Of a DNA stretch of 64,000 nucleotides, positions 1 through 64,000 are shown piece after piece. The translations under genes were made by a program, and so were the position numbers. Under the pieces are notes generated by a model that was not told the origin of the DNA, ran no database searches, and worked only from the letters and a program-made list of their open reading frames with translations. Positions within the stretch are counted from its first letter, which is position 1, and the number at the start of each line of letters is the position of its first letter. The DNA is from an uncultured candidatus Brocadiaceae bacterium. Lineage in GTDB: Bacteria; Planctomycetota; UBA1135; UBA2386. Where the stretch lies: the NCBI GenBank assembly GCA_964542765.1, contig CAZIVO010000001.1, forward strand, positions 390 to 64,389. Reading direction: 5' to 3'.

Positions 1-575
1 AGGGGGCAGTTACGGCGTTGAATGGCGACGACGGCATGCTTTCGCCGGTCGACCCGGCCGACATGGTGGTTTCGGCGATGCCCTGGCATGCGCTCGCGAA
101 GGCCTTGCCGGGGAGGGCGTTTGCGATGGGCTTCGAAGGCCGTCCGATCGTGAATGTTCATCTGGAAGAAATCGCGGGGCTTCCCGATGAAGGCGCGCTG
201 GTCGCGCTGGTTGGCGGGCGGCCCTTCCAGTTCCTCTACCGCCCCCCCGAAGGCCCGCGAGGCCGCGTGACCTTGATCGCCGGAGATGCGCGGAGCCTCG
301 AAGGTTGTGGCGTCGATGAAGTGCTTCAGCGGGGCCGCGAGCAGATTGCCGCATACTTCCCGGGCAGCCAACCGGGTAGCGGGGGTGCCGCGAGGGTGAC
401 CAAGGAGCCCCTGGCGACCCTTCTCACCGACCCTGAGGGTCTCTCCCGCCGCCCTTGCCCCGGGAAGGTACCAGGAGTTTCCAACCTGAGGATCTGCGGA
501 GACTGGACGCAGACGGGCCTGCCTTCGACGCTCGAGGGTGCTGCCGAATCAGCTTCCTTGGCTTTGGCCGATTGA
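1..575 (+). CDS. FAD-dependent oxidoreductase, amine-oxidase/phytoene-desaturase/HpnE family; C-terminal fragment, 5' end lies outside the window
   Basis: The frame of ORF 18..575 stays open back to the window edge, with stop TGA at 573-575. The tail [30 protein letters not shown] matches the C-terminal GDW..TG.P.T.EGA FAD-binding signature of this family. Confidence 0.6.
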
Positions 576-580
576 CGAGC

Positions 581-609
581 TTGGACTACATGTTGGCTTG
601 CCCTATACC
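581..609 (+). promoter_or_regulatory. candidate sigma70-type promoter (TTGGAC-N17-TATACC) upstream of the selenoperoxiredoxin gene
   Basis: TTGGAC at 581-586, a 17-nt spacer, then TATACC at 604-609, about 75 nt upstream of ATG 683. Hexamer match only. Confidence 0.3.
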
Positions 610-682
610 AACCGTCACGCCGCGCGCTCGGTGCGTGCGGGGCACCATTTCACACGACAAGAAAAACGACAAAAGAGGTTCC

Positions 683-1282
683 ATGGCAGTACTCGCCAAC
701 CGACCAGCTCCCGACTTCACCGTGCAAGCGGTGATGGAGGATGGGTCGACCCAGGAGGTATCGCTGTCCAGCTACAAGGGCAGCCATGTCGTCCTGTTCT
801 TCTATCCCAAAGATTTCACCTTCGTTTGACCATCCGAGTTGATCGCCTTTGACCACCGTATCGGTGAGTTCAAAGAGCGTGGCGTCCAGGTCTTGGGCGT
901 CTCCATCGACGACGCGGAGTCTCATGCAAAATGGCGTGAGACAGCCATCAACGAGGGCGGCATCGGGCCGGTCCAGTATCCACTACTTTGCGATCCGGAC
1001 CGCAGCATGACCAATGCTTACGATCTGCTGCACGAGGAGAGCACCTTCTCGCTGCGCGGCACCTTCCTGATCGACAAGGATGGAGTGGTGCAGAGCCAGG
1101 TCGTCAACAACCTGCCGCTGGGTCGAGATATTGACGAGACCCTGCGGATGGTCGATGCACTTCAGTTCCTCGAGACCGAAGGCCAGGTTTGTCCAGCCGG
1201 TTGGTCGAAGGGCAAGCCGGGCATGACTCCCAGTGAAGAGGGGGTCAAGGCTTACCTGGCGGACAACGCCGACAGCCTTTAG
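683..1282 (+). CDS. typical 2-Cys peroxiredoxin (AhpC/Prx1 family) with in-frame UGA at 827-829 at the peroxidatic-Cys position; predicted selenocysteine-containing enzyme
   Basis: ATG 683 is preceded by AAAAGAGG. ORFs 455..829 and 839..1282 share one frame and are separated only by TGA 827-829. Read-through gives [19 protein letters not shown] (family motif FYPLDFTFVCPTE). The resolving-Cys motif EGQVCPAGW is present, and the joined length of 199 aa is normal for the family. Confidence 0.85.
844..879 (+). promoter_or_regulatory. candidate bacterial SECIS hairpin downstream of UGA 827-829
   Basis: Hand-folded imperfect hairpin. The core is CACCG/CGGUG (854-858/862-866) with a UAU loop (GUAUC if the closing pair opens). 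It extends to 844/879 with three single-nucleotide 3' bulges and starts 15 nt after the UGA. Confidence 0.5.
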
Positions 1283-1337
1283 ATCCGAGGCATTTGTCTT
1301 TGCGGGCGCAGCGCTGATGTCGGCGCGGCGCCCGTTC

Positions 1338-3017
1338 TCATTCCACATGGATATGCCGTCCGCCGTTTGCCTTGGCGAGACGAGCGAGAAACTCGGTGGC
1401 GTTCTTGTCGCCAAAGGTGACCGTGTGGATGTTCAGTTTGCGCAGGCGGTTCGCCTCGGTCACGCGGTGGATGATCTCGTCCTTGTCGATGACCTTGCCC
1501 CAGCTCGGAGCGCCGTCGCTGAGCACGTAAACGGTGTCGAAAGCCAGTCCGTAGTACTTGTCGTAGAGTCCGCGACCGGCGAAGTTCAAGATGCGGTCCA
1601 GGGCTCCGTAGAGATTGGTGGCGCCAGCGGGCTGCAAGCTATCGAAGTAGCTGCCCAGGAGATCGTCCCGGGAAGTGTCGTCGAGCTTGACCAACTCGAG
1701 TTGACCGTCGCGCTGTTCGCGCCAGACGCTGACTTCTTCGCTGAAGACAACAAGGTTGAACATCGTGCCATCGGGGAGCCCCATCACGATCTTTTTCAAT
1801 TCTTCGACCACCAGCTTTGCCTTGGTGGTTGTCGCGCCGGGCGAGGCCGATGTGGTTTTGGATTTCAGGGTGACCGGTTCGGCCATCGAACCCGAGAAAT
1901 CGAGAACGAAGACAACGCGGTCGGACTCGATGTCGATCGAGAAGAACTTCTGGTACCGGGTTGCTGACGCGCTCTCCTTGGCGAGCTTGGCATCACCTGT
2001 GTAGCGGAAGGATGCTCCCTCCTTGCGCCAGAAGGCTTCCCAGAGGCGGGCGTTGCCCGGTAGGATTTTTTGGCCGGTCAGGCCTTCGAGCAGGCGATGG
2101 ATCCGCATGTCCAGTGCCCAGGGGTCCTTCTTCTTGCTGGTTTCTGCCTTGAGGCCGGCGATCAGAACCGGGATCACATGCTTGCTTCGCAGCTTGGCGA
2201 GGTTTTCGGCCGCCGCCGCTCGAACTTGCCAGACCCGGTCGCGCAGCAGGAGAGGTTTCACCCGGCTGATCACATGATCGCGCAACTTGGCATGCTCGGC
2301 GGTGATCGTTTCGATCTCGGTTTCGTCGGTCAGTGGCGCCAGAGATTTGCCCAGAGCATTGAGGGCGGCGATGCGAACATTGGGTTCGCTGTCGCGCAAG
2401 AGCCCGATGAAGTGAGGGATCGTCTCCTGCGTTGCGATGACGCTGAGAGAGTTGACGGCCCTGACCCGTTCCTGGGGAGGCAAGCTCTGCGTGGCTTTCA
2501 GCAGTGCGAGGATACCGGGAACACTGTCCCTGAGTGCGAGGATGCGCATGGCGGCAGCACGCGGCAGCGCGGTCTTTTCGGCTTCGGCCCCGCGCGCCGA
2601 CAGTTGCAACTGCAAGGCGAGCCATCGGTCGAGGCCGCGGACCTCCATGGCAGCGATGTGTTTGCGCGCGAGCGACCGGACCTTCCATGGCTGGAGTTCG
2701 CGTTCCAGGGAAACCCGATCCGTGGATACCGGCTTTGTTCCGAGGCTTGGCTGCACGCAAGCGACCGTGAAGAGACGCTTGGCGCTTGCCAGGGTGTTCC
2801 ATCGCGCCATCGAGCCGAGGATCATGTCGACCTGAGTGATGGCGGCGCGGTCCTCGACACCTCCTCGCATGATGCGAAAGGCACCTTGTCGATACTGCGC
2901 CAGCCACTTCTCGAAGGCCTCGACATCGGCGCCGAAGCTCGAGGGGCCGTCGTCGGTTGGTTTCTGGGCTGCCGCCAGGGTCGCCAAGCCCGAAAGGATC
3001 ACCGCAGCCAATCGCAT
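1338..3017 (-). CDS. secreted HEAT-repeat / von Willebrand factor A (vWA) domain protein
   Basis: Signal-like N-terminus MRLAAVILSGLATLAAAQ (ATG 3017; the ORF is open to 3077). HEAT-like repeats are present (SEPNVRIAALNALGK, VWQVRAAAAENLAKL). The vWA MIDAS motif VVFVLDFSGSM lies in the C-terminal half. Confidence 0.75.
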   Translation of the reverse strand: MRLAAVILSGLATLAAAQKPTDDGPSSFGADVEAFEKWLAQYRQGAFRIMRGGVEDRAAITQVDMILGSMARWNTLASAKRLFTVACVQPSLGTKPVSTDRVSLERELQPWKVRSLARKHIAAMEVRGLDRWLALQLQLSARGAEAEKTALPRAAAMRILALRDSVPGILALLKATQSLPPQERVRAVNSLSVIATQETIPHFIGLLRDSEPNVRIAALNALGKSLAPLTDETEIETITAEHAKLRDHVISRVKPLLLRDRVWQVRAAAAENLAKLRSKHVIPVLIAGLKAETSKKKDPWALDMRIHRLLEGLTGQKILPGNARLWEAFWRKEGASFRYTGDAKLAKESASATRYQKFFSIDIESDRVVFVLDFSGSMAEPVTLKSKTTSASPGATTTKAKLVVEELKKIVMGLPDGTMFNLVVFSEEVSVWREQRDGQLELVKLDDTSRDDLLGSYFDSLQPAGATNLYGALDRILNFAGRGLYDKYYGLAFDTVYVLSDGAPSWGKVIDKDEIIHRVTEANRLRKLNIHTVTFGDKNATEFLARLAKANGGRHIHVE

Positions 3018-3102
3018 GCCCCGTACATAGCTTCCCGAGGCTTGGTCAGGAAGCCCCGTTGGCGTTTGGGGGGGCAATTCTGCTCGCCTTGACGACCCGT
3101 GG

Positions 3103-4263
3103 TCAGCCGACTTTTGCGAGCGCTGCGTCCAGGTCGGCGATCAGGTCCTCGACGGCCTCTATGCCGACCGAGAGCCGCAGAAGGCCGTCGCTGATCCCCA
3201 TGCGCTGCCGCTCCTCGGCTGACATCCCCGCATGGGACAGCCTCGCCGGGATGCAGATCAGGGATTCGATGCCGCCCAGGCTCGGCCCCGCGATGGGCAG
3301 GCGCAGCGCTCCGATCAACTCGAGCGCCGCAGTCGCGTCGCCGGTGAGTTCGAAGGAGACGACGCCACCGAATCCGCTGAAGAGCCGGCGTGCCAGATCA
3401 TGCTGCGGGTGTTCAGGGAGGCCGGGGTAATGGACCTTCGAGACCGAGGCCTGACTTTCGAGGTGGCGAGCGATGTTTCCGGCACTCTCGTTCTGCCGCT
3501 GCACGCGCAGGCTCAGCGTTTTGAGTCCTCGGTGCATGAGGAAACATGCGTGTGGATCAAGGCATCCACCGAGGTGGTTAAGGCGATGTGTGACTTTTGT
3601 AACCAGATCATGCTTGCCGATGATCGCGCCGGCGGTGAGGTCGGTGTGCCCGTTGAGATACTTGGTGGCGCTGTGGAGCACGAGGTCATAGCCGATCTCG
3701 CAGGGGCGGAAATTGATCGGGGTCGCAAAGGTGCTATCGATCATCGAGACCAGACCGTGCTCTTGTGCGAAGCTCACGACAGCTCGGTGATCGATGATCT
3801 GGAGAAGTGGATTGCTGATGGCCTCGACGAGGATGACTTTTGTTTGCGGCTTCAGCTGGCTGCGCCAGGAATCCGGGTCGGCGCTGTCGATGACGTCGTG
3901 ATGGATGTCGAACGAAGCCAGTTCCTCGGTAAGCAGGTTGTGTGTTCCGCCGTAGAGACAATCTTGGACGAGAAGGTGATCGCCGCTACGCAGTACCGCG
4001 AACAGGCTTGCCGAGATGGCGGCCATGCCGCTGGCTGCCACGGCCGCGGTTTCTCCTCCCTCCAGCGAGGCGAGCTTCTTGTTGAGAACCTCATGGTTGG
4101 GCAGGTTGTTGAGGCGGGGATAGGGGATCGCATGGTAGTCCTCGCCGCCGGTGTGCTCGAAAACCGTCGACTGGAAGATGGGCACGATGGCGGCGCCGCC
4201 GATGCGCGGATCGGGCTCCCCGGCGTGGATCAGGCGGGTGTCGATGTGGTGCTTGTCGGACAT
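3103..4263 (-). CDS. PLP-dependent Cys/Met-metabolism enzyme (cystathionine gamma-synthase / beta-lyase / methionine gamma-lyase family)
   Basis: 386 aa with family-typical features: N-terminus TRLIHAG, the SATKYLNGHTD PLP-lysine motif, and C-terminal LRLSVGIE. Confidence 0.85.
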   Translation of the reverse strand: MSDKHHIDTRLIHAGEPDPRIGGAAIVPIFQSTVFEHTGGEDYHAIPYPRLNNLPNHEVLNKKLASLEGGETAAVAASGMAAISASLFAVLRSGDHLLVQDCLYGGTHNLLTEELASFDIHHDVIDSADPDSWRSQLKPQTKVILVEAISNPLLQIIDHRAVVSFAQEHGLVSMIDSTFATPINFRPCEIGYDLVLHSATKYLNGHTDLTAGAIIGKHDLVTKVTHRLNHLGGCLDPHACFLMHRGLKTLSLRVQRQNESAGNIARHLESQASVSKVHYPGLPEHPQHDLARRLFSGFGGVVSFELTGDATAALELIGALRLPIAGPSLGGIESLICIPARLSHAGMSAEERQRMGISDGLLRLSVGIEAVEDLIADLDAALAKVG

Positions 4264-4475
4264 GTGATCGATAGAAGCAGAGGGAGTCTCTTTGAACAGC
4301 CCCTCTCGGTGGCGCGCCAGACTTTCTTTCTCCGTTCAGGCTTCCTCATCGGCAGGGTTGCATGCTGCCTCGAATGGCCTTGTGGGCGGGCTGGAACTCC
4401 GAGAGCTTCGGAATTCCTTCGGTCTTGGCGTATTGATTCCATCTGGAGTCTCGAGTTGTCGAAAGAAGGGAGACG

Positions 4476-5249
4476 ATGAACACGAAGCCAGGGCGACACC
4501 GGGAGAGCTTGCTGGAGCGGATCGACGTCGCTCTGGCGGCGCGGATCGCGTTGCTGGCCGAAGGGGTAGATCTCGCTCATCCTCAGGCTCTGGAAGGGGA
4601 TCCGGACATGTTCTCCAGTGGTTTCGTGTCCCGGTGGATCGCCGGCATTCTTGCCGCACAGGGGGTCGAGGTGTCCGTGGATGATGTTGCTGGCGTGCTG
4701 CGCGGAGAATCTTCTCCATTGTCGCCACAATCGGAGGAGTTCCTCCTGGTGACAGGCATGAACCGCGTTCTCGGGGCTATTCGCGATCGCGCAGGTGACG
4801 GGTTGCCCCCCGACGGGCTCTTTTTGACGGAGCAGTTCAGCACCCTCACAGCGGGCATTTCCCGGTTCGAGGGCCATGCGTTGCGCCAGGACACGCCGTG
4901 GGATGCGATCCCTTGCATCCCCTATCCGGAGGCGGCTGACCTCCCCAGTCTGTTCAAGGTCTTCTCCGCGAACTTCAGCTACGGAGACTCCCCGGCCTTG
5001 TTCGAAAGTCTCCACCCGGTGAGGCGCTCTTTCCGGGCTTTCTGGCAGCTGGCGCGCCTGGCGCCCTTCCCCGACCTCAATCTGGCCATGTCCCTGGTCG
5101 CCATGAACGCTTACTTGCTCACGCATGGTTACCCGCTCGTTTCGCCGGGATCTGCCGATTCCGAGCTGTTGCGCCGGGTAGTAGCCGCAGAGCCTCCTTG
5201 CGAGATTCGTGCGCTCGAGCGCCGGTTGCTTTCGAGGGCTGCCGGGTAG
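4476..5249 (+). CDS. Fic/DOC-fold-like protein with degenerate active-site motif (predicted non-catalytic)
   Basis: RBS AAGGGAGACG precedes the ATG. The segment LAPFPDLNLAMSLVAMNAYLLTHGYP aligns with the Fic motif HPFxDGNGRxxRLLxNxxLxxxGxP but keeps only P, F, D and N. Confidence 0.5.
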   Translation: MNTKPGRHRESLLERIDVALAARIALLAEGVDLAHPQALEGDPDMFSSGFVSRWIAGILAAQGVEVSVDDVAGVLRGESSPLSPQSEEFLLVTGMNRVLGAIRDRAGDGLPPDGLFLTEQFSTLTAGISRFEGHALRQDTPWDAIPCIPYPEAADLPSLFKVFSANFSYGDSPALFESLHPVRRSFRAFWQLARLAPFPDLNLAMSLVAMNAYLLTHGYPLVSPGSADSELLRRVVAAEPPCEIRALERRLLSRAAG

Positions 5250-5451
5250 GCGGGAGGTCTTCGGGCTTCCGCGGAGGTTAATTCAGGCACTCCGCTGCCG
5301 GGCCCGGGGTGGCATCTGTTGGGAAATGCGACGATCTCGCCGAAAAATCCGAAAACTGACCAACAGGTAGACAGTGGGATCTGCCGAAAGCCCCCTTGGT
5401 AAGGCAGCGGTGTCTGTTTGAGACATCGCACGAGGCAAGAAGGGTCGGCAA

Positions 5452-6870
5452 ATGAACAATCTCCACTATCCCGGATTCCCCTCCATCTTGGTCGTCGATG
5501 ACGAAGAGTGCATGCGCGAGCGGCTGAGTTCCCTCTTTCAAGCAGAAGGCTTGGCTGTCGGGGCTGTCGGGTCGATCGAAGAAGCGTGCAGTCGACAGCG
5601 TTGCTCTCCAGCTGACGTGATTCTCCTCGACAGCAATATTGGCGGAGTCGACGGACTCGCCGCTGTTTCAAGCCTGCGCGGCGGTGGCTTTCCATCGGCC
5701 ATCGTCATGATGGTCGGGTATGGCGTCACCGTCGACGCTCTCAAGGTGATGCGGAGTGGGGTTTGCGATCTGGTGGAGAAGCCCTTCACCGACGACCGGG
5801 TTCTGGCGGTGGTGTGTCATTGCCTGGAAAGCCGTCAGCAAAAGATGCAGCTGGCACAGCTCGAGACCCGGGTCCGGGAATTGACGGCGACGGAGATTTT
5901 CGGTCTTTCGCCAGCGATCCAGGACGTTCGCACGCAGGTTGTTCAGGCTGCTCAAGCTCCGGACACGGCTGCGCTCATCGTGGGCGGCGCGGGATCCGGG
6001 AAGGAGCTGGTCGCACGATGCATTCACGAGCGCAGCACGCGGCGCCACGGGCCTTTTGCGGTCATCAATTGCGCGAGGCTGACAGAGAGTTCATTTGAAG
6101 AGGATCTGTTCGGTCATGAGCCGGGCGCCCTGATGAGCGTCGACCGAGAAGGCGGAGACGGCAGGCTTGTTTTGGCTGCGGGGGGAACCCTGTATTTCGA
6201 CGAGATCAGCGCTCTGACCAGGTCGATGCAGGCCAAGTTGTTACGCGTCCTGCAGTCACGCATGTTCCGCAAGGTTGGTGGTGCGCAGGATCTCATCGCC
6301 GATGTTCGCGTGATTGCGAGCACCTCGAAGGATCTCCGATCCGAGGTCGAGCGAGAGGCTTTCCGTGAAGATCTGTTCTACCGCCTCAATGTCATGTCGA
6401 TCGAGGTTCCATCCTTGTTGGCGCGGCCCGAAGACATTCCTCTCCTCTCCCATTTTTTCCTGGATCACTTTGCTCAGCAGACCGGCAAGTCTCTGACCGG
6501 GTTCACCGAAGAGGCGATGGAGATCCTGACCGAACATTCCTGGCCTGCGAATGTTCGCGAACTCAAGAATACGATCGAACGCGCCGTGACCGTTTGCCAT
6601 GGCGGAATGATCGAGGCTGGTCATTTGCCGCCGCTTGCCGGAGATGACAAGGATCTCATCGCCCGGCCGGTCATCTCGCTCGAGTCGACCGATCGGACCT
6701 TGCGCGGTGTCGAGGGCAAGCTGGTTTCGCGAGTGCTGGGAGAGACCAGCTGGAACATCAGCAAGGCCGCTGCCCAGCTCGGGATCAATCGAACGACTCT
6801 CTACAACAAGATCAAGCTGCACGGCTTGGGCCGTCGCCCGTGCAAGACCGAGGGACTGACTCGGGTGTGA
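5452..6870 (+). CDS. NtrC-family response regulator (REC + AAA+ sigma54-interaction-type domain + Fis-type HTH), GAFTGA loop degenerate
   Basis: REC features: VVDDEE, LLD, EKPF. Walker A is GGAGSGKE. The motifs LYFDEI and REDLFYRLNV are present, and the C-terminal HTH is WNISKAAAQLGINRTTLYNKIK. The GAFTGA position reads GALMSV. Confidence 0.85.
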   Translation: MNNLHYPGFPSILVVDDEECMRERLSSLFQAEGLAVGAVGSIEEACSRQRCSPADVILLDSNIGGVDGLAAVSSLRGGGFPSAIVMMVGYGVTVDALKVMRSGVCDLVEKPFTDDRVLAVVCHCLESRQQKMQLAQLETRVRELTATEIFGLSPAIQDVRTQVVQAAQAPDTAALIVGGAGSGKELVARCIHERSTRRHGPFAVINCARLTESSFEEDLFGHEPGALMSVDREGGDGRLVLAAGGTLYFDEISALTRSMQAKLLRVLQSRMFRKVGGAQDLIADVRVIASTSKDLRSEVEREAFREDLFYRLNVMSIEVPSLLARPEDIPLLSHFFLDHFAQQTGKSLTGFTEEAMEILTEHSWPANVRELKNTIERAVTVCHGGMIEAGHLPPLAGDDKDLIARPVISLESTDRTLRGVEGKLVSRVLGETSWNISKAAAQLGINRTTLYNKIKLHGLGRRPCKTEGLTRV

Positions 6871-6942
6871 CGAGTCGTTTTCAGAGGGAGCCTCGATGAG
6901 GCTGGGGATCATGAACCACTACTTTTTCAGGGTTGGAATCAG

Positions 6943-7806
6943 ATGAAGCTTTTACTGGTCGACGACGAACCTGAGATCCGAGAAGGCTTCGCTTCTTTCT
7001 TGCGGCTCAGTGGGCATACGGTCTGCGTTGCGTCGAACTGCGCCGAGGGCGTGGCATTCGCGAGGGGCGAGGATTTTGATGCCGTGATCACGGACTGGGA
7101 TCTTGGTGACGGCAATGGCGCCGAGATCATCGCTGCGTGCACCTGCCCGGCGGTCATCATGAGTGGTAGCCCCGAAGAGGTCGCGGTGGAGAGCGACCGA
7201 GCCCGATTGCTGGTCAAGCCGGTATTGCCCGGAAAGCTTTTGGAGGTAGTCGATTCGTTGACGCGTGCGTTCAGCGACATGAACCCAAAGGAGTCGGCTT
7301 ACCCCGCGGACCTTCGTGACAGGGTTCGCATCGCTCAAGATATCGCCGGGTGTGGCGATGCCCACGTCCTCGATGATGGGTCCATGGTGACTCTGTACTT
7401 GCCGCTTGCAGCCGAGGACGAGTCCGTGATCTCTGACCTGGAACGACTCGGAGGCGATCTTCGCGTGCTGGGCCAAGATGGAGGATTGATGGTCGAGTTG
7501 AGGCTCTATCGCGATGGCCGTCCGGATGACCTGATGACCTGCGTAAAGTCGACCGATCCATTCCCTGGTGGCGACGATCCGGTCGCCGTGGACTTCGATG
7601 GCGTTGATGCCATGCATCCGCAGAGGTTCGCGTGCCTGGTCGACCGGGTGCGCGAGGAGCGCTCATGCGGTCGAGAGGTTTGGCTGCTGAATGTCCCGTC
7701 CGAACTACGTTTGTGGTTGGAAGTGTCTGGACGAAACAACGATGTCCTGAAGAGGCCCATACCAGGGCCTCGCATGCCGCAAGTGTTGCAGGATCTGTGG
7801 AGCTGA
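6943..7806 (+). CDS. response-regulator receiver protein with STAS-like C-terminal domain
   Basis: The N-terminus MKLLLVDDEPEIRE...ITDWDLGDGNG...VKP is a REC domain. The C-terminal VAVDFDGVDAMHP..CLVDRV...GREVWLLNVPSELRLWLEVSG follows the STAS/anti-sigma-antagonist pattern by eye. Confidence 0.65.
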   Translation: MKLLLVDDEPEIREGFASFLRLSGHTVCVASNCAEGVAFARGEDFDAVITDWDLGDGNGAEIIAACTCPAVIMSGSPEEVAVESDRARLLVKPVLPGKLLEVVDSLTRAFSDMNPKESAYPADLRDRVRIAQDIAGCGDAHVLDDGSMVTLYLPLAAEDESVISDLERLGGDLRVLGQDGGLMVELRLYRDGRPDDLMTCVKSTDPFPGGDDPVAVDFDGVDAMHPQRFACLVDRVREERSCGREVWLLNVPSELRLWLEVSGRNNDVLKRPIPGPRMPQVLQDLWS

Positions 7807-7809
7807 GCC

Positions 7810-8439
7810 ATGCCGACGAAGCCTGATGATAAAAGGAAGTCTGCCAACGGGGCTGATGAGGCCAAGGGCAAAGACCTCTTGCCCGAACTCATGGCCCGAT
7901 CGAACAAGCCTGTGCCGGCGCCGAATCCGGCACCTGCGCGGGTGAAGAAAATATCGAAGCCGTCTCAGACCCGGTCGTCGGGGTCTTTCCGCGAGAAGTT
8001 TTTGTGCGGCATGTTGTTGCTCCAGCTCGCCTTGGTCTCGTCGCTGGCCTGGTGGTCCCTGGTTTCGGGATCAAGCTTGCGCCCCGAACCGATGCTTGCT
8101 CTGAATGGTTTCGAAGATGCTGTCAGGGGTCGCTCTCCGGTCTCCAACGAAAATATTTCCAATGCGTCGCAGGACCCTGGAGCACCGAAGCTGGAAGAGC
8201 TTCGTGAGCGTGCGATTGGTCATGCCGCCAAGGGTGAGTTTGCGGCGGCGGCGGATGTGTCGAAGGAGTGCTTGCGGTTCAGCTTGACCATGACCCATGC
8301 CGAACTCCGGCTCGTGTACAAACAGATAGCCTATTATCTGGCCAGGGCTGGCCGACAAACCGAGGCCGAGGCATTTGCGAGCATGGCGGGCCCATCTTCT
8401 GATCCCTCGAGCATCGCCGTCCCGGGAACTCCTCGGTAA
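7810..8439 (+). CDS. hypothetical membrane protein (basic N-terminus, one TM segment, helical C-terminus)
   Basis: ATG lies 4 nt after the upstream stop, with GGAG upstream. A hydrophobic segment MLLLQLALVSSLAWWSLV is present. No recognisable family. Confidence 0.5.
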   Translation: MPTKPDDKRKSANGADEAKGKDLLPELMARSNKPVPAPNPAPARVKKISKPSQTRSSGSFREKFLCGMLLLQLALVSSLAWWSLVSGSSLRPEPMLALNGFEDAVRGRSPVSNENISNASQDPGAPKLEELRERAIGHAAKGEFAAAADVSKECLRFSLTMTHAELRLVYKQIAYYLARAGRQTEAEAFASMAGPSSDPSSIAVPGTPR

Positions 8440-8522
8440 CGAGGAGCAGGATCTCGAGTTACGGCCTGATCGGCAGGTCAAGATGGAACCAGCGCTCGCG
8501 CTTGCGGTAATCTTCCCCTGCC

Positions 8523-9539
8523 ATGACTCAGCATCAGCGCAACATCGAGGTGATCGACTCGCACACCGCGGGTGAGCCAACGCGCATGGTCATCGGTGGC
8601 GTGGGGCCGATCGCCGGCGACACCATGGCTAAAAAGCGTGACTGGTTGCGCACGCATGCTGATGACATTCGCAGCGCCTTGGTTCTCGAGCCGAGAGGTC
8701 ATCAGGCAATCGTGCTGGCCTTCATGACGGACGCCGTTTCCGAAGGATCGCATGCCGGGGTGGTGTTTGCGAATGATGCTGGATACCTGGAGATGTGTGG
8801 CCATGGGACGATCGGTGTGGCGACTTCACTTGTTCGTCTGGGGAAGGTTCCGGTCGAAGAGCCCGTCACGAATGTCATTCTCGACACGCCCCCTGGCCGG
8901 GTCGAGGCGGCAGTGCATGTTGAGGACGGCTGCCCCCGGTCCGTGGTCCTCCGTAACGTCGCGTCTTATGTCCACCAGCTCGATGTTGCCATCTCCGTTC
9001 CTGGCCACGGAAAGGTCCCGATCGATATTGCTTGGGGTGGAAACTGGTTTGCTTTCGTTCATCAAGATGAGCTGGGGGTTCGTGTGGAACCGTCGCGCCT
9101 CGCGGAACTTCTCGATGTCGCCAGGGTTGTCCGTGCGGCGCTCGCCGACCAGGGCATCGTCGGCGTGCATCCGGACACCGGTGAGACGGGCGCGATCGAC
9201 CACGTCAAAATCTTCTCCGAAGAGGCTTCCGAGCAGGCTGTTGCGGCGCGGGCGCTGACACTGTGCCCCGGAGCATCATGGGACAGGTCCCCCTGCGGGA
9301 CGGGAACCTCGGCCAAATTGGCCATTCTCCATGCGCGAGGAAAATTGTCGCCGGGCGAGGAATTCTGCTCGCGGAGCATCATCGGCACAGAGTTCAGGGG
9401 AACCATCCTGGCCGAGACCGAGGTTGGCGGGCGTCTGGCTGTTATCCCGCAGATAGAGGGTTCTGCGTGGGTAACCGGTAAGTCGCAGTTTGTGATCGAG
9501 GCGGATGATCCACTCCGAGGAGGACTGTCTTTCGTGTAG
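8523..9539 (+). CDS. proline racemase / 4-hydroxyproline 2-epimerase family enzyme
   Basis: The N-terminus IEVIDSHTAGEPTRMVIGG is family-typical. Both catalytic Cys motifs are present (EMCGHGTIG and DRSPCGTGTSA), which fits an epimerase/racemase rather than a dehydratase. Confidence 0.85.
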   Translation: MTQHQRNIEVIDSHTAGEPTRMVIGGVGPIAGDTMAKKRDWLRTHADDIRSALVLEPRGHQAIVLAFMTDAVSEGSHAGVVFANDAGYLEMCGHGTIGVATSLVRLGKVPVEEPVTNVILDTPPGRVEAAVHVEDGCPRSVVLRNVASYVHQLDVAISVPGHGKVPIDIAWGGNWFAFVHQDELGVRVEPSRLAELLDVARVVRAALADQGIVGVHPDTGETGAIDHVKIFSEEASEQAVAARALTLCPGASWDRSPCGTGTSAKLAILHARGKLSPGEEFCSRSIIGTEFRGTILAETEVGGRLAVIPQIEGSAWVTGKSQFVIEADDPLRGGLSFV

Positions 9540-9549
9540 TCTTCAAGCA

Positions 9550-10314
9550 ATGCGGTGGTGGTGGATTCTGTTGCTGGTCGGCGCTTGTGCTGCACCGAAG
9601 ACCACGGTGACCCCGCTGGTTTCGCCCAAGGGTGGCGACCCGCTCTCCCGAATCGCTTCCGATCGGGTTGGGCCTTGGCAGCTGATCGGGCGCTCTGTCG
9701 AAGGCCGACCCATCGAGGCTAGGGCAGTGGGCGGTGGTCCGCGCAAGGTGCTGTGGGTAGGTGGTATCCATGGCACCGAGCGCGAAGGTAGCGTTGCCAC
9801 CGAGGAGCTTGCGCAGGTGTTCCTTGATGCTGGTCTCGCCAAGTCGGTGACGCTGGCGCTGGTGCGCGATCTCAATCCTGACGGCACGACAGCAAGTTCT
9901 CGGCGCAATGCCAGGCAAGTGGATCTGAACCGGAATTTTCCGGCGAAGAACTTCGTGTCGAGCCGGCAGACAGGAAAGAAACCCCTGGACCAGCCCGAGG
10001 CTCGAGTGCTGCACGGACTGATCCTGAAGTTCGCTCCGGATCTCGTGATCGTCGCGCACAGTTCGTCTCGGCCCTATCCCTTCATCAATTACGACGGCCC
10101 TGCTCGAAGTCTGGCACGGCGATTTTCAGTGCTGAGCAAGTATCGCATCGTGCCATCGGCGGGTTTGCACGCCACCCCCGGTTCACTCGGTTCCTGGGTA
10201 GGGATCGATCAGAAGATTCCGATCCTTACCGTCGAGTGGCGCCGGGGTATGGATCACACCAAGGCTTGGAAGCAGACCCAGGCTGCAATTCTGTCAATTG
10301 TCGCGAGCGGTTGA
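9550..10314 (+). CDS. M14-type zinc carboxypeptidase-like lipoprotein (MpaA-like murein peptide amidase)
   Basis: Lipobox-like N-terminus MRWWWILLLVGAC. Also has GGIHGTEREG (HxxE zinc motif), VDLNRNFP, and a later AHS histidine. Confidence 0.7.
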   Translation: MRWWWILLLVGACAAPKTTVTPLVSPKGGDPLSRIASDRVGPWQLIGRSVEGRPIEARAVGGGPRKVLWVGGIHGTEREGSVATEELAQVFLDAGLAKSVTLALVRDLNPDGTTASSRRNARQVDLNRNFPAKNFVSSRQTGKKPLDQPEARVLHGLILKFAPDLVIVAHSSSRPYPFINYDGPARSLARRFSVLSKYRIVPSAGLHATPGSLGSWVGIDQKIPILTVEWRRGMDHTKAWKQTQAAILSIVASG

Positions 10315-10317
10315 AGC

Positions 10318-11334
10318 ATGGGTTGGTATGTGTTGCGGCGTTTGTTTTGGATGGTGCCGACGCTCCTTGGCATCACCATCATCACCTTCTTGATGATGGA
10401 TCTGGCGCCATCGGATCGAGCGACCATCGATGCGCAGAATCTGGAGGCGTCACGAGCAGGGGATATCCAGGCGCGCAATGAAGCCAGCACACGACTGCGC
10501 GTGATTTGGGGCATGGCCGATCCGGAAACGGGCGAGACCTATCCTGCCTGGCAACGCTACCTGAGCTGGTTGGAGCGTGCTTGTCGGCTGGACTTCGCTG
10601 GTGAGGGCGAAGACCCCGGAGTTTTCCGGCAAAGCATCTCGCGCGCCTTGCCGGCGACCTTGCTTCTCAACACCCTGGCTCTCGTGCTGGCCTTGGCCAT
10701 CGCGATTCCCCTCGGTGCGTGGCAAGGTCTGCGCATCGGATCGTTGGCGGATGGGCTCGTATCGGTATTGATGTTCCTCCTCTACGGCCTGCCGGTCTTT
10801 CTGCTCGCAACCCTGCTGGCCGTGTTTCTTTCCAGCGGTGGCTGGGCAGAGTTCTTCCCTGGCTCGGGCTTGCGCTCGCCGGGCGCGAATTCCTGGGGTC
10901 CGCTCGCGCAGGTGGCAGATATGGTCTGGCACCTGGCCTTGCCGGTTCTGGCCTTGACCGTCGCGCCTGCCGTGATCTTGACCCGCTACGTGCGCGAATC
11001 GATGGCTCGTTCCATGCGCAGCGGCTGGGTGCTCGGGATGCGCGCATGGGGACTCCCTGAACGAAAGATTGCTCGTCGCGCACTGCGGAGCGCGCTCTCG
11101 CCAGTGGTGACTCTCCTGGGCACGCTCGTTCCTGGATTGATCAGCGGCTCGGTCGTCGTCGAGGCGGTGTTCGGGATCCAGGGCTTGGGGACATTGTTTT
11201 TCGATGCGGTCATGGTTCGCGAATACCCCATGGTCATGGCCCTGACCCTGCTCGTCTCCGTGGTCACCCTGCTGAGCCTTTTGGGATCGGATATCTTGCA
11301 TAGAGTCGTGGATCCGAGGGTGAGGTTGCGATGA
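10318..11334 (+). CDS. ABC transporter permease, peptide/nickel (DppB/OppB) family
   Basis: The N-terminus YVLRRLFWMVPTLLGITIITFLMMDLAP is family-typical, with multiple TM segments. Its stop overlaps the next start (ATGA). Confidence 0.85.
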   Translation: MGWYVLRRLFWMVPTLLGITIITFLMMDLAPSDRATIDAQNLEASRAGDIQARNEASTRLRVIWGMADPETGETYPAWQRYLSWLERACRLDFAGEGEDPGVFRQSISRALPATLLLNTLALVLALAIAIPLGAWQGLRIGSLADGLVSVLMFLLYGLPVFLLATLLAVFLSSGGWAEFFPGSGLRSPGANSWGPLAQVADMVWHLALPVLALTVAPAVILTRYVRESMARSMRSGWVLGMRAWGLPERKIARRALRSALSPVVTLLGTLVPGLISGSVVVEAVFGIQGLGTLFFDAVMVREYPMVMALTLLVSVVTLLSLLGSDILHRVVDPRVRLR

Positions 11335-12266
11335 GGGTTGCGCGATGGACTCTGTGGATCGTGATCCTTGTAGGAGTATTCGCGCCGATCCTTGCGAATG
11401 ATCGGCCGATCATCGCCAAGGTGAATGGAGAACTTCGCTTTCCTGCGCTGGGAACTTATGTCGGCGATCGCTCGCCAGCGCCGGGTCACCGGAGCTGGCG
11501 GGAGTGGTGGGAGACCTTGCCCGAAGACGGTGGGGGCTTTGCGATCATGCCGCTGATTCCCTATGGACCGATCGAGAATACTGCGAATGCCAACGAGCCG
11601 CCGACCTGGGAGCATCTCTTGGGTACGGATGAGACAGGCCGCGACCTGCTGGCCTTGCTCGTTCACGGTGCGACGACGGCGGTGCTGGTCGGGCTGGGTG
11701 TGGCGGTGTTGGCTGCCCTGTTAGGCATCTCCTTGGGCGCGCTGGCGGGATATTCCGGGGGTCTGGCGGACCTGGTCATCTCGCGCATCATCGAGGTGAT
11801 GGTTTGCTTTCCGGCGCTGCTCCTTGTTCTCGCGGTAGCGGCCTTCGCCGGTCACTCGATCACGGGGGTCATCCTCGTTCTGGCGGCGCTTTACTGGGTT
11901 GCCTTCGCGAGGATCGTGCGCGGGGAGTTTTTGTCGTTGCGGGAGCGGGAATTTGTTCTTGCGGCCCGTGGTCTCGGTGTCTCTCGGGCGCAGGTTCTCT
12001 TCCGTCACATGCTGCCCGTGGTGAGAGGGCCGCTGTGGGTCACGGGAGCGTTTCTGATGGTCAATGCAATGGTCGTGGAGGCGACGCTGACCTTCCTTGG
12101 ACTGGGGGGCGGCACCGGCTCGTCGTCTTGGGGAGCATTGCTCAAGCAGGGCAAGGAACACGCCCATGAGGGTGCGTGGCACTTGTGGGCATTCCCCGCC
12201 CTGGTTCTGGCCTCGGTGGTGTGTGCGTTGCACGCGCTGGCGGACGATCGGCGCGGCAAGGCTTGA
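11331..12266 (+). CDS. ABC transporter permease, peptide/nickel (DppC/OppC) family
   Basis: Contains HLLGTDETGRDLLA and the EAA-like loop ARGLGVSRAQVLFRHMLP. Coupled to the upstream permease gene. Confidence 0.85.
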   Translation: MRVARWTLWIVILVGVFAPILANDRPIIAKVNGELRFPALGTYVGDRSPAPGHRSWREWWETLPEDGGGFAIMPLIPYGPIENTANANEPPTWEHLLGTDETGRDLLALLVHGATTAVLVGLGVAVLAALLGISLGALAGYSGGLADLVISRIIEVMVCFPALLLVLAVAAFAGHSITGVILVLAALYWVAFARIVRGEFLSLREREFVLAARGLGVSRAQVLFRHMLPVVRGPLWVTGAFLMVNAMVVEATLTFLGLGGGTGSSSWGALLKQGKEHAHEGAWHLWAFPALVLASVVCALHALADDRRGKA

Positions 12267-12280
12267 TCTGCTGTGTCGGG

Positions 12281-12904
12281 TTACTTGCCCGCGGAACTCT
12301 TGCCCACGAGGCTCTTGATCACGTCCTTGGTGATGTCTAGCTGAGGCCCGTGATGAAGGAGTTCCCTGCCTATATGTATCTGAAGGCGGGCTTCCAGCCG
12401 CGCTGTTTCGGGAGAGGGGGGCTTGCGGCTGCGCAGCACGAGCGCGAGGCCTCGGCGCTTTGCGAGCTCCGTGATACCGGCGCTGAGTTCGTCGTAGATT
12501 TTGACGAGGTTCTCCATCTCGCTACGAGATAGAGCCTCTTGCTCAAGTTTTTGCCAGGATGCGGTCTCTTGCTTCTTGGTTTGATACTCGACCTGCTTCT
12601 TGCGCCACTCCTTTGAGCCGGGCGTGTAGGCGTTGATTTGCTCCATGAGCCTGGCCTCTTCATCCCGCCGCTCTTTGAGTTGCGTGGTCAGAGCGGATCC
12701 TCGAGATTCGAGCTGTTTGCGGAAGTCGGAGTACCCCTTGTAACTGTTTTTGACGGCATCCATATCGACGATGCCGATGGTGCCGACGAGTTGACTCTGC
12801 AGGGGTGCCGTTGAGGTTTTTGCGTTTGCCGATGGTGGCATGAACATCCCCAATGCAAAGACCGCGGGGAAGCCGAGAGAGAGGGTCAAGCGCTTTGCGT
12901 TCAT
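12281..12904 (-). CDS. OmpH/Skp-like periplasmic chaperone
   Basis: Signal peptide MNAKRLTLSLGFPAVFALGMFMPPSANA, followed by a Lys/Glu/Gln-rich coiled-coil body (IGIVDMDAV..KQLESR...) typical of Skp. Confidence 0.6.
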   Translation of the reverse strand: MNAKRLTLSLGFPAVFALGMFMPPSANAKTSTAPLQSQLVGTIGIVDMDAVKNSYKGYSDFRKQLESRGSALTTQLKERRDEEARLMEQINAYTPGSKEWRKKQVEYQTKKQETASWQKLEQEALSRSEMENLVKIYDELSAGITELAKRRGLALVLRSRKPPSPETARLEARLQIHIGRELLHHGPQLDITKDVIKSLVGKSSAGK

Positions 12905-12975
12905 GAGGTTTACCTTAGCAACTTGCAACAGGGATACCGCCCAAACCGGTCGCAAGATTTTCGCCGGGGGCGTGG

Positions 12976-13506
12976 TCACGCGTCCGGGCGATGGGTGGCG
13001 CAGATCCTTTGCCGCACTGCGGGCCGGGGAGATGACTCCTCCCCGTGTTCGTAGGCGATGACCGTGAGCTTCTCCGTGGTTGCTTCGAGGAGCTCGTTTG
13101 GGCGTAGCAGGAAGTCAGGATTCCTGGGTCGGCCGAATCGTTCGTGACCCTCGGCAAAGGTTTCGTAGATCAACACGCCGCCTTCGGCGACCGAGTCGAT
13201 GATTGAGCGCAAGAGTGGCCTCCACAGGTAGTTGGTGACGATGACGCCGGCAAAGTGGCGATCGCCCAAGGGCCAGATGTCGCTTTCGAGATCGGCTCGA
13301 ATCACCTCGAGGGATGGAATGTTTTCAATATCCGAGAAGCTATCGGGAGCGATGTCTACAGCGGTGACAGAGTGGCCTCGAGCAAGGAGGAATCGCGTGT
13401 GCCGCCCGGTTCCGCAGGCGAGGTCCAGCACCGGGCCTCCTACAGGTATGAGTGGGGCGAAGCGCTCGACCCAGGCGGATGCAACTTGAGTTGTGTGGCC
13501 ATTCAC
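12976..13506 (-). CDS. class I SAM-dependent methyltransferase
   Basis: Motif I VLDLACGTGRHTRFLLARGHSVTAVD, plus the post-I/II pattern of the family. Confidence 0.8.
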   Translation of the reverse strand: MNGHTTQVASAWVERFAPLIPVGGPVLDLACGTGRHTRFLLARGHSVTAVDIAPDSFSDIENIPSLEVIRADLESDIWPLGDRHFAGVIVTNYLWRPLLRSIIDSVAEGGVLIYETFAEGHERFGRPRNPDFLLRPNELLEATTEKLTVIAYEHGEESSPRPAVRQRICATHRPDA

Positions 13507-13563
13507 GGGGCACCTCGGGTCATCGCGTGAGCTGTTCGGAAGGGCCTGAACTTTCGAACTCCA

Positions 13564-15339
13564 TCACCGGAGACGGCGTGACAGGGTTCGCCGGAGTTCG
13601 ACAGCCTTCCGGCGTTGCAGGCTTCGCTCGGTTTCGGCATCGATAGGAGGCTCCGAGAGGTTCAGCCACTGCTGGATGATATGGGCGATGGCGTGGCGGC
13701 CGGTTGTCGGGAAGTTCGGCTGTTGCAGGAGGTCAATCAGGTGCTCGCCGATCTCCACCGAGGGTTTTTCGAGCAGTGCGCGGACGAGCTCATCACGAAC
13801 AGGGAAGCGCTTGAACTCACGCCCGATTCGTTCGAGGTCTTTTCGGCGCACGAGATCTCGGAACATCGGTCTGATGGTGCCCTTCCGGTCGGCAACGATC
13901 CTGTAGACCTCGTCGATGTTGCGCTTGTATTGCTTGCCGAAAGCGAGGCTCATCATCTGGCGTAAGAGGGTGTCTGATTTATCGAAGGTGATGGTTTCGC
14001 CTCGACCTGCCCGGGAGATTTTTTTGAAGGATGTGTGGGTGTCCTCCGGCACCTTGCCTTCTCCGTAGGGCAGGGTCACGATCGTGTGGACGTAGGAGTT
14101 TGACTTCCGAGCGAACAGCTTCACCTTGCTCTGGATCTTTGATTCGGAACGAGGATGGGGCGGTGCATCGCCGACGAGGATGATGACGCGCCGCGCCTTG
14201 CTTTCCCATTTTTGCTGAAAGGCGACTCCGAGTCCTTCGGACACGGCTTCCGGCCTGTCGCCGCCACCCCCGGCCCGAACGACTTCGATGAAATTTATCG
14301 CGCGATAGACGTCATGGCTCAGGGGTACCGCGCGGGTGGTGTAGTCCTCTCCGGGACCGGTGTCGCGGTAGGTGACAATCCCCATCCGGGCATCGGGGAC
14401 GAGGGCGTGTAGAGCATCGACCAGGGATGAAATCTTCTCCTTGGTCACCCGCAGGATGCTGCCCATGGAGCCGGTGCTGTCGAAGACGAAGATGATTTCG
14501 AGGCCTGTCCGCCGGATTCCGCTGACGGTTTTTTTGAACCCTCCCGCGGCCAGCGCCTTGTTGCTCGACTTCAAGATATCGCCCGAGTTCAGGCTGCTGA
14601 TCTTGTCCAGGAGGCCGGTCTGGTTGCCGGTGAAGCCCGGGTGGTCGAATTCGAAATCGGCCATGGTTTCCTCGGCGTGATCGGGCTCGTTGAAGTCGTC
14701 GAGAGTGATATCGTCGAGGAGAACCTCCTCGTCCTCGATCTTTTCTTCTTCGATCTCGACCAGATCCTCCATCACCTCGAAGTCCTCGAGCAGCTCGGCC
14801 TCGCTTTCCTGGCCGATAACAACGGCTGTGCGCTCGGAACCGTCCCCCTTGTTGATTTCGAGGATCTGGTAAAGCAAGAGTAGCAAGACGGCGTGAACGA
14901 TGGCGGAGATAAAGAACCAGGGCGCCCGGCGGAGTTCTTCAGCCATCTGTTCCGCGAAGGGCTGGTTGTAAGAGCGTCTTGCAGAGAGTTGGGCGCCTTT
15001 GCTGATGGATAGCTGTGTCAGGTCCTTCTTGGCAGCGATGCGTACGAGCTGAACAGGGATGTCGCCGAGTTTCAGCGTCTGACCTGGGTCGAGGATGCCG
15101 CTGTCGATGCGCCATTCGCCGAGCATCGTCTGATGGTCCGCGGAGAGCTGGCGAACAGAGGTCTTACCGTCATGGACTGTCAGCTCGATATGGCGATCAG
15201 CAACCGAACCATGATTGATGCAAAGGTCGCTGGAGGCGCTGCTGCCGATGACGTAGGGCTTCCCCTCCTCGAGGTGGAGGAGATGTTCGCCGAGCTTGAG
15301 GGCGAGCGCATCAGCCTTGCCGGCACTGAGATCACTCAC
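13564..15339 (-). CDS. FHA domain - TM - acidic linker - vWA domain membrane protein
   Basis: The GTG start overlaps the dapA stop (GTGA). Domain order: an N-terminal FHA pattern (YVIGSS..DLCINHGSVADRHIEL), a TM segment (WFFISAIVHAVLLLLLYQIL), a Glu/Asp-rich stretch, then vWA MIDAS IIFVFDSTGSM. Confidence 0.8.
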   Translation of the reverse strand: MSDLSAGKADALALKLGEHLLHLEEGKPYVIGSSASSDLCINHGSVADRHIELTVHDGKTSVRQLSADHQTMLGEWRIDSGILDPGQTLKLGDIPVQLVRIAAKKDLTQLSISKGAQLSARRSYNQPFAEQMAEELRRAPWFFISAIVHAVLLLLLYQILEINKGDGSERTAVVIGQESEAELLEDFEVMEDLVEIEEEKIEDEEVLLDDITLDDFNEPDHAEETMADFEFDHPGFTGNQTGLLDKISSLNSGDILKSSNKALAAGGFKKTVSGIRRTGLEIIFVFDSTGSMGSILRVTKEKISSLVDALHALVPDARMGIVTYRDTGPGEDYTTRAVPLSHDVYRAINFIEVVRAGGGGDRPEAVSEGLGVAFQQKWESKARRVIILVGDAPPHPRSESKIQSKVKLFARKSNSYVHTIVTLPYGEGKVPEDTHTSFKKISRAGRGETITFDKSDTLLRQMMSLAFGKQYKRNIDEVYRIVADRKGTIRPMFRDLVRRKDLERIGREFKRFPVRDELVRALLEKPSVEIGEHLIDLLQQPNFPTTGRHAIAHIIQQWLNLSEPPIDAETERSLQRRKAVELRRTLSRRLR

Positions 15340-16214
15340 GCAGTGAGGTCTCCTTGAAACGGGATCATGGCGTTCTCGATCTCAGCCCTCTTTTCTTCGC
15401 TGGTCCGGCACAGCGGCAGCCGGAGTTCGGGCTCTATCCAGCCTGCGAGGGCCATGGCTTCTTTTATCGGCACCGGATTGGTGTCGATAAAGAGTGCCTT
15501 CATGAGGGGGTACAGCCGGTCGTGTTCGGCTCGAGCAGCCTCGATGTCTCCCGACAAGGCTGCTTCGACGAGCCGGGTCATGTGCCCGGGTAAGAGGTTG
15601 CTGATCACGGAAATGACGCCGGAGCCTCCCAGAGCGAGGGCGGGCAGGGTCAGGGCGTCATCGCCGCTGAGGATCGCGAGGTCGGTACAGGTTCGGATCC
15701 GGGTCACGTTTTCGAGATTCCCGGTGGCCTCCTTGATGGCCTGGATGTTGGGGTGTTCCGCGAGCCGGGCAATGGTATCGATCTCGAGTTCGACACTTGT
15801 TCGTCCGGGAATGTTGTAGAGAACGACGGGCAGGCTGGTCGCATTGGCAATTTCCGTGAAATGGCGGTAGAGCCCGTCCTGGCTCGGCTTGTTGTAGTAA
15901 GGGTTGACGCTCAGCAAGGCGTTGGCGCCCGCCGCTTCGGCCGCCTTGCCCAGCCGGACGGCTTCTTGCGTGGAATTACTGCCGGTTCCGGCGATCACGG
16001 GCAAGCGGCCGTCGGCGGCTTCGGCGGCGCGAGCATTGACAGCATCATGCTCGTCATGGCTGAGAGTTGGCGATTCTCCGGTGGTTCCACAGGGCACGAG
16101 TCCGGAGACGCCCCCGGCGATGGCGCGGTTGATGATTCCCGTCAGTGCGTCATGATCAATCTGGCCGTTGCGAAAAGGGGTGACGAGCGCGACGATGTTT
16201 CCAGTGAATTGCAT
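15336..16214 (-). CDS. dapA: 4-hydroxy-tetrahydrodipicolinate synthase
   Basis: Contains VALVTPF, GTTGESPTLSHDEH and YNIPGRT. ATG 16214 has GGAGCAGGA upstream; the ORF is open to 16247. Confidence 0.9.
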   Translation of the reverse strand: MQFTGNIVALVTPFRNGQIDHDALTGIINRAIAGGVSGLVPCGTTGESPTLSHDEHDAVNARAAEAADGRLPVIAGTGSNSTQEAVRLGKAAEAAGANALLSVNPYYNKPSQDGLYRHFTEIANATSLPVVLYNIPGRTSVELEIDTIARLAEHPNIQAIKEATGNLENVTRIRTCTDLAILSGDDALTLPALALGGSGVISVISNLLPGHMTRLVEAALSGDIEAARAEHDRLYPLMKALFIDTNPVPIKEAMALAGWIEPELRLPLCRTSEEKRAEIENAMIPFQGDLTA

Positions 16215-16276
16215 TGGGGGTCCTGCTCCGATTTCAGGCTCCCCCACAGTCTAGTGGTTTGTTGTTAGGGCGGTCT

Positions 16277-16984
16277 ATGGCGCTAAAGGTCATCGGTGGC
16301 GAGTACGGCGGAAGAGTTCTTAGCAGCGTCAGGGGCATGGGGACCCGACCCCTCCTTGGGCAGGTGCGTGAGGCGATCTTCGACATCCTCGGTTCGAAGG
16401 CGCAGGACGCTGAAGTTTGGGATCTTTTTGCAGGAACCGGCGCCAGTGGCATCGAGGCGCTTTCGCGAGGCGCCCGCCGGGTGTTGTTTCTGGAAAAGTC
16501 GAATCAGGCCCTGACGATTCTTCGCTCCAATCTGCAGATGCTGGGTCCGGTGGCACTCGAGCGCGGTCGGGTCATCAAGACGGACGCGTGGGATCCGGTC
16601 ATCCCCCAGCTCGATGGCGAGGAGGGCGAGGTCGCACCGGACCTCGTGTTCTTGGACCCTCCCTATGCGGCGGTGGGTGAGGACCCTGCCCGTGCTGCTT
16701 ATCTCGCCCGCGCCCTGGTCGATCGCCTCGCCCCCGGGGGTGTGCTGTGCTTCCATTTTTTGGAAGGACGACTCGATGGCGATGATTTCGATTCAGACCT
16801 GTCGGTCGACATGCGTCGGTGGGGGAAGTCAGCGGTTGCCTTCCTGAGGCTGGGGGGCAATGAGGTTGATGATCTTGCCAGCGAGCGCGAGCGCTCCCTC
16901 ATGCCCGGGGCTGGGGGTAACGCGGAAGAATTTGATCAAGCGGTCGAGAATTCAGGCCTGGGGATGGATACGGGCACGCCATAA
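16277..16984 (+). CDS. rsmD: 16S rRNA (guanine966-N2)-methyltransferase RsmD-like, with C-terminal extension
   Basis: Contains GGEYGGRVL, TRPLLGQVREAIFDIL, DLFAGTGASGIEALSRGA and VFLDPPY. Confidence 0.75.
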   Translation: MALKVIGGEYGGRVLSSVRGMGTRPLLGQVREAIFDILGSKAQDAEVWDLFAGTGASGIEALSRGARRVLFLEKSNQALTILRSNLQMLGPVALERGRVIKTDAWDPVIPQLDGEEGEVAPDLVFLDPPYAAVGEDPARAAYLARALVDRLAPGGVLCFHFLEGRLDGDDFDSDLSVDMRRWGKSAVAFLRLGGNEVDDLASERERSLMPGAGGNAEEFDQAVENSGLGMDTGTP

Positions 16985-17049
16985 GAGGGGGCGTGCGACC
17001 ATGCGGCTTCCCGAGAACCACTCCAGGTTCTCGGCCTTGCTCGCGCTGC

Positions 17050-18072
17050 TTACTTGGTGCCCAAGGTCATGGAGAGACCGTTGGAGAGGGCAAAGTTGGG
17101 CGAGCGGATGACGAGGGCTTGTATTTCGGCCGAACCACCGTTGAGGGTTGGACTCATCAGATTGGCTGGCAGGGTGGTTGATCCATTTTTTGCCGCCGTA
17201 CTGAGGACTATTACCGGCAGCTTCAGCTCGATCAGGATCGAGCATCCGCCGAGCTTGATCGGTGTCCCGGCCTTGGACAGTCCCAGCGCGAGGGCCACAA
17301 CTTGTCCTGATGCTGTTGGCGCAATCCGGAAGCCGTAATCACGGTTGCCGAGCGCGGGAATGGATGCCGCGATGAGACTTGGAGCCACAATATTGCCGAC
17401 AGCACAGGAGCTGCCGTGAGTGTTGGTCCTGGCATTGGGGTGGTTGTGTGCCAGCGGCGTGGGTGTGGTGTCGCGGAAGAACGCTGATGCCGGAGTTGGC
17501 TCGGCAGCAGCCGTGTAGTCCAAGGAGAGGGTGTCCGATGCCAGGGGTGATGGGGCTGCTTGGCCGCTCCGCCAGCGCCCACCTGCAACGGCGATGTTTT
17601 CACGTTTTTGTCCGGGGACTCCCCAGCTGACCCAGTCTTGAATGGCCGCTGGGTCATTCATCATGATGTTCTGCTGGGTATTGAAGAGCGCCAATGCGCC
17701 ACTCACCTGACTGAGCGGTTCCGCCTTGAGGGCGAAGAGGAAGTGATACACCGTATTGCCGGTCCAGATATCCTTCTTCGTGCTGGGGATGACGGCCGAG
17801 AGCCAATGAACGCGCAGGTAGGCCCCCGGTAAGATCTCTGTTCCTGAGGGAAACCCGAACCAGTAGTTGTTGGCCATGTTCGGCGTTTTGGTCGCCTGGT
17901 AGATCGCCCATTGTGAGAGGCCGACCTTGTTCGAACCCATGTTCAAGAGCTCGATCCACTGGGTGCCCCCGTTCCCGGCGTCGAAGTTGATTTCGCTGAT
18001 CACGACCTGTGACCGACTGGTTGCGGCGAGGAGAAGTGCCGCGCAGATACCTAGAGAGAATGTTTTTTTCAC
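17050..18072 (-). CDS. secreted lamin-tail-domain (LTD) protein carrying the shared C-terminal module
   Basis: GTG 18072 starts a signal peptide VKKTFSLGICAALLLAATSRSQ. LTD signature VVISEINFDAGNGGTQWIELLN. The last 122 aa (17050-17418) resemble the tails of six other secreted proteins in the window. The upstream part of ORF 17050..18552 looks non-coding. Confidence 0.7.
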   Translation of the reverse strand: MKKTFSLGICAALLLAATSRSQVVISEINFDAGNGGTQWIELLNMGSNKVGLSQWAIYQATKTPNMANNYWFGFPSGTEILPGAYLRVHWLSAVIPSTKKDIWTGNTVYHFLFALKAEPLSQVSGALALFNTQQNIMMNDPAAIQDWVSWGVPGQKRENIAVAGGRWRSGQAAPSPLASDTLSLDYTAAAEPTPASAFFRDTTPTPLAHNHPNARTNTHGSSCAVGNIVAPSLIAASIPALGNRDYGFRIAPTASGQVVALALGLSKAGTPIKLGGCSILIELKLPVIVLSTAAKNGSTTLPANLMSPTLNGGSAEIQALVIRSPNFALSNGLSMTLGTK

Positions 18073-18321
18073 CGGTCGCACTCTTTGTTTTTGGGCTCGA
18101 TGGGACCCGGAGAAACCCGGGTTATGGGCGGAGGAACCGCAAGCAAGGATACCACACCACATGAAAGATCGGGGGCACGGGGGGCTCAAGGCCTTGCTCC
18201 AAAATGGTCGATAGAAGAGGAGTTGGGGCTGTGGCCCCATTGCGGCCATGTAATGGGGAACTGGCCGTTGTCGGCTTTTGCGAGAAGCGCAGATCTTTTG
18301 GCTCGGATGGGATGAATTGAC

Positions 18322-19218
18322 ATGGTGATCACGTGGAATCTTGGATTGGCATTGGCCCTTGCGATGCCGGTGGCATCTGACTCTGGCTGTTGCAGTGCCG
18401 AGCCCGTGCCGACGACGCTGACCGCGCTGCGCAAGAACCCTGAAGCTTTCAGGAATGTTTGGGTCACCTTCCCGGTGCAGTTCGCATCGATAGGGAAGGT
18501 TTCCAATCCTTTTTTCACGAGGTTCGTGCCGTCGGAATATGCAAATTTTCATGCCTGGGGAGGCGAACAGGCGATCTGGCGCAAGCCGGAATACGACAAT
18601 GCCTTCGGCCTGCTATTTCTTTCCAAGGGAAGCCAGCATCTGGACAGGCTGTTCCAGCTGAAGCTCTACGACCGGGTCAGGTGCAAGGCGATCGTTCGCG
18701 ATGCTTTTCAGGGCCAGCCGTGGGTGGAGGTTGTTGAACTCGAGCGATTGCCTCACAAGGTCAACACCGCGACCCTCAGCCACATTTATCGTGGCGAGCA
18801 GCACATGGCCAAGGGCAAGTGGAACCGAGCTATTTCGGAGCTTTCCCTGGCGCCGATGGCGAGTATTCCGGCCACCGTCAAGGCTTCGGTGCACGGTAGC
18901 CTGGGGGAGTGCTACCTGAAGATTGGCGAGTCTGCGGCCGCCATCAAGCAGCTAGACATGGCGATGGCCTTACTCGGCGACGAGACCACGGCCGGGATTC
19001 GCCGCCTGCATGCCGCAGCCAAAATAGGACCAGCAGCCGAGATTGACCGACGGGTCAACAGGCGGTCGATCAAGGATCACGAGAGACCCATGTGGGAAGC
19101 CTTCGAGCCGGCCGTGGCTTTGAAGAGCACCACAACCGGGAAGGAAGAGAACCCGAAGAGTGGGCCGGGCGGTCCCACTCATCCGGCGCAAACCACGACC
19201 CCGTCCAGTTCGCGATAG
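18322..19218 (+). CDS. hypothetical secreted protein with TPR-like C-terminal half
   Basis: Signal-like N-terminus LGLALALAMPVASD. It is the only long ORF here and is followed by a strong intrinsic terminator. Confidence 0.55.
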   Translation: MVITWNLGLALALAMPVASDSGCCSAEPVPTTLTALRKNPEAFRNVWVTFPVQFASIGKVSNPFFTRFVPSEYANFHAWGGEQAIWRKPEYDNAFGLLFLSKGSQHLDRLFQLKLYDRVRCKAIVRDAFQGQPWVEVVELERLPHKVNTATLSHIYRGEQHMAKGKWNRAISELSLAPMASIPATVKASVHGSLGECYLKIGESAAAIKQLDMAMALLGDETTAGIRRLHAAAKIGPAAEIDRRVNRRSIKDHERPMWEAFEPAVALKSTTTGKEENPKSGPGGPTHPAQTTTPSSSR

Positions 19219-19263
19219 GGGATCTGCCTGAGCGGAAACCTTCCGCTTTCAAGGGGAGGATCG

Positions 19264-19295
19264 GGGCGGGCCTTTGGGCCCGCCCTATTTTTTTT
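19264..19295 (+). terminator. Rho-independent terminator
   Basis: Perfect 9-bp GC stem GGGCGGGCC/GGCCCGCCC with loop TTTG, followed by TATTTTTTTT. Confidence 0.75.
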
Positions 19296-19393
19296 GCCCG
19301 AAAACCTTCGCCACAAGCTTCGTTTCTCTCCCTGGTGTGATCCGTGCCGCCCCGGTTTTGTCGGCAACCCATGTTCCCTGTCGGAGCTGGCTC

Positions 19394-19399
19394 TACAAT
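19394..19399 (+). promoter_or_regulatory. -10-like hexamer TACAAT upstream of ctaA
   Basis: GGCTCTACAAT lies 36 nt upstream of ATG 19435. No convincing -35 element was seen. Confidence 0.3.
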
Positions 19400-19434
19400 C
19401 CCGCGCCGCCCCTCCCTCGACCTTCGCCGAAAAC

Positions 19435-20364
19435 ATGCCACACTCCAGCCCCGTTACCCGAGCACCCTCGGAGAGCCCTCCTGCACAGGGGCTCTATCGG
19501 TATTCCCTTTGGGTGGCTGTCTCGACGCTCGTTCTGATCAAGCTCGGTGCCATGGTCACCAGCACGGGGTCGGGGATGGCCTACCTGGACTGGCCGCTTT
19601 CGAACGGCTCACTTCTGCCGCCGGACATGATCGAGGACCCGGCCAAGTTCTTCGAACACTTCCACCGCATGGCGGGGGCTTTGGTGGGTCTCTTGGTCGT
19701 TGCGCTGACCGTTTGGGTGTTCAGGTCGGAAGATCGTCGCTGGCTGAAGCAGCTCACGCTCGGTGTTCTGATCCTTGTCTGCGCTCAAGGGGTCATCGGC
19801 GGAGTGGGTGTGCTCAAGGGCCTCCCCGTTATGACATCGGTCACCCACGGAGTGCTCGCTCAGGTGATCTTTTGTCTTCTGGCACTGGTGGCCTTTGCGT
19901 TGTCGCCGACCTGGCGGGAGCGGATGACAGCGCCCGCTCGGATGGTTCGTCGAGCCCGCCTGATGGCCGCGGTCGCCCTGGCTCTGGTGTTTCTTCAACT
20001 CGTCGCCGGAGCGATTCTCCGTCATGCGAACCTGCCCGGCTTGTTGTGGGTCCACGTGTCCATGGCGCTGCTGGTCGCTCTCGCGATCCTCGCCGCGGCG
20101 CAATACTGCGGGACAAGGCTTTCGGAGGTGCCGGGTTTCACGGACACCGGCCGCCTGATTCTCATGATCTTGGTTGTTCAACTCATCCTCGGCTACTTGA
20201 CCTTCGTCATCCGGCGGCTGAAGGATCCTTCCAATATCGAATATCTCGGCAGAAGCTTTGTTGTGACCGCACATGTTGCGGTCGGCGCCCTGATGTTCTT
20301 GTCGTCGGCCCTCTTGTTGTATCGAGTGCTGCGCAATGTCGAGCCAGGGGGTGAATCGGTTTGA
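19435..20364 (+). CDS. ctaA: heme A synthase (COX15/CtaA family)
   Basis: Multi-TM protein containing GAMVTSTGSGMAYLDWPL and conserved His residues in the TM helices. Start chosen at MPHSSP; the ORF is open from 19294. Confidence 0.8.
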   Translation: MPHSSPVTRAPSESPPAQGLYRYSLWVAVSTLVLIKLGAMVTSTGSGMAYLDWPLSNGSLLPPDMIEDPAKFFEHFHRMAGALVGLLVVALTVWVFRSEDRRWLKQLTLGVLILVCAQGVIGGVGVLKGLPVMTSVTHGVLAQVIFCLLALVAFALSPTWRERMTAPARMVRRARLMAAVALALVFLQLVAGAILRHANLPGLLWVHVSMALLVALAILAAAQYCGTRLSEVPGFTDTGRLILMILVVQLILGYLTFVIRRLKDPSNIEYLGRSFVVTAHVAVGALMFLSSALLLYRVLRNVEPGGESV

Positions 20365-21230
20365 TGGGTCTTCTTGGAAACCGCGCCCGAGCCTATCTGG
20401 AACTCGGCAAGCCGCGCCTGTCCCTGACCGCGGTGTTCGCGGTTGTGACCGGGGTCTATATCGGTTCTCCGGGATTTCCGGATGCAGGCCTTGTCATTTC
20501 CTGTGCTGTTGCGGCAATGCTGGTGGCGATGGGAGGCAGCGCCCTCAACATGTTTGCCGAGCGCGATCATGACGGCCGAATGAAGCGCACGTCCGGACGG
20601 CCCTTGCCCGATGGACGGCTACGGCCGGTGGAAGGGTTGGTCGCCGGAGCGATTGCTGTTGTCTGTGGGGTCGCCCTGTTCGTCGTTACGAGCAACCTTC
20701 TGGCGGCAGGTCTTTGCGCCCTGATCGCATTGATCTACGTGCTGATCTACACGCCGCTCAAGCGCGTCACCGCCCTGAACACTCTGGTGGGTGCTGTCCC
20801 TGGAGGGTTGCCGCCGGTCGTTGGCTACGCGGCCGCTTCCGGCGTGATCGACATGCGAGCTCTGCTGCTCTTCGTGATCCTGTTCTTGTGGCAGATCCCG
20901 CACTTTCTCGCGATTGCGTGGCGATACCGCGATGAGTATGCGCTGGGGGGCATGAGGATGATGCCCATGGTCGACCCGGACGGGCGATCCACCGGGGCGC
21001 AGATGATCATCTTCACGGTATCGCTCGTGGTAGCGACGCTGGCGGCGTATTTCGCGGGTATGGCGGGCAATCTTTACCTGGTGACGGCCGTGGTTCTGGG
21101 CCTGATTTTCCTGGTATCTTCCATCACTGCGGGCGTCTTTCGCCAAGAGTCTGGGATGCGGAGATGCTTCCTCGTTTCGGTGGTGTACCTTCCCGTGCTC
21201 TTCGGAGTGATGATGTTGGACAAAACGTGA
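20364..21230 (+). CDS. ctaB: protoheme IX farnesyltransferase (heme O synthase)
   Basis: UbiA-family motifs NMFAERDHDGRM and YTPLKR are present. The ATG overlaps the ctaA stop (TGATG); TTG at 20361 is an alternative start. Confidence 0.85.
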   Translation: MGLLGNRARAYLELGKPRLSLTAVFAVVTGVYIGSPGFPDAGLVISCAVAAMLVAMGGSALNMFAERDHDGRMKRTSGRPLPDGRLRPVEGLVAGAIAVVCGVALFVVTSNLLAAGLCALIALIYVLIYTPLKRVTALNTLVGAVPGGLPPVVGYAAASGVIDMRALLLFVILFLWQIPHFLAIAWRYRDEYALGGMRMMPMVDPDGRSTGAQMIIFTVSLVVATLAAYFAGMAGNLYLVTAVVLGLIFLVSSITAGVFRQESGMRRCFLVSVVYLPVLFGVMMLDKT

Positions 21231-22177
21231 GCGAACCAGCGATCAAGGCCAGCGGGTTGACCTACAGCTACGGGGATCGTGTGGCCTGTGACGACATCTC
21301 GTTCGAGGTGCCAGCCGGAGGGGTATGGGGATTCCTTGGGCCCAATGGCTCGGGCAAGTCGACCCTGTTCAAGGTGCTCACGACGATCTATCCGATGCAA
21401 TCCGGTCATGTGACCATGTTCGGACATGATCTTGCGCGAGAGTCGTCGGCAGTCCGTGCACACCTTGGCGTGGTGTTCCAGTCGCCAGCGCTCGACCGCA
21501 AACTCACGGTCCGAGAGAACCTCGTGCATGGCGGCCACATGTATGGGATTTCGGGCAAGGACCTTCACAGCAGGGTTGACGAGGCGATCGAATCGGCAGG
21601 GCTTACCGATCGCGCGAAGGATCGCGTCGAGGAATTGTCCGGCGGACTTCGCCGCCGCGTGGAGTTTGGCAAGGCACTGTTGCCGAGGCCGCATTGCTTG
21701 ATCATGGACGAGCCGAGTACCGGGCTCGACCCGGGCGCTCGGCGAGACCTCTGGGACTGGGTCCGCAGACTCGATGATGTCACGGTGTTGTTCACGACGC
21801 ACCTGATGGATGAGGCCGAGATGGCCGACCACATCGCCATCCTCGATGATGGCAAGATCGTGGGTGAAGGCGCCCCCTCTGATCTCAAGTCTGAAGTTGG
21901 CAGTCAGGTTCTCGAAATCGAGTCGTCGGCAGCCGAAGTTCTCGCCACGGAGATTCGCGATGGCCTCGCGGCCGGGGCCGAGGTGAGCGTGGTTGGTCGG
22001 TCGGTTCGCATCCTCCGCGAGGATGTGCACCAGATGGTGGGGGGGCTGATGGATGCGTTTGCTGACCGCATCAACCGGCTGACGATCAGCAGCCCGACTC
22101 TCGAAGATGTGTATATCCGCAAGACGGGTCACCGCTTTGTTGAAGAGGAAGATGCGACCGGGGGGGCGAGCAAATGA
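21227..22177 (+). CDS. ABC transporter ATP-binding protein (ABC-2/DrrA-like)
   Basis: The GTG start overlaps the ctaB stop. Walker A GPNGSGKST, signature LSGGLRRR, Walker B LIMDEPSTGLD. Confidence 0.85.
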   Translation: MSEPAIKASGLTYSYGDRVACDDISFEVPAGGVWGFLGPNGSGKSTLFKVLTTIYPMQSGHVTMFGHDLARESSAVRAHLGVVFQSPALDRKLTVRENLVHGGHMYGISGKDLHSRVDEAIESAGLTDRAKDRVEELSGGLRRRVEFGKALLPRPHCLIMDEPSTGLDPGARRDLWDWVRRLDDVTVLFTTHLMDEAEMADHIAILDDGKIVGEGAPSDLKSEVGSQVLEIESSAAEVLATEIRDGLAAGAEVSVVGRSVRILREDVHQMVGGLMDAFADRINRLTISSPTLEDVYIRKTGHRFVEEEDATGGASK

Positions 22178-22968
22178 TGCTTGCCGCCGTGTCCTTGTGG
22201 CGTCGCGAGGTCGTTCGCTTCTTGCGGGACCGCTCGCGCGTGTTCGGATCGCTCGTCCAACCGCTGTTGTTCTGGGTTCTCCTGGCGGCGGCTTTGGGTA
22301 GCGAGGCGACGAGTTTCAAGGCGGGCGATGTCGATCTCGAGAAGGTTGGGTATGGCGAGTATCTGGTTGCCGGAGTGCTTGCGATGATCGTCATGTTCAC
22401 GTCGATCTTCTCGACGATCACCGTGATCGAAGATCGTCGCGAAGGGTTCCTCCAGGGCGTCCTCATCGCGCCCGTGCCGCGGGCGGCGATCGCGCTCGGC
22501 AAGATCGCGGGTGGGGTGACCTTGGCTCTGCTCAACAGCATGATTTTCCTCTGTCTGGCTCCCTTGGTTGGCGTTCCGCTCACCCTTTCCGGTGCCGCCT
22601 TTTCGATCCTGGCGCTGGTCACGATTTCGTTCGGCCTGGTGGGCCTGGGCTTCACGCTGGCCTGGCGCATGGAGAGCACGGCCGGCTACCACGGCATCAT
22701 GATGGTCTTCTTGATGCCCATGTGGATGCTTTCGGGCGCGCTCTTCCCTGTTCAGAGCGCGCATCCCGTGCTGGCTTTCATCATGGAACTCAACCCCTTG
22801 ACCTATGGAGTTGCGACGCTCCGCCACACCATGCATGGCGCTGATGCGGCGGCCTTGGGATTGCCGTCTCCGGTGCTGGCCTGGGGTGTGACGATTGGGT
22901 TCGGCCTCGGGATGTTCCTCCTCGCCACCTGGATCACGACGCGACGCCGCGCCGCGGATTCTCGCTAG
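22174..22968 (+). CDS. ABC-2 type transporter permease
   Basis: ATGA overlap with the ATPase gene. About six TM segments with an ABC-2 pattern (REVVRFLRDRSRVFGSL...). Confidence 0.8.
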   Translation: MMLAAVSLWRREVVRFLRDRSRVFGSLVQPLLFWVLLAAALGSEATSFKAGDVDLEKVGYGEYLVAGVLAMIVMFTSIFSTITVIEDRREGFLQGVLIAPVPRAAIALGKIAGGVTLALLNSMIFLCLAPLVGVPLTLSGAAFSILALVTISFGLVGLGFTLAWRMESTAGYHGIMMVFLMPMWMLSGALFPVQSAHPVLAFIMELNPLTYGVATLRHTMHGADAAALGLPSPVLAWGVTIGFGLGMFLLATWITTRRRAADSR

Positions 22969-22972
22969 TGAC

Positions 22973-23395
22973 ATGTTGGCAACGGTCTATAGCAAACTCC
23001 CCGATCTGAATGCAGCGCTCAATGCATTGACCCTCACCCTGATCGTCTGCGGCATCGTCGCGATCAAGCGTGGTCGGGAGACGGCTCACAAGCGCTGCAT
23101 GCTGGCGGCCGTATGTGTGAGCGTACTGTTCCTGACGAGCTACCTGATCTACCACTTCACGGCGGCCCCTGTGAAATTCCAGAAACAAGGAGCCATCCGC
23201 AGCGTGTATTTCACCATTCTGATCTCCCACACGATCCTCGCCGTGGTTCAGCTGCCGCTGATCATCGTGACCGTGATCCGGGGACTGAAGGACCAGAGGG
23301 AGAAACATCGCCGGATAGCGAAGATCACGGCGGTCATCTGGAGCTACGTGTCGCTGACCGGCATTATTGTCTATCTGATGCTCTACCGGATGTGA
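22973..23395 (+). CDS. DUF420-family membrane protein (commonly linked to cytochrome oxidase assembly genes)
   Basis: Four TM helices. The pattern LNALTLTLIVCGIVAIKRG..HKRCM...YFTILISHTILA is typical of DUF420. Confidence 0.7.
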   Translation: MLATVYSKLPDLNAALNALTLTLIVCGIVAIKRGRETAHKRCMLAAVCVSVLFLTSYLIYHFTAAPVKFQKQGAIRSVYFTILISHTILAVVQLPLIIVTVIRGLKDQREKHRRIAKITAVIWSYVSLTGIIVYLMLYRM

Positions 23396-23411
23396 GTGTT
23401 CGATCAGCCGG

Positions 23412-23738
23412 TCAGATCGTCACGACTTTTTCGGCCCGATCGATCTCGCGCAGGATCGTGTCCATGTCGGAGACACTCCCGGTTGCGGCCTCGATCCCGA
23501 AATGCTCGACACAGGTGCCGCAGGGCAGGACGTCGACGCCGTTTTCGTGCAGGAGGGTCAACTCGGTGAGCACGGGCGAGTCCTGGCTCGCGAGCTTGAC
23601 GCCGGAGTTGAACAAGGCGATGGCGGTCAACTCGTCCATGCTGATTGCCTTGCGCAGGAAGGTGCCGAGCACCTTCCTGCCGAGATCCCGGTCGCCGTGG
23701 CCCATTTGATCCTTGTTGATGATGAGGACTGTTTTCAT
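23412..23738 (-). CDS. DsrE-fold protein resembling the C-terminal domain of the selenium-metabolism protein YedF (TIGR03527-like), stand-alone
   Basis: ATG 23738 is preceded by AAGGAA. MKTVLIINKDQMGHGDRDLGRKVLGTFL...FNSGVKL...VDVLPCGTCVEHFG...DMDTILREIDRAEKVVTI matches my recollection of the YedF C-terminal pattern (mG.Gd.eLG, N.GV.L, CGTC, ...kvi). Confidence 0.6.
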   Translation of the reverse strand: MKTVLIINKDQMGHGDRDLGRKVLGTFLRKAISMDELTAIALFNSGVKLASQDSPVLTELTLLHENGVDVLPCGTCVEHFGIEAATGSVSDMDTILREIDRAEKVVTI

Positions 23739-23955
23739 CCGCTGTGTTCCTTTTCTGGTGTGGTGATCGTCGGCCGTCAAGATCCTGCCCGACACGCGGC
23801 CCGACCTCAAGCGAGTTGCTGACCGATGGTGATCGGGGCGTGCTTGTGAATGCAACGCACACGTAACGAATGAAAACTTTTAAAATCATCTCCCCCGATA
23901 TGGTCGGAAAGAGGAAATCACGTATCGATCAATCCAACCTGCCGCGAGAAAAGCC

Positions 23956-25341
23956 ATGATCTTCGCGAAAGCAAATCTTTCCCACCCGTTCGCACAGCGT
24001 GTGAGCGCAACAGCCTTGACGATGGCGTGCCTGCTCTTTGGGCAAGGCATGACTGCCCAGGGAGGATCAACTCCCAGGTGGACCTTCAAGCCCGATGCGG
24101 GGCATCGGGTGATTCCTGGCACGAACTGCGCGCCGATGGTCGTTTCTTCGACTGAGTACTACCTCAATTACGTCACCGTTCGGACACAGTGGATGGCGAA
24201 ATCCACCGATGGATTGAAATTCACCAATCCGACCCGATACCGCGACATTCGCTACAACCCTCATGTCATCGAGATGCCCAAGCGAGACGCGAACGGCAAT
24301 CGCATTTGGCGCAAGTACCGGCACGACATGAATACCGGCTACTTCTACAGCGAGAGTTCGACCGATCGGGTGAACTTCACCAAGGACCCAGGCGTCCGCT
24401 ATACCCCGCATCCGAGTGACAAGGGCCGGGTCGGAGTGCATTGCCAGTTTACCGACAACAAGGGCGGCGTGGTCTTGCTCTACATCGGAGATATGCAGCA
24501 AGGCGGTGTCAACAATGTGCGCCGCGCCTATTCCACCGACAACGGCTGGACCTTCAAGTGGGACCGTGGCAACGTTTTCGATGACGCCAGGTACGGTGGC
24601 GGTGGCTGGAGCTATGTCGATCCCCGGCAGTGCAAGCTGCCCGATGGCAGGATCGCGATTTTTGTCATGCAGCAAGGGGCCCGGCCGCCGCACCCGCCAC
24701 ACCGCAAGGTGGGTACGATCCACTGCTTCTTGAGTGACGACGGCGATACCTTCACGAAGGAGCCTTATCTCAGCCTTCGCCCCGAGGACTTCACGGAGTT
24801 TCCGGTTTACTCGCTGAATGACCCTTGGGTGGTGCTCTTGCCCGACGGTCGCTACCGGATGTATGTCACCGGGACTGTGCCGGACCCATCGAGTCCTGGG
24901 AATTACACCCAGGCCATCATCAGTGCCGTGACCGAGAGCAACTTTGGCAGTGGCTGCAAGGGTTCCTCGGGCCAGCGCCCTGTGATCGGTCAGCTGGGAG
25001 AGCCTTCCGTCGGCAGTGCCAGCTACAAGGTCTCGCTGAGCGATGGGCCAGCCCGCGGGGTGGTGGCCTTGTGTCTGGGCGTTTCCAGTACGCGGTGGGG
25101 GTCTTTGACGCTCCCGCTCGATCTGAGCTCCCTGGGAATGACAGGGTGCGAACTTTTGGTGTCACCGGAGTTGTCCTTGAGCAGTTCGGCGACGAGTGGC
25201 CGGGCTACGGTGAGCGTGCCGATTCCTGACAATCCGAAGCTGCGTCGCGCCAGAGCCTATGCGCAGTGGTTTTGCCTCGACCCGGGGGCGAACAGGACCG
25301 GGATCACCGCGTCTGACGGATTACGGATCGATATCTACTGA
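23956..25341 (+). CDS. secreted Asp-box (BNR-like) beta-propeller protein, glycoside-hydrolase-like, with the shared C-terminal module
   Basis: Signal-like N-terminus. Repeated S-x-D-x-G-x-x-F/W boxes are present (STDGLKF, STDRVNF, STDNGWTF, SDDGDTF). The last 129 aa (24952-25341) form the shared tail. Confidence 0.65.
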   Translation: MIFAKANLSHPFAQRVSATALTMACLLFGQGMTAQGGSTPRWTFKPDAGHRVIPGTNCAPMVVSSTEYYLNYVTVRTQWMAKSTDGLKFTNPTRYRDIRYNPHVIEMPKRDANGNRIWRKYRHDMNTGYFYSESSTDRVNFTKDPGVRYTPHPSDKGRVGVHCQFTDNKGGVVLLYIGDMQQGGVNNVRRAYSTDNGWTFKWDRGNVFDDARYGGGGWSYVDPRQCKLPDGRIAIFVMQQGARPPHPPHRKVGTIHCFLSDDGDTFTKEPYLSLRPEDFTEFPVYSLNDPWVVLLPDGRYRMYVTGTVPDPSSPGNYTQAIISAVTESNFGSGCKGSSGQRPVIGQLGEPSVGSASYKVSLSDGPARGVVALCLGVSSTRWGSLTLPLDLSSLGMTGCELLVSPELSLSSSATSGRATVSVPIPDNPKLRRARAYAQWFCLDPGANRTGITASDGLRIDIY

Positions 25342-25361
25342 GGGCATTGGATCACCAAGGG

Positions 25362-25402
25362 TCGCGCCGGCCGTCATCGTGAGGGTCCGGCGCGACTTTT
25401 TA
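25362..25402 (+). terminator. Rho-independent terminator
   Basis: 10-bp stem GTCGCGCCGG/CCGGCGCGAC with a 16-nt loop, followed by TTTTT, 20 nt after the stop codon. Confidence 0.6.
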
Positions 25403-25503
25403 CCCCCTTCGAGTTGTTGAAGCTTGGGGAAGTCCCCCCTCGCACAAGGGCTACTCGGACTGATATCTTGGGGCGGAACCAAACCTGGAACCGAAAGTGC
25501 TTG

Positions 25504-26043
25504 ATGCGGGTAGAACTTCTTTCTCTTGCTCTCCTCTTCATTCCCTTGGCCATGCAGGACCCAGCCCCAGCCCCGCCGAAGACCACCGTCGGTCAGCCGA
25601 AGGTGGGACAAGCGGCTCCGAAGTTCCGCTTGAACGACCATGGTGGCGCTGCCGTCAAGGTTGGCGGCAAATCGAAGACCTGGACAGTGCTGGCTTTCTA
25701 TCCGAAGGCCGCGACTCCTGGTTGAACTCGCGAGGTGTGTTCGCTGCGGGACGCAGCGGCAGGACTGACAGAGGTCGGAGCCCTCGTCTATGGAATCAGC
25801 CTGGACGACGTTGCTTCACAAGCGGCCTTCGCCAAGGCACAGAAGTTGAACTTCCCCCTTCTGAGCGATGTCGATGGCAGCGTCGCCCGGAAATATGGCG
25901 TTCTGATGGGGCTCATGCCCATGGCCAAGCGAGTTACCTTCGTGATCGACCCCAAGGGGGTGCTGCGGCACATCGACAAGAAGGTCAATGTGAAGCAGCA
26001 CGGGACCGATCTCGTGGCGTTGATTCGCGAACTGAGTCGGTGA
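25504..26043 (+). CDS. Bcp/PrxQ-type peroxiredoxin with signal peptide and in-frame UGA at 25723-25725 at the peroxidatic-Cys position; predicted selenocysteine enzyme (U-x4-C)
   Basis: ORFs 25414..25725 and 25735..26043 share one frame and are separated only by the TGA. Read-through gives LAFYPKAATPG-U-TREVCSLRD (family motif FYPkdfTPGCTxExCxFRD), followed by GISLDD and NFPLLSD. The N-terminus MRVELLSLALLFIPLAMQ is signal-like. Confidence 0.85.
25741..25759 (+). promoter_or_regulatory. candidate bacterial SECIS hairpin downstream of UGA 25723-25725
   Basis: Perfect 7-bp stem CGCUGCG/CGCAGCG (25742-25748/25752-25758) with a GGA apical loop, plus a U-G pair at 25741/25759. The hairpin starts at 25741, with 15 nt between it and the UGA. 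Confidence 0.55.
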
Positions 26044-26063
26044 AGCCTTGTCCGAAGGGATGA

Positions 26064-26210
26064 CTAGGCGAGCATCTTCAGGGCGAAATTGACCAGCAGT
26101 AGCGCGGCCAAGAGCACCATGGTGGCGCTCGGTCGCCAGGCTCGTGACGAGGTGTTCCTTTTCGGAGCGGCGCCTTGGCGATGGGGTCGATGTGGGTTTG
26201 ATGTATACAT
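26064..26210 (-). CDS. possible small tail-anchored membrane protein (48 aa)
   Basis: Hand translation gives MYTSNPHRPHRQGAAPKRNTSSRAWRPSATMVLLAALLLVNFALKMLA. It is below the ORF-track cutoff, and a basic N-terminus plus a C-terminal TM segment is the only support. Confidence 0.2.
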   Translation of the reverse strand: MYTSNPHRPHRQGAAPKRNTSSRAWRPSATMVLLAALLLVNFALKMLA

Positions 26211-26424
26211 CTCGATTCCATACCCTGCCGTGGGTTGGGATCGAGTTGGACGGAGTCCGGCCCGGGTTATTCCCGAAGTTTAGAGGCGAAGAAGCCCATC
26301 GGTTGAGGGTTTGGGGCGCATTGCCGGCCCTTGGCCAGGGCGGGACGCCCACGGAGTCGTTTCGCACCGCTGGTATCACGCGTTGGCGGAGGCTAAACAT
26401 GGCCGCCGACGACCCTATCTCCCC

Positions 26425-27384
26425 ATGTCTTGTCCTCCCTGCCTCTTCGACCGCCAACTCCTCCCCAAGCCTTGGGGGGGTAGCTCCCTTTCGTCCGCGC
26501 TCGGCATCTTGTTGCCGGACGGGGAGAAGATCGGTGAATCCTGGGAGGTCTACGACGGCCCTGAGGGCTCCAGCAAGTTGCGGAACAGCGATGTGACGCT
26601 GGCGGATCTGCTGCGCGAGGATGCGGCCGCCTTGCTCGGAGAGGGGGTGGAGATGACTCCGCAGGGGCATTTCCCGTTGCAACTCAAGTTCATCGATGCC
26701 AGCGAACCGTTGTCCGTGCAGGTCCATCCCGACCAGGAACAGGCAACTGCGGGTGGTGGTTGTGGCAAGACGGAATCCTGGGTTGTTTTGACCGCGAGCG
26801 AGGATGCTCGCATTCTGCGGGATGTGAAGGCTGGCGTTGATGCTGCGGCGCTCACGGCCGTGGCCGGCACTGGCGAGATCCAGGGCTTGTTGCACAGTTT
26901 CGTTCCACGACAGGGCGATGTCGTCCATCTGCCTCCGGGGACCATCCATTCGGTCGGACCAGGCGTTGTTCTTTACGAGATCCAGACCAACTCCGGACTG
27001 ACCTGTCGGCTGTGGGATTGGGGGCGGCCCAGAGAAATGCATATCGAGGCAGCACTCACCGCACTGCGGGTCGAGGGGTCACAGCAGTCGACCGTGACGC
27101 CGCGACCTGTCGGTGAAGGCAAGGAGCTTCTGGTCGATGAGCATGAGTTTCGATTGGAGCGATGGTACGTTTCCGTGCCGGTTTGTTTCGAGCCACAAGA
27201 TCGATTCCGGATACTGACGGTGGTCAAGGGGCATCTGGCTCTCGGCTGGCGAAGTTCCGGCCAGTGCGAGCCGCTCCAACTCCGAGCAGGGGATACGGCT
27301 CTGGTTCCAGCGCATCTCGATGCCGTTTATCTGTCGCCGATCGGCGATGTTACTCTTTTATGTGTTTCTCCCGGAGAGAGGTGA
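26425..27384 (+). CDS. manA: type I (class I) mannose-6-phosphate isomerase
   Basis: Contains KPWGG, GESWEV, LQLKFIDASEPLSVQVHPD, GKTESWVVL, VHLPPGTIHSVGPG, YEIQ and WDWGR. Confidence 0.75.
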   Translation: MSCPPCLFDRQLLPKPWGGSSLSSALGILLPDGEKIGESWEVYDGPEGSSKLRNSDVTLADLLREDAAALLGEGVEMTPQGHFPLQLKFIDASEPLSVQVHPDQEQATAGGGCGKTESWVVLTASEDARILRDVKAGVDAAALTAVAGTGEIQGLLHSFVPRQGDVVHLPPGTIHSVGPGVVLYEIQTNSGLTCRLWDWGRPREMHIEAALTALRVEGSQQSTVTPRPVGEGKELLVDEHEFRLERWYVSVPVCFEPQDRFRILTVVKGHLALGWRSSGQCEPLQLRAGDTALVPAHLDAVYLSPIGDVTLLCVSPGER

Positions 27385-28283
27385 CGGTGGCAGCTCGCAA
27401 GAAACGATCGACCGGTCGCAAACCCACCAGAAGGAGCGATACGGGCAGGAGTACTTCGCCAAAGCCGCGATCGGCGGGCAAGAAGGGCCGGCCCGCGCGA
27501 CGTTCTCCAGCCGTCAAGGTTACTCCGGCGAAGGGGCTTGCGCCGTCGTCCGACGGTTTGATTCGCCTCAATCGCTTTCTTGCGGATGCCGGCATCTGTA
27601 GCCGTCGCGCTGCCGATGAATTGATCGCCACCGGACGCATCGCGATCAAGGGCGAAGTAGTGGTCGAACTAGGTGTGCGTGTCGACCCAATGTCCACCGA
27701 AGTCTTCTTCGACGGCCAGCCGGTTCGCAGAGAGAAGAAGGTGTACGTTCTCTACAACAAGCCCAAACACGTGGTGTGCACAAACGCTGCCGGCGATGCC
27801 GGTCGCCGCGTCATTGACTTCTTACCCAAGCTTCGTGGACGAGTGTATGCCGCAGGTCGTCTCGATGCTGAATCCGAAGGCTTGCTCTTGCTCACCAATG
27901 ATGGTGATCTTGCCCAGTCGGTCACGCATCCCAGCCACGGCATCACAAAGACTTATGCAGTCGTCATCAAGGGGCGTATCGACGAGGATGGTCTGAAGAA
28001 GCTGCGCAAAGGCGTGTGGCTGTCCGAGGGAAAGACTACCGGCGCGCTGATCAAGGTCGAACGTCGCAGCCGGGATCGTAGCTACATGAAGGTGACCTTG
28101 CGCGAGGGGCGCAACCGTGAGATCCGGCGGATCTTCGCCCGCGTGGGCCACTCGGTAATCTCGCTCAAGCGTATCCGGATCGGCCGACTCAATCTCCATG
28201 GGTTGAGTAGCGGGAAGTACAGATTTCTTCGTCTGGACGAGGTCAAAGACCTTCGCGCTGATGCGGGAAGGAGTTCCGATTGA
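27381..28283 (+). CDS. rluB: RluB/RsuA-family rRNA pseudouridine synthase with basic N-terminal extension
   Basis: S4 domain (IRLNRFLADAGICSRRAADELI), catalytic GRLDAESEGLLLLTNDG, and REGRNREIRR. The start is ambiguous: GTG 27381, GTG 27387 or ATG 27360. GGAGAGAG lies at 27373-27380. Confidence 0.8.
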   Translation: MTVAARKKRSTGRKPTRRSDTGRSTSPKPRSAGKKGRPARRSPAVKVTPAKGLAPSSDGLIRLNRFLADAGICSRRAADELIATGRIAIKGEVVVELGVRVDPMSTEVFFDGQPVRREKKVYVLYNKPKHVVCTNAAGDAGRRVIDFLPKLRGRVYAAGRLDAESEGLLLLTNDGDLAQSVTHPSHGITKTYAVVIKGRIDEDGLKKLRKGVWLSEGKTTGALIKVERRSRDRSYMKVTLREGRNREIRRIFARVGHSVISLKRIRIGRLNLHGLSSGKYRFLRLDEVKDLRADAGRSSD

Positions 28284-29551
28284 CGCCGGGACCCGTCGAG
28301 GAGATCCAGCTGGAGAATGGCTTCCGCGCTCTTCTGCTTGTTCGACGGAACTTGCCAATCGTCGCCAGCAGCATCTGGTATCGCGTTGGCTCGCGTGACG
28401 AGAGGACTGGCGAGACCGGCCTGTCGCACTTCCTCGAGCACATGATGTTCAAGGGAACCGATCGCTACGCCAAGGGAGAGATCGATCTGCTGACCAGCAA
28501 GATGGGCGGCAGTAACAACGCCTTCACCAGCAACGACGTCACTGCTTATTATTTCTCATTGGCGAGCGATCGATGGGAGACCGCGCTCGAGATCGAAGCC
28601 GATCGTATGCTGGCCTGCACGCTCGATGAGGCGGAGTTTGCCGCCGAGAAAAAGGTTGTCCTCGAAGAGCTTGCGATGGGCGAAGACGACCCCTGGCGTT
28701 CACTCTACCAGCGAGCCGAGAGCCAGCTCTGGCAGGTGCATCCCTATCACCATCCGGTGATCGGCTGGCGCGAGGAACTCGAGCGTCTCGAGGTCGCGAC
28801 CATGCGTGACTATTATCAGCGGCATTACGGTCCCAACAGGGCCTTTCTGGTTGCTGTCGGCGATTTCGATGCGGATCGAGTGGAGAAACGCATCATCGAG
28901 TTGTTCGGCGATCTTCCGGCGACTGCCGAGGCTCGATCCAGATGCCTTGCCGAACCGCTTCCTGATGGTGAGCGTCGAAGCGCGATGCGGTCGCCGGGAA
29001 AAATCGCACGGATGGCTACCGGGACGCCAACTTGCCGAATGGGAGAGCGCGATGATTTTGTTCTCGATGTGATCGCCTCGGTTCTGAGTACGGGGCGGTC
29101 GAGCCGACTCCAACGCAAGCTCATCTTCGAGGAGAAGATGGCCACGAGCGTTACAGCTTTCAGTGAGGCGCGAGACGATCCGGGGGGGTTTTGGATCGCG
29201 ATGGAATTGAACCAGGGGCAGGACCCTGTCCGGGCCGAGGGTCTGGTGCGAGATGAGGTTGCGAAGTTGCTGCGGCGTTGCATCAGTCGCGGTGAGATGC
29301 GGCGAGCCTTGACCCAGATCCGCGCGAGCTTCTTGTTCGAAGAGGAGACGGCGATGGACATTGCAATGCGGATCGGTCGTTACGAATCCTCGACGCAACG
29401 GGGGTTCGGCTTGATCGAGGAAGCCCTGGAAATCTATGGATCGATCACTCCGGCTGAAATCAAGGAGGTTGCCCGGCGCTACCTGGGCCCCCAAAGATGG
29501 TCGACGGTCTGGTCGCTGGCCGAGGATGCCAGAGCCAGGGGCGCGAGCTAA
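28280..29551 (+). CDS. M16 (pitrilysin/insulinase) family zinc peptidase, catalytic-type subunit
   Basis: The TTG start overlaps the rluB stop, with GGAAGGAG upstream. The inverted zinc motif HFLEH (GLSHFLEHMMFKGT) is present. Confidence 0.85.
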   Translation: MTPGPVEEIQLENGFRALLLVRRNLPIVASSIWYRVGSRDERTGETGLSHFLEHMMFKGTDRYAKGEIDLLTSKMGGSNNAFTSNDVTAYYFSLASDRWETALEIEADRMLACTLDEAEFAAEKKVVLEELAMGEDDPWRSLYQRAESQLWQVHPYHHPVIGWREELERLEVATMRDYYQRHYGPNRAFLVAVGDFDADRVEKRIIELFGDLPATAEARSRCLAEPLPDGERRSAMRSPGKIARMATGTPTCRMGERDDFVLDVIASVLSTGRSSRLQRKLIFEEKMATSVTAFSEARDDPGGFWIAMELNQGQDPVRAEGLVRDEVAKLLRRCISRGEMRRALTQIRASFLFEEETAMDIAMRIGRYESSTQRGFGLIEEALEIYGSITPAEIKEVARRYLGPQRWSTVWSLAEDARARGAS

Positions 29552-29553
29552 CG

Positions 29554-30804
29554 ATGGCAGTCGCCTTGGAGATCGGTGAGCGCAGCCTTGCCAATGGCCT
29601 GACCTTGCTGGCCGTCCGCAACCCCGCCGTCAGGACCTTTGCGGCGAGCGCACAACTCGAAATCGATCTCAGGGCCGAGGCCAGGGGAGAGGGTGGCCTC
29701 GTCCACTTGACGGGAAGATGCTTGGAGGAGGGGACGAAACGGCGAAGCGGCACCGAGCTGTCAAAGGCGATCGAGGAGATGGGAGGTTTCCTCGAGGGCG
29801 AGGCATCCGGAGGATCACTGCAATGTCCAGCGGAGATGGCGAGCAAGGGTGTTCGGCTCCTGGGTGAGATGGTCTGTGAACCGGCCTTCCCGGCTGGCGA
29901 CGTTGCGCGCGTGCGCGACGAGGTTCTCACCGAGATCCGAGCGGACAGCGAGGACCCGCAGGAGGTGGCGCGCGAACGCTTCCACAAGGAGGTTTATGGT
30001 CGGCATCCATACGGGCGGCCAGACCGGGGTGCGCGCACACAGGTGGCGCGTTTGCGGCCGGTTGACCTTCGGAGGTTCCACCGCAAGTGGTTTGTGGCCG
30101 GCGGAGGTTATGTCGCAGCCGCAGGACCTGCTGAGCCCGTGGAGATGCTCGATTTCCTCGAGAAGTCTTTCGAGGGCATGCGCCCGGGCGATGTCGAGTT
30201 GGGTAGACCCGGGGTGCCTCCCTTGCCGGCGCAAAGCCGCGAAATTCATTTGCCGATGGATCGCGAGCAGGTGCATGTGTTCGTCGGCCATCGAGGCATC
30301 CGCCGCTCCGACCCGGACTATCATGCTCTTCAGGTCATGGACCATATTCTCGGCACGGGTCCGGGTTTCACCTCGCGGATCGCCCGCCGACTTCGTGATG
30401 AACTCGGCCTGTGCTACTCGGTGCATGCCGGGATCACCGGTTCCGCCGGTGAGGAGCCGGGTCTCTTCATGGCTTACATCGGCACGTCTCCACCGCACAG
30501 GAATCAGGCGGTCGAGGGTTTCCTTGAGGAGATCTCGCGCCTTTGCACCACCCTGCCCAGCGAGAGCGAACTGCGCGACGTGCACCGCTACCTCACCGGG
30601 AGCTTCGTCTTCTCGCTGCAACGCAACACAAGCTTGTTACGTTACGCCATTCGCGCCAAGCGTTTCGGTCTCGGCTTTGACTACCTGCACCGGTACCCGG
30701 CCCTGATCACGGCGGTGACGCGCCAAGACGTGCGCCGGGTGGCTGTCGATCATCTGCATGCCGACAAGGTTGCCGTGGTCAGCGCCGGTGCGACCGAGGC
30801 CTGA
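29554..30804 (+). CDS. M16 family peptidase-like protein lacking the HxxEH motif (likely non-catalytic partner subunit)
   Basis: M16 fold pattern is present, but the equivalent site reads GLVHLTGRCLEEGT. It lies immediately downstream of the catalytic-type paralog. Confidence 0.8.
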   Translation: MAVALEIGERSLANGLTLLAVRNPAVRTFAASAQLEIDLRAEARGEGGLVHLTGRCLEEGTKRRSGTELSKAIEEMGGFLEGEASGGSLQCPAEMASKGVRLLGEMVCEPAFPAGDVARVRDEVLTEIRADSEDPQEVARERFHKEVYGRHPYGRPDRGARTQVARLRPVDLRRFHRKWFVAGGGYVAAAGPAEPVEMLDFLEKSFEGMRPGDVELGRPGVPPLPAQSREIHLPMDREQVHVFVGHRGIRRSDPDYHALQVMDHILGTGPGFTSRIARRLRDELGLCYSVHAGITGSAGEEPGLFMAYIGTSPPHRNQAVEGFLEEISRLCTTLPSESELRDVHRYLTGSFVFSLQRNTSLLRYAIRAKRFGLGFDYLHRYPALITAVTRQDVRRVAVDHLHADKVAVVSAGATEA

Positions 30805-30880
30805 GCCGTTGGGCATGCAAGTTTTCCAGGGCAAAAGTTGGGTGGGCTCAGGCTGATTCCCGGCAATCGCACGAAGAATT

Positions 30881-30894
30881 GGCTACATTGAAGC
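30881..30894 (+). promoter_or_regulatory. shared 14-nt element GGCTACATTGAAGC (contains TACATT -10-like hexamer)
   Basis: An identical 14-mer recurs at 32270-32283 upstream of the next gene. TTCCCGGCA also precedes both copies (30857-30865 and 32239-32247). Confidence 0.35.
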
Positions 30895-30971
30895 TGGCCT
30901 CTCCTCGGGGAAGGATCGTTTCCACCGTGGCAGGCCGCACTCTTCCGCAACCACGAAGAAGGAATATCGCC

Positions 30972-32132
30972 GTGAACCGCAAGCTATCTTTTCTGCTCAT
31001 GGTCAGCCTCGGCTCGACCCTCGTTGCCCAGGGTCAGATGACCACTCCGCCCGTCGGAGTCGACAAGGAAGGCAGCTACGACTGCATTGGCTTTGGCTGG
31101 AATCCTGCCATGACCCATCAGATCGTCGATGACTCGCACGCCAACGGTAAGAGCGTCGCGATCAAGCGGATTTCCTTCCGTCCCGATTACCGCAACCAGA
31201 ATGCCATCGGTCGGACCTGGTCGAAGGTCACGGTCGAACTTGCGCATGCGGACTGGAGTTCGCTGGATGTCTTTCCGAGAACGGAAAACGGGGACGTCAA
31301 GCTCATGGATCAGCCGGTTGTCGTCTTCGACAAGGAGTGGAGTTTCCCGGCGATGCAGGGCCTGCCGCCGCTCCGACCCGCTCCTTGGGGCGGTCCCAAG
31401 AACAGTGTTGGCTTCACCTTCTCCAAGCCTTGGGTCTACAACGGTAAGGACGCGATTTTCCTGCGCTTCAAGTTCAGTGGTGGCAAGGCCGACAACAACC
31501 AACCCTGGAAGGCCAACCAGTCGGGCTTCGAGTATTTTCTGGATTCGATGCCGCACGCGGACTGGAGGGTCACCGATCTTTATGGCGCGGGCTACGGCAA
31601 GGGTAAGGGCAAGAGCGGCAGCAAGATTTGCTATGACTCTTCCTTCGTCAGTGCCAAGGCTCCTGGATATCTCAAAGCTTGGTTGAGGACGCCGGGCGGC
31701 CGGGTCAAGTTCGGTATGCAGACTTCATACACGGCGCCCAAGGGATCCGTATTGATCGCCCTGGGAACGAAGGGCAACGCCAAGGGATTCGACCTCGCCA
31801 CGGGTTGCACGGGCCTGTTCGTCGATCCTACCGGCCCCTTTGCGGGCGTGGTGCTGGCGGCACCGAACAATGCCAAGGGCATACAGAGCGCCTCATGGGA
31901 CTTCCCCTGGAAGGTGTGGATGACCGACCTCTGGGTGCAGGCGGGCTGGGCCGACTCGAAGACAAGTCGCCTGCGCTTGACCGAGTCCTACCGGTTCTCG
32001 ATCAACACGCCCCAGCGGGCACGGGTCATGGCCACGGTCACCGACCCGGGTGGAGGCAAGAAGGACGAGGAAGTGCTCTTCCCGTGGTCCTTCGCGCCCA
32101 AGTACATCCCCTACATTCGCTACGAATACTGA
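30972..32132 (+). CDS. hypothetical secreted protein (possible internal copy of the shared tail module)
   Basis: The GTG start has GAAGGAA upstream and begins a signal peptide VNRKLSFLLMVSLGSTLVAQG. No family was recognised. Region 31641-32003 loosely resembles the shared module (LIALG..GC.GLFVDP...WVQAGWAD...L). Confidence 0.6.
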   Translation: MNRKLSFLLMVSLGSTLVAQGQMTTPPVGVDKEGSYDCIGFGWNPAMTHQIVDDSHANGKSVAIKRISFRPDYRNQNAIGRTWSKVTVELAHADWSSLDVFPRTENGDVKLMDQPVVVFDKEWSFPAMQGLPPLRPAPWGGPKNSVGFTFSKPWVYNGKDAIFLRFKFSGGKADNNQPWKANQSGFEYFLDSMPHADWRVTDLYGAGYGKGKGKSGSKICYDSSFVSAKAPGYLKAWLRTPGGRVKFGMQTSYTAPKGSVLIALGTKGNAKGFDLATGCTGLFVDPTGPFAGVVLAAPNNAKGIQSASWDFPWKVWMTDLWVQAGWADSKTSRLRLTESYRFSINTPQRARVMATVTDPGGGKKDEEVLFPWSFAPKYIPYIRYEY

Positions 32133-32151
32133 GCCCGGACTGATGGGATAG

Positions 32152-32177
32152 GCGTCGCCGTTGGTTCGGCGACGCCG
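32152..32177 (+). terminator. hairpin (10-bp perfect stem) after the stop codon, no U-tract
   Basis: GGCGTCGCCG-TTGGTT-CGGCGACGCC, 20 nt after TGA 32130-32132. Confidence 0.35.
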
Positions 32178-32269
32178 GTCCGAAGGGCTTCGTGGCGATT
32201 GTTTCAACGACCGGCGGCATCTGGTCGGTTGGCCTACTTTCCCGGCATCCGGTGAGGGGCGGAAAAATC

Positions 32270-32283
32270 GGCTACATTGAAGC
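32270..32283 (+). promoter_or_regulatory. second copy of the 14-nt element GGCTACATTGAAGC
   Basis: Lies 59 nt upstream of GTG 32342. See 30881-30894. Confidence 0.35.
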
Positions 32284-32341
32284 CAAGCCGTGTCGTGAAT
32301 ATCGGCTCCCCCATACGTTGCGACTACCGAGAGGATTGATC

Positions 32342-35110
32342 GTGCTGGATCGCGTTGCCTGGATTGCATCAGCTTGCCTGTTGAGCGTGGGCTTGCTCGG
32401 TCCGAGCGTCTTGGCACAGGGTTATCCCTACTTTGAAAGTCCGCAAGCGCATCCGATCGCGATTTCTGCAGATGGCCAGCGACTCTACGCTGTCAACACG
32501 CCCGACCATCGATTGGCTGTCTATTCGCTGGCGCTACCGACGGCCCCTGTCTTGATCCGGGAAATCCCCGTTGGCCTCGAGCCGGTATCGGTTGCTGTGC
32601 GTTCGCAAAACGAAGTATGGGTGGTCAACCATGTTTCCGACTCGGTCAGCGTGGTGGATGTCTCTCGCGGCATTGTCGTCGACACGGTTCGAGTCAGAGA
32701 TGAGCCCGGCGACATCGTGTTTGCCGGTGATCCGCAGCGAGCTTTCGTTTCATCGATGACCAAGCGGCGAGTTGTCGTGATCGATCCGATGACACGTTCG
32801 ACGACCTCTATTCGCGTGTTCGGCGATGACCCGAGAGCTCTGCTGGCGAGTGCCGACGGCAAGACAGTTTGGGTTGCGATCACGAGGTCAGGGAACAAGA
32901 CGACGATCGTTCCCCATACGATGGCGCCGCCACCGCCGAAGCCCACAAACCCTGCGCTGCCGCCGGCACCGCAGCAGGGCATCATCGTCGATGCTGATGA
33001 CCCAGCGTGGAAATCGAAGTTGAACGTGAAGCTTCCCGACTACGACGTTGTCGAGATCGACACGATGACTCTGAGCGTTCGTCGTAACTATTCAGGTGTG
33101 GGAACGAACTTGTTCAATCTGGCGTTGCGTCCGGGAAGCGACGAGATCTGGGTTGCCAACACGCATTCACGAAACCGTGTTCGCTTTGAACCAGTGATCC
33201 GAGCCCATGCCACAGACAGTCAGGTTACGCGAATCACGACGGGTTCGAACCCGACAGTCACGCCTGTCAATCTCAATCCCGGCATCGACTACAGCAAGTT
33301 GCCCAATCCCGTGGCCTTGTCTTCTGCATTGGCACAGCCCACGGACATCGTCTTCGATGCCACCGGTAAGGTCGCGTATGTTGCTGCTTTCGGAACGGAC
33401 AGGATTGGCGTCATCGATGCCAGCGGCAAGGTGACCGCGCTCATCGAGGTCGGCGATACGCCGGGCACCAAGGTTGCTCCGCGCACCAAGCGTGGTCCTC
33501 GAGGACTGGCCTTGCATCCGAGCAAGCCGGTGCTCTACGTCCTCAATCGCCTGTCCAACAGCATCTCTCTCGTGGACACAGCGCAGAACAGGGTTGTTTC
33601 GGAGATCGGGATGTTCGATCCAACGCCGAAGCAGATTCGCGAAGGCCGCGGCTTCCTGTTCGACGCCAAGCTCTCGGGCGCCGGCACCATGTCTTGCGCC
33701 TCCTGTCATATCGACGCTCGCACCGATGGGCTTGCATGGGATCTGGGCGATCCCGGCGGACAGATGTTCAGCAACGGCACTCCGAACAAGCTTCACCCCA
33801 TGAAGGGGGCCTTGCTCACGCAAACCCTGCAGGGCTTCAAGGGCGAGCGGATATTCCACTGGCGAGCGGACCGACCGGGCCTCGCCACCTTCAACCCTGC
33901 TTTCGACGGACTGATGGGAGGGCAGGTGCTCAACGCTGCCGATCTTGCGACCTTCGTGGCTTACATGCAGGACATCTCCTTCATGCCGAATCCAAATCGA
34001 CAGATGGATGACACCCTGTCCAATGATCCAGTGGGGGCGAGCGCGCGGGATGGTGAGGTTCTCTTCAACACCAGGGACAATGTTGGCAGGGAGGGAAACC
34101 TGCAATTCAAATGTGTGGGTTGCCATACCAACGTCTCGGGGTCCGGCTCGTTTGGCTTTACCGGCTTGATCGGCCAGCAGACCAAGGTTGCCCAGTTGCG
34201 AGGTCTCTACAAGCGCACTGGCCGGGCGATATCGGCATCCGGTCGAACTGCAGGTTTCGGTTTTGGAGCCGATGGCTCCAAGGATGATCTGACAGGATTC
34301 CTCTCCTCGACTTCTCGCTTTACCGCGCAATTGACAGCAAACGAGAAGAAGGCGATCGAACGCTTTTTGCTGGCGTTCCCGACCGGGAACGCGCCAACCG
34401 TTGGCTATTCACGCACGGTGACGGCGGCGAATATCGGCAGTATAGATGTGACCAACGACCTGACCTTGCTGATGTCACAAGCCGACGCTGGAAAGTGCGA
34501 TCTGGTTGTCAAGGGATCCCTCCGTGGCCAGCCAGTGGGCCTCTCCTATGACAGATTGACCAAGCGGTTCCTTCGTGATCGCAAGACCTTGCCAGCCATG
34601 GCGATCACCGAGCTGGCGGTGGAGGTGGTGAGGAAGGGCGCTGTGCTGACCTTCATGGGTGCGCCGCTGGGGACAGGTCGGCAACTGGGCATCGACCGTG
34701 ATGGCAATGGCATCCTGGATGGCGATGAGGGCATTCTCCGCTACGGCGACCCGACACCCGTTTGCGCGACCGTGTTGCGGACCGAAGCGAACCAAAGGCC
34801 TCGGATTGGCGAAAAGAGTTTTGCTCTCATCATTGCTGGTTCGCCGGCCAGAAGCAGCGGCTGGCTGTCCCTGTCGAGAAAACGAACCAATGCGAGGGTC
34901 GTCGACCTGGATCTGCTGATCGATCTGGCAGCGGGGGTCACCTTTTCGGTCCGCGCCGACTCCCGGGGCGAGGCGATCGTGTCCCTGCCCTTACCCGATA
35001 CCAGAAAGCTGGTTGGTGCCAGGTTGCGCGCGCAGGGAATCATGCTTGCGCCTTGCGGCCGGTTGAAAGCGGCGGCTTCGGCCGGACTCGAGTTGACGCC
35101 GCGGCGGTGA
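32342..35110 (+). CDS. secreted beta-propeller (YVTN/YncE-like repeats) fused to a di-heme cytochrome c peroxidase/MauG-like domain, with the shared C-terminal module
   Basis: GTG 32342 follows GAGGA and begins the signal peptide VLDRVAWIASACLLSVGLLGPSVLAQG. Propeller-type repeats are present (LYAVNTPDHRLAVYSL, VWVVNHVSDSVSVVD, LYVLNRLSNSISLVD). Two CxxCH heme motifs are present (CASCH, CVGCH). The tail spans 34763-35110. Confidence 0.75.
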   Translation: MLDRVAWIASACLLSVGLLGPSVLAQGYPYFESPQAHPIAISADGQRLYAVNTPDHRLAVYSLALPTAPVLIREIPVGLEPVSVAVRSQNEVWVVNHVSDSVSVVDVSRGIVVDTVRVRDEPGDIVFAGDPQRAFVSSMTKRRVVVIDPMTRSTTSIRVFGDDPRALLASADGKTVWVAITRSGNKTTIVPHTMAPPPPKPTNPALPPAPQQGIIVDADDPAWKSKLNVKLPDYDVVEIDTMTLSVRRNYSGVGTNLFNLALRPGSDEIWVANTHSRNRVRFEPVIRAHATDSQVTRITTGSNPTVTPVNLNPGIDYSKLPNPVALSSALAQPTDIVFDATGKVAYVAAFGTDRIGVIDASGKVTALIEVGDTPGTKVAPRTKRGPRGLALHPSKPVLYVLNRLSNSISLVDTAQNRVVSEIGMFDPTPKQIREGRGFLFDAKLSGAGTMSCASCHIDARTDGLAWDLGDPGGQMFSNGTPNKLHPMKGALLTQTLQGFKGERIFHWRADRPGLATFNPAFDGLMGGQVLNAADLATFVAYMQDISFMPNPNRQMDDTLSNDPVGASARDGEVLFNTRDNVGREGNLQFKCVGCHTNVSGSGSFGFTGLIGQQTKVAQLRGLYKRTGRAISASGRTAGFGFGADGSKDDLTGFLSSTSRFTAQLTANEKKAIERFLLAFPTGNAPTVGYSRTVTAANIGSIDVTNDLTLLMSQADAGKCDLVVKGSLRGQPVGLSYDRLTKRFLRDRKTLPAMAITELAVEVVRKGAVLTFMGAPLGTGRQLGIDRDGNGILDGDEGILRYGDPTPVCATVLRTEANQRPRIGEKSFALIIAGSPARSSGWLSLSRKRTNARVVDLDLLIDLAAGVTFSVRADSRGEAIVSLPLPDTRKLVGARLRAQGIMLAPCGRLKAAASAGLELTPRR

Positions 35111-35144
35111 AAGGCGGTCTCGGATGCGACTCGTTTCAGATCGG

Positions 35145-36974
35145 CTAGGGGAAGATGAACCGCACCGCCTTTGAGCTCGCCGGGACCGCTACCGGCCCCT
35201 TCAGATCGAGCAGAAAGTGTGCGAGATAGCCCGGGGTTCCCTTGAGGCGTTTCACCTTTGGCAGGGGCAAGCGCAGCCCGCGCAGTCCGGTGGTGCCGAT
35301 CACGCCGACGAAGCCGGGTAACTCCAGGCTCAAGCTGAGCAGTGGGTCGTAATTGAGGGGGATGGAGGTTGGTCCGATGCGGATGCCGGGCGAACTGCCG
35401 AACGACATGCCGATGGCGTGGTTCGTGTTCTTGTTCGACAGGCCTGCTGCGAAGAGATGAAGTGCGATTCCTCCTGGGTCGGTGGCTTCGAGAGTTTCGA
35501 TTCCGGCTCGGATCGGATGAGTGGTGGCATCGGCCGCATTGGCCTTGCCGGGCGTGCCCTTGTCGCCAGCAGTGCCGAAGGATGTCACCGCGGTTTTGAA
35601 GTTGGCGGCCGTGGGCGGGGCTTCCAGATCGATGCGCTCCGCGGTCTTACCACTGCTACCAGGAAAGCCGGTGCTGTAGGAAAGGGTTTCGATCGAGCTT
35701 GCGTTATTGCGCAGGGTCAGCGAGTCCTTCGTGTTGTTCAGCGCAAAGGCTCCTGATGGCCAGGTGTGGCTGAAGGGGATGCCGCCATTGCTTGTGGAGT
35801 CTCCATCTTGAGCCAGCAGGAGTCGTTGGCCGGGAAGGATGCGATAGGGAGCGGTCACCGTGAAGGATCCCGACCCGGAGGTGATGATGAGACCGTCGAG
35901 GTTCAAGGGTCCGCCGGAGCGGTTGAAGACCTCGATGAATTCGCCCGAGGAGGTGGAGGGCGTCCGGTGCAGTTCCGAGATCACCAGATCGCCAGGTCCG
36001 GGACGGTTTCCCGAGGCTTCGTCGGTATAGAGTTCGACGCTTTCGCCGGTCACGGTCTCGATGCGGTAACGCCACCCATCGGTTTTCAGGGTCAGGTGGC
36101 CCCGCGCATTGGTGTAACCGCGGTGGCGGAGACCCCCGTTCGTGCTGAGAATCAGCGGTGAGCGCCCCCCCGATGTCAGCCGCGATAAGACGTCTTTTTG
36201 AGGTGACTGTTGGCTGTTGTTGTTGGGCACCGAGACGACGGCCACTTCGGGTGACAGGTACCGAACCAGATTGGCATTTGTCGCGTCCGAGATGCCATGG
36301 TGATTGGCGTGATAGACATCGATGTCACCGCAAGCCTTGGCCACAGGACTTTCCATGTCATAGGTTTTATTTTTGGCTCCGCCGGTCAGATCGCCACCGA
36401 GCCATAGCGAGAAATCACCGTACTCCACCTTCAGCACGATCGATGCCGAGTTCTCGTAGTTGCCGGTGCCGGTGATCTTTTGCTGGCCGACACCAAGAAC
36501 GAAGCCATCACGCGCGATCACCGTGGCCTTGGCACCGCCGCCCAGGTCGAAGACTTGACCGGGTGTGACCGTCTTGCGCTTGTTTTGCGCGGCCGCAGTG
36601 TATTTTTGGTACGAACTGTTACTGGGTGCCGATCGGGTGCCCCGGTCCCAGACCTCGGTCGTTGGCATGGCATTGATGACCTCGGGGATGCCGCCGATAT
36701 GGTCGGAGTGGTAGTGGCTGGCGACGAACCAATCGATCTTCGTGGCACCCAGAGCCTTCAGCTTGGGAAGCATCGCGCGGGTCCCCATCTGGGGGTAGCC
36801 CGCATCGAAGACCATGACCTTGCCGGTGGGGCCGATGATGATGGTACCGTCACCCCAGGAAACCACATTGACGAAGACCACGGTGAGCCCCTTGGGCGGC
36901 TGGGTAGGGTCGCCCGAAGGACCCTGCGCGAAGAGGGTGGATGTGGCGAGGAGAGCAAAGGCGAGGCGAAGCAT
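35145..36974 (-). CDS. secreted metallo-beta-lactamase-fold hydrolase (ComEC-C-terminal-like) + lamin-tail domain (LTD) + shared C-terminal module
   Basis: ATG 36974 starts the signal peptide MLRLAFALLATSTLFAQG. MBL motif SHYHSDHIGG. LTD signature LVISELHRTPSTSSGEFIEVFN. The tail spans 35145-35474. The N-terminal 107 codons of ORF 35145..37295 were rejected. Confidence 0.75.
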   Translation of the reverse strand: MLRLAFALLATSTLFAQGPSGDPTQPPKGLTVVFVNVVSWGDGTIIIGPTGKVMVFDAGYPQMGTRAMLPKLKALGATKIDWFVASHYHSDHIGGIPEVINAMPTTEVWDRGTRSAPSNSSYQKYTAAAQNKRKTVTPGQVFDLGGGAKATVIARDGFVLGVGQQKITGTGNYENSASIVLKVEYGDFSLWLGGDLTGGAKNKTYDMESPVAKACGDIDVYHANHHGISDATNANLVRYLSPEVAVVSVPNNNSQQSPQKDVLSRLTSGGRSPLILSTNGGLRHRGYTNARGHLTLKTDGWRYRIETVTGESVELYTDEASGNRPGPGDLVISELHRTPSTSSGEFIEVFNRSGGPLNLDGLIITSGSGSFTVTAPYRILPGQRLLLAQDGDSTSNGGIPFSHTWPSGAFALNNTKDSLTLRNNASSIETLSYSTGFPGSSGKTAERIDLEAPPTAANFKTAVTSFGTAGDKGTPGKANAADATTHPIRAGIETLEATDPGGIALHLFAAGLSNKNTNHAIGMSFGSSPGIRIGPTSIPLNYDPLLSLSLELPGFVGVIGTTGLRGLRLPLPKVKRLKGTPGYLAHFLLDLKGPVAVPASSKAVRFIFP

Positions 36975-36979
36975 GGCGG

Positions 36980-36991
36980 TCAGTATAGCCG
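36980..36991 (-). promoter_or_regulatory. -10-like element CGGCTATACTGA placed 7 nt before the ATG (possible leaderless transcript)
   Basis: On the minus strand the sequence reads GGCTATACTGACCGCC-ATG. TATACT ends 7 nt before the start codon and there is no SD sequence. It is related to the GGCTACATTGA element. Confidence 0.3.
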
Positions 36992-37060
36992 CCGATGTCA
37001 CGGGCCGTTGCCTTGGCGCCCCCGCGGCCCTGATATGGCCCGGACACCGGCTCGGGAAGG

Positions 37061-38236
37061 CTATTCCTGTGCGGGAGCCGGGAGAGATTCTCCGGGGCGG
37101 TAGCGGATCGCGTGGGCGAAGATGTAGTTCATCATCGGCAAGCCGAGCACGAGGCCCCAGATGCCGAAGATCTTGCCGCCGACGGTCAGGATGGCGAGGA
37201 CCAGAACCGGGTTCATCCGCAGATGATGGCCGTAGATGTTCGGGTTCAAGAAGTAGGTTTCGACGAAGTGGACGACCAGGATCAGGATGATGCACGCGAG
37301 CATCAACCCCGGGCCTGAGAGCATCATCTCCGGCCCCGAAGTCTGTAGAGCCACCAAGCAGATGGGTGTGGAACTGATGAAGACCCCGGCGACCGGGATG
37401 AAACTGCAGAAGAAGACGATCGTTGCCAGCACGACGATGTTCGGGATTCCCAGGATCGCCAGTCCGACCGAGGTCAGGGCCGTATTGACCAGGGCGATCA
37501 GGAACTGCGCTTCCAGCGCGCGGCCGAGCATGGTGCCGAAGTGCTGGACGCTCTCGGCAACCTCGTTGTAGATCCAGCCAATCTTGGTTTTTGCGAGGGC
37601 TTGGGTTGCACGCGTCAGCTTCTTCAGATCCAAGACGATCAGGAAGGAAAACAGCAGGGACAGGAAGAAAGCCGAGCCAATCGCGATGAGCGGCATGCCG
37701 ATGTTTTGCAGGATGGCCAGCACGCTGTCGAGGCTGCGCTTGCCCTCGATTGCGTCACCACCTTCGCCGGGTTGACTCCCGGCTACGCTGTCACCTTCGC
37801 CGGTGTTGAGCAGCGCGCTGATACCTTGCTCGGTGCTGAAGTCAGCGGGGATAGGCACCCCCCAGTCGGTGGCGACATCCTTGAAGGTGTCGTCCAGGTT
37901 TCCGAGGTAGGTCTTGTAGTTCTTGGCGAGGTTGACGGCCTGATCTTGAATATGAGGCACGACGAAGAAACCGGTTCCGGTCAGGATGCCGGTGAAAAGA
38001 AGGAAGACCAGCACCACGCGCACCATGCGGCTGGCGATCCAGCGACTCAGCTTGTCGACTCCATGTGCCTGGATATAGGCGAAGACGAAGGTCAGGAAGA
38101 CGAGCAGGAAGAAGGCGCGCAGGATGTAGATGATGGCAGCGATCGAACCCCACACGAAGGTCAGGGTTCCGATGCGGAAGATCCGGTCCCAGGGTGCGGG
38201 TAAGGGTTTCAGTGGTGGCTCGGGATGGCTGGCCAT
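37061..38236 (-). CDS. AI-2E family transporter (PerM/YhhT, UPF0118)
   Basis: About eight TM segments with the family-typical C-terminal pattern FIPVAG..., VHFVETYFLNPNIYG and GLVLGLP. Confidence 0.85.
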   Translation of the reverse strand: MASHPEPPLKPLPAPWDRIFRIGTLTFVWGSIAAIIYILRAFFLLVFLTFVFAYIQAHGVDKLSRWIASRMVRVVLVFLLFTGILTGTGFFVVPHIQDQAVNLAKNYKTYLGNLDDTFKDVATDWGVPIPADFSTEQGISALLNTGEGDSVAGSQPGEGGDAIEGKRSLDSVLAILQNIGMPLIAIGSAFFLSLLFSFLIVLDLKKLTRATQALAKTKIGWIYNEVAESVQHFGTMLGRALEAQFLIALVNTALTSVGLAILGIPNIVVLATIVFFCSFIPVAGVFISSTPICLVALQTSGPEMMLSGPGLMLACIILILVVHFVETYFLNPNIYGHHLRMNPVLVLAILTVGGKIFGIWGLVLGLPMMNYIFAHAIRYRPGESLPAPAQE

Positions 38237-38561
38237 GGTCTTCTTGTAACCCTTGCGGGGTTGGCTGCCAGCCTTCTGCTCAGGATGTGTTTCTCGCGTC
38301 AGGCCCGGCCCCCGTCACAGCAACTCTCGGGCTTGTCAGTGGCTGAGCCTGGCCCGGTCGATACCGGCAGGAAAAGCCCCCGGTAGGGCGGTTGCTGCAA
38401 TCTTCGGCAAGCTGTTGGTCGCGAGTCAGGTTTTGCGGCATCTCGAAGGGTTGCCCCAGGAGCTTGAACCCGGGATCAAAAAGCTGTCGTTTGTCAGAGC
38501 TTCTGAGCCTCTTTTCCGAGGCGGCTCCGACCCAACCGCTTTCGGCGATACCCTCTTTGCC

Positions 38562-39920
38562 ATGAAACTCCTGGTTCTCGACGTCGTTGGCTTGCGCTGG
38601 AAGGATCTGGCATTGGCCCCGGGTCTGCGTGGGCTTGGCGACGAGGGCTTTGCGGCTCCCATGACCACGGTCTTCCCGGCGGTCACCTGCACGGTCCAGG
38701 GGAGCTGGCTTACCGGCGCGTGGCCATCCGACCACGGCATCGTCGGAAATGGCTGGTACTTCCGTGATCTGGCGCAGGCGTGGTTGTGGCGCCAGTCGAA
38801 CCATCTCGTTCAGGGAGAGAAGTTCTACGAGATCGCGGCGGCGCAAGACCCCGAGTTTTCCTGCGCCAAGATTTTTTGGTGGTGGAACATGTATGCGCAG
38901 GTGGACTGGAGCGTCACGCCGCGGCCTGAATACCACGCCGATGGTCTGAAGAAGCCAGGTCTGTATTCGCATCCCCAGGACCTCCAGAGCCAACTCCAGG
39001 AACGTCATGGCCCGTTCCCGCTGTTCAACTTCTGGGGCCCGGCTGCTGACCTTCGCTCAACACGATGGATTGCTGATGCGGCGATCACCGTCATCGAGGA
39101 GCAGGACCCATCCGTTGCTCTGGTGTACTTGCCGCATCTCGACTACGACCATCAACGCTATGGCCCCGATGACCCTCGCTCACGGGCTGCGGTGGCCGAT
39201 GTCGATCGAGAGGCGATGCGGGTGGTTGCGGCGGCGCGAGCTCGCGGCGCCGAGATCATGGTGATGTCGGAATATGGGATCGAGAAGGCGCCTGTGCCGG
39301 TCATGATCAACAGGGTCTTGCACGATGCGGGTCTTCTGCGGGTCCAAGAAACCGGTCATGGGCAACTGCTCGATTATGGCGCCTGCAGTGCCTTCGCCGT
39401 TGTCGATCACCAAGTTGCGCATGTGTATGTCGCCAGCCCGGCGGACCTTTCGAGGACGCGAGAGCTCCTCGAGAAATTGCCAGGGGTGGAGCGGGTGCTC
39501 GATCGTGAGCAGCAAGCGGAGCTCCACATCGACCACGAGCGGAGCGGTGAGCTGGTCTGTATCGCCGAGCCGGGTTGCTGGTTCGCCTATCACTACTGGC
39601 TGGACGAGGATCGTCGCCCCGATTTTGCTACGACCGTCGATATTCACCGTAAGCCCGGCTATGACCCGACCGAGTTGTTCATCGATCCGAAGATCAGCTT
39701 TCCGAAGGCCAAGATCGCCGGCGCACTCTTGCGCAAGAAGCTCGGTTTTCGGTATCTGATGGACGTGATCTCGACGGATCCGACCCTCGTCCAGGGATCG
39801 CATGGCCGTCTGTTCGAGGACCCCGATGAGGGGCCTGTTTATCTGTGTTCGAGCGGTGCTTCCGGGGCGGACAGTGTCCACGCCACCGAGGTCCACGGCC
39901 GTATTCTCGATCTTCTCTGA
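38562..39920 (+). CDS. alkaline-phosphatase-superfamily nucleotide pyrophosphatase/phosphodiesterase (type I phosphodiesterase)
   Basis: Starts MKLLVLDVVGL. Contains FPAVTCTVQGSWLTGAWPSDHGIVGNGW (nucleophile Thr region), LPHLDYDHQRYGP and SEYG. Confidence 0.8.
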   Translation: MKLLVLDVVGLRWKDLALAPGLRGLGDEGFAAPMTTVFPAVTCTVQGSWLTGAWPSDHGIVGNGWYFRDLAQAWLWRQSNHLVQGEKFYEIAAAQDPEFSCAKIFWWWNMYAQVDWSVTPRPEYHADGLKKPGLYSHPQDLQSQLQERHGPFPLFNFWGPAADLRSTRWIADAAITVIEEQDPSVALVYLPHLDYDHQRYGPDDPRSRAAVADVDREAMRVVAAARARGAEIMVMSEYGIEKAPVPVMINRVLHDAGLLRVQETGHGQLLDYGACSAFAVVDHQVAHVYVASPADLSRTRELLEKLPGVERVLDREQQAELHIDHERSGELVCIAEPGCWFAYHYWLDEDRRPDFATTVDIHRKPGYDPTELFIDPKISFPKAKIAGALLRKKLGFRYLMDVISTDPTLVQGSHGRLFEDPDEGPVYLCSSGASGADSVHATEVHGRILDLL

Positions 39921-39931
39921 GAAATACGGCC

Positions 39932-41533
39932 TTACCGGGGAATCACGAGACGCGTGATATCTTCTCGGATCTCGACGGCTCGCTTGGAAGCGTCCTTTTG
40001 AAAGCTGAGCTTCCAGCGACCGCGACTTCTGCGCCTGCGGGAGTCTTCGTCCGTGCTCGTTTCCGCAGGTGTTGCATGGATCCCTACCTTCGCGAGAACT
40101 TCCGTGAAGGGGAGTTCTTGCGTGCCTTCGACATGGTTCGCGAAGAACTCTTCGAAGCTCCGCCCCGAGATTTCCTCGCACCATTTCTGGAGATCGCCAT
40201 CGGCGAAACCGGAGTTGCTCTCCAGGCATTGCCGGTAGAGCTCGCGCATGACATCGTCGAGCGACTTGCGATTGTTCGTGGCATCCCGGATCTCGATGTC
40301 GAGCAACATTCCCAGCAACTGCCCCTTGTTGTAGTAGTTGGGCGCGGTCATTCCCCTTCGCATGTAGGGGAAGTCCCACACGGTCCAGCTCGCTTCGGCA
40401 ACGCTTACCTTCAGGCGCCCCGGGTTTCGTTGCAGGGAGTTGATCTCGCTGGTGATGTTACTGGTCCAGTATCGCTCGGGATCCCACAGGCCGGCGCGAA
40501 CGCAAAGGAGGTCACCGTAATAGCTGGTGATCCCCTCACTGACCCACAGGTAGCGAGTTCTGTTGGCTTCCTTGTCGGCGTAGTCGAACGGGCCCAGAGC
40601 CTTCGGCCGCAGGCGCTTGACATTCCACAGATGGAAATATTCATGGCTGACGAGAGAATCCCACATGGAGTGATGATCCTCACGGGATCCGCTGAGGTTC
40701 ATCATCGTCATGTTGGTCGAGTTCAGGTGTTCGAGCCCGCCTCCACCGGGATAGCCCGTCAAGAATACGTAGCGGTCGTAGGGGAGCTCTCCCCACATGT
40801 CGACGTTCGCGAGGACGATCTTGCGCCAGCGCTCAACCAGCGCTTCACGATCGTTATCGTCCCGCTCGAAGCCGGAGAGGATCACCTCGTGCTTCTTGCC
40901 GCCGACATCGAATCCGAGCTTCTCGAACTTACCCATGTGAACAGGGCAGTCCGTAAACACGTCGTAGTCCGGGCAGGTGAAGCTCTTCGGGTCAGCAGTC
41001 GGGCGCATTCCGGTGGCAACGTCCCAGCCCGCTGGCAAGTCGAAGGAGGCCCGGTGTTCGACATCGAGTCTGCCGGGCACGTAGAGCCAGGTCTGAGGTC
41101 CTTCGAGGAGGTAGGCCGGGTATTGCCGGGTTGTGCGCCCTTCGATTTCGAGCCGCTCCTGGCGGCCGATGCCACGTCGGCTCATGTCGAGTTCGTAGCT
41201 TATGGTGACCGTGTTGGTGGCAGCGGTCGGCATGGCCCAGGAACTGTCGCCGATTTTTGTGACGGAGAGGTCTTTGCCTTCGCCGTCGACAGCGCTCACC
41301 GACTCGATGTAGCGTGCGAAATTGAGAACCCTGTAGGAGCCGGGCTTCCAGATCGGCATGGCCACCTCCAACCGTTCCCGGTCGATTCCTTCCACGCGCA
41401 TCTCGACGTGAGCGGTGGGCATTCCGTGGTCGAAGCTGAGGGTGTGATGAACCCCGCTGACATCTCGGTCGGCCTGTCCGGCCAGTGGAGTAGCAATGAG
41501 CGCTATCAGCGCGAAGGCGGCACGGTTGTTCAT
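39932..41533 (-). CDS. M61 (glycyl aminopeptidase) family metallopeptidase, secreted
   Basis: ATG 41533 follows GAGGA and begins the signal peptide MNNRAAFALIALIATPLAG. The HExxH motif is in SHEYFHLWNVKRL, followed by WVSEGITSYY. Confidence 0.8.
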   Translation of the reverse strand: MNNRAAFALIALIATPLAGQADRDVSGVHHTLSFDHGMPTAHVEMRVEGIDRERLEVAMPIWKPGSYRVLNFARYIESVSAVDGEGKDLSVTKIGDSSWAMPTAATNTVTISYELDMSRRGIGRQERLEIEGRTTRQYPAYLLEGPQTWLYVPGRLDVEHRASFDLPAGWDVATGMRPTADPKSFTCPDYDVFTDCPVHMGKFEKLGFDVGGKKHEVILSGFERDDNDREALVERWRKIVLANVDMWGELPYDRYVFLTGYPGGGGLEHLNSTNMTMMNLSGSREDHHSMWDSLVSHEYFHLWNVKRLRPKALGPFDYADKEANRTRYLWVSEGITSYYGDLLCVRAGLWDPERYWTSNITSEINSLQRNPGRLKVSVAEASWTVWDFPYMRRGMTAPNYYNKGQLLGMLLDIEIRDATNNRKSLDDVMRELYRQCLESNSGFADGDLQKWCEEISGRSFEEFFANHVEGTQELPFTEVLAKVGIHATPAETSTDEDSRRRRSRGRWKLSFQKDASKRAVEIREDITRLVIPR

Positions 41534-41678
41534 GTTGGGAGGTCCTCTTCGTTGTGCGCTCGAGCGTTGGCGGTGAGATGGTTTTGCCGTCGAGACGATT
41601 GTCCTGTCCCGGCCTTTGAAAGTCTTCATCCGGCTTGCCCGCAGATCTTTTCTTCCCGTGTTTGTGCGGGGGTACATG

Positions 41679-41708
41679 CCACGGGCCGACGCGATGGTCG
41701 GCCCGTGG
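41679..41708 (-). terminator. perfect 12-bp hairpin downstream of groEL, no U-tract
   Basis: CCACGGGCCGAC-GCGATG-GTCGGCCCGTGG lies between the groEL stop (41731) and the M61 gene start. Confidence 0.4.
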
Positions 41709-41730
41709 TGAATCGGAAGTTGCTGGTGGC

Positions 41731-43356
41731 TCAGTAGCCCATATCGTCTTCTTCCATGCCGCCCTTCTTGCCCTTCTTTTCGGGCGCAACCGAGACGAGG
41801 GCCTCGGTGGTCAGCAGCAAGATGGCGACGGAAGCAGCGTTCTGGAGCGCCGAACTGACAACCTTCGCAGGGTCGATCACGCCGGCCTTCACCAGGTCCT
41901 CGTACTTGTCGGTCGCGGCGTTGTAGCCAAAGCTGTTGCCTTCACCATCGCGGACGGTTTGGATCACGATCGATCCTTCCGCGCCGGCATTGGTGGCAAT
42001 CTGGCGCAACGGAGCTTCCAGAGCCCGGGAGACGATGTCCGCACCGATGCGTTCGTCGCCGCCGACCTTCAGGTTCTTGATGACTTTTTGAGCGCTGAGG
42101 AGTGCCACGCCACCGCCTGGCAAGATGCCGCTTTCGACGGCTGCGCGGGTTGCGTGCAGAGCGTCTTCGACGCGGGCCTTCTTTTCCTTCATCTCGGCCT
42201 CGGTGGCTGCGCCCACCATGATCTGTGCGACGCCACCCGAGAGCTTGGCCAAGCGCTCTTGCAGTTTTTCACAATCATAATCCGAGGAGGTCTTGTCGAT
42301 CTCGTTGCGGATTTGGGCGATGCGCCCCTGGACGTCGCGGTCCTTGCCACTGCCCTCGATGACCGTGGTGTCGTCCTTGGAGACGATGACCTTCTTGGCG
42401 CTACCCAGATCGGCGGTGGTCAGGGACTCCATGGAGATGCCCAGATCTTCGAAGATGGCCTTGCCACCGGTCAGGACGGCAATGTCTTCCATCATCGCCT
42501 TGCGACGATCGCCGAAGCCGGGAGCCTTGACGGCAACGCATGAGAACACGCCGCGCAACTTGTTGACGACGAGCGTTGCCAGAGCTTCACCCTCGACGTC
42601 TTCAGCGATGATCAAAAGCGGCCTGCCGGACTGGGCGACCTTCTCGAGCAGCGGCAGCATGTCCTTGATACTCGAGATTTTCTTCTCGTGGACGAAGATC
42701 CACGGGTTCTCGAACACGCATTCCATGCGGTCGGGGTTGGTGACGAAGTGTGGCGACAGGTAGCCCTTGTCGAACTGCATGCCCTCGACCCATTCGACGT
42801 GGGTGTCGAGGCTTTTGCCTTCTTCCACCGTGATGACGCCGTCTTCTCCGACCCTGTCCATGGCGTCGGCCAGGATCTTGCCGATCTCGCTGTCGTTGTT
42901 CGCCGCGATGGCGCCAATCTGGGCGATTTCCTTCTTGCCCTTGACCGTTGTCGAGCGCTTCTTGAGGCTGTCGACGACAGCAGCAACGGCCTTCTCGATT
43001 CCTCGCTTGATCGAGATGGGGTTCGCGCCGGCAGTCACGTTGCGGATGCCTTCTTCGAAGATGGCTTCGGCGAGGACGGTTGCTGTGGTTGTTCCGTCAC
43101 CGGCCACGTCCGATGTTTTCGAGGCGACTTCACGGACGAGTTCCGCGCCCATTTTCTCGTACTTGTCTTCGAGGTCGATCTCTTTGGCAACGGTCACGCC
43201 ATCCTTGGTGACGGTCGGGCTACCGAATGATTTCTCGATGATGACGTTTCGGCCGCGCGGGCCCAAGGTGACCTTCACTGCGCGTGCGAGTTGTCTGACG
43301 CCGTCGCGCATGCGTTCGCGGGCTTCCTGGTCATATGCGATTTTCTTGACTGCCAT
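41731..43356 (-). CDS. groEL: chaperonin GroEL (Cpn60)
   Basis: 541 aa with unmistakable family motifs: [28 protein letters not shown]. Confidence 0.97.
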
Positions 43357-43413
43357 GATTCTTGTGTCCTGTAATTCGAATGTCGTTGTTCAGTAATGCG
43401 GTTGTTGCGGTCC

Positions 43414-43719
43414 TCAGTTGACGACAGCGAGAATTTCGTCTTCGCCGAGGATGATGTAATCCTCGCCATCGACCTTGATCTCGGATCCTGCGTAAGAAGA
43501 GAACAGCACGCGATCGTGTGGTTTGACCGTGAAGTCGGCGCGCTTGCCGCTATCGAGAAGCTGGCCGGAGCCAACTGCGATGACGCTGCCTTCGCGTGGT
43601 TTTTCCTTGGCGGAGTCCGGGAGGATGATGCCGCCTTTGGTGGTTTCCTCCGCGTCGTGTCGCTTGATAAGGACGCGATCGCCGAGAGGTGTGATGGTTG
43701 CAGTCTTGGTCTTCGCCAT
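43414..43719 (-). CDS. groES: co-chaperonin GroES (Cpn10)
   Basis: Contains [28 protein letters not shown] and [15 protein letters not shown] lies upstream of ATG 43719. Confidence 0.95.
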
Positions 43720-43790
43720 GCTTGGGTTCCTTCGCTGAATGGGAGTCGGTGTCAAAGAGGTGAGTTTGTCGGTTTCTGTTCCTCGGAAGA

Positions 43791-44189
43791 TCAGCCGGGA
43801 TATGGCCCCGGGCCGAAGTGATGATCGATCAGCTGATCCACCGTTTGGCGAAGTTTCGCCAGGTCGAGAGGCTTGCGCAGGAAGGTGAACACACCCTGGT
43901 CGATCGCGGCCCTGGTCTCCTCGGGAGTGGCTTGACCGGACATCATGATCGAGGGCAGGGCAACGCGCACCTCCTTGTGGATCGATTGCAGCACTTCAAG
44001 GCCGGTGATTCCCGGCAAGTGCAGATCCAGGATACTGAAATCGAGCCGAATGGAGCGAGCGAGTTCGATGGCCTCGAAGCCATCGGGAGTCGAGTAAACG
44101 ACCCAGTTCTGCTGCTGCAGAACCTCTGAGAGGCTGCAGCGCAGTGGGTCGTCATCTTCTACCAAGAGGATCGAGAACTGGCGTGCCAT
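43791..44189 (-). CDS. single-domain CheY-like response regulator
   Basis: Contains [19 protein letters not shown] and LRKP. Confidence 0.85.
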
Positions 44190-44385
44190 GGATGAACTCG
44201 GCCTGAACCATCAGGTCCATCTCCAGAAGCAAGCTCTGTGCCGACCCCTTCGGATACTAGCTAAGGCCTTTCAAATAAGACCCTTACAGAAAATCTCAGA
44301 CCCTTGTGATCGCCGCAGCGCTGCCAGCATGGCAGGGCAAAGCCTCCGCCCGCATGACAACCTGTCACTGCTGGCCTCCGAGAGC

Positions 44386-44676
44386 TCAGAAATCGTCATC
44401 ATCGTCGCCGAAATCCTCCTCATCATCGGAGAGATCCGGAAAGTCCAGTTCTTCGATTTCGGCCTCGTTGTCATCGGGCGCCCAATCCTCGTCGGTGTCC
44501 TCCTCGGGAGGGGCGTCTTCGTCCTCATCGTAGGAGGAAAGCACCTGATCCCAGTCTGCGACCGGAATGGGCGCGTTGCAGGCCATGCAGATACTGTCGT
44601 TTTCGGACAGGTCTTCGAGGGCCTCGAGATCCCGATAGACCTTCGAGCATTCGGGGCAGCGAACGGTCTGGCTCAT
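44386..44676 (-). CDS. small zinc-ribbon protein with extremely acidic C-terminal tail
   Basis: ATG 44676 follows GGGAG. CPEC...CMAC forms a four-Cys ribbon. About the last 50 residues are largely Asp/Glu (EDEDAPPEEDTDEDW...DDEEDFGDDDDDF). Confidence 0.55.
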   Translation of the reverse strand: MSQTVRCPECSKVYRDLEALEDLSENDSICMACNAPIPVADWDQVLSSYDEDEDAPPEEDTDEDWAPDDNEAEIEELDFPDLSDDEEDFGDDDDDF

Positions 44677-44787
44677 GACGGGTAATCTCCCATGAAAGGC
44701 CTCGTGGTCCCGACGGAGCTCCTTTTTCGACTGATGATCACGGGGCCATAATCCATAGCACCCCGATTCCTTGGCGAAAAGAGGGGA

Positions 44788-45303
44788 GTGTTCCGAAAGA
44801 CGAATTTGAAGCATTCGCCTGAAGATGCCGATGAACTCCTTGTGAGGCGTGCAAATGTGGTGATCGTGGCTTTTGGCCTGATGGCGGCCGTGGCGCTGGG
44901 TTTGATGATGCGCCATCTGGCCGAACTTCGAGGCGAGTCATTGCGTGATCTGGGCCAGCGTGAGGTCCGGAAGGTCTTTGGGGGCCGCCTGGCGGCTCCC
45001 GCGCAGTTGAGTTATCGAGACGATGGTCGTCGGGTGGTCATCACGATCCAGCCACGCCTCCCATCCTCAAGCCGTCGCCTGGCGGTGGAGGTGGGCCAGT
45101 TCGTCTGGCGACATATGGATGGCGACGAGGCACCCGAAGAGGTCGAGGTCATCACCATCCAAGGTGCTGGTGGCTCGCAGACTCGTCTTGTGGTGGAGCG
45201 GCCCTACATCAGCACGAAGAAGCTTGCTCCTTCGCCCGTGGTCACGGAGCGCGGGACCGACCCGAAGGCGGTGGTCGGTTCGCCGCAGCCCGGCGATCGC
45301 TAG
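44788..45303 (+). CDS. hypothetical membrane-anchored protein
   Basis: It is the only sizable ORF in this position and has one TM segment (VVIVAFGLMAAVALGLMM). The start is uncertain (GTG 44788). Confidence 0.45.
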   Translation: MFRKTNLKHSPEDADELLVRRANVVIVAFGLMAAVALGLMMRHLAELRGESLRDLGQREVRKVFGGRLAAPAQLSYRDDGRRVVITIQPRLPSSSRRLAVEVGQFVWRHMDGDEAPEEVEVITIQGAGGSQTRLVVERPYISTKKLAPSPVVTERGTDPKAVVGSPQPGDR

Positions 45304-45364
45304 CGGCCGAGAGGCGCGGCGCAATTCCAGCAGCGAATGGCTTATCCTGTCCGGCATCGTCGGT

Positions 45365-46135
45365 ATGAACTCAAACCTCCGATCCGCCACGGCCTCTTCT
45401 CTGTTCTTGCTGTGCAGCGCCTGCGCTGTACAGGAAGACGAACCCGTCATCCCGGTCGCCGAGCTCTGGTCTCGCGCTGATCAGGCCTTGCTGGACGATC
45501 GAAAGGCGCGTGCGCTCGCCCTTGCGGATCGCGCCGTCAAGGCAGAGCCGAGCGCGCGCGGTCACGTTCGACGTGGGATGATGAGATTCCAGCTGGCCGA
45601 GGTGAACACATCGATCGCCGATTTTGACCGCGCCGTGGAACTGGAACCGTCTTCGGAACCCTATCTCTGGCAACGCGGCATCTCGCAGTACTACGCCGGT
45701 ATGTTCAGACAGGGGCGCGAGCAATTCGAAAGCCACCGCAAGGTGAACGGTGACGATGTCGAGAATTCGGCATGGCACTTCCTGTGCGCGGCGCGAGAAC
45801 TGTCGCCGGCGCAGGCGCAAGCGCGCTTCTTACGGATCGAAACGAGCGTCGACGGAACCTTCCCCGACCGGCGCGTGCCGATGCAGCAGATCTACGAGCT
45901 GTTTGCTGGAACCGGTGATGAGGCACGCGTGCTCGAGGCGACGGTGCGGCACGGTGGTAGGGCAAGGTTCTATGCTCAACTCTATATAGGCCTTCACCAC
46001 GAGGCCTTTGGCCGCAACCAGCAAGCCCGCGAACATCTTGACAAGGCCGCGGAGCTGAGCGATGCCGGCGGCTACATGGGGAGCGTGGCTCTGGTCCACG
46101 TGCAGCGACTGTCCGACGAGAACCGGCGTGATTGA
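45365..46135 (+). CDS. TPR-like lipoprotein
   Basis: Lipobox in MNSNLRSATASSLFLLCSAC, followed by a helical-repeat body. The upstream part of ORF 45023..46135 is not supported. Confidence 0.6.
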   Translation: MNSNLRSATASSLFLLCSACAVQEDEPVIPVAELWSRADQALLDDRKARALALADRAVKAEPSARGHVRRGMMRFQLAEVNTSIADFDRAVELEPSSEPYLWQRGISQYYAGMFRQGREQFESHRKVNGDDVENSAWHFLCAARELSPAQAQARFLRIETSVDGTFPDRRVPMQQIYELFAGTGDEARVLEATVRHGGRARFYAQLYIGLHHEAFGRNQQAREHLDKAAELSDAGGYMGSVALVHVQRLSDENRRD

Positions 46136-46319
46136 ATCCGCGCCGCGAGTCCCTGCCTCGATCCCCGCCACCGCCCGTGCTTCATGGCAGGGTCAGTCGC
46201 TTCAGGACCATGCTTTTTGAGAGCTTGGATCGCCCTCTGATGCCGAAGCACTGAGTCTTTCGAGAGAGCTTTTTCGGGGAGTTTCTACCCATGCGCAGCC
46301 TGTCCCGCTCAGATGGCAT

Positions 46320-48362
46320 GTGATGTTGTGTTTGGCATGGGTCTTGTCCTCCTTGGCTGCGGCGCCGCAAGAATCTGCGGCGGTGACGCCGGCGCTGGCG
46401 CGTTTCCATGTCGAGAACCGATCATCGTGGCGGCGGCAGGAGATAGCGCGGGTCTCGATCCCTTTTGCCAGGGGCGAGCGCCGTCAGGCGAGACGGTTCG
46501 TCGTCGATGGTGCGGCGGTGCCCGCCGTGACCCTGATTCGCTGGCCCGATGATTCTGTCGCGGTGGCGCAGGTGCATGTGCCGATGGTGCTCGATTCCGG
46601 CCAGGAGCGTGAGGTGCTCGTTCACGAGCACACGGACTCGGCAAAGGACCACCCGGCATTCAAGCTGGCTTGGCATCTGCAGGAATTGGCCGTGCAGACC
46701 GAGGTTGTCGATCCCTGGGGAAGGGTGTTCGTGGCCCTGTTGCAGGTTGGGTCACCGGTTCCCCCGAGTTCGGATCTGGTACGGGTCCGCCCCCTGCGTG
46801 GTGTCCATCGCCATGCGGATGCCGGTCTCCTGGAGGTGCGCGGATGGCTGACGACCTTTCGCGGTGAGCGCCGGGCGGAACTGACGATCCTGCTCGACAA
46901 TGGCATGACCGAAACGAAGGCGCGAGCGCCGAGCCTCGGCCCCCTCCGCCTGAGCCGCTTTGCGATGGTTACGCCTGCGGGCTTGCGGGTGCGCCCGCGC
47001 CACACCGCAGAAAATCTGCTGAAGCCGCCCGAAGAGGTGGAGGGGGGAGGCTTTCGCCACATTCTGCTCGGCCCGTCCGAGCAGTCTTATCTCGGCGACC
47101 GCACGGGTAAGGCGTATCGCTTCGATCTCTTCCTCGATGGTGAGGGGGTCGGCGACGGTGAGCGTGAGTCAGCCATGGCTGTTGCCGAGGCTCCGCTGAG
47201 GCCCGTTCCCGGGCTTGATTGCGTGCGAGAGAGCGGAGCCTTCTCCGCCCATGGTGGTCCTGGCCCGGGCGGGCTCGACAGGACCGTCATCGTGGTGAAG
47301 CAGTGGCATGGGTCAGCGCGGTTCGGCCCGATGGCGGGGCATGGCGACTCCGAAGATAGCGCCGCACAGGGTACTCCGCGCAATGGTCCATCAGCCCTGC
47401 ACAATGCCGTGCGATGGCACTCCGCAGCCTTGCTGGATATTGCCGAGACCATGGTCTTGCAGCAGTGTCTGCGGCCGACTCCGGGCAGGAACCCTCGCTT
47501 GCCCGAGGTGGGTGAGCCCTGGCGCCAAGGCTTGTCGGCGCGGGCGATCGCACGCCCACATGGCTGGACTCCGCTGGACTACGAGCATGTTTCGGTCAAT
47601 CTTCTTTACGATTGGTTCTGGCTGACCGGAGATCCTCTGGCACGCGATGAACTGCGCCGGGTCGGCACTGGCCTGCGCCGATTGCTCGAGCATCTACCCT
47701 TCATGACTTCGCGCGGTGAGGGTTGGTGTCTGCAAGCCGGGGTCCTGATCGCGCGAGCGACCGGCGAGGACTCGATCGTGAAGTGGTTGGCGGAGCGTTT
47801 CCGCCAAGATGTGTTGCCCGTGCTCGGAGAGATCCCCGAACCCTTTGCGATCTCCCAGCCGGCGCACGAGTCAGCTTTCGGTCCTGGTGTTCGTTTCGAT
47901 GCCCCCTGGCAAATGGCAGCTCTCGTTCATGGTCTGCACGCGATTCATGCCGAGACAGGAGATGATGACATGGCTGCGGCCGCTGTTCGTGTGGCTCGGA
48001 TCATGGCCGGCCCGGGATGGCTCGAAGGTGTCGGGCCCAAGTATCTGGTCAGCGCCACCGATGCCGCCCGGCACTCCATGCCGGTCGGTCATGGCCCGCT
48101 CCACGGGACGGCAGTGATGGAAGTCGGCGCCTTCGTTCTCGCCGCTGATCTGGCGACGAGCCTGGGCGATGGTGCGAATGCGGGATTGTTCCGCAGTCGT
48201 GCGGCAACGATTGCGCGAGCACAAACCGACACGGTTGAAGCGCGGTCGAATGTCTGGATGCAGTTGTGGCTCGATCGCGGCACACCATCGGTAAGAGAAA
48301 TTGTCGATGACGAGGCGAAGGATGGCAGGGGCGGGGAAGAATCTCGTGACGGCCATCCTTAG
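46320..48362 (+). CDS. large secreted hypothetical protein (beta N-domain + alpha/alpha-toroid-like C-domain; possible polysaccharide lyase/hydrolase-like)
   Basis: Signal-like N-terminus MMLCLAWVLSSLAAAPQ. The N-terminal pattern VSIPFARGE....WPDDSVAVAQVHV and the later helical LLYDWFWLTGDP recall lyase/hydrolase toroids. The fold call is weak. Confidence 0.55.
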   Translation: MMLCLAWVLSSLAAAPQESAAVTPALARFHVENRSSWRRQEIARVSIPFARGERRQARRFVVDGAAVPAVTLIRWPDDSVAVAQVHVPMVLDSGQEREVLVHEHTDSAKDHPAFKLAWHLQELAVQTEVVDPWGRVFVALLQVGSPVPPSSDLVRVRPLRGVHRHADAGLLEVRGWLTTFRGERRAELTILLDNGMTETKARAPSLGPLRLSRFAMVTPAGLRVRPRHTAENLLKPPEEVEGGGFRHILLGPSEQSYLGDRTGKAYRFDLFLDGEGVGDGERESAMAVAEAPLRPVPGLDCVRESGAFSAHGGPGPGGLDRTVIVVKQWHGSARFGPMAGHGDSEDSAAQGTPRNGPSALHNAVRWHSAALLDIAETMVLQQCLRPTPGRNPRLPEVGEPWRQGLSARAIARPHGWTPLDYEHVSVNLLYDWFWLTGDPLARDELRRVGTGLRRLLEHLPFMTSRGEGWCLQAGVLIARATGEDSIVKWLAERFRQDVLPVLGEIPEPFAISQPAHESAFGPGVRFDAPWQMAALVHGLHAIHAETGDDDMAAAAVRVARIMAGPGWLEGVGPKYLVSATDAARHSMPVGHGPLHGTAVMEVGAFVLAADLATSLGDGANAGLFRSRAATIARAQTDTVEARSNVWMQLWLDRGTPSVREIVDDEAKDGRGGEESRDGHP

Positions 48363-48391
48363 GCCTCGGCTCCCTCATCGGGTGTTGCCGA

Positions 48392-50665
48392 TCAGTAGAT
48401 CACGGTGGTGAGGACGTTGGTGGCCGTCAGTGGCAGCTTGAGATTGTTGGGATCGTAGGAGACCCCTTGCCAGTAACACTGCATGGCGGGGATGTTCTTG
48501 GAGAAGGTGAAGTTGAGTTTTCCATGACCGTTGGCGCCGGCGCTCAGGGTGAAGGCCTCGAGCAGATTGGTGAATCCGTTGCCGATCGAAAGGTTGACGA
48601 GGCCTGATAGGCGGCTCGGACGGTTGCTCAGCGAGACCAGGACGAGAGACTTCCAGTGACTGCCACTGTGGATTTCGAATGGTTTGGAGGGAAAGCCTCG
48701 CAGCACGATGGTTGGCCCACCGAGGACTCCGGGGTGATTGCCGGTCACGGAGAGATTTAGCGGATTGCTTTGGCCGGCCGCATTGGAGACCAGAATCTGG
48801 TGTTTGCCGATGTTGTGAGGGCTCGGCGGGGTCAATTTCAGCGTCGTGTTGTTGACGATGCGAAAGTTGGAGACAGATTTTCCTCCCAGGGTCAGCTGGG
48901 AGATGCGACCGAGATTGCTACCGGTCAGCGTGACTTCCCTGGGCTGCCAGGAGGTCACTGACGATGGGCTGATCGACGTCAGTTTCGGTTGCTTTACCGA
49001 GCCTCCCTTGCCCAGCCCGCTGACTGCGAATTCTACCGACCATGTCCCGAAGGTCGGCGCGTTCGTCCAGGTTGCGACGAGGCGGTAGGTTCCGGATTTC
49101 GGCGTGAAGGTGATCTTCTCGTAGCTGTTGTACTTGCTGGTGTCGGAACCGACGAGTTTGTTGGCGGCATCGAAGATGGCGAGGTCGAGATCGTAGGGCA
49201 CCATCCCGTTCTTGCGCATCCACGTCATCGTCACGGACAAGGGCACGCCAGCTTTGGGCGTGAAACTCGCCGTCCAGGTTTTGTTCGGTGTGGTGATCCT
49301 GTCGGTGCGGTAATCCACGGCCAGCGCAGCCTTCACGGCCTGGTCGCAATCGAGAATGCCGCAGCCGTACGAGTTGCGCTTGGTCTGGGCGCCCTTCGTC
49401 GAGTTGAGGAGGATAGCTTTCGCTTCGCAGGCACTCATCTTTGCATCGACCTGTCGCACCAGCGCCGCACCACCGGCGACCATGGGCGCGGACATGGAGG
49501 TGCCGCTATTGATGACTGTCGAGCTTTCATTGTCCGGGGCGAGCGACCGCACCGTATCCCCGACGGCAACAATGTCCGGGTAACGTCGCGGCCACCGAGA
49601 ATTTTGGATCGGTCCCAGCGCAGAAAAGGCCGAGATGCTCAGGCTCGACTTGTCGATCGATCCGACGGCGAGACCGTTCCAACCATTCTGGCTTCTGGTG
49701 GTGTTGCTGCCGCTGTTGCCGGCGGAAACGGTGATCAGGACGTCGGCGTTGTAAGCGGCATTGTCCAGCGCGATCTGGACGGGGTGGCCGATGTCGGGAG
49801 ATCCGGAGAAGGAGTTGTTGGCGACGGCGATGTGATGCTTGGTTCGGTTGGTCGCCACCCACTGCCATGCGCTGATGATCGAACTGTCGAGAGCTGAGCA
49901 GTTAGGGTTATCGGAGATCTTGACTCCCACGAGCCATGCTTCGGGAGCGATACCCTCATCCTTGTCCCAGGCGTTCGCGACCGAGCCACTGACGTGGGTG
50001 CCATGCCCGCAGATATCTTCGCTGCCGTGGCTGCTGGTGCCGGTGGCTACCAGCAGGCGGCTGCCCTGGATCCCACCCCCCTTGCGGTCGCTGGGATTCC
50101 CGTCCCGGTAGTATCCGCGGTGGGGCCGATTCGAGGTTGCCATGCTGGCGTCCACCCCGGTGTCGAGGATGGCCACGGCGACGCCCCGACCCTCGATCTC
50201 TACCCCTTTGGTCGTTTTACGGTCGTTGGCATCCTTGGCGTTGTGATGGGTTCTGTCCCGGGCGACGCGATTGGTTGGGCGACGGTAGAGATCGGGTGAC
50301 AGCCGTTCGATATTGTTCAGCGCGCGCAGCTTGGCGGTTTGCGCATCCGGAAGTTTCACGGCGGCGCCGTTGATGATCCACCATTGCTGCGTCACCGCGC
50401 CGCCCATCGCTTCCACGGCATGAACGAAATCCGCCTGATCGCGACGGACAGCCTCGTCGAGCCTGCTCACGATGGTGGCGATCTCGGCGGCCGGCCGCCG
50501 GCTGGTGATCGCCGCCCGAAACGCTTCGAGATCGAAGCTGCGGGCACGGAAGGTCACGATCCAGCGCGTGGTAGGAGCCTTCTCGACCTCGGGCTCTTGC
50601 GCTGCCGGCAGGCCGGCTAGCAGGGCGAGGGTGACGAGTTTGCAGGCGTGGAGACCCAGAGTCAT
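48392..50665 (-). CDS. secreted S8 (subtilisin) serine peptidase with I9-like propeptide, IPT/TIG domain and the shared C-terminal module
   Basis: Signal peptide MTLGLHACKLVTLALLAGLPAAQ. Catalytic triad motifs VAILDTGVD, HGTHVSG and SGTSMSAPMVAG. IPT-like segment PKLTSISPSSV...LTGSNL. The tail spans 48392-48742. Confidence 0.85.
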   Translation of the reverse strand: MTLGLHACKLVTLALLAGLPAAQEPEVEKAPTTRWIVTFRARSFDLEAFRAAITSRRPAAEIATIVSRLDEAVRRDQADFVHAVEAMGGAVTQQWWIINGAAVKLPDAQTAKLRALNNIERLSPDLYRRPTNRVARDRTHHNAKDANDRKTTKGVEIEGRGVAVAILDTGVDASMATSNRPHRGYYRDGNPSDRKGGGIQGSRLLVATGTSSHGSEDICGHGTHVSGSVANAWDKDEGIAPEAWLVGVKISDNPNCSALDSSIISAWQWVATNRTKHHIAVANNSFSGSPDIGHPVQIALDNAAYNADVLITVSAGNSGSNTTRSQNGWNGLAVGSIDKSSLSISAFSALGPIQNSRWPRRYPDIVAVGDTVRSLAPDNESSTVINSGTSMSAPMVAGGAALVRQVDAKMSACEAKAILLNSTKGAQTKRNSYGCGILDCDQAVKAALAVDYRTDRITTPNKTWTASFTPKAGVPLSVTMTWMRKNGMVPYDLDLAIFDAANKLVGSDTSKYNSYEKITFTPKSGTYRLVATWTNAPTFGTWSVEFAVSGLGKGGSVKQPKLTSISPSSVTSWQPREVTLTGSNLGRISQLTLGGKSVSNFRIVNNTTLKLTPPSPHNIGKHQILVSNAAGQSNPLNLSVTGNHPGVLGGPTIVLRGFPSKPFEIHSGSHWKSLVLVSLSNRPSRLSGLVNLSIGNGFTNLLEAFTLSAGANGHGKLNFTFSKNIPAMQCYWQGVSYDPNNLKLPLTATNVLTTVIY

Positions 50666-50885
50666 TGGTGTCAGATCGTGAGTTCGGGCGATGGTGCTTT
50701 CGCCGATGAGGCCGAGAAACGGGCTCCAAAGTCTACCCCGCAATGACCGTGCTGTGCGCCGTTCCGTATGCGACAGGCGCGCGCCGTGCGGATTTCCGGT
50801 GCGGTTGGGTTGCCGGGCGCTGTCAGTCCCATCAGAGCGAGGTTTGGAGCCCTGTGAGGTGCCTGCTGACTCTTTCGGGAACCTC

Positions 50886-53162
50886 TCAAAAGATGGAGGT
50901 GGTGAGGACGTTGGTCGTTTCCAGCGGGGTTTGCAGCCGCTTCGGATCGAAGGGGATGGTCTGAAAGAAGATCGCCTGGGAGAGGATGTTCTTGGGGATG
51001 TTCAGGATCAGCTGGGCATGGCCGCGGCCATCGCACTTGAGATTGGCGACTTCCCACAGGGCCAAGAAATGGCTGCCGATACCGAGGTCGACGACGTTGG
51101 GGATGCGGCTTGGCACCTTGTAAGGAGACAGCAGGACGAGGGCCCGCCAGCCGGCGTCGCTGTAGATGTCGTAGGGCGAGGTCTTGCTTCCGCGCATCAC
51201 GATGGCCGGCCCCTCGAAGGTGCCGGGATGGCTACCGTGGATGTTCATGGTCAGCGCGTTGCTGGTGCCGCAACTGGTTGTGATGTTCACCAGCCGAAGG
51301 CCGATGGTGGTGGGTTTGGGCAGGAGGAAGGAAATCTTGGTCGGCGAAGTCGCCGTGAATGTTCGCACGTCTTGATCGCCGACCGAAATCTTGAGGATGG
51401 TATTGAAGTTGGTACCGGTCAAGGTGATCGACCGTGCCGTCTGGTGGGATGCTGTGTTCGGGCTGACGCCGGTCAAGACTGGCTTGCTGAGGCAGGGTTT
51501 GCCGAGGCCGGAAATCGCGAAGTTCACGCTGCGGTTGCCATAGATGGGGTTCGTCCAGGCGATGTCGGCGCGGTAGAGAGCGGTCCGCACGGGCGTGAAG
51601 GAAACCTTCTCGTAGCCGTTGACAGGATTCAGATCGCCGACGACGAGCGCGCCACGGTCATCGTAGATCCGAAGATCGAGATTGTCGGGGATTTCTCGGT
51701 CTCGCCGCAGCCAGGTCAAGGTGACTGTTTTGGTGATTCCCTTGAGGACGCCGAAGGTGATCCGGCGGAGTTTCACCGGGTTGGTCATGCGCCCGGATTG
51801 CACGTCGCCGGTGAGGGCGGCAGTCACTGCGCGGTCGCAGCGCAAGACGCCAAGACCGTAGGCATTGCGATCCTTCTTGGGGGCTTCGGTCGTGTTCAAA
51901 AGGATCGCCTTGGTCTCGATGGCTGACAGGCGCGGTTCGGCTTGGCGAATCAGCGCGGCAGTGCCGGCCACGAGGGGAGCGGCGAAGGATGTGCCGCTCG
52001 CCTGGCTGAAGGTCTGCTCGCTGTTTTGCAGGGTGCAGTAGAGGTCTTTTCCGACAGCGACCATATCGGGATAGGTGCGTGCCGAACCGTGGAGAGGCCC
52101 TTGTGCGGAGAAGCTCGAGACAGTCTTGCTCTTCTTGTCGACGGAGCCGACGGCGATGCCGTTGAAGGCGCTTTGGCTGGCTGTCGTTGTCGCCGCCTTG
52201 TTGCCGGCGGACACCGTGATCAAGACGTCTGCATTGCGTGCGGTTGAATCGAGCGCTAATTGCACGGGGTCGTCGAGCTTCGGCGATCCGGAGAAGGAGT
52301 TGTTGGCGACGGCGATGTTGTGTGCGACGCGATGTCGAGCGACGAGTTGCCACGCGCTGATGATCCAACTGCTGAAGGCCTCCCCCTTGTTGTTGGCCAT
52401 CTTGATGCTGACGACCCAGGCTCCTGGAGCAACGCCATCATCGATCCGTGGGTCCGGGTCCCAGTTGTTGGCATTGGCGCAACCTGAAACAAAGGTGCCG
52501 TGCCCATGCTGGTCTTCGGTGCCCAGATTGCTGGTTCCCAGCTGGGCCTTGATGAGGCTTCCCTTGTACCCGCCTCCGGTGTGGTTGCTGGGATTGCCCC
52601 CCCGATAGTAGGCGCGGTGGGGCCGTCCCGTTCCGCCCATGTCCGCGTCGATACCAGTGTCCAAAATGGCGATGGCCAAACCATCGCCGCGAACATTCTT
52701 GCCGCCGACCATCATCTGGTTGGCCTGGTCGGCGCGGTGGTGACTCAAGCCGGTGGCTTCGCGCAGTGTGGCGCGGTGGATGGTGTCGGGAACGAGGCGG
52801 CGAATGTTCGCCAGTTGTTCGATTTCGGTGAGTCGGTTGGACGGGATTTCGATGGCGGCTCCATTGATGACCCACCACTGGTGGCGGACCTTTCCGCCGG
52901 CGGCCGCGACCGCCTCGACGAAGGCTTCTTGATCGCGCAGTACGGCGGCATCGAGATCTGCCACCAGGCGTTCGATCTCCGCAGCCGATCGGCGTTCGAG
53001 GATGGCCTCGCGAAACCCTGTGAGATCGAAGGATCGCTGTTCGAACAGCGCGATCACCTTGCGGGTCCGTGGTTCGGCCTGATCCTGGGCGGCGAGGATG
53101 GCTGATGAAGCCAGCCAGGCGCCTGCCAGGAGGGCGGGGATATTGATGTGTCGAGGCGTCAA
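50886..53162 (-). CDS. secreted S8 (subtilisin) serine peptidase, tandem paralog of 48392..50665 with the same architecture
   Basis: TTG start at 53162 (no in-frame ATG nearby). Catalytic triad motifs IAILDTGID, HGHGTFVSG and SGTSFAAPLVAG, followed by an IPT-like domain. The tail spans 50886-51236. Confidence 0.85.
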   Translation of the reverse strand: MTPRHINIPALLAGAWLASSAILAAQDQAEPRTRKVIALFEQRSFDLTGFREAILERRSAAEIERLVADLDAAVLRDQEAFVEAVAAAGGKVRHQWWVINGAAIEIPSNRLTEIEQLANIRRLVPDTIHRATLREATGLSHHRADQANQMMVGGKNVRGDGLAIAILDTGIDADMGGTGRPHRAYYRGGNPSNHTGGGYKGSLIKAQLGTSNLGTEDQHGHGTFVSGCANANNWDPDPRIDDGVAPGAWVVSIKMANNKGEAFSSWIISAWQLVARHRVAHNIAVANNSFSGSPKLDDPVQLALDSTARNADVLITVSAGNKAATTTASQSAFNGIAVGSVDKKSKTVSSFSAQGPLHGSARTYPDMVAVGKDLYCTLQNSEQTFSQASGTSFAAPLVAGTAALIRQAEPRLSAIETKAILLNTTEAPKKDRNAYGLGVLRCDRAVTAALTGDVQSGRMTNPVKLRRITFGVLKGITKTVTLTWLRRDREIPDNLDLRIYDDRGALVVGDLNPVNGYEKVSFTPVRTALYRADIAWTNPIYGNRSVNFAISGLGKPCLSKPVLTGVSPNTASHQTARSITLTGTNFNTILKISVGDQDVRTFTATSPTKISFLLPKPTTIGLRLVNITTSCGTSNALTMNIHGSHPGTFEGPAIVMRGSKTSPYDIYSDAGWRALVLLSPYKVPSRIPNVVDLGIGSHFLALWEVANLKCDGRGHAQLILNIPKNILSQAIFFQTIPFDPKRLQTPLETTNVLTTSIF

Positions 53163-53345
53163 GGGAGGAGATGCTCGGTAGAGGCGGACCGATGGCGACC
53201 CGCCGCTGCGAAATACAATTTCTGTAGACCGATAACCTAACAGTCTTTTTTTGGCGGCACCAGCCCCCCCCGGAGGGGGCGGTCAGAGGATCTAAGAGGC
53301 CGGGTGGCCACACGGCGCTGGCGACGATCGCGGGCTGCAGGCATC

Positions 53346-53687
53346 ATGCTTTCGATGCGTCTTGCACCAGTGCTATCGGGCTTCCCCATCCTCGCGATCT
53401 TCATCGTATGGGGCGCTGCCTGCTCTTCTCCTCAGGAGGGCGGGGATCTGGCGGTGGGTGTCCCTACCCGGGTGGTGGTCCTGGAGGAGGGTTTCGTGCG
53501 GTTCGAGGGGCAAAGAATGGCTCAGGAGGCCTTCTTTCTGGAGATCCGGACCCGGGTTCGGGCCGTGGACCCCCGGCCCGAACTTCTGCCCTGGGTCATC
53601 GTCCTTGCCGAGGCCCCCTTGCCGCCGGGCTTCACGGTGGAGTTGCGCAATGCAGGGGTCCAGCACATCCGGCTGGGGGACGGCTGA
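53346..53687 (+). CDS. small lipoprotein, ExbD/TolR-like fold possible
   Basis: Lipobox in MLSMRLAPVLSGFPILAIFIVWGAAC. The start could be 53304, 53346 or 53355. The fold suggestion is by-eye only. Confidence 0.45.
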   Translation: MLSMRLAPVLSGFPILAIFIVWGAACSSPQEGGDLAVGVPTRVVVLEEGFVRFEGQRMAQEAFFLEIRTRVRAVDPRPELLPWVIVLAEAPLPPGFTVELRNAGVQHIRLGDG

Positions 53688-53699
53688 ACGCAGCGAGAT

Positions 53700-54353
53700 A
53701 TGGACCGTCCCGACCTCGTGATCTTCGATATCGATGGTACCCTTCAGGATACCTGTAGCTGGTGGCCCCGGGTCTTGCGCGCAGGCTTGATCCGATTCCA
53801 GGAGCAGTGCGGTCTGGATCTTCCTTCGCCGAGTGATGATGAGGCGAATGCTGTCATCGGCTGCAAGAACGAAGGGGTTTGGGCCCCCTTTGTTCCCGGC
53901 CACGAGGATTTGTGGAGCGATCTTCGTGCCGTGGTCCTGCCGATGGAGGTCGATGCCATGACCGCTGGAGGTGACACTCTCTTTGCGGGTGCGCGCGACC
54001 TGTTGCGCCAGCTCCGAGGCCGAGGAGCGAATCTGGCGCTCGCCAGCAACTGTCATTCGACTTATCTCGCGGGCGTTTGCCGTGGGCAGAACCTCGACGA
54101 GTTGACCGACCATCAGTTCTGTCTCGACAGTCCCGGGGTCGCTTGCAAGGCGGACATGTTGCGGTTGGCGATCGAGGCTACCGGGGCCCGGAAGGCGGTC
54201 ATGGTGGGGGATCGAAACAATGACGCTGAGGCGGCTGCTGTCGCGGGCATCCCCTTTGTCTGGCGGGTCAACGAGCATGCGACCATGTCGGGTGATCCGA
54301 TCCGCTGGGATGGCGGTACGGCTGAGTTGCTGGAGATCTTGCAATTCGCGTAA
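53700..54353 (+). CDS. HAD-superfamily hydrolase (phosphoglycolate-phosphatase-like)
   Basis: Motif I VIFDIDGTL, motif II LASN and motif IV VGDRNNDAEAA. Confidence 0.8.
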   Translation: MDRPDLVIFDIDGTLQDTCSWWPRVLRAGLIRFQEQCGLDLPSPSDDEANAVIGCKNEGVWAPFVPGHEDLWSDLRAVVLPMEVDAMTAGGDTLFAGARDLLRQLRGRGANLALASNCHSTYLAGVCRGQNLDELTDHQFCLDSPGVACKADMLRLAIEATGARKAVMVGDRNNDAEAAAVAGIPFVWRVNEHATMSGDPIRWDGGTAELLEILQFA

Positions 54354-54429
54354 TGGGTGGGTGGGCGATCGCATCAGGAGGCGGGCCATTGCAGGTCCGA
54401 GCCCGCAGATCTGTTAGCATCGCCTGAGC

Positions 54430-55287
54430 ATGGACGAGCCCGTTCACGACATCTTCGAGGAGATCGTTCGGTTGCGCCGAGAAGGTGTGCCGGCGGCGCT
54501 CGCGACCATCGTTTCTACCCGGGGATCGACCCCGGGCCGGGAGAGTATGCGGTTGCTCGTGCTCGAAGACGGGACCTTTCTCGGGACGGTGGGTGGTGGT
54601 TGCCTCGAGGCCGAGGTGTATGAGGCGGCCAAGGAGGTGATCGCCGACGAGACGCCGCGCTCGCTGTCCTTTCGCCTGACCGAGAACGGCGCTCCGGATT
54701 CGGGCCTTCTGTGCGGCGGCGAGGTCACGATCTTCGTGGAACCGGTCACGACGCCGACACTGTGGATCTTCGGCGGTGGGCATGTCAGCAAGGCCTTGTG
54801 CCAGGTGGCGGCACTGGCGGGTTTTCGCGTGACGGTCGTCGATGATCGCGAGCGATATGCCTGCGCCGAGCGCTTTCCTCAGGCATCGGCCACCGTGGTC
54901 AGGCCTTACCCTGAGGCTGTCGCCGAGATGCCGCTCCGCGCGAACAGCTACGGTGTCATCGTCACTCGAGGGCACCAAGAAGACGCGACTGTCTTGCGGG
55001 CGCTTGCCTCTCGTTTTGCTGAGGGCGAGCACTTGCACTTTTTGGGCATGATCGGAAGCAAGGTGAAGCGCGGCATTCTGCTGGGCAAACTTCGTCGTGA
55101 TGGGGTCGCGGAAGAGTTTCTCTCGACCGTCCGTTCGCCGGTCGGTTTGAACCTCGGCGGTCGGACTCATGAGGAAATTGCGGTGGCGGTGGTCGGAGAG
55201 TTGATCGCGGTGCGCCGAACGGGTCGGGATGCGCGGGAGTCCTGGGCGGGACACAGGCGCCAGAATCATTCCCGCACCGGGATCTGA
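54430..55287 (+). CDS. XdhC/CoxI-family molybdoenzyme maturation accessory protein
   Basis: Contains ALATIVSTRGSTPG and GTVGGGCLE, then a Rossmann-like LWIFGGGHVSKALCQVAALAGFRVTVVDDR. Confidence 0.8.
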   Translation: MDEPVHDIFEEIVRLRREGVPAALATIVSTRGSTPGRESMRLLVLEDGTFLGTVGGGCLEAEVYEAAKEVIADETPRSLSFRLTENGAPDSGLLCGGEVTIFVEPVTTPTLWIFGGGHVSKALCQVAALAGFRVTVVDDRERYACAERFPQASATVVRPYPEAVAEMPLRANSYGVIVTRGHQEDATVLRALASRFAEGEHLHFLGMIGSKVKRGILLGKLRRDGVAEEFLSTVRSPVGLNLGGRTHEEIAVAVVGELIAVRRTGRDARESWAGHRRQNHSRTGI

Positions 55288-55578
55288 AGCCCCCGGCCGT
55301 TTGGGCGCCATTGCAGACGAACATCGTTGGCGTCGGCCTGTTCGCGGTCCGGGGGCAGTCCCTCAGCCAGGCGTGGCGAAAATGAGTTGCAGGCCGTTGC
55401 TCGTGGTTCTGTTCGAGCGCGAGGAGGCTTGAGAGCTTGTCCGGGCCGGGTTTTGGCGAGGTTAGAGTCCTGCGGCCTGAACCCTACTTGCCAGTCTCAC
55501 GTTGCCAGAAGAGGCGGAGATTGGCATGATCCCTCGCCTCCCCCCTCTTTGCTCCAATAGCGACCCTGAGAAGGCAGT

Positions 55579-56634
55579 ATGCGCAAGACACTCGCTTCAA
55601 TCTTCGCTCTCGTCCTCGTCGCCGCACTTCCGGCACAAAAGGACACGATCTACTGGGCCGATGGCACGACCGTTGCCAAGGTCCGCATCATTAGTTTCAC
55701 CTGGACCGAGATCAAGTGGACCAAGAGCGGCCGGTCCGAGTCGCGTTCTGCTGATCAGGTTGCGCGAGTGGATTGCGAGAAGGTGAAAGACGCCTATCGC
55801 CGTGGCTATGGCGCGAGCGATGATGATGAGGCCTACAGCCAGTTTCGCATGGAGCGTGAGAAGCAGGTCAAGAGCAAGAAGCTGTTCATTGCCCAGTTCG
55901 GCTTCATGGAGGAGGCGAACCTGCTGATGGGGAACAAGGAGACAGGTGAGTGTTTTGCGACACTCGAACTGATGACCAAGGAATGCCCTGATTCGGGATT
56001 TTGCCCCGAGCTCTATCGAATGAAGCTCGAGTATTACCTGTCTTTGGGCAAGAAGGGTGCGGCGAACGCACTCAAGGTGGCCAGCACCTATCTCAATACA
56101 GCGCAGACGAAGGCTTGGCCCGATGGGTTCCTGCACGAGGCCCGGTTCTTCGGGCTGATGGCGGAAGTCGCGGGTGGAAAGATGTCGGAGGACAAGCTCA
56201 AGTCCGGACTCCGAGGTCTGCTTGGCGACACCGAGGGAGTCTATCCCCGGGTCGCCAATCAAGTGAAGTTACAGGTCGCAGATCAGCAACGTCGTCAGGG
56301 CGAGACTGCTGCTTCCAAGAAGTCATACAAGGAACTTGCCGATCAGGATGGGCTCGATGAGTCGACTCGCGCAGGTGCCTTGCTGGGTCTGGGCCAGGCG
56401 CAACTGGAAGAGGGCAATGCCACCGATCGCGAGCCTTATCGCGATGCGCTCCTGTCTTTCTTGCGGGTTTACATCGAGGCGGAGAAAGCGCCTTCGGACA
56501 TGCGGGCCAAGGCGCTGTACTTTGCCTCCCAAGCCTGTGAAAAATGGCGCGGCCAGGACTCGGCAGCCATGGGGCGCCGTTTGCGCGGGTATCTGAAGCG
56601 AGATTTCCCCGGGAGCGAGTGGGCAAAGCGATAA
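55579..56634 (+). CDS. hypothetical secreted protein, helical/TPR-like
   Basis: RBS GAGAAGG upstream. Signal peptide MRKTLASIFALVLVAALPAQ. No recognisable family. Confidence 0.55.
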   Translation: MRKTLASIFALVLVAALPAQKDTIYWADGTTVAKVRIISFTWTEIKWTKSGRSESRSADQVARVDCEKVKDAYRRGYGASDDDEAYSQFRMEREKQVKSKKLFIAQFGFMEEANLLMGNKETGECFATLELMTKECPDSGFCPELYRMKLEYYLSLGKKGAANALKVASTYLNTAQTKAWPDGFLHEARFFGLMAEVAGGKMSEDKLKSGLRGLLGDTEGVYPRVANQVKLQVADQQRRQGETAASKKSYKELADQDGLDESTRAGALLGLGQAQLEEGNATDREPYRDALLSFLRVYIEAEKAPSDMRAKALYFASQACEKWRGQDSAAMGRRLRGYLKRDFPGSEWAKR

Positions 56635-56644
56635 GGGTGGGCCG

Positions 56645-57349
56645 GTGACGACCCGGGGTTCCGAGCGAAAACCCTGGTGGCCTCGTTTGTGGGGCCACGT
56701 TGCATACTGGTTCTTCTGGGCCACGCTGGCTCAGTTCGTGCGCTGTTACTTTCGGGTGGCCGCGAAGAATGCACCCCGGATCAAGGGCCCGTTCGTGCTT
56801 GTCGGCAATCATGTTGCCTTCGCGGATCCGATCATTGTCGGCTGCGTGCTGCGTCGGCGGATTGCTTACGTGATGAGCGCGATCTACTACCGCAATCCGA
56901 GGTTCGGCTGGTTCTGCCGCGGCTCGGGGACCATTCCGATGTCGGTCACGGGGAGCAACCGAGAAGGTTTGCGCGCCATGCGTGAGACTCTGCAGGATGG
57001 CAGGGTGCTCGGCATCTTTCCGGAGGGGGGGATCAGCCGGGACGGCTTGTTGCAACTCGGCAGCCCCGGCGCGGTGGCTTCTGTTCTCTCGGAGAAGGTG
57101 CCGGTGGTGCCCTTCGCGATCATCGGTGGGAGCAAGGCGACGCCCTCCGGCGGCCGCTGGCGATGGCGCAAGATCACGGTTCGATTCGGGGATCCGATCC
57201 AGCCCGAGGCGCTCATGCTCGCGCGGGAGGCTTCTCGCAAGCAGCGACTCTCCTTTGCGACCCACTGCATCATGGATGAGATCGCCGCACTCTCCGGCCA
57301 GATTTCGCGCGAGACTCAATTGCAGCAACTGGAGGCCGCGCAAGGCTGA
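56645..57349 (+). CDS. plsC: 1-acyl-sn-glycerol-3-phosphate acyltransferase (PlsC family)
   Basis: HxxxxD motif in GNHVAFADPI, followed by FPEGG. Confidence 0.8.
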   Translation: MTTRGSERKPWWPRLWGHVAYWFFWATLAQFVRCYFRVAAKNAPRIKGPFVLVGNHVAFADPIIVGCVLRRRIAYVMSAIYYRNPRFGWFCRGSGTIPMSVTGSNREGLRAMRETLQDGRVLGIFPEGGISRDGLLQLGSPGAVASVLSEKVPVVPFAIIGGSKATPSGGRWRWRKITVRFGDPIQPEALMLAREASRKQRLSFATHCIMDEIAALSGQISRETQLQQLEAAQG

Positions 57350-57359
57350 CAAACAGCTG

Positions 57360-59057
57360 CTATCGGCCCATTGCTTCCTTGCAGGCGGCGAGGAACTTGG
57401 TGCTGTCGATCCGAAAGCAGTAGAAGGCCTTGTGAGGGAGGCCGGGGAGGGTTCCTACCCCGGACAGGGAATTCAGGTCGAACAGCAAGCCTGTGCCCAC
57501 GGACAGGGCGGGCTCTCCCCCGAGACGGTTCGTCAGCGTCGGTCCTTGGGAGGTCAATATGCGAATGTCGGTGGCCCAGAGCCCCTTGTCTTGTCCCGGC
57601 AGGATCGAGGGCAACTTTTCGATCAAGCGACCGAGGTGATGAGGGTCGGACAGGGCTTGACGGCTTGCTTCGAGTGTCCATGCAGCGCTGATCACGAGTG
57701 TCCTCTTGCCCCAGGTGAGGTAGGCGGCGCTGGCATCTTTTGCCCAGACGGTGTCTGACCGATCCTGGCGCAGGAGGGGTGCGAGGGAGCATGCGGTTTG
57801 CTGGTCGGTGATCAGCAAGCCGGCAGTGTTTTGCACCTTGTCCAGCTCGGGCCATGGTTTGCGCAGGTCATCTGCGGTCACCGAGAGTTCCGGCCATAAA
57901 GCGCGCTGATCATTCCAGCCAGGGTTGGCGGTGCCCTCCAGCAGCGGTGCGAGAGATCTCTCTGTGGTGATGAACAGAGCGAGTGCGGCCAGAGTTCCGA
58001 GTGCGGCACCTCGGTGGATGGTCATCAAGCCGGCGAGTCCGGCGGCGGTCACCGGCAGGATCAGGCAGGCCAGATAGATCGAATGGCGGTGGCCGCCATA
58101 GGGGTAGAGGCCCAGCAGCGACAGGAAGATGGCGCTGATGAGGACAGCGATGCAGGTTGCGGCGAAGGGGCGCAATGGCCTCTTCCAAAGAGCCGTGGCG
58201 AAGGCGGCCAGACCGGTGAGCATCGCCGTTGCGACCCAGTTCGGGCCGGCCAGATATCCGCTGATACCCAGTGTCGCGGTCCAGACTTCGGACAGGCCGC
58301 CGAGAAAGTAGGGCTTGAGCCAGGTGTTCACGGCCTGGGCCTGAAGGTCTCCGCCCATCAGGTTGGGGAGGATATGCGTGAAGAACAGCAGCGCGACGAT
58401 GACGACGAGGGGAATGTGTGCAAGAACGAGGACGCGCAATTGTCCTGGTGACCACCAGCGTGCGATCAGGCCGACCACCAGGGCCAGACCGACACCGCCG
58501 ATGACCTGAAAGCTGCTGTAGTGCACCAGGGCTGCCAGCATCATGGCTACAGAGTAGTACCAGGCGTGGCGAGGTCGCCAGGTGGAGAGATGCCGGAACA
58601 AGAAGATCAGCGCCGTGATCAGCAGGGCGAGGTGGACCATGTAGGGGCGCGCCACCTGCGAGAGCATGATGGCCCCTGGTGATAGCGCCAGCATGAGTGC
58701 TGCGAGGACCCCGGCGAAGGGGCCGGCCAGTCGTCGCGTCAAGACGAACAAGAGATAGATCGACAGACAACCTGCGATGAGCGCGGGGATGCGCAGCACG
58801 ATGTAGTCGTCGGAGAACGCCGTGAGGGCTCGCAGGAACCAGTAGAAGAGTGGAGGGTGAGCGTTGCCGCCGATCGAACTCAGGGAGGCATCCCAGGAAC
58901 TGTGGGCAACGGTGTAGTAGATGCCTTCATCACCATTGATCCAGAAGGCGGAAACCCCGCCGACGCGCAGCGCGAAACCCAGCGCTACGGCCAGTGCCGC
59001 GAGGACCCAGGCGTGGCGGTGCCACCCGGGAGAGTCGCCGTCCGAGATGGCGGTCAT
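57360..59057 (-). CDS. GT39/GT83-type (PMT/ArnT-like) polyprenyl-phosphate-sugar-dependent membrane glycosyltransferase
   Basis: ATG 59057 overlaps the upstream stop (ATGA). There are more than 10 TM segments and a first-loop DE motif (FWINGDEGIYY). A large soluble C-terminal domain follows. Confidence 0.7.
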   Translation of the reverse strand: MTAISDGDSPGWHRHAWVLAALAVALGFALRVGGVSAFWINGDEGIYYTVAHSSWDASLSSIGGNAHPPLFYWFLRALTAFSDDYIVLRIPALIAGCLSIYLLFVLTRRLAGPFAGVLAALMLALSPGAIMLSQVARPYMVHLALLITALIFLFRHLSTWRPRHAWYYSVAMMLAALVHYSSFQVIGGVGLALVVGLIARWWSPGQLRVLVLAHIPLVVIVALLFFTHILPNLMGGDLQAQAVNTWLKPYFLGGLSEVWTATLGISGYLAGPNWVATAMLTGLAAFATALWKRPLRPFAATCIAVLISAIFLSLLGLYPYGGHRHSIYLACLILPVTAAGLAGLMTIHRGAALGTLAALALFITTERSLAPLLEGTANPGWNDQRALWPELSVTADDLRKPWPELDKVQNTAGLLITDQQTACSLAPLLRQDRSDTVWAKDASAAYLTWGKRTLVISAAWTLEASRQALSDPHHLGRLIEKLPSILPGQDKGLWATDIRILTSQGPTLTNRLGGEPALSVGTGLLFDLNSLSGVGTLPGLPHKAFYCFRIDSTKFLAACKEAMGR

Positions 59058-60589
59058 GATTGTGCGTTCCCGAAGCGACCGGGGAGGTCTTGCGCACTGT
59101 CCAGGCGCGTTGCTTCCACCAGAAACTGAAAGGAGAACATCGAGGGCCAGATCCAGGCGAGGCCACCGGCAATTCGATCGAGCCAGCGCAGCACGAAACT
59201 GTCGCCGATGGTGTCGCGGATGGGCGGGCCGAAGCCGCGGATATGATCGATTCGAAACCCTTGGGATTCGAGTGCTCGGCAGAAGGAGCGGATCGTGAAC
59301 AGCCTGCAATGGGTGACGTCGAGGATGCCTCGCTTGCCGTAGTTGAATTGTCCGAGCGCCAGGGAGAGGCGAATGGGTAAGTAGGCGATATTCGCGGTGC
59401 TCGCCACCAGGGTGCCACCGGGAGATAGTCCACGATGGATCTCGGCTATCCCATGCTCGGGGCGCTGGAGATGTTCGATCACATCCAGTGCTAAAAGCGT
59501 GTCGGCAGGGCCTTCCAAGGACTCGTGGATGATCGATCCGAAATCCTGATCGAGGTCGGCCTCGATGTAATCGAAGGGGAGTTCGTGATCGGGACGGCGG
59601 TGGTCGATCGCCACCACCGAAGATCCTGCTTCGTGTAGAGATTGACTCACGCCGGCGCTGCCCGCACCGACATCGGCGACCTTCCCTTTCCCGTGCCCGT
59701 GCCGCCGGATGATGTGCTGGTGGAGAGATCCGGGTGCCGACTTGAACGAGTAGCTGGGCTTGGCCTCCTCGAGGTCGAACTTGGGATGGTAGACAAGATG
59801 CAGGCGGTTGGCGAGAGCGCGCAACACCGTGCGCAGATTCTGCAGCGCGTAGATCAGGCCTCGGCGGCGATCGTCAGGCCCCGGGCTGGCCGGCACCGGC
59901 ACCTCCTCGATGCGGTGCTGGACGATGAGGTGCTGGATGACGAGTTCCGTTTCCATGACCGATCGGTCGCTGTTGAATTCGAATGGCAGCGCTGCCAGGG
60001 TGGCCGCTCGATACGCGCGATAGCCCGAATGAGGATCGCCCAACGAACATTTCAGGAGTTTGTTCTGCAGGCTTGTGGCGGCGCGCAGATTCCAGCGGTG
60101 AGGATTGGGGATCGTGTCGGCGTGATCGGGAAATCTCGATGCGATCACCAGGGCGACATCGGGTTCTCTCATGGGCGCGAGCAGTCGAGCCAGATACTCC
60201 GGAGCATGGCCGGCCGCCGCATTCAGGGTCACGAGGATCTCGCAATCCGATTGGATTGCGTGGCGCATCGCGAGTTTGAGGCGCCGCCCTTCGCCACCAC
60301 CGAAACGAGTGGACAAGATGGTCAGCGCAGGAAAATCAGCACGGAGGCAGTCGAGTTCTCCGGGATCGAGGCCGTCCTTGTCGGGGATGGCGAGGATATT
60401 GCCAAGAAGGTTGTCGGGGAAGCGTTGCAACACGGAACTCAGGAGTTCCCGACTCGACCATCCCGTGATCACCAGTGCCAACCGGTGCTCCTTGACGATC
60501 TCTTGCGCTGCCTCCAACTCCGCTGCCGTTGGCGGCGTATGTGAGTATGGCGGTGAATCAGCGGCGCTGGGTGTGAGCGTTTGCAACAT
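59054..60589 (-). CDS. fusion protein: GT2-like domain (DxD position degenerate) + class I SAM-dependent methyltransferase domain
   Basis: Start chosen at MLQTL (60589). GT2 pattern: ...GGGEGRRLKLAMRHAIQSDCEILVTLNAAAGHAPEYL...ASRF...GDPHSGYRAYR. The methyltransferase motif I is VADVGAGSAGVS. The upstream 196 codons of ORF 59054..61177 were rejected. Confidence 0.7.
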   Translation of the reverse strand: MLQTLTPSAADSPPYSHTPPTAAELEAAQEIVKEHRLALVITGWSSRELLSSVLQRFPDNLLGNILAIPDKDGLDPGELDCLRADFPALTILSTRFGGGEGRRLKLAMRHAIQSDCEILVTLNAAAGHAPEYLARLLAPMREPDVALVIASRFPDHADTIPNPHRWNLRAATSLQNKLLKCSLGDPHSGYRAYRAATLAALPFEFNSDRSVMETELVIQHLIVQHRIEEVPVPASPGPDDRRRGLIYALQNLRTVLRALANRLHLVYHPKFDLEEAKPSYSFKSAPGSLHQHIIRRHGHGKGKVADVGAGSAGVSQSLHEAGSSVVAIDHRRPDHELPFDYIEADLDQDFGSIIHESLEGPADTLLALDVIEHLQRPEHGIAEIHRGLSPGGTLVASTANIAYLPIRLSLALGQFNYGKRGILDVTHCRLFTIRSFCRALESQGFRIDHIRGFGPPIRDTIGDSFVLRWLDRIAGGLAWIWPSMFSFQFLVEATRLDSAQDLPGRFGNAQS

Positions 60590-60847
60590 GGCGCAGCGCT
60601 GCCGAGTATAGGCTCCGCCGGAAAGGAGTGGGTATGGATTGAGCAAAGATCCAGATCCGATGTGTACTCGTCGGATGGGGTTTTTCCCTGGGATCATCGA
60701 TGAGGTTGTGGTCGCAGGCGAGGACTCTCTGTTTCGCAGAGGCCGAAGGGTGGGGTTCTGTGACGCGGTTTTGATTTTGGTGCTGAAACTTGCCCACTCC
60801 GTTGCCTGCCTCTTGTCACCGTGAGTGCGGTGATCTGGAGGTGATGG

Positions 60848-61453
60848 ATGGGTGAGGTGATCGATGTCGAGGAGGAGTGCCGAAAGGGCCTCGAGCAGGC
60901 TTTGCACTTTCTTGCGCGCTGGGCGGATACGCGAACTCGCAATGCCTGTGAGGACATTGCTCAGGAGGCCGTCATCGAGGCTTGGTCTCGTCGAGAAAGC
61001 CTCCGCCGCCCGGATCGGTTCGGGTCCGTTGTGCGCACGATTGCGCGGCGTCGGAGATGGCGCGTATTGCAAGACAGTCTCGACAGGAGGGTGGAGAGTC
61101 ATGATGCCGAGGCAGTCCTGGAAAGCATTCCGGCCGCGTCGATCACCCGGCAGGAATCCATCGAGATCTGCGGCCATCGACAGCCAACGGAATGGTTGCT
61201 CGCGGAATTGGATGGCGCGATCGGGGAGTTGCCCGGGCTGAGTCAGAGCCTCGTACGCAGTTACTACGAGGGCTTCAGTTGCGTTGAACTCGCCGAGCGA
61301 TACTCGCTACCTCAGACGTCCGTGAAGGTTCGCATTCATCGGATTCGCAAGAGATTACATGAGAAGGTAACGGCGAGGGTGAGGCGATCGACCGCCTCGT
61401 CGGTCGCAGAGTCCGAAGAGAAAAGGAGACGGAGATGCATGCAGGAATCGTGA
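60848..61453 (+). CDS. ECF-type sigma-70 family RNA polymerase sigma factor
   Basis: RBS GGAGGTGATGG upstream. Region 2 is DIAQEAVIEAW, and the region 4 HTH is SCVELAERYSLPQTSVKVRIHRIRKRL. Confidence 0.8.
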   Translation: MGEVIDVEEECRKGLEQALHFLARWADTRTRNACEDIAQEAVIEAWSRRESLRRPDRFGSVVRTIARRRRWRVLQDSLDRRVESHDAEAVLESIPAASITRQESIEICGHRQPTEWLLAELDGAIGELPGLSQSLVRSYYEGFSCVELAERYSLPQTSVKVRIHRIRKRLHEKVTARVRRSTASSVAESEEKRRRRCMQES

Positions 61454-62343
61454 TGATGATGGGGCTCTCGTTCTGGCTTGGCACGGTCGCCTTGCCGGCT
61501 CAGGATGCTGGGGCTGAGCAGGGTAAAGAGTCGGAGGATAACGTTGGTCAGAGCCCGGAAGAGAGACCCTTGCCGCCGACCCTGGAAGATCTTCGTCGCG
61601 CCGTGGACATCGAGATCTTGGCCATGGAGATGATGGGGGAAGAGCGGAAGGCTTTGCTTGAGGAAGCGGCTCAGGCTTATCGCGAGATTGCGATCCGCCA
61701 TGCCTCGGACAGGCCGGGGTCAGCCCGGGCCTGGTTTGGCGCGGGAGAAGCATGGCGCCGGCGTGGTGATCTCGACTCGGCAGAAGAGAGCTACAAGAAA
61801 TCTGCTTCCATCGGTTCGTTGAGTGTTAGGGAGAGGAGCCTGTTCGAGGTGGCTCAACTTCAACGGAGGAGCAAGAGGTACGAGGCCGCGATCAAGACCT
61901 ATGGCGAAGTCGTTCGCATGAAGTCGGGAACATCAAGGCAACACGAAGCGCGCTTGTGGTCCGGCCGGTGTCTCGAGGCTCAGGGCAAGCAGCGTGAAGC
62001 AGTGGTGGTTTATCGAACTGCGGTAGATGTCGCAGGGCGACCCCTGTGGATGATCGCGGCGGGTAATCGGTTGGCTAATCTGCTTGTCAAGGCGGGCGAT
62101 CTGGAGGGTGCGTTAGAAGCTATAGAAGGGGTGGAGCGGAGTCTTTCGGAAGGGATCTCCTCCTCGGCATCGCGTTTGCGCAGGGCCTTCGAGAAGATGT
62201 CAGCCCGGCGGGCTCTCCAGCGAGCTTTCGACAGGAAGAACGCTGCGCATCGCGATGCGCAACGATGGGAGAGGGATGCGGTACGCCGAGACGGTGCCGA
62301 GACAGACTGTCGGAAGAATGTCTACCTGATGCCGATCCCGTAG
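61435..62343 (+). CDS. membrane-anchored/secreted TPR protein; candidate cognate anti-sigma or sigma-associated factor
   Basis: RBS AAGGAGACGGAG upstream. It overlaps the 3' end of the sigma gene by 19 nt. It has a hydrophobic N-terminus and a TPR-like body (AWFGAGEAWRRRGDLDSAEESY...). Confidence 0.55.
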   Translation: MHAGIVMMMGLSFWLGTVALPAQDAGAEQGKESEDNVGQSPEERPLPPTLEDLRRAVDIEILAMEMMGEERKALLEEAAQAYREIAIRHASDRPGSARAWFGAGEAWRRRGDLDSAEESYKKSASIGSLSVRERSLFEVAQLQRRSKRYEAAIKTYGEVVRMKSGTSRQHEARLWSGRCLEAQGKQREAVVVYRTAVDVAGRPLWMIAAGNRLANLLVKAGDLEGALEAIEGVERSLSEGISSSASRLRRAFEKMSARRALQRAFDRKNAAHRDAQRWERDAVRRDGAETDCRKNVYLMPIP

Positions 62344-63626
62344 TAAGCGAAGCCGGCATCGCGCATGCGTTGTGGAGGGAAGATGTTCCGTCCATCGAAG
62401 ATGACGGGCTGCTTGAGCGTGTCCCGGACCTCTTCGATATCGATGTGACGGAACTCATTCCACTCGGTTACCAGCACAAGGGCATCTGCGTCACGCAAGG
62501 CTTCGAAGGAAGATTCTGCGTAACGAATGCGGTCGCCGAGGTGGTTCTTCTTGGCCTCTTCGGTTGCTTCCGGGTCGAAGGCGGTGATGGTAGCGCCAGC
62601 CTCGAGAAGACTGTTGATCAGGACCACGCTGGGAGCCTCGCGCATGTCATCGGTCTGAGGCTTGAAAGCGAGCCCCCAGATGGCGAAGTGCTTTCCGGAC
62701 AACTCACCTCCAAAGTGCTTTTGGATCTTCTGGAACAGGACCTCTTTTTGCGCGTGATTGACCTCCTCGACGGCTTTCACAATGAGGGGTTCGTGCCCGT
62801 GTTCGATGGCTGTGTGCATCAGTGCCCGCACATCTTTAGGGAAGCAGGATCCTCCGTAGCCCACCCCGGCGAACAGGAATGGAAACCCGATGCGTGAGTC
62901 TGTTGCGATGCCCTTGCGAACCTCGTTCACATCGGCACCGATAGCCTCGCAGATTTGCGCCATTTCGTTCATGAAGGAGATCCGCGTGGCGAGCATGGCG
63001 TTGGCTGCGTATTTCGTCATTTCCGCCGATGCCGTGTCCATGGTCAGGATCGGCTTTCCGGTCCGAACGAATGGCGAGTAAAGCTCTTGCATGATCAAGG
63101 CCGCTCGCTCGCTATCGGTTCCGATCACAACGCGATCGGGCTTGAGGAAGTCTTCGATCGCCGCCCCTTCTTTCAAGAATTCGGGATTGCTGACAACGTC
63201 GAATCTTTCGTCCGTGTGCCGCTCGATTTCCGTGCGCACCTTCTGCGCCGTGCCGACAGGAACCGTGCTCTTGTTGACGATGACCTTGTAGCCATTCATG
63301 TTCTCACCGATGGACTTGGCCACGGCGATGACGTGCTTGAGATCGGCGCCGCCGTCTTCACCTGGAGGTGTGCCGACAGCGATGAAGCAGACCTTGGCGC
63401 CTTGTATGGCATCCTTGATATCGGATGTGAAGGTGAGGCGGCCTTCTTCGGTGTTGCGTCCGATGAGTTCTTCGAGGCCCGGCTCGTAGATCGGCACTTC
63501 GCCGTCTTGCAGCCTTCGGATCTTGTCTTCATCGACATCGACGCAGATCACCTGATTGCCTGTCTCGGCAAAGCAGGTTCCTACGACGAGTCCTACATAT
63601 CCAGTGCCAATGATGGCGATCTTCAT
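62322..63626 (-). CDS. ugd: UDP-glucose 6-dehydrogenase
   Basis: Contains MKIAIIGTGYVGLV, the catalytic GGSCFPKD and GLAFKPQTDDMREAP. Confidence 0.9.
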   Translation of the reverse strand: MKIAIIGTGYVGLVVGTCFAETGNQVICVDVDEDKIRRLQDGEVPIYEPGLEELIGRNTEEGRLTFTSDIKDAIQGAKVCFIAVGTPPGEDGGADLKHVIAVAKSIGENMNGYKVIVNKSTVPVGTAQKVRTEIERHTDERFDVVSNPEFLKEGAAIEDFLKPDRVVIGTDSERAALIMQELYSPFVRTGKPILTMDTASAEMTKYAANAMLATRISFMNEMAQICEAIGADVNEVRKGIATDSRIGFPFLFAGVGYGGSCFPKDVRALMHTAIEHGHEPLIVKAVEEVNHAQKEVLFQKIQKHFGGELSGKHFAIWGLAFKPQTDDMREAPSVVLINSLLEAGATITAFDPEATEEAKKNHLGDRIRYAESSFEALRDADALVLVTEWNEFRHIDIEEVRDTLKQPVIFDGRNIFPPQRMRDAGFAYYGIGIR

Positions 63627-63847
63627 GAGGAGGTCTCCTGACTGAAGTTATCGGATCGAGGAGGGCAGGATCTCAGGCGTTATCGGAAAAATCGGGCAGG
63701 GAGGGTAGTGGGAGGGGCTTCGCCATTCAACTTTCCACTCCCGGCGTGGCAGGAAGAGGAGTTGGCGTTGCGATCCGGCAATACTGTCGATCTGCGGCCG
63801 GGGCGGTGCTGTCGGCCCTGGTGGCGCACTCGGTTCCCCAGTCCTCC

Positions 63848-63876
63848 TTGCGGTTGGAGCGAGCGGGATCTAGATT
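63848..63876 (+). promoter_or_regulatory. candidate promoter for tRNA-Val (TTGCGG-N17-TAGATT)
   Basis: The hexamers are spaced 17 nt apart, and the -10 element ends 18 nt before the mature tRNA 5' end. Confidence 0.35.
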
Positions 63877-63894
63877 GCGTCGCGCCTGGAGCGA

Positions 63895-63971
<77 letters not shown>

Positions 63972-64000
63972 TCGCTCGTTTCCAGATGGCGACCCGCCGG

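Follow-up and report, generated by a model that had tools for sequence, protein, structure and literature searches.

An in-frame UGA at the peroxidatic position of a planctomycetotal 2-Cys peroxiredoxin gene predicts a selenoprotein

Near the start of the window, by which we mean the whole 64-kb stretch of DNA that was analysed, the plus strand carries a coding sequence of the typical 2-Cys peroxiredoxin kind (AhpC/Prx1 type; 683-1282). On translation it gives 199 codons, with a terminal TAG at 1280-1282 and one internal stop, the TGA at 827-829 that makes up codon 49. The two ORFs on either side of this stop (455..829 and 839..1282) lie in a single frame and are broken by the TGA alone, as the original prediction had held. 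The start is placed at ATG 683 because the N-termini of homologues read MSVLVNKPAPDF, and direct reading of the sequence finds AAGAGG, which resembles a ribosome-binding site, 4 nt upstream of that ATG (673-678, plus strand). A hairpin follows the TGA at 844-879, and a second predicted Sec-peroxiredoxin gene lies further along the same strand at 25504-26043. As for the neighbourhood, a Pfam scan places an HpnE-like amine oxidase upstream of the peroxiredoxin (3-575), and a HEAT/VWA protein gene lies downstream in convergent orientation. A related contig, L212, has two squalene/phytoene-synthase-family genes upstream. Among the neighbouring genes in the window and in L212, no functional link to the peroxiredoxin was found.

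The family of the product is readily recognised. With Cys substituted at the stop, it matches the Pfam AhpC-TSA domain (PF00578) at 6.5e-40 and the peroxiredoxin C-terminal domain 1-cysPrx_C at 2.3e-10. The 2-Cys peroxiredoxin of PDB 2h01 matches residues 8-193 (E=1e-57), and human PRDX1/2 match at about 1e-55; in structure and in sequence, the typical 2-Cys peroxiredoxins are its nearest relatives. In the alignment with 2h01, the codon-49 stop stands opposite the peroxidatic Cys of FTFVCPSE. The stop had been claimed to sit exactly at the peroxidatic Cys of the AhpC/Prx1 active site, and the proposed check of the register against Cys peroxiredoxins indeed places it on the catalytic Cys and nowhere else, so that the sequence around 827-829 would read PKDFTFV-U, that is, PxxxTxxU. 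The resolving Cys is encoded by TGT at codon 170 (1190-1192, plus strand). Its motif, EGQVCPAGW, is intact in the translation as predicted, with C170 opposite the resolving Cys in the VCPA of solved typical 2-Cys peroxiredoxins. A conserved Arg is present in SLRGTFLID, which aligns with LRAFVLID. The product thus has the AhpC-TSA domain, the PxxxTxxC motif (with predicted Sec for Cys), the Arg, the VCP and the C-terminal domain that mark a typical 2-Cys peroxiredoxin, and the joined length of 199 aa is, as expected, the normal one for that family. It shares with human PRDX1/2, Plasmodium TPx1 and the NF011576 family its length, a GGIG (GGLG-like) motif and the resolving Cys in VCP. It differs from typical 2-Cys peroxiredoxins in having YL for YF in the C-terminal tail, and in its predicted Sec at a peroxidatic site where they have Cys. 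The top-scoring curated model is NF011576 (peroxiredoxin C), although its 236.3 bits fall below the cut-off of 301. The product also falls short of TIGR03137, the AhpF-dependent AhpC equivalog (145.2 bits, cut-off 272), and Pfam scans of the neighbouring ORFs found no adjoining ahpF gene. These last two results argue for a reductant of the thioredoxin type.

The TGA is not confined to the window. When one genome per species was scanned, 80 relatives came up. Codon 49 is TGA in the five top-ranking Planctomycetota MAGs (L006-L010, which are 67-77% identical) and in two Verrucomicrobiales MAGs (L012 and L013; 65% identity); in L011 and the 72 others it is TGC or TGT. The same TGA occurs in L002, L003-L005, L006-L010, L012, L013, L118 and L166, and is kept in at least eight other organisms at 65-77% protein identity, low-GC TARA contigs included. 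The peroxidatic codon of 76 Cys homologues is TGC or TGT. Other assemblies, made independently from what is essentially the same organism, agree with the window at this codon: L002, a JGI metagenome contig, has the same TGA and differs by 2 SNPs elsewhere over 661 aligned nt, and the Logan contig L212, built from another read set, breaks there too, into pieces of 48 aa and 147 aa. Clustered at 90%, the C-terminal piece falls in a group of 7 proteins from JGI, ENA, NCBI and Logan, six of which are 147-aa fragments. At NCBI, GCA_030748075.1 (contig JASMMR010000415.1) represents the same species. An ENA homologue with 74% identity (P0002, from low-GC TARA DNA) was called with W at the Sec position; its DNA reads TGA.

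Downstream of the UGA, the plus-strand segment 844-879 folds into a hairpin of the bacterial SECIS type, with 15 pairs and two bulged bases on the 3' arm, A867 and A876. It is the minimum-energy structure of its region, which agrees with the long imperfect hairpin originally described just after the UGA. The distance from the UGA is 14 nt to the start of the structure and 28-29 nt to its apical loop. Three bases, UAU (859-861), make up this loop, which widens to GUAUC (858-862) once the closing pair G858-C862 is opened. The stability of the fold is unremarkable. Against dinucleotide shuffles, z is -1.28 for 820-900 and -1.71 for 827-885, neither beyond chance. When synonymous recodings were drawn from the codon usage of the window, 20% folded as well as or better than the native region, and under uniform synonymous recoding, fold stability did not separate Sec from Cys forms. 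Because shuffles and recodings behave in this way, stability by itself was dropped as evidence for a SECIS, and the significance of the hairpin is drawn from comparison between genes.

For this comparison, 13 distinct genes with the TGA were aligned without gaps. Across them, 90.8% of the cells of the 15-pair structure are paired, and compensatory changes altering both sides are found in 6 of the 15 pairs. For four of the five pairing measures, the value seen in the alignment is matched by not one of 500 column shuffles, and sliding the 3' partners by 1-3 columns lowers pairing to 20-51%. The window itself provides an instance. On its 3' arm, EK is swapped to KE (A871, G875), and this is offset on the 5' arm by the synonymous changes GCT to GCC and TTC to TTT. 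Most orthologues have GCT TTC GA...TTC GAA AAG CG; the window has GCC TTT GA...TTC AAA GAG CG in its place, and alignment pairs 24-52 and 27-49 are thereby restored. In L003, pair 25-51 is retained through two amino acid replacements, F to I and K to N. Codon choice follows the same pattern: at sites with the same amino acid, codon identity between TGA genes is 0.64 over codons 54-67, the maximum for the gene, against 0.39 elsewhere, whereas four close Cys homologues give 0.51 over these codons against 0.53 elsewhere. The peak of synonymous conservation over codons 51-70 is seen in Sec forms only.

Pairing was also counted gene by gene. Of the 15 pairs, each of the 15 TGA genes examined forms 12-15; for 71 distant Cys homologues the mean is 7 and the highest count 11. 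Among close Cys forms, L208 has 15/15 pairs and L210 has 14/15, while L206 has lost the structure (7/15). The hairpin is therefore not exclusive to TGA genes, since the Cys forms L208 and L210 keep it, and its stem is partly dictated by the conserved peptide IAFD...EFEKR.

The published bSECIS model calls for a loop of 3-9 nt, an upper stem of 4-16 bp, a G in the first two loop positions, a distance of 16-37 nt from the UGA and an energy of at most -7.5 kcal/mol (PMC13188914). With the loop taken as GUAUC, the hairpin at 844-879 agrees with this model, at a spacing of 28 nt and with an upper stem of 4 bp. In the 75-nt stretch folded, this form has an energy of -26.3 kcal/mol compared with -27.5 kcal/mol for the minimum, so it lies only 1.2 kcal/mol higher. 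The loop holds the G only when G858-C862 is open, as the minimum-energy loop UAU has none. An equivalent loop, with G first or second and at 28-29 nt spacing, is present in 10 of 11 core-clade sequences. G858 never varies, but it doubles as the middle base of a conserved Arg codon. Like the E. coli fdhF SECIS and the bSECIS consensus, the hairpin is a stem-loop within the coding region, after the UGA and with a small loop. It allows G first in that loop, then U, and an upper stem of at least 4 bp, as in the consensus. To the E. coli SECIS elements it has no sequence similarity, and none is expected; it differs from them in that its G is paired in the minimum-energy fold. No Rfam family, SECIS or other, reaches its gathering threshold over the hairpin in a search of the 64-kb window, and at E values up to 10 the region 780-960 gives a single chance-level match (TLS-PK3, 9.7 bits). 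Another hairpin, at 881-901, was considered as part of the SECIS and rejected: its 8 pairs are all formed in the Cys homologues L208, L011 and L014 too, and as these form it equally, it is a by-product of coding for G-V-Q-V-L-G-V.

The second predicted Sec-peroxiredoxin (25504-26043, plus strand) was found by scanning a gap between gene calls. It is of the BCP/PrxQ type and its N-terminus resembles a signal peptide. Translation places a UGA at its peroxidatic position (25723-25725), in the context FYPKAATPG-U-TREVC(SLRD). The Pfam AhpC-TSA domain spans this TGA (2.2e-35), and in the alignment with the BCP-type peroxiredoxin of PDB 5epf (4.5e-23), the Cys of TPGCT stands opposite the stop. The predicted SECIS hairpin downstream (25741-25759, plus strand) is a textbook bSECIS, with an 8-bp stem and a GGA apical loop 23 nt past the UGA. 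In the databases, at least 11 clusters of C-terminal fragments of 102-104 aa, with 65-71% identity, all begin at the same point. One of these, on L215 (67% identity), has a TGA at the matching codon and, behind it, the same stem-loop. Two peroxiredoxins on one contig, each with TGA exactly at the catalytic Cys and a conserved hairpin behind it at the spacing of a SECIS, are very hard to explain without Sec decoding. Pfam scans of the 51 ORFs of the window found no selA, selB or selD. ARAGORN and Rfam give tRNA-Val only and no tRNA-Sec in the same 64 kb, and tRNA scans of 17 related loci also returned no tRNA-Sec. Complete selA/selB/selD sets for Sec insertion are present in some Planctomycetes genomes (PMC4807772). 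One further TGA-joined ORF pair in the window, 6943-7806 with 7810-8439, was considered as a selenoprotein and rejected, as its junction (LWS*AMP) has no redox motif and no domain spans it.

The surrounding genes bear on how the UGA could be read. Of the 51 genes called in the window, 32 have TGA as their final stop, among them ctaA (19294-20364) and the ABC ATPase gene (21164-22177), the two cited at the outset as using TGA as a true stop. It follows that the code is standard and the recoding local, as had been proposed. The strongest competing explanation, though an improbable one, is insertion of Cys, Trp or Gly at the UGA with no selenium involved, whether by a near-cognate tRNA, a suppressor tRNA or a reassigned code. 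The UGA at 827-829 is followed by C, a context reported as leaky, and one ENA homologue record is translated with W at the Sec position. Against this, termination at TGA in those 32 genes points to the standard code, and the W of P0002 reflects the code chosen by the gene caller. Moreover, both UGAs in the window are followed by a conserved hairpin that fits the bSECIS model, and both fall exactly on redox-active Cys positions, a pattern that marks Sec and not leakiness in general.

Less credible is a pseudogene, in which a nonsense mutation from TGC or TGT to TGA would have killed an ordinary Cys peroxiredoxin. Such a mutation takes a single base change, and the nearest full-length database proteins (P0001, P0003 and P0004) do carry Cys. 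Yet a dead gene would hardly keep the same TGA in at least eight other organisms with no further defect: in all 8 full-length TGA orthologues, codon 49 is the sole in-frame stop, and there is no frameshift either. Compared with orthologues, the 150 codons 3' of the TGA, which would supposedly go untranslated, give a dN/dS of 0.11-0.21 at nearly saturated synonymous sites, and over the 48 codons 5' of it, pN is 0.13-0.31 against pS of 0.59-0.99. Purifying selection acts on both halves of the gene. The catalytic codon of the second peroxiredoxin in the window, besides, shows that very "defect".

It is just as improbable that the two pieces are expressed separately, one as a peptide of 48 residues and the other as a protein of 147 residues initiated at TTG 839. 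Gene callers do annotate the locus in this way, but the longer piece would be left with neither the peroxidatic residue nor strands one and two of the fold. The bases before 839 are coding sequence in which no ribosome-binding motif is seen, and in every orthologue the two pieces are adjacent, in frame and parted by the TGA alone. Least credible of all is a sequencing or assembly error at 827-829, given that the TGA is seen in the DNA of L002, an independent sample, that L212 and the six clustered 147-aa fragments are split at that very codon, and that the TGA has been verified in divergent orthologues. With the TGA present in independent and in divergent copies, no other stops and a low dN/dS, both pseudogene and sequencing error are practically excluded.

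We conclude that 683-1282 very probably encodes a selenoprotein, a typical 2-Cys peroxiredoxin with Sec (UGA 827-829) in place of the peroxidatic Cys. This reading of the sequence is well supported by the position of the UGA, its conservation, the purifying selection, the covarying hairpin, the local nature of the recoding and the companion gene. By comparison with established bacterial Sec insertion, the hairpin at 844-879 would serve as a SECIS during translation. SelB would bind it and bring Sec-tRNA(Sec) to the UGA, so that translation goes on without termination and gives a 199-residue enzyme. If catalysis proceeds as in other 2-Cys peroxiredoxins, the selenolate of U49 would attack the peroxide, and the selenenic acid so formed would join Cys170 in the partner subunit through a selenenylsulfide. 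This bond would then be reduced by a thioredoxin-type reductant, recycling the enzyme.

Such a mechanism is not new, as Sec peroxiredoxins are a well-known kind of bacterial selenoprotein. COG1225, which we take to be the BCP-type group, corresponds to the "Prx" of the Sargasso Sea survey, and is a better fit to 25504-26043 than to 683-1282. The survey paper itself makes the assignment of COG1225 to "Prx" and counts 43 Sec peroxiredoxin genes (PMC1088965). In the GOS data there are 253, compared with 7,348 Cys homologues (PMC2398784), and five independent Cys-to-Sec events had been inferred for the Sec peroxiredoxin family in 2006 (PMC1794560). TxxU Sec peroxiredoxins have long been known and are abundant in marine metagenomes (PMC1088965, PMC2398784, PMC13188914), in agreement with the earlier remark that Sec-containing Prx-like proteins are known from selenoproteome surveys. 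The survey family resembles 683-1282 in its PF00578 domain, in Sec at the peroxidatic T-x-x-U, in a downstream SECIS within the coding region, in its occurrence in bacteria of marine surface and pelagic waters, and in its many Cys homologues. The surveys nevertheless pool all TxxU peroxiredoxins and do not separate the Prx1-type clade to which 683-1282 belongs.

The closest experimental reference is PrxU of Eubacterium acidaminophilum, described as an experimentally established Sec peroxiredoxin with a TxxU motif (Sohling 2001, as cited in PMC13188914). Its U occupies the peroxidatic position in DFTFVUPTE, a position shared with 683-1282, and by analogy the 683-1282 product may function in a similar manner. 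The two nevertheless belong to separate branches. The product of 683-1282 has no N-terminal extension, and at 155.2 bits on the PrxU equivalog NF040737, against a cut-off of 270, it is not a member. Model scores and tree together put the protein outside that equivalog, as a Sec form in a Prx1-like branch. Metagenomes were scanned with the pattern D-F-T-[FY]-V-TGA-P-x-E, which gave at least 120 matches, and all 120 of those listed are peroxiredoxins with TGA at the peroxidatic Cys. Among these listed matches, the PrxU-like motif UPTE[LM]xAVA is found in 109 of the 120, and the window-type motif UP[ST]ELIAF (Prx1/AhpC type) in 6. Two of the PrxU-like matches were scored on NF040737, and both pass its cut-off, with 373 and 409 bits. 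The listed matches of the PrxU type derive for the most part from metagenomes of sediment, wetland and fermentation; by contrast, contigs of the 683-1282 clade with a stated source are marine.

Within this clade, U and C forms are interleaved at least three times on a quick neighbour-joining tree. The group of the window, L006 and L003 has U. The group of P0006, P0008 and L208 has C and adjoins L012, L013 and L007, which have U; similarly, L011 has C and adjoins L008-L010 and L166, which have U. Judged from these sequences, the arrangement is consistent with repeated exchange between Sec and Cys. The hairpins retained in the Cys forms L208 and L210 are likewise consistent with a relic, or fossil, SECIS. 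It is also quite possible, if a little short of probable, that the clade, with a SECIS of its own, represents a separate and uncurated origin of Sec in a Prx1/"peroxiredoxin C"-like branch found among Planctomycetota and Verrucomicrobiota that are marine and aerobic. If so, it would offer natural pairs of Sec and Cys enzymes more than 70% identical, in which a benefit of selenium such as resistance to hyperoxidation could be tested. Close Sec and Cys orthologues on one tree, together with Cys forms that still bear the hairpin, make a clean natural system for the study of Sec/Cys exchange.

The chief practical value of the locus lies in the correction of annotation. Annotators had been expected to fragment the gene, and databases do list it only in one of three forms: as pieces of 48 aa and 147 aa, under the name "peroxiredoxin, partial", or with Trp wrongly placed at the Sec position. 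Annotated as fragments, such genes leave the selenoproteomes of marine Planctomycetota and Verrucomicrobiota under-counted, and a gene split in this way makes antioxidant capacity look lost where it is probably enhanced. Since the curated PrxU model misses this lineage, a new model is needed for automatic annotation. The nearest named records to the window are Planctomycetota MAGs, and the stated sources of related contigs include TARA and ALOHA, both marine.

A second selenoprotein candidate is found on the same contig, a BCP/PrxQ-type peroxiredoxin gene (25504-26043, + strand) whose product has a signal-peptide-like N-terminus. The TGA occupies the peroxidatic codon (25723-25725, + strand; TPG-U-TREVC), and 23 nt on its 3' side there is a hairpin with a GGA loop and an 8-bp stem (25741-25759, + strand). 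Both the TGA and the hairpin are kept in a divergent homologue (locus L215) that is 67% identical. Additional TGA-bearing homologues are suggested by several clusters of 102-aa fragments in the databases. On the opposite strand, a 408-aa ORF without a family match (25816-27042, - strand) overlaps two genes, the BCP-type one and one resembling phosphomannose isomerase (26311-27384, + strand), and is probably not a gene. The contig that carries the two peroxiredoxin genes also encodes a small protein that is DsrE-like and contains a CGTC motif (23412-23738, - strand). This protein partially matches NCBIfam TIGR03527, titled “sulfurtransferase-like selenium metabolism protein YedF”. The match scores 92 bits against a cut-off of 110 and involves the C-terminal two-thirds of the model. 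The protein is a weak hint of selenium metabolism.

Returning to the 2-Cys peroxiredoxin, the pairs of its SECIS-type hairpin are kept in two close Cys-type orthologues, with 15/15 in L208 and 14/15 in L210 (4001-4600 in each locus), and the hairpin is lost from other Cys forms (L206, L014). The hairpin in L208 and L210 may be left over from an ancestor that had Sec; alternatively, it may be a measure of how far the peptide dictates the stem. Immediately 3' of the SECIS lies a second, 8-bp hairpin (GGCGUCCA...UGGGCGUC; 881-901, + strand), conserved across the Sec forms. Since it forms just as well in L208, L011 and L014, which are Cys homologues, it looks like a by-product of the sequence encoding G-V-Q-V-L-G-V. 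In the public ENA protein record P0002, from the TARA contigs L003-L005, the Sec position is occupied by Trp while the DNA reads TGA; the cause is a translation of the contig under a code that assigns TGA to Trp. Both PrxU-type Sec peroxiredoxins examined (metagenome loci L088 and L112) are extended at the N-terminus by about 40 residues, and a GCARPTG motif is common to the two extensions. In L112, the one that was scored, the alignment to the 233-position PrxU model takes in this extension.

Just 5' of the 2-Cys peroxiredoxin gene is an amine-oxidase-family gene (3-575, + strand). Further upstream, past the window start, two squalene/phytoene-synthase-family genes are seen in a Logan contig of essentially the same organism (L212, 445-3499), and the layout of these three genes resembles hpnC-hpnD-hpnE. 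Elsewhere in the window, an XdhC/CoxI-family accessory gene (54430-55287, + strand) is flanked by two ORFs without a family match (53373-54389, - strand, and 55579-56634, + strand). The contig of the Cys-type orthologue L208 has an XdhC-family gene too, a few kb away from its peroxiredoxin.

Follow-up and report, generated by a model that had tools for sequence, protein, structure and literature searches.

Does a single, unnamed domain close the C-termini of otherwise unrelated secreted proteins in an uncultured member of the Planctomycetota, and what might such a domain do? The question arises from a stretch of 64,000 nucleotides (hereafter, the window, meaning the whole stretch of DNA analyzed), in which a first-pass annotation had flagged seven similar regions and read them as a possible sorting or anchoring module. 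The envelopes of Planctomycetota are unusual, and protein export and display there are poorly understood.

Seven tails in one window

The seven regions were all found where they had been flagged, six of them at the very C-terminal end of long ORFs and one (31641-32003) in the interior of its protein. We refer to the module regions of proteins P1 to P7 as T1 to T7.

24937..25335, + strand: C-terminal canonical module of P2 (gene 23956-25341); 162 bits with the family HMM (positions 4-136, E 2e-49)
17059..17427, - strand: C-terminal canonical module of the LTD protein P1 (ORF 17050-18552); 43.5 bits with the family HMM (positions 3-137, E 9e-13)
34772..35098, + strand: C-terminal module of P4 (ORF 32192-35110); 39.5 bits with the family HMM (positions 17-135, E 1.5e-11)
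48398..48769, - strand: divergent subtype at the C-terminus of the S8-PPC-TIG protease P6 (ORF 48392-50743); S8-tail HMM 146 bits
50889..51263, - strand: divergent subtype at the C-terminus of the S8-TIG protease P7 (50886-53162); S8-tail HMM 147 bits
35163..35459, - strand: C-terminal divergent variant of the module in the MBL-LTD protein P5 (ORF 35145-37295); phmmer and small profiles
31641..32003, + strand: doubtful internal match in P3 (30972-32132), followed by an extension of ~45 aa; hhalign P 0.006

P1, whose likely start is a GTG near 18081, has an LTD head; P4 is a beta-propeller plus di-haem CCP/MauG-like protein; P5 starts near 36974-37001; P6 starts with an ATG at 50665 and carries a PPC domain at residues 493-555, separate from the tail module; and P7 is a tandem paralogue of P6. 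In each of the seven, a start codon stands shortly upstream of a hydrophobic stretch that leads into an AQ/SQ-type site, so that by this heuristic the N-terminal signal peptides proposed for all of them are present (7/7).

Statistics confined to the window bear out the proposed similarity for two pairs of tails. T2 and T4 are 31% identical along 112 aa (E 3e-5 to 6e-5 with phmmer, searched against the 578 six-frame ORFs of the window), and T6 and T7 share 41% (E 1e-26); the similarity of T1 to T2 is marginal, and several other pairs are not significant. We report membership against a canonical family HMM built from 149 external tails only, with no window sequence in it, to which three tails, T2, T1 and T4, match clearly. 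A profile of 54 orthologous tails of the T6/T7 type also aligns with the canonical family (Prob 91%, E 1.1e-6), as does the T6/T7-type alignment in a second hhalign comparison (A2 vs A7; Prob 87%, P 3.6e-6), giving overall values of Prob 87-91% and P 1e-6 to 4e-6 for this subtype. The local alignment covers the last ~52 columns only, and the global alignment is collinear; the P7 tail itself gives a weak, collinear match to the canonical HMM (independent E 0.07, HMM positions 84-135). For T5, phmmer finds the tail of the L048 ORF at E 1e-12 and canonical tails at E 0.018-0.1, and small profiles of T5 plus one to three relatives match the family at Prob 74-84% (P 7e-6 to 3e-5, 58-83 columns).

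Single-sequence hhalign comparisons of T3, T5, T6 and T7 with the family were not significant; T5, T6 and T7 were matched through their subtype profiles. T3 aligns collinearly, keeping both Cys, the GC motif and the Gln and Asp positions, at an hhalign P of about 0.006-0.02, with 1 of 100 shuffles scoring as high and no canonical HMM match at E<=10. Judged from their sequences, T1, T2 and T4 are clear members and T5, T6 and T7 divergent relatives without the Cys pair, while membership of T3 is possible, short of established. One module on six to seven proteins thus becomes three clear tails and three divergent variants, with the internal match in P3 left in doubt.

One large unnamed family of C-terminal beta-sandwich domains

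An exhaustive profile search recovered 6144 protein clusters at E<=1e-3, a lower bound, and 814 at E<=1e-10 (clusters at 50% identity). Enrichment at the C-terminus is strong, as had been proposed: the module ends within 6 residues of the protein C-terminus in 148 of 151 proteins inspected and within 3 aa of the stop codon in 111 of 118 genomic copies. Each protein carries one copy, terminal in ~95-98% of cases. One protein, P0010 (2811 aa, 14 partial stretches), was set aside as an unrelated repeat protein. Scanning metagenomes with the S8 alignment yielded nothing beyond the same organism (98% identity) and two S8 proteins that are unrelated, and a word-indexed homologue search, its index too coarse for the family, gave one match for the T2 tail and none for the T6 and T7 tails.

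Genome loci were located with a degenerate DNA pattern for LPLDL-x6-GC-x-LL, which covers only 17% of members and hits up to five times per genome. All 89 verified loci lie in MAGs labelled Planctomycetota or as an unclassified 'bacterium', with no other named phylum among them; the 12 false pattern hits all come from other phyla or unclassified MAGs. The family, as found so far, is restricted to uncultured Planctomycetota and has many paralogues per genome.

Members are recognizable by FGxGCxG close to their start, a central LPLDL...GxPGCxLL and a closing G...IPxxPxLxG....Q...DP.aN.lG..SnG. The terminal block proposed earlier ([YFW]-x-Q...DP...S/T) is the most conserved part of the module, with the Gln kept in 266 of 267 canonical copies, and the proposed GC.LL motif corresponds to the second conserved Cys. 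A terminal aromatic residue, by contrast, did not hold up as a hallmark: the last canonical residue is mostly R, L, G or Q, and an aromatic end is confined to the S8-type subfamily. Both Cys are present in 240 of the 267 copies and both are missing in the divergent subtypes; we infer that they form a disulfide in the canonical form. Within the window, P2 has both Cys (GSGCKG, TGCELLV) and the invariant Gln (YAQWFCLDP), as does P1 (GSSCAVG, GGCSILI; EIQALVI). P4 keeps the Gln and lacks the second Cys, its HMM match omitting the first ~16 positions, the first Cys among them; T6 and T7 have the Gln without the Cys pair; and P5 has no Cys pair and a His in place of the Gln.

AlphaFold2 models the P2 module as an Ig-like sandwich (pLDDT 97.9, pTM 0.90) and the P6 tail, from its own alignment, with a similar strand order (pLDDT 92.1). 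The two subtype models rest on independent alignments, and they uphold the expectation of a beta-sandwich. The sandwich has about 7-9 strands, and the tail ends in a strand, with no hydrophobic helix. Conservation on the surface peaks in the last two strands, where the invariant Gln lies together with the DP and SN motifs; subtypes that have no Cys pair keep these features too, which makes this a likely candidate for a recognition or binding site.

Foldseek returned generic fold matches only for both subtypes, none at E<=1e-3 (all at E>=2e-3, TM 0.33-0.55). Ig-like and E-set matches were many and weak (TM 0.45-0.55 at best), and both subtypes weakly matched NPC2 and GM2-activator (ML), CBP21/LPMO-like and alpha2-macroglobulin MG domains and an S-layer Ig domain. 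The resemblance to the ML domain is not close (E 3e-3 to 3e-2, TM 0.32-0.44, rmsd mostly 6-13 A). The invariant Gln, together with a weak Foldseek hit to 8dj2, raised the idea of an intramolecular Thr/Ser-Gln ester or isopeptide cross-link; this was rejected as unsupported, the family having no invariant Thr, Ser, Lys or His partner.

Database searches covered window tails against Pfam to E 10, full window proteins against NCBIfam to E 1, and 44 external members at E<=1. In Pfam-A and NCBIfam no family was common to members up to E 1, the scattered single-member hits being at E 0.02 or weaker, and PDB sequences gave no match up to E 10, in line with the earlier failure to place the module in a named family. 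A literature search, incomplete and weak as negative evidence, found no description of the domain. These results show that the tails belong to a single large family, so far without a name, of C-terminal beta-sandwich domains that are about 125-135 aa long and Ig-like in the models. Even on the most cautious view the family is new and well founded, and its description would help to annotate these MAGs and to delimit their surface or exoproteome.

A possible shared address, or a domain that serves its own head

The heads of external members are varied. They include FG-GAP (13), Kelch (9) and beta-helix (5), besides DUF4082, Laminin_G_3, NosD, CHRD, S8, CARDB, beta-lactamase, reprolysin and Calx-beta, and the genome loci also show reprolysin plus C-type lectin and FG-GAP heads. 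Signal-peptide-like N-termini occur in 75 of 96 complete external members. The central proposal, that one modular domain recurs at the C-termini of secreted proteins not otherwise related to each other, is supported: a single domain marks an exported set that spans integrin-like FG-GAP, Kelch, ADAM-like reprolysin/C-type lectin, subtilase, MBL-LTD and di-haem enzyme proteins. NCBIfam 'choice-of-anchor' domains match 7 of 103 heads, as well as P6; the name refers to surface proteins with alternative C-terminal anchors (bioRxiv 10.1101/2023.03.06.531300).

On the basis of the terminal position, the promiscuous heads and the choice-of-anchor heads, we prefer a role in sorting or surface retention, in which the module may mark proteins for the cell surface. 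Host proteins would be exported by Sec via their N-terminal signal peptides; the module would fold outside the cytoplasm, stabilized in its canonical form by the disulfide; and it would then serve as a shared address or retention element that gathers diverse enzymes and adhesin-like heads at one site, either within the envelope or on the cell surface. That the unnamed family provides such a common envelope or surface address for Sec-exported proteins strikes us as an evenly balanced proposition. A more specific version, which we consider unlikely, makes the module a cargo tag for a secretion or surface-attachment route not yet described and peculiar to a large lineage of uncultured Planctomycetota, a route that would have a receptor or processing enzyme of its own; Cys-less subtypes would then be variants recognized by the same or paralogous machinery. 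Neither the window nor the 89 related loci (up to 8 kb) yielded a candidate translocon, sortase, receptor, processing enzyme or secretion apparatus. The neighbors at those loci included no credible partner gene; this comparison suffers from long shadow ORFs in the high-G+C DNA and from orthologous synteny, of which a recurring M17 aminopeptidase is an example. Further results speak against a sorting role: the module is preceded by no conserved cleavage motif or linker, and the top 50 Foldseek hits include no secretion-tag structure.

Several observations fit an accessory ligand-binding domain (for carbohydrate, lipid or protein; of CBM, lectin or ML type) that would serve its own head, bringing it to substrates, prey or matrix with no sorting machinery involved. 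Some proteins consist of a signal peptide and the module alone (P0024, P0057, P0126), and among orthologues tails diverge faster than heads (62% vs 81.5%; median 35.5% vs 46.2%); both features also fit such a domain. The subtypes track head families, consistent with a function acting on the protein's own head. Sister S8 paralogues (P0207-P0239) carry the canonical module in place of the divergent one of P6 and P7; this occurrence of the same head with alternative tails speaks for the shared-address reading. The Ig-like/E-set fold, with its weak matches to ML, CBP21/LPMO-like, MG and S-layer Ig domains, agrees with an accessory binding domain, for which the invariant polar Gln, along with the DP and SN motifs, could provide the site of contact. 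Binding modules, however, are often internal or in tandem, whereas this one is single and almost strictly terminal; every structural match is weak; and no common substrate suggests itself for beta-lactamase, MBL nuclease-like, CHRD and di-haem enzyme heads. On balance we find this explanation rather doubtful.

It is improbable that the module aids folding or stability, or that it assists secretion for a time, in the manner of the PPC or P-domain of subtilases, and is removed after export. Its C-terminal place on several proteases (S8, reprolysin) and a sequence under less constraint than the heads would suit such a helper, but most heads are non-protease, P6 already has a PPC domain elsewhere, no conserved cleavage motif, junction or linker precedes the module, and a very confidently modelled, putatively disulfide-stabilized domain is more readily seen as a permanent component of its protein. 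Chance or compositional similarity among Gly/Ala/Leu/Ser-rich tails of a 61% G+C genome, or a domain already named, is hardly tenable and is refuted for six tails, since the several insignificant window pairs and the borderline T3 are outweighed by the HMM and profile-profile statistics, the thousands of external relatives, the two confident AlphaFold2 models and the lack of a shared Pfam-A or NCBIfam hit or any PDB sequence hit.

Comparison with known systems

In its models the module is a strand sandwich that weakly resembles the Ig-like or E-set domains (TIG/IPT, CARDB, FlgD_ig, alpha2-macroglobulin MG, ML/NPC2); it differs from them in its hallmark motifs and strictly C-terminal place, and no HMM hit links it to them. 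Like PPC (PF04151) and the P-domain of subtilases, it is a beta-sandwich C-terminal to S8 catalytic domains, but it occurs mostly on non-protease heads, and P6 has both. With LPXTG, PEP-CTERM, GlyGly-CTERM and MYXO-CTERM it has in common the C-terminal, many-to-one logic behind 'choice-of-anchor' heads; signals of the LPXTG/PEP-CTERM type, however, are 25-40 aa in all and consist of a motif, a transmembrane helix and a basic tail, whereas the module is a 130-aa all-beta globular domain, and no NCBIfam sorting-signal model hit the module tails.

A further parallel is with the C-terminal domains (CTDs) of T9SS cargo, which likewise form globular beta-sandwiches at the very end of Sec-exported proteins whose heads are unrelated, occur in many copies per genome within a single lineage, and are most conserved in their last strands. 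T9SS CTDs are roughly 70-100 aa long, in contrast to the ~130 aa of the module, which also has a conserved Cys pair, and no T9SS is known from Planctomycetota. The CTD models of type A (Por_Secre_tail, PF18962/TIGR04183) and type B (CHU_C, PF13585/TIGR04131) matched none of the seven window tails or proteins and none of the 44 external members; no T9SS core component (SprA/PorV/PorU and others) was present among the scanned window ORFs or ten scanned locus ORFs; and no secretion-tag structure, T9SS cargo included, was among the top 50 Foldseek hits. The module is thus not a T9SS CTD, a PEP-CTERM or an LPXTG signal; its logic appears to parallel that of the T9SS C-terminal domain, without homology between the two. 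If it is indeed a sorting tag, it would offer a direct handle on the matching machinery via phylogenetic profiling and a portable tag for surface display, as a functional analogue of T9SS CTD or sortase systems.

Seven secreted proteins and their genomic setting

The window is ordinary chromosome (~61% G+C) that also encodes GroES/EL, a sigma-54 activator, proline racemase, an ABC transporter, CtaA, an M16 pair and M61, and its GroEL is identical to the copies in the NCBI MAG GCA_030748075.1 and in the JGI metagenome 3300035204. The first-pass annotation had described a recurrent C-terminal module on six to seven secreted proteins (here P1–P7, with module-bearing tails T1–T7), and all seven stretches lie where it placed them, on six or seven of ~55 genes. 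Six are the final 109–129 codons of long ORFs, and one (T3, 31641–32003) is internal. In all seven proteins, heuristic inspection finds a start codon, then a hydrophobic stretch and then an AQ/SQ-type site, so N-terminal signal peptides are plausible. A Pfam scan agrees with the head domains first assigned to P1, P4, P5, P6 and P7, and gave no match for the heads of P2 and P3.

Pfam heads of the flagged proteins
17050–18552 (-): P1, LTD
32192–35110 (+): P4, lactonase/YVTN-type propeller and CCP_MauG-like di-haem region
35145–37295 (-): P5, MBL and LTD
48392–53162 (-): P6 and P7, Peptidase_S8 and TIG, with PPC additionally in P6

P1 and P5 are two secreted lamin-tail-domain (LTD) proteins; P5 additionally has a ComEC/Rec2-like metallo-beta-lactamase domain fused to its LTD, and for this reason may be an extracellular nuclease. 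Weak NCBIfam matches of P4 to hydrazine synthase beta and the beta-gamma fusion (78 bits vs a cut-off of 1250) reflect likeness in architecture only, in a non-anammox-looking context. P6 and P7 are tandem paralogues (47% identical), and same-contig orthologous S8 pairs occur in other MAGs too (e.g., P0180/P0185 and P0164/P0167).

Other features of the window
1338–3077 (-): HEAT and VWA protein
13564–15339 (-): FHA and VWA protein
44788–45303 (+): ORF with a phmmer match to the T4 tail (E 6e-4) and none to the family HMM, probably a compositional match or a shadow ORF
46320–48362 (+): 680-aa ORF adjoining P6/P7, no Pfam match
63895–63971 (+): tRNA-Val (anticodon TAC), the sole tRNA

A family of C-terminal domains

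Compared pairwise inside the window, the by-eye similarity is significant for T2 and T4 (31% identity over 112 aa; phmmer E 3e-5 to 6e-5 against 578 six-frame ORFs) and for the paralogous T6 and T7 (41% identity, E 1e-26), but is marginal for T1 and T2 and leaves T3 and T5 without a link to any other tail. Starting from an alignment (A1) of T1, T2, T4 and the one word-index homologue of T2, a profile search run exhaustively against 1.84 billion representatives recovered 6144 proteins at E<=1e-3, 814 of them at E<=1e-10. The first-pass observation was largely right and under-stated in scale. A family HMM built from 149 external tails, window sequences excluded, clearly matches T1, T2 and T4 among the window ORFs and gives weak, collinear and C-terminal matches to T5, T6 and T7, but none to T3.

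Window tails scored against the family HMM (score; HMM positions)
T2: 162 bits, E 2e-49; 4–136
T1: 43.5 bits, E 9e-13; 3–137
T4: 39.5 bits, E 1.5e-11; 17–135
T7: independent E 0.07; 84–135
T5: independent E 0.7; 31–132
T6: independent E 1.7; 86–136

The family consensus is xxFGxGCxGSxGxxPxL...GxPxxGxxxFxxxL...LxLGxSxTxW....LPLDL...GxPGCxLLvS......dxxGxAxxxxPIPNxPxLxGxxxxxQWxVxDPxANxLGxxxSxGxxxxx. The conserved Gln is present in 266 of 267 canonical copies, of which 240 have both Cys, 23 the second only, one the first only and three neither. Enrichment at C-termini is borne out: the domain envelope ends within six residues of the protein end in 148/151 proteins, and the domain within three residues of the stop codon in 111/118 genomic copies. 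The stretch upstream has no conserved motif and no typical linker. Canonical members mostly end in R, L, G or Q, and the terminal aromatic first proposed as a feature of the module belongs to the S8-type subfamily, not to the family. A ~310-aa architecture recurs in the external proteins P0012, P0015, P0018, P0021, P0081, P0088 and P0100, in which the signal peptide is followed directly by a second 'FGxGCxGS' motif, ~150 aa and the C-terminal module; the module's N-terminal strand motif seems to be reused independently of the rest.

Full-length P6 and P7 as queries found 94 S8 homologues, and every one whose source name gives an organism is labelled Planctomycetota or Planctomycetes. P0152–P0206 form an orthologous group with the tail type of P6 and P7, and most of the next-closest paralogues (P0207–P0239) end in a canonical module (35–139 bits). 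Among the 55 orthologues, ~40 have their best weak match to the canonical HMM in one place, HMM positions ~84–136 at the extreme C-terminus. A profile of 54 S8-type tails matches the canonical family over the last 52 columns (Prob 91%, E 1.1e-6), and hhalign of the canonical alignment A2 against the S8-type alignment A7 gives Prob 87%, P 3.6e-6. Their global alignment, which is collinear and pairs 'W.sllfvS.Sn.PS.lPGiv.LgIGNnF..L' with 'a.L.lG.S.t.W....LPLDL...GxPGC.LL', essentially reproduces the alignment made by eye. For T5, phmmer against ORFs of fetched genome loci found a like-ending tail in L048 (E 1e-12), a tail in L015 (E 0.005) and canonical tails of L088 and L067 (E 0.018–0.1); profiles of T5 with one to three relatives match the family at Prob 74–84% (P 7e-6 to 3e-5, 58–83 columns). 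Because these subtype profiles match the canonical family, we regard T5, T6 and T7 as divergent members in which the Cys pair has been lost; in T5, His also replaces the conserved Gln. T3 is collinear with the family over 90 columns and retains the Cys, G-C, Gln and Asp positions (P 0.006; 1/100 shuffles scored higher), and its membership is unproven.

Predicted fold and distribution

AlphaFold2 models T2, with 44 sequences, as an all-beta sandwich (pLDDT 97.9, pTM 0.90), the fold that had been expected, and T6, with its own independent 32-sequence alignment, with the same strand order and spacing (pLDDT 92.1, pTM 0.82). Foldseek searches of the PDB with either model gave no match at E<=1e-3. 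The best matches (TM 0.45–0.55), several common to both lists, are generic Ig-like sandwiches: Deinococcus HPI S-layer, alpha2-macroglobulin MG domains, Ig V domains, NPC2/GM2-activator, NIS1 and LPMO-like proteins.

In the GTDB species-representative genomes, a degenerate DNA pattern encoding LPLDL-x6-GC-x-LL matched 101 stretches, none from cultured strains. The module was HMM-confirmed in 89, all from MAGs labelled Planctomycetota, a Planctomycetota sub-taxon or just 'bacterium'; the other 12 come from other phyla or unclassified MAGs. Since single genomes (e.g., Prado171, ABC2.42) have up to five matches, and the pattern recovers only 26/149 family members at the protein level, we infer that a genome carries some tens of copies at the least.

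Host architectures, role and relation to known systems

Pfam heads among 103 external members comprise FG-GAP (13), Kelch propellers (9), beta-helix (5), DUF4082 (4), Laminin_G_3 and NosD (two each), and CHRD, S8, CARDB, class A beta-lactamase, reprolysin and Calx-beta (one each), and many members have no Pfam head whatever. In the genome loci, the largest head groups are reprolysin with C-type lectin, and FG-GAP. NCBIfam 'choice-of-anchor' R, Q or Z domains occur in 7/103 members, and the TIG region of P6 scores above the choice-of-anchor Z cut-off (31.1 vs 30). The name denotes surface proteins with alternative C-terminal anchors (bioRxiv 10.1101/2023.03.06.531300); the module therefore occupies the usual anchor position.

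One homologous, globular, obligately C-terminal domain is carried by exported proteins with unrelated heads and has expanded within one lineage. We give roughly even chances to a scheme in which the host proteins would be exported via Sec and the module would fold oxidatively, a disulfide joining the conserved Cys, and serve its hosts as a shared address or retention module at the envelope or cell surface; the last two strands, with their conserved Gln, DP and SN, would form the recognised surface. The main rival, an accessory binding domain serving its own head, strikes us as rather less probable. It is favoured by proteins that consist of signal peptide and module alone (P0024, P0057 and P0126, 150–160 aa), by module subtypes that follow head families, and by orthologue tails that diverge faster than heads (62% vs 81.5% identity for P2/P0002; median 35.5% vs 46.2% in the S8 group).

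For an address or retention role, a shallow search of the window and loci, confounded by shadow ORFs and synteny, saw no partner gene. A Peptidase_M17 (leucyl aminopeptidase) gene lies in 15 pattern-matched loci (L014 and 14 others), where the likeliest explanation is that synteny is conserved around a single orthologous module gene, rather than a functional link. The sorting or anchoring interpretation of the first-pass annotation is reasonable but unproven, and a new Planctomycetota sorting pathway marked by the module is a real but minority possibility.

The statement that the module matches no named family stands. For the window tails and 44 external members together, Pfam-A and NCBIfam hold no common family or model, and PDB sequences give no match to E 10. 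Pfam-A has no match to the seven window tails to E 10 and only scattered weak matches to the external members (commonest DUF4141, 5/44, E 0.04 or weaker); one member matched an unrelated NCBIfam phosphoribosyltransferase model (E 0.019). A literature search found no description of the domain. The module thus lies outside the T9SS CTD families and PPC, neither of which it matches in Pfam-A or NCBIfam, and no T9SS cargo domain is among the best 50 Foldseek matches of either model. At 130 aa, all-beta and lacking a transmembrane helix, the module does not belong to the LPXTG or PEP-CTERM class either. It defines a new, unnamed family whose general kind is familiar: the C-terminal beta-sandwich common to secreted proteins.

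Follow-up and report, generated by a model that had tools for sequence, protein, structure and literature searches.

The UGA codon within a peroxiredoxin-like reading frame

A peroxiredoxin-like coding sequence in the DNA analysed here is interrupted by a single TGA codon, which raises the question whether this codon ends a gene or is decoded within it. The DNA belongs to Planctomycetota, and the whole analysed stretch of 64 kb is referred to as the window. A previous sequence-only reading of the window had proposed a selenoprotein at this site. It had noticed that ORFs 25414..25725 and 25735..26043 share one frame and are separated solely by TGA 25723-25725, which is indeed the case. The read-through product contains ...VLAFYPKAATPG-(TGA)-TREVCSLRD..., with TGA being codon 74 counted from ATG 25504, and displays the Bcp/PrxQ motif P-x3-T-x2-U-x4-C. 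The cysteine that was expected to be retained five residues past the TGA codon is present in the read-through translation as Cys79. The start at ATG 25504 is consistent with N-termini of homologs. The gene is thus delimited as follows.

25504..26043, + strand: gene for a predicted Bcp/PrxQ-type peroxiredoxin selenoprotein, 179 codons plus stop, single frame with one in-frame UGA
TGA 26041-26043, + strand: terminal stop codon of the peroxiredoxin gene

We conclude, with a probability of roughly 0.87, that 25504..26043 encodes a 179-residue selenocysteine-containing (Sec) Bcp/PrxQ peroxiredoxin (atypical 2-Cys) of Planctomycetota, in which UGA is read as Sec via a SECIS hairpin. Very probably, we are dealing with a genuine selenoprotein gene of an ordinary kind, which codes for a peroxide-detoxifying enzyme with a signal-peptide-like N-terminus and with UGA-encoded selenocysteine in place of the catalytic cysteine. 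On account of this UGA, public annotation wrongly splits or truncates the gene. Gene calls of NCBI, JGI, ENA and Logan are all wrong: they consist of the C-terminal 102 residues, are split in two, or carry Trp at the Sec position. NCBI annotation of a near-identical MAG contig (P0001) comprises the C-terminal 102 residues alone. When positions 25250-26350 were scanned for promoters and terminators, none were found.

Peroxiredoxin family and active site

The read-through protein matches the PF00578 AhpC-TSA profile in full (positions 1-124/124, E = 2.2e-35, 121.7 bits, cut-off 26), and this search shows the AhpC/TSA domain to be complete and continuous across the in-frame UGA. The remaining sequence, previously described as Bcp-like, deserves this description. 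Of the NCBIfam models, NF006960 (Bcp) scores best, and NF053650 (PrxQ) is likewise among the leading ones. In the PDB, the strongest matches are chains 5epf (BcpB, the best one, E = 1.6e-24), 2ywn, 3drn, 3hjp and 3gkk. The equivalog cut-off of NF006960 is missed (100 bits vs 140). Judged by these sequence matches, the window protein is a member of the Bcp/PrxQ subfamily, but no equivalog of E. coli Bcp. Cut-offs of the PrxU model NF040737 (50.4 bits vs 270) and the Prx-SUH model NF045827 (25.3 bits vs 298) are not reached either.

The active site is composed of the following elements.

25702..25725, + strand: active-site motif P67-K-A-A-T71-P-G-U74 (PxxxTxxU), with TGA 25723-25725 as predicted Sec codon
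25738..25740, + strand: resolving cysteine Cys79 (TGT), five residues past Sec74, invariant in alignment A1
25930..25932, + strand: codon of Arg143 (in R-V-T-F-V-I-D), the conserved peroxiredoxin active-site arginine

P67, T71, position 74, C79 and R143 all represent invariant columns of alignment A1. Spacing of five residues between the peroxidatic (Cp) and the resolving (Cr) position is the mark of atypical 2-Cys Bcp/PrxQ enzymes. In PDB chain 5epf, the segment matched to both positions is ...TPGCTKEAC.... For structural comparison, the AF2 model of P0002, the closest full-length Cys-form homolog, was used in place of the window protein. Its top Foldseek matches are Bcp/PrxQ proteins (TM 0.82-0.88), and its helix 76-87 holds both Cp and Cr positions. 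Arg143 presumably has the role that arginine generally plays in peroxiredoxin active sites, which are built of Pro, Thr, Cys and Arg. The same four residues are stated to form the Prx active site in PMC3322552.

The TGA codon among homologs

It had been suggested that this codon should be inspected for Cys/Sec alternation in related genes. Such alternation does occur. In the loci first scanned, the peroxidatic codon is TGC in 102 cases, TGT in 48 and TGA in 13, and neither TAA nor TAG is found among them; one more TGA form (L174) was detected beyond these loci. The window TGA is aligned with the peroxidatic Cys of at least 150 Cys-form loci. Genome and metagenome scans were performed using a pattern with G-C-T, and the matches listed are nearly all distant Cys forms, which serve as controls and are no measure of the frequency of Sec forms.

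In all ten distinct Sec-form homologous genes this codon is TGA, and TAA or TAG occurs in none of them. They originate from NCBI MAGs, JGI, ENA and Logan assemblies and differ in gene neighbourhood; GCA_043740335.1 and the MAG MFD03804.bin.2.101 (CAWDIE01) are among the assemblies in which the gene is present. Their DNA identity of 59-80% excludes one shared contaminating sequence. Values of pN/pS are 0.41 upstream and 0.53 downstream of TGA, which means that selection preserves the protein sequence of both halves.

Sequencing error had been held unlikely, and comparison with independent data supports this view. The Logan SRR11744915 read-level assembly (L002) is 100% identical over window positions 24534-26561. 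TGA is present as well in MAG contig GCA_030748075.1 (L001), which displays 99.83% identity over positions 23489-28077. Presence of the codon in these two data sets, one assembled independently from reads and the other from a 99.8%-identical strain, rules out an assembly artefact.

NCBI, JGI and Logan gene callers annotate the locus as two separate genes, which would code for a 73-residue secreted peptide and, from GTG 25735, for a 102-residue thioredoxin-fold fragment. The two pieces, however, form one continuous Prx domain only when taken together. The first stops at the active-site loop, the second is devoid of the peroxidatic residue and of strands β1-β3, and neither is a folding unit. Moreover, full-length single ORFs are the rule among homologs, and every Sec form has exactly the same frame and the same spacing of 9 nt. 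We therefore consider two genes very improbable and further treat the locus as one recoded gene.

The hairpin downstream of the UGA

The stretch that follows the codon of the resolving cysteine is of particular importance.

25741..25758, + strand: putative SECIS element, 18-nt invariant block TCG CTG CGG GAC GCA GCG, encoding S80-A85

The perfect hairpin reported earlier is found here exactly as described: CGCTGCG-GGA-CGCAGCG at 25742-25758, starting 16 nt past the TGA. Its stem is formed by 25742-25748 paired with 25752-25758 (7 bp) and its loop by GGA 25749-25751.

The 18-nt block is identical in 10/10 distinct Sec-form genes, whereas the longest invariant run outside it measures 8 nt. Among invariant residues with at least fourfold codon degeneracy, a single codon is kept at 5/5 inside the block and at 0/28 outside it (Fisher test, p ~4e-6). 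For the six block codons pS equals 0, compared with 0.55-0.58 in the flanks, i.e. near synonymous saturation. In addition, the block uses codons that are rare at the same residues elsewhere (TCG, CGG and GCA). Stem pairing is 7/7 in 10/10 Sec forms, and six or more pairs are possible in just 2/151 Cys forms listed. These two exceptions, L013 and L173, are among the closest Cys forms listed (60-63% identical to the window protein), and L173 clusters with Sec forms in the NJ tree. As the hairpin resides inside the coding sequence for S80-A85, the six codons are constrained at both the RNA and the protein level.

Folding statistics alone are not unusual: the hairpin has a z-score of -0.44, and its folding is equalled or surpassed by 60 of 200 shuffles. 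In DNA with 61% G+C, such non-significant folding energy means that thermodynamics alone does not validate a SECIS; significance of the hairpin comes from comparative data. Since the hairpin is invariant, compensatory substitutions are absent, and the evidence is that of conservation, not of covariation. An Rfam search of 25650-25850 at permissive E-values returned only noise (nhaA-I, proV; E above 2) and is uninformative, because Rfam holds no curated bacterial SECIS model. The hairpin motif has no second occurrence in the window, i.e. it is no shared repeat.

These results also bear on the possibility that the gene is a pseudogene with a nonsense mutation, or that its TGA arose through faulty sequencing or assembly, the hairpin being incidental in either case. 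The ordinary folding energy would suit such an explanation, as would the NCBI annotation of the near-identical contig (P0001), which retains only the C-terminal part. On the contrary, TGA is shared by 10 distinct lineages and never replaced by TAA or TAG, the frames are intact with pN/pS of 0.4-0.5 on both sides, and the independent read assembly is identical. Invariance of the hairpin block is also unlike the outcome of neutral decay. We regard this explanation as effectively refuted.

Second peroxiredoxin gene, genetic code and the inserted residue

The sequence-only reading had pointed to another peroxiredoxin gene in the window (683..1282) with the same Cys-to-UGA substitution. This was confirmed: the gene has TGA at the peroxidatic codon, and a hairpin lies downstream. 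In a marine homolog of 74% identity, TGA is found at the same codon and the hairpin is kept via compensatory changes. Homolog search for 683..1282 retrieved at least one Sec form, which surfaced only through mis-translation with W; other listed matches are full-length Cys forms. When compared with shuffles, folding of this second hairpin is not significant (z = -1.14).

Elsewhere in the window, a low-GC3 island at 55.6-59.3 kb was considered and rejected, low-GC3 ORFs in this region being frame artefacts.

In two public gene calls, W appears at the codon in question: P0055 (Bcp type) at the Sec position and P0122 (AhpC type) at the peroxidatic position. They might be taken as a sign of reassigned genetic code, with TGA meaning Trp or Gly (code 4 or 25). 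Nevertheless, W in both calls is an artefact that stems from the translation table which the gene caller applied, and both loci are flagged 'translates_to_query: no'. In the window, 22/33 well-supported genes end in TGA, so TGA is a normal stop there and the code is not reassigned. Neither the G+C content of 61% nor the affiliation to Planctomycetota speaks for reassignment, and peroxidatic Trp or Gly would abolish catalysis. Stop usage refutes this explanation, and we assign it only a negligible probability.

No selA, selB or selD was detected among the 50 window ORFs by Pfam scan, and no tRNA-Sec by ARAGORN in the 64-kb window or in 12 Sec-form loci. Sec machinery was not found in related loci. 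Rfam search of the whole window at gathering thresholds yielded tRNA-Val only. The host is nevertheless predicted to possess the Sec-decoding trait, for which the second conserved Sec-Prx gene of the window and the documented occurrence of selABCD in Planctomycetes (PMC4807772) are indirect support.

UGA might also be read through with Cys or Trp by a near-cognate or specialised tRNA (e.g. tRNASec-like Cys-tRNA carried by SelB), with the hairpin acting as a read-through or SelB signal. Conserved TGA, hairpin and two-sided selection prove that the codon is recoded, but do not tell which residue is inserted, and Sec machinery is not seen within the window. Yet the site is that of the redox-active peroxidatic residue, in a family with Sec forms that are experimentally proven (PrxU) according to a reference cited in PMC13188914. 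Geometry of the hairpin fits bacterial SECIS elements both in its distance of 16 nt from UGA and in its G-rich apical loop. Furthermore, Cys could be obtained by a one-base change to TGC or TGT, as it is in at least 150 homologs, and full Sec machinery is documented in some Planctomycetes. Insertion of a residue other than Sec is hence improbable, and incorporation of selenocysteine, by far the more plausible reading to us, is adopted below.

N-terminus and suggested location

The window protein begins with a hydrophobic segment preceding the peroxiredoxin domain.

25504..25557, + strand: signal-peptide-like or membrane-anchor-like N-terminus, residues 1-18 (MRVELLSLALLFIPLAMQ)

This segment had been called signal-like, and rightly so: it is strongly hydrophobic, with a Kyte-Doolittle maximum of 2.68 over 11 residues, and one Arg stands ahead. 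M-R-V-E makes up a charged n-region, followed by the hydrophobic stretch LLSLALLFIPLAM as h-region. An equivalent segment is present in 9/9 Sec forms tested and in 76/79 Cys forms. The hydrophobic segment is not part of the folded domain: alignments with solved Bcp structures begin at query residue 33, and in the P0002 AF2 model pLDDT is low (52-69) for the first ~30 residues.

By a crude -3/-1 rule, no canonical A-x-A signal-peptidase site adjoins the hydrophobic core of the window protein. The only site it offers is PLA/MQD, with Pro at -3 (the slash marks the cleavage point); homologs offer LLA/QEP, ALA/LQD, AMA/QQP and TLA/SQS. The N-terminal segment may be an uncleaved anchor. Conservation of the hydrophobic N-terminus throughout the family suggests that the protein is exported or anchored in the cell envelope. 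Envelope reductases of DsbD, ScsB or TlpA type were not detected among the 50 window ORFs by Pfam scan.

Proposed mechanism and significance

We propose that the ribosome would decode UGA 25723-25725 as selenocysteine. The 17-nt hairpin 16 nt downstream (7-bp G+C stem, GGA loop) would serve as bacterial SECIS and bring SelB·GTP·Sec-tRNASec to the UGA. By analogy with the family, the selenolate of U74 is expected to attack peroxide with formation of selenenic acid. Cys79, located in the same helix, would resolve it into an intramolecular Se-S bond, and a thioredoxin-fold reductant would then regenerate the enzyme. If situated in the cell envelope, the enzyme might function in the manner of Caulobacter PprX, a periplasmic PrxQ-type enzyme for which TlpA and ScsB provide the reducing power.

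More tentatively, and with slightly less than even odds in our estimation, the gene might belong to an unrecognised Planctomycetota clade of cell-envelope (periplasmic or anchored) Sec peroxiredoxins. Such a clade would be the Sec counterpart of Caulobacter PprX, with a minimal 17-nt SECIS frozen in the codons of S80-A85, residues that belong to the active-site helix. If this is true, SelB recognition in the phylum would be unusually sequence-specific, and selenium-based scavenging of peroxide would take place outside the cytoplasm, via an envelope reductant able to reduce the Se-S bond.

Since gene calls split, truncate or mis-translate genes of this kind, the selenoproteome of Planctomycetota MAGs is under-counted. 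Known Sec-peroxiredoxins would be extended by a signal-bearing clade of Bcp/PrxQ type. The locus would also provide a clean natural case of dual coding, in which an 18-nt SECIS is frozen within the codons of S80-A85 directly after the resolving Cys. Should export be confirmed, selenium-dependent removal of peroxide would be possible in the cell envelope. Current understanding is not overturned, as Sec/Cys alternation at the peroxidatic site of peroxiredoxins is textbook selenoprotein biology.

Comparison with known systems

Sec-containing peroxiredoxins with a TxxU motif are already an established selenoprotein family (PF00578), listed in surveys of prokaryotic selenoproteomes. Its members resemble the window gene in several respects: Sec replaces the peroxidatic Cys of PxxxTxxC in a peroxidase of AhpC/TSA fold, a bacterial SECIS hairpin follows directly after the UGA, and Cys orthologs are far commoner. 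Their experimentally characterised prototype is PrxU of Eubacterium acidaminophilum (NF040737). PrxU belongs to the Prx1/AhpC-like enzymes and is found in the cytoplasm of anaerobic Firmicutes. In contrast to PrxU, the window protein falls into the Bcp/PrxQ subfamily, has Cr five residues past the peroxidatic position and is extended at its N-terminus by a hydrophobic segment.

Bcp/PrxQ enzymes taken into comparison were E. coli Bcp (NF006960), M. tuberculosis BcpB (5epf), Sulfolobus Bcp1/Bcp4 (3drn, 3hjp) and Xanthomonas PrxQ (3gkk, 5iiz). They share with the window protein the ...TPG(C/U)TxExC... segment, placement of Cp and Cr five residues apart in one helix, and the conserved active-site Arg. 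Unlike the window protein, they use peroxidatic Cys and are without its ~32-residue N-terminal extension. Literature search by name for a bacterial Bcp/PrxQ selenoprotein gave nothing specific.

Bacterial SECIS elements (E. coli fdhF type; bSECISearch consensus) resemble the window hairpin in being stem-loops that lie within the gene, close behind the UGA, and have G-rich apical loops. The minimal upper stem-loop of E. coli comprises 17 nt, which equals the size of the window hairpin. The minimal E. coli stem starts 11 nt after UGA, as compared with 16 nt in the window. In contrast to fdhF-type elements, the window hairpin has no bulged U, and its loop is a GGA triloop, or a GGGAC pentaloop if the closing pair opens.

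PprX of Caulobacter crescentus is the first cell-envelope peroxiredoxin, a member of the BCP/PrxQ subfamily with a signal sequence (PMC3322552). It is reduced by TlpA, itself supplied with electrons by ScsB, and its resolving Cys is discussed as being placed unlike that of other PrxQ members (PMC3322552). PprX uses Cys, whereas the window protein is predicted to use Sec. The two are likened by description, in that both combine BCP/PrxQ affiliation with an N-terminal export signal (a predicted one in the window protein), and PprX is a plausible model for recycling of an exported Bcp.

A further parallel is provided by a Planctomycete genome in which a SECIS-positive pair, 'peroxiredoxin' and 'AhpC/TSA', was reported, each annotated as two IMG genes (PMC4807772, S9 Table). 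The same genome contains selA, selB, selC and selD (PMC4807772). These cases are predictions in one genome, without the cross-lineage conservation analysis made here. By description, they nevertheless agree with the window in phylum, in the pair of Prx-type selenoprotein candidates, in the split-gene artefact and in having closest matches with Cys.

A single gene interrupted by UGA

ORFs 25414..25725 and 25735..26043 lie in one frame on the ORF map of the window and, as the sequence-only reading had it, are split only by the TGA at 25723-25725; the sequence of 25300-26200 agrees. Read-through from the ATG at 25504 gives 179 residues, MRVELLSLALLFIPLAMQ...VLAFYPKAATPG[U]TREVCSLRD...VTFVIDP...LSR. 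With the TGA read as Cys, this product matches the Pfam AhpC-TSA profile in full (positions 1-124/124, E = 2e-35), which bears out the Bcp-like character proposed for it. The 7-bp stem with GGA loop described downstream is likewise present, and all factual statements of that reading on the sequence are correct. Window 25504..26043 is one gene with UGA at the peroxidatic site (codon 74, U74), and we estimate the probability of Sec recoding there at about 0.87.

Features of the window
25504..26043, + strand: the Bcp gene under study
25742-25758, + strand: hairpin CGCTGCG-GGA-CGCAGCG, 16 nt after the TGA
683..1282, + strand: AhpC/Prx1-type peroxiredoxin, selenoprotein candidate (FTFV[U]PSE; TGA 827-829, hairpin about 844-879)
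23956..25341, + strand: ORF of 461 residues immediately 5' of the Bcp gene, without a Pfam match at E <= 1e-5
17050..18552 and 35145..37295, - strand: two Lamin Tail Domain (PF00932) proteins, one fused to a metallo-beta-lactamase fold
48392..53162, - strand: two large subtilases, side by side

Since TGA terminates 22 of 33 well-supported window genes, the code is standard and reassignment of TGA is ruled out. Assembly error is ruled out by the Logan assembly (L002), which was built directly from run SRR11744915 and is 100% identical over window 24534-26561. The codon is also kept in a MAG contig of GCA_030748075.1 (L001) that is 99.83% identical over 23489-28077.

Family and predicted chemistry

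The top NCBIfam models for the window protein are Bcp NF006960 (100 bits) and PrxQ NF053650. Among solved structures it is matched best by M. tuberculosis BcpB 5epf (E = 1.6e-24, the top match), Sulfolobus Bcps and Xanthomonas PrxQ, in keeping with the Bcp/PrxQ identity first suggested; ...TPG[U]TREVC... aligns with ...TPGCTKEAC... of these proteins. Pro67, Thr71, position 74, Cys79 and Arg143 are invariant in the alignment of homologues. Cys79 is the resolving Cys that had been noted five residues past the UGA, and both it and the active-site Arg are retained in the window protein. As a stand-in, the closest full-length Cys form (P0002; TGC or TGT at the peroxidatic codon defines such forms) was modelled with AlphaFold from 79 homologs, with mean pLDDT 90.8. 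The model places the two redox residues on a single helix (76-87), leaves the N-terminal ~30 residues low-confidence or unstructured, and finds its best PDB fold matches in Bcp/PrxQ (TM 0.82-0.88). Judged by profile and structure matches together with the invariant residues, the window protein is an atypical 2-Cys Bcp/PrxQ enzyme with a U-x4-C motif.

By analogy with these families, Sec would be inserted at U74 in a SelB-dependent manner. U74 would attack peroxide to form a selenenic acid, which Cys79 would resolve to an Se-S bond; reduction of this bond would fall to a partner with a thioredoxin fold, which for an enzyme in the envelope would be TlpA-like.

Conservation of the TGA codon

A protein search retrieved mostly full-length 'peroxiredoxin Q/BCP' proteins (52-65% identity), together with 13 fragments of 102-124 residues, each of which begins with (E)VCSLRD, at the earliest start codon past the TGA. 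DNA was obtained for eight of the 13, and in 8/8 an upstream same-frame ORF ends precisely at the TGA of ...TPG[TGA]T-x-E-. A genome-collection scan added, among the matches listed, a further TGA form (locus L015). The tenth, P0055, is printed with Trp at the site where its DNA has TGA, because the gene caller used a code with TGA = Trp. Cys/Sec alternation at codon 74, for which the sequence-only reading had looked to orthologues, is evident in the 163 loci first scanned (TGC 102, TGT 48, TGA 13, TAA/TAG 0). The ten distinct TGA genes share 59-80% DNA identity and have differing gene neighbourhoods. Their pN/pS, 0.41 before the TGA and 0.53 after it, indicates that both halves are maintained as protein.

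In the NCBI annotation of the near-identical MAG GCA_030748075.1, P0001 (L001 2247-2555, JASMMR010000415.1, equal to window 25735-26043) is a 'peroxiredoxin' comprising the C-terminal 102 residues only, and the same truncation recurs in 12 or more further database entries of 102-124 residues. Public calls with Trp at the Sec TGA are found in L174 508-1038 (P0055, JGI) and L175 116-718 (P0122, ENA/TARA); these 'full-length' proteins with W at the catalytic position stem from a code 4/25-type gene call. W at conserved Cys sites in protein databases is an easy search handle for hidden selenoproteins, and the finding helps to correct annotation.

The hairpin is specific to UGA forms

Folding of the 63-nt hairpin region alone is unexceptional for its base composition (z-score -0.44), and the hairpin therefore required comparative support. 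The 18-nt block TCG CTG CGG GAC GCA GCG is identical in 10/10 Sec forms (homologues with TGA at the peroxidatic codon), while flanking codons vary on both sides; it is the longest invariant run of the codon alignment, the next being 8 nt. Where a column is invariant at the amino-acid level and its residue has four or more synonymous codons, a single codon is kept in 5/5 cases inside the hairpin vs 0/28 outside (Fisher p ~4e-6). The Asp codon inside is likewise one codon only, and TCG, CGG and GCA are little used for those residues elsewhere. Mean synonymous difference is 0.00 in the six hairpin codons against 0.58 upstream and 0.55 downstream, showing that an extra RNA-level constraint acts on the hairpin.

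All 7/7 stem pairs form in 10/10 Sec forms, and mostly 2-4 in the 151 Cys forms, of which only loci L013 (6) and L173 (7, two G-U) reach at least 6. Cys forms encoding the identical peptide SLRDA(A) use other codons and have a broken stem. The motif occurs once in the whole window and is not a repeat. The hairpin is SECIS-like, strongly constrained and specific to UGA forms.

In a neighbour-joining tree, built from about 140 residues and not robust, eight Sec forms cluster with Cys form P0002 among them; Sec forms L174 and L015 are placed elsewhere, among Cys forms. The identity of the SECIS in all Sec forms argues that they arose once, in which case they would occasionally have reverted to Cys. 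L013 and P0002 (encoded by L173) are among the closest Cys forms in the matches listed, with 60% and 63% identity to the window protein. Judging from their hairpins, TCGCTGCGGGATGCGGCG (L173 320-874) and TCGCTGCGGGACGCCGCG (L013), both may be recent Sec-to-Cys revertants with a fossil, partly decayed SECIS.

N-terminus

The signal-like N-terminus described for the window protein proved common to the subfamily: all Sec forms tested and 76/79 Cys forms carry 1-3 basic residues, then ~11-15 strongly hydrophobic ones. Between this stretch and the conserved domain, which begins at residue ~33-37, lies a Pro/Ala/Lys-rich linker. Signal-peptidase sites are acceptable in several homologs (LLA|QEP, ALA|LQD, AMA|QQP); the aligned PLA|MQD of the window protein, with Pro at -3, is non-canonical by a crude -3/-1 rule. 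The N-termini compared have no conserved lipobox. This shared pattern makes export or membrane anchoring of the whole subfamily likely. Caulobacter PprX offers a precedent: this BCP/PrxQ-type peroxiredoxin carries a signal sequence, and TlpA and ScsB reduce it in the envelope (PMC3322552). No TlpA/ScsB-type reductase gene was found in the 64-kb window.

Genomic context and Sec trait

The near-identical record at NCBI bears the name 'Planctomycetota bacterium', and L015 likewise comes from a Planctomycetota MAG. The Lamin Tail Domain proteins and subtilases look like typical Planctomycete secreted-protein content. ORF 23956..25341 is co-linear with the Bcp gene in loci L001 and L002 and is not found beside Sec-Bcp genes of other lineages.

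No selA, selB or selD was detected among 50 window ORFs scanned and no tRNA-Sec in the 64-kb window, nor any of the four in flanks of related loci. Complete sets of selA, selB, selC and selD are on record for some Planctomycetes (PMC4807772, S8 and S9 Tables), which supports the Sec trait indirectly. Further indirect support comes from the conserved TGA and kept hairpin of 683..1282. This second Prx class with UGA at the peroxidatic Cys, also pointed out beforehand, shares its TGA codon with a 74%-identical marine homolog (TARA contigs L175-L177), where it is mis-printed as W. The homolog's stem-loop carries compensatory changes (CACCG/CGGUG -> CAUCG/CGAUG; UUUGA/UCAAA -> AUUGA/UCAAU). The 683..1282 hairpin thus shows true covariation, whereas the Bcp SECIS is invariant.

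Relation to known selenoproteins

Prokaryotes have an established family of Sec-containing Prx selenoproteins with the TxxU motif (PF00578), for which several independent Cys-to-Sec conversions are recorded (PMC1794560, PMC13188914). The window gene conforms to this family at the sequence level. It is neither PrxU (50 bits vs cut-off 270) nor Prx-SUH (25 bits vs cut-off 298), both models scoring far under cut-off. Our literature search found no specific published description of a Bcp/PrxQ-type Sec-Prx with signal-like N-terminus. Similar candidates were already listed for P1, one of the Planctomycetes with a full sel set, namely two SECIS-positive genes, 'peroxiredoxin' and 'AhpC/TSA', each present as two gene calls (PMC4807772).
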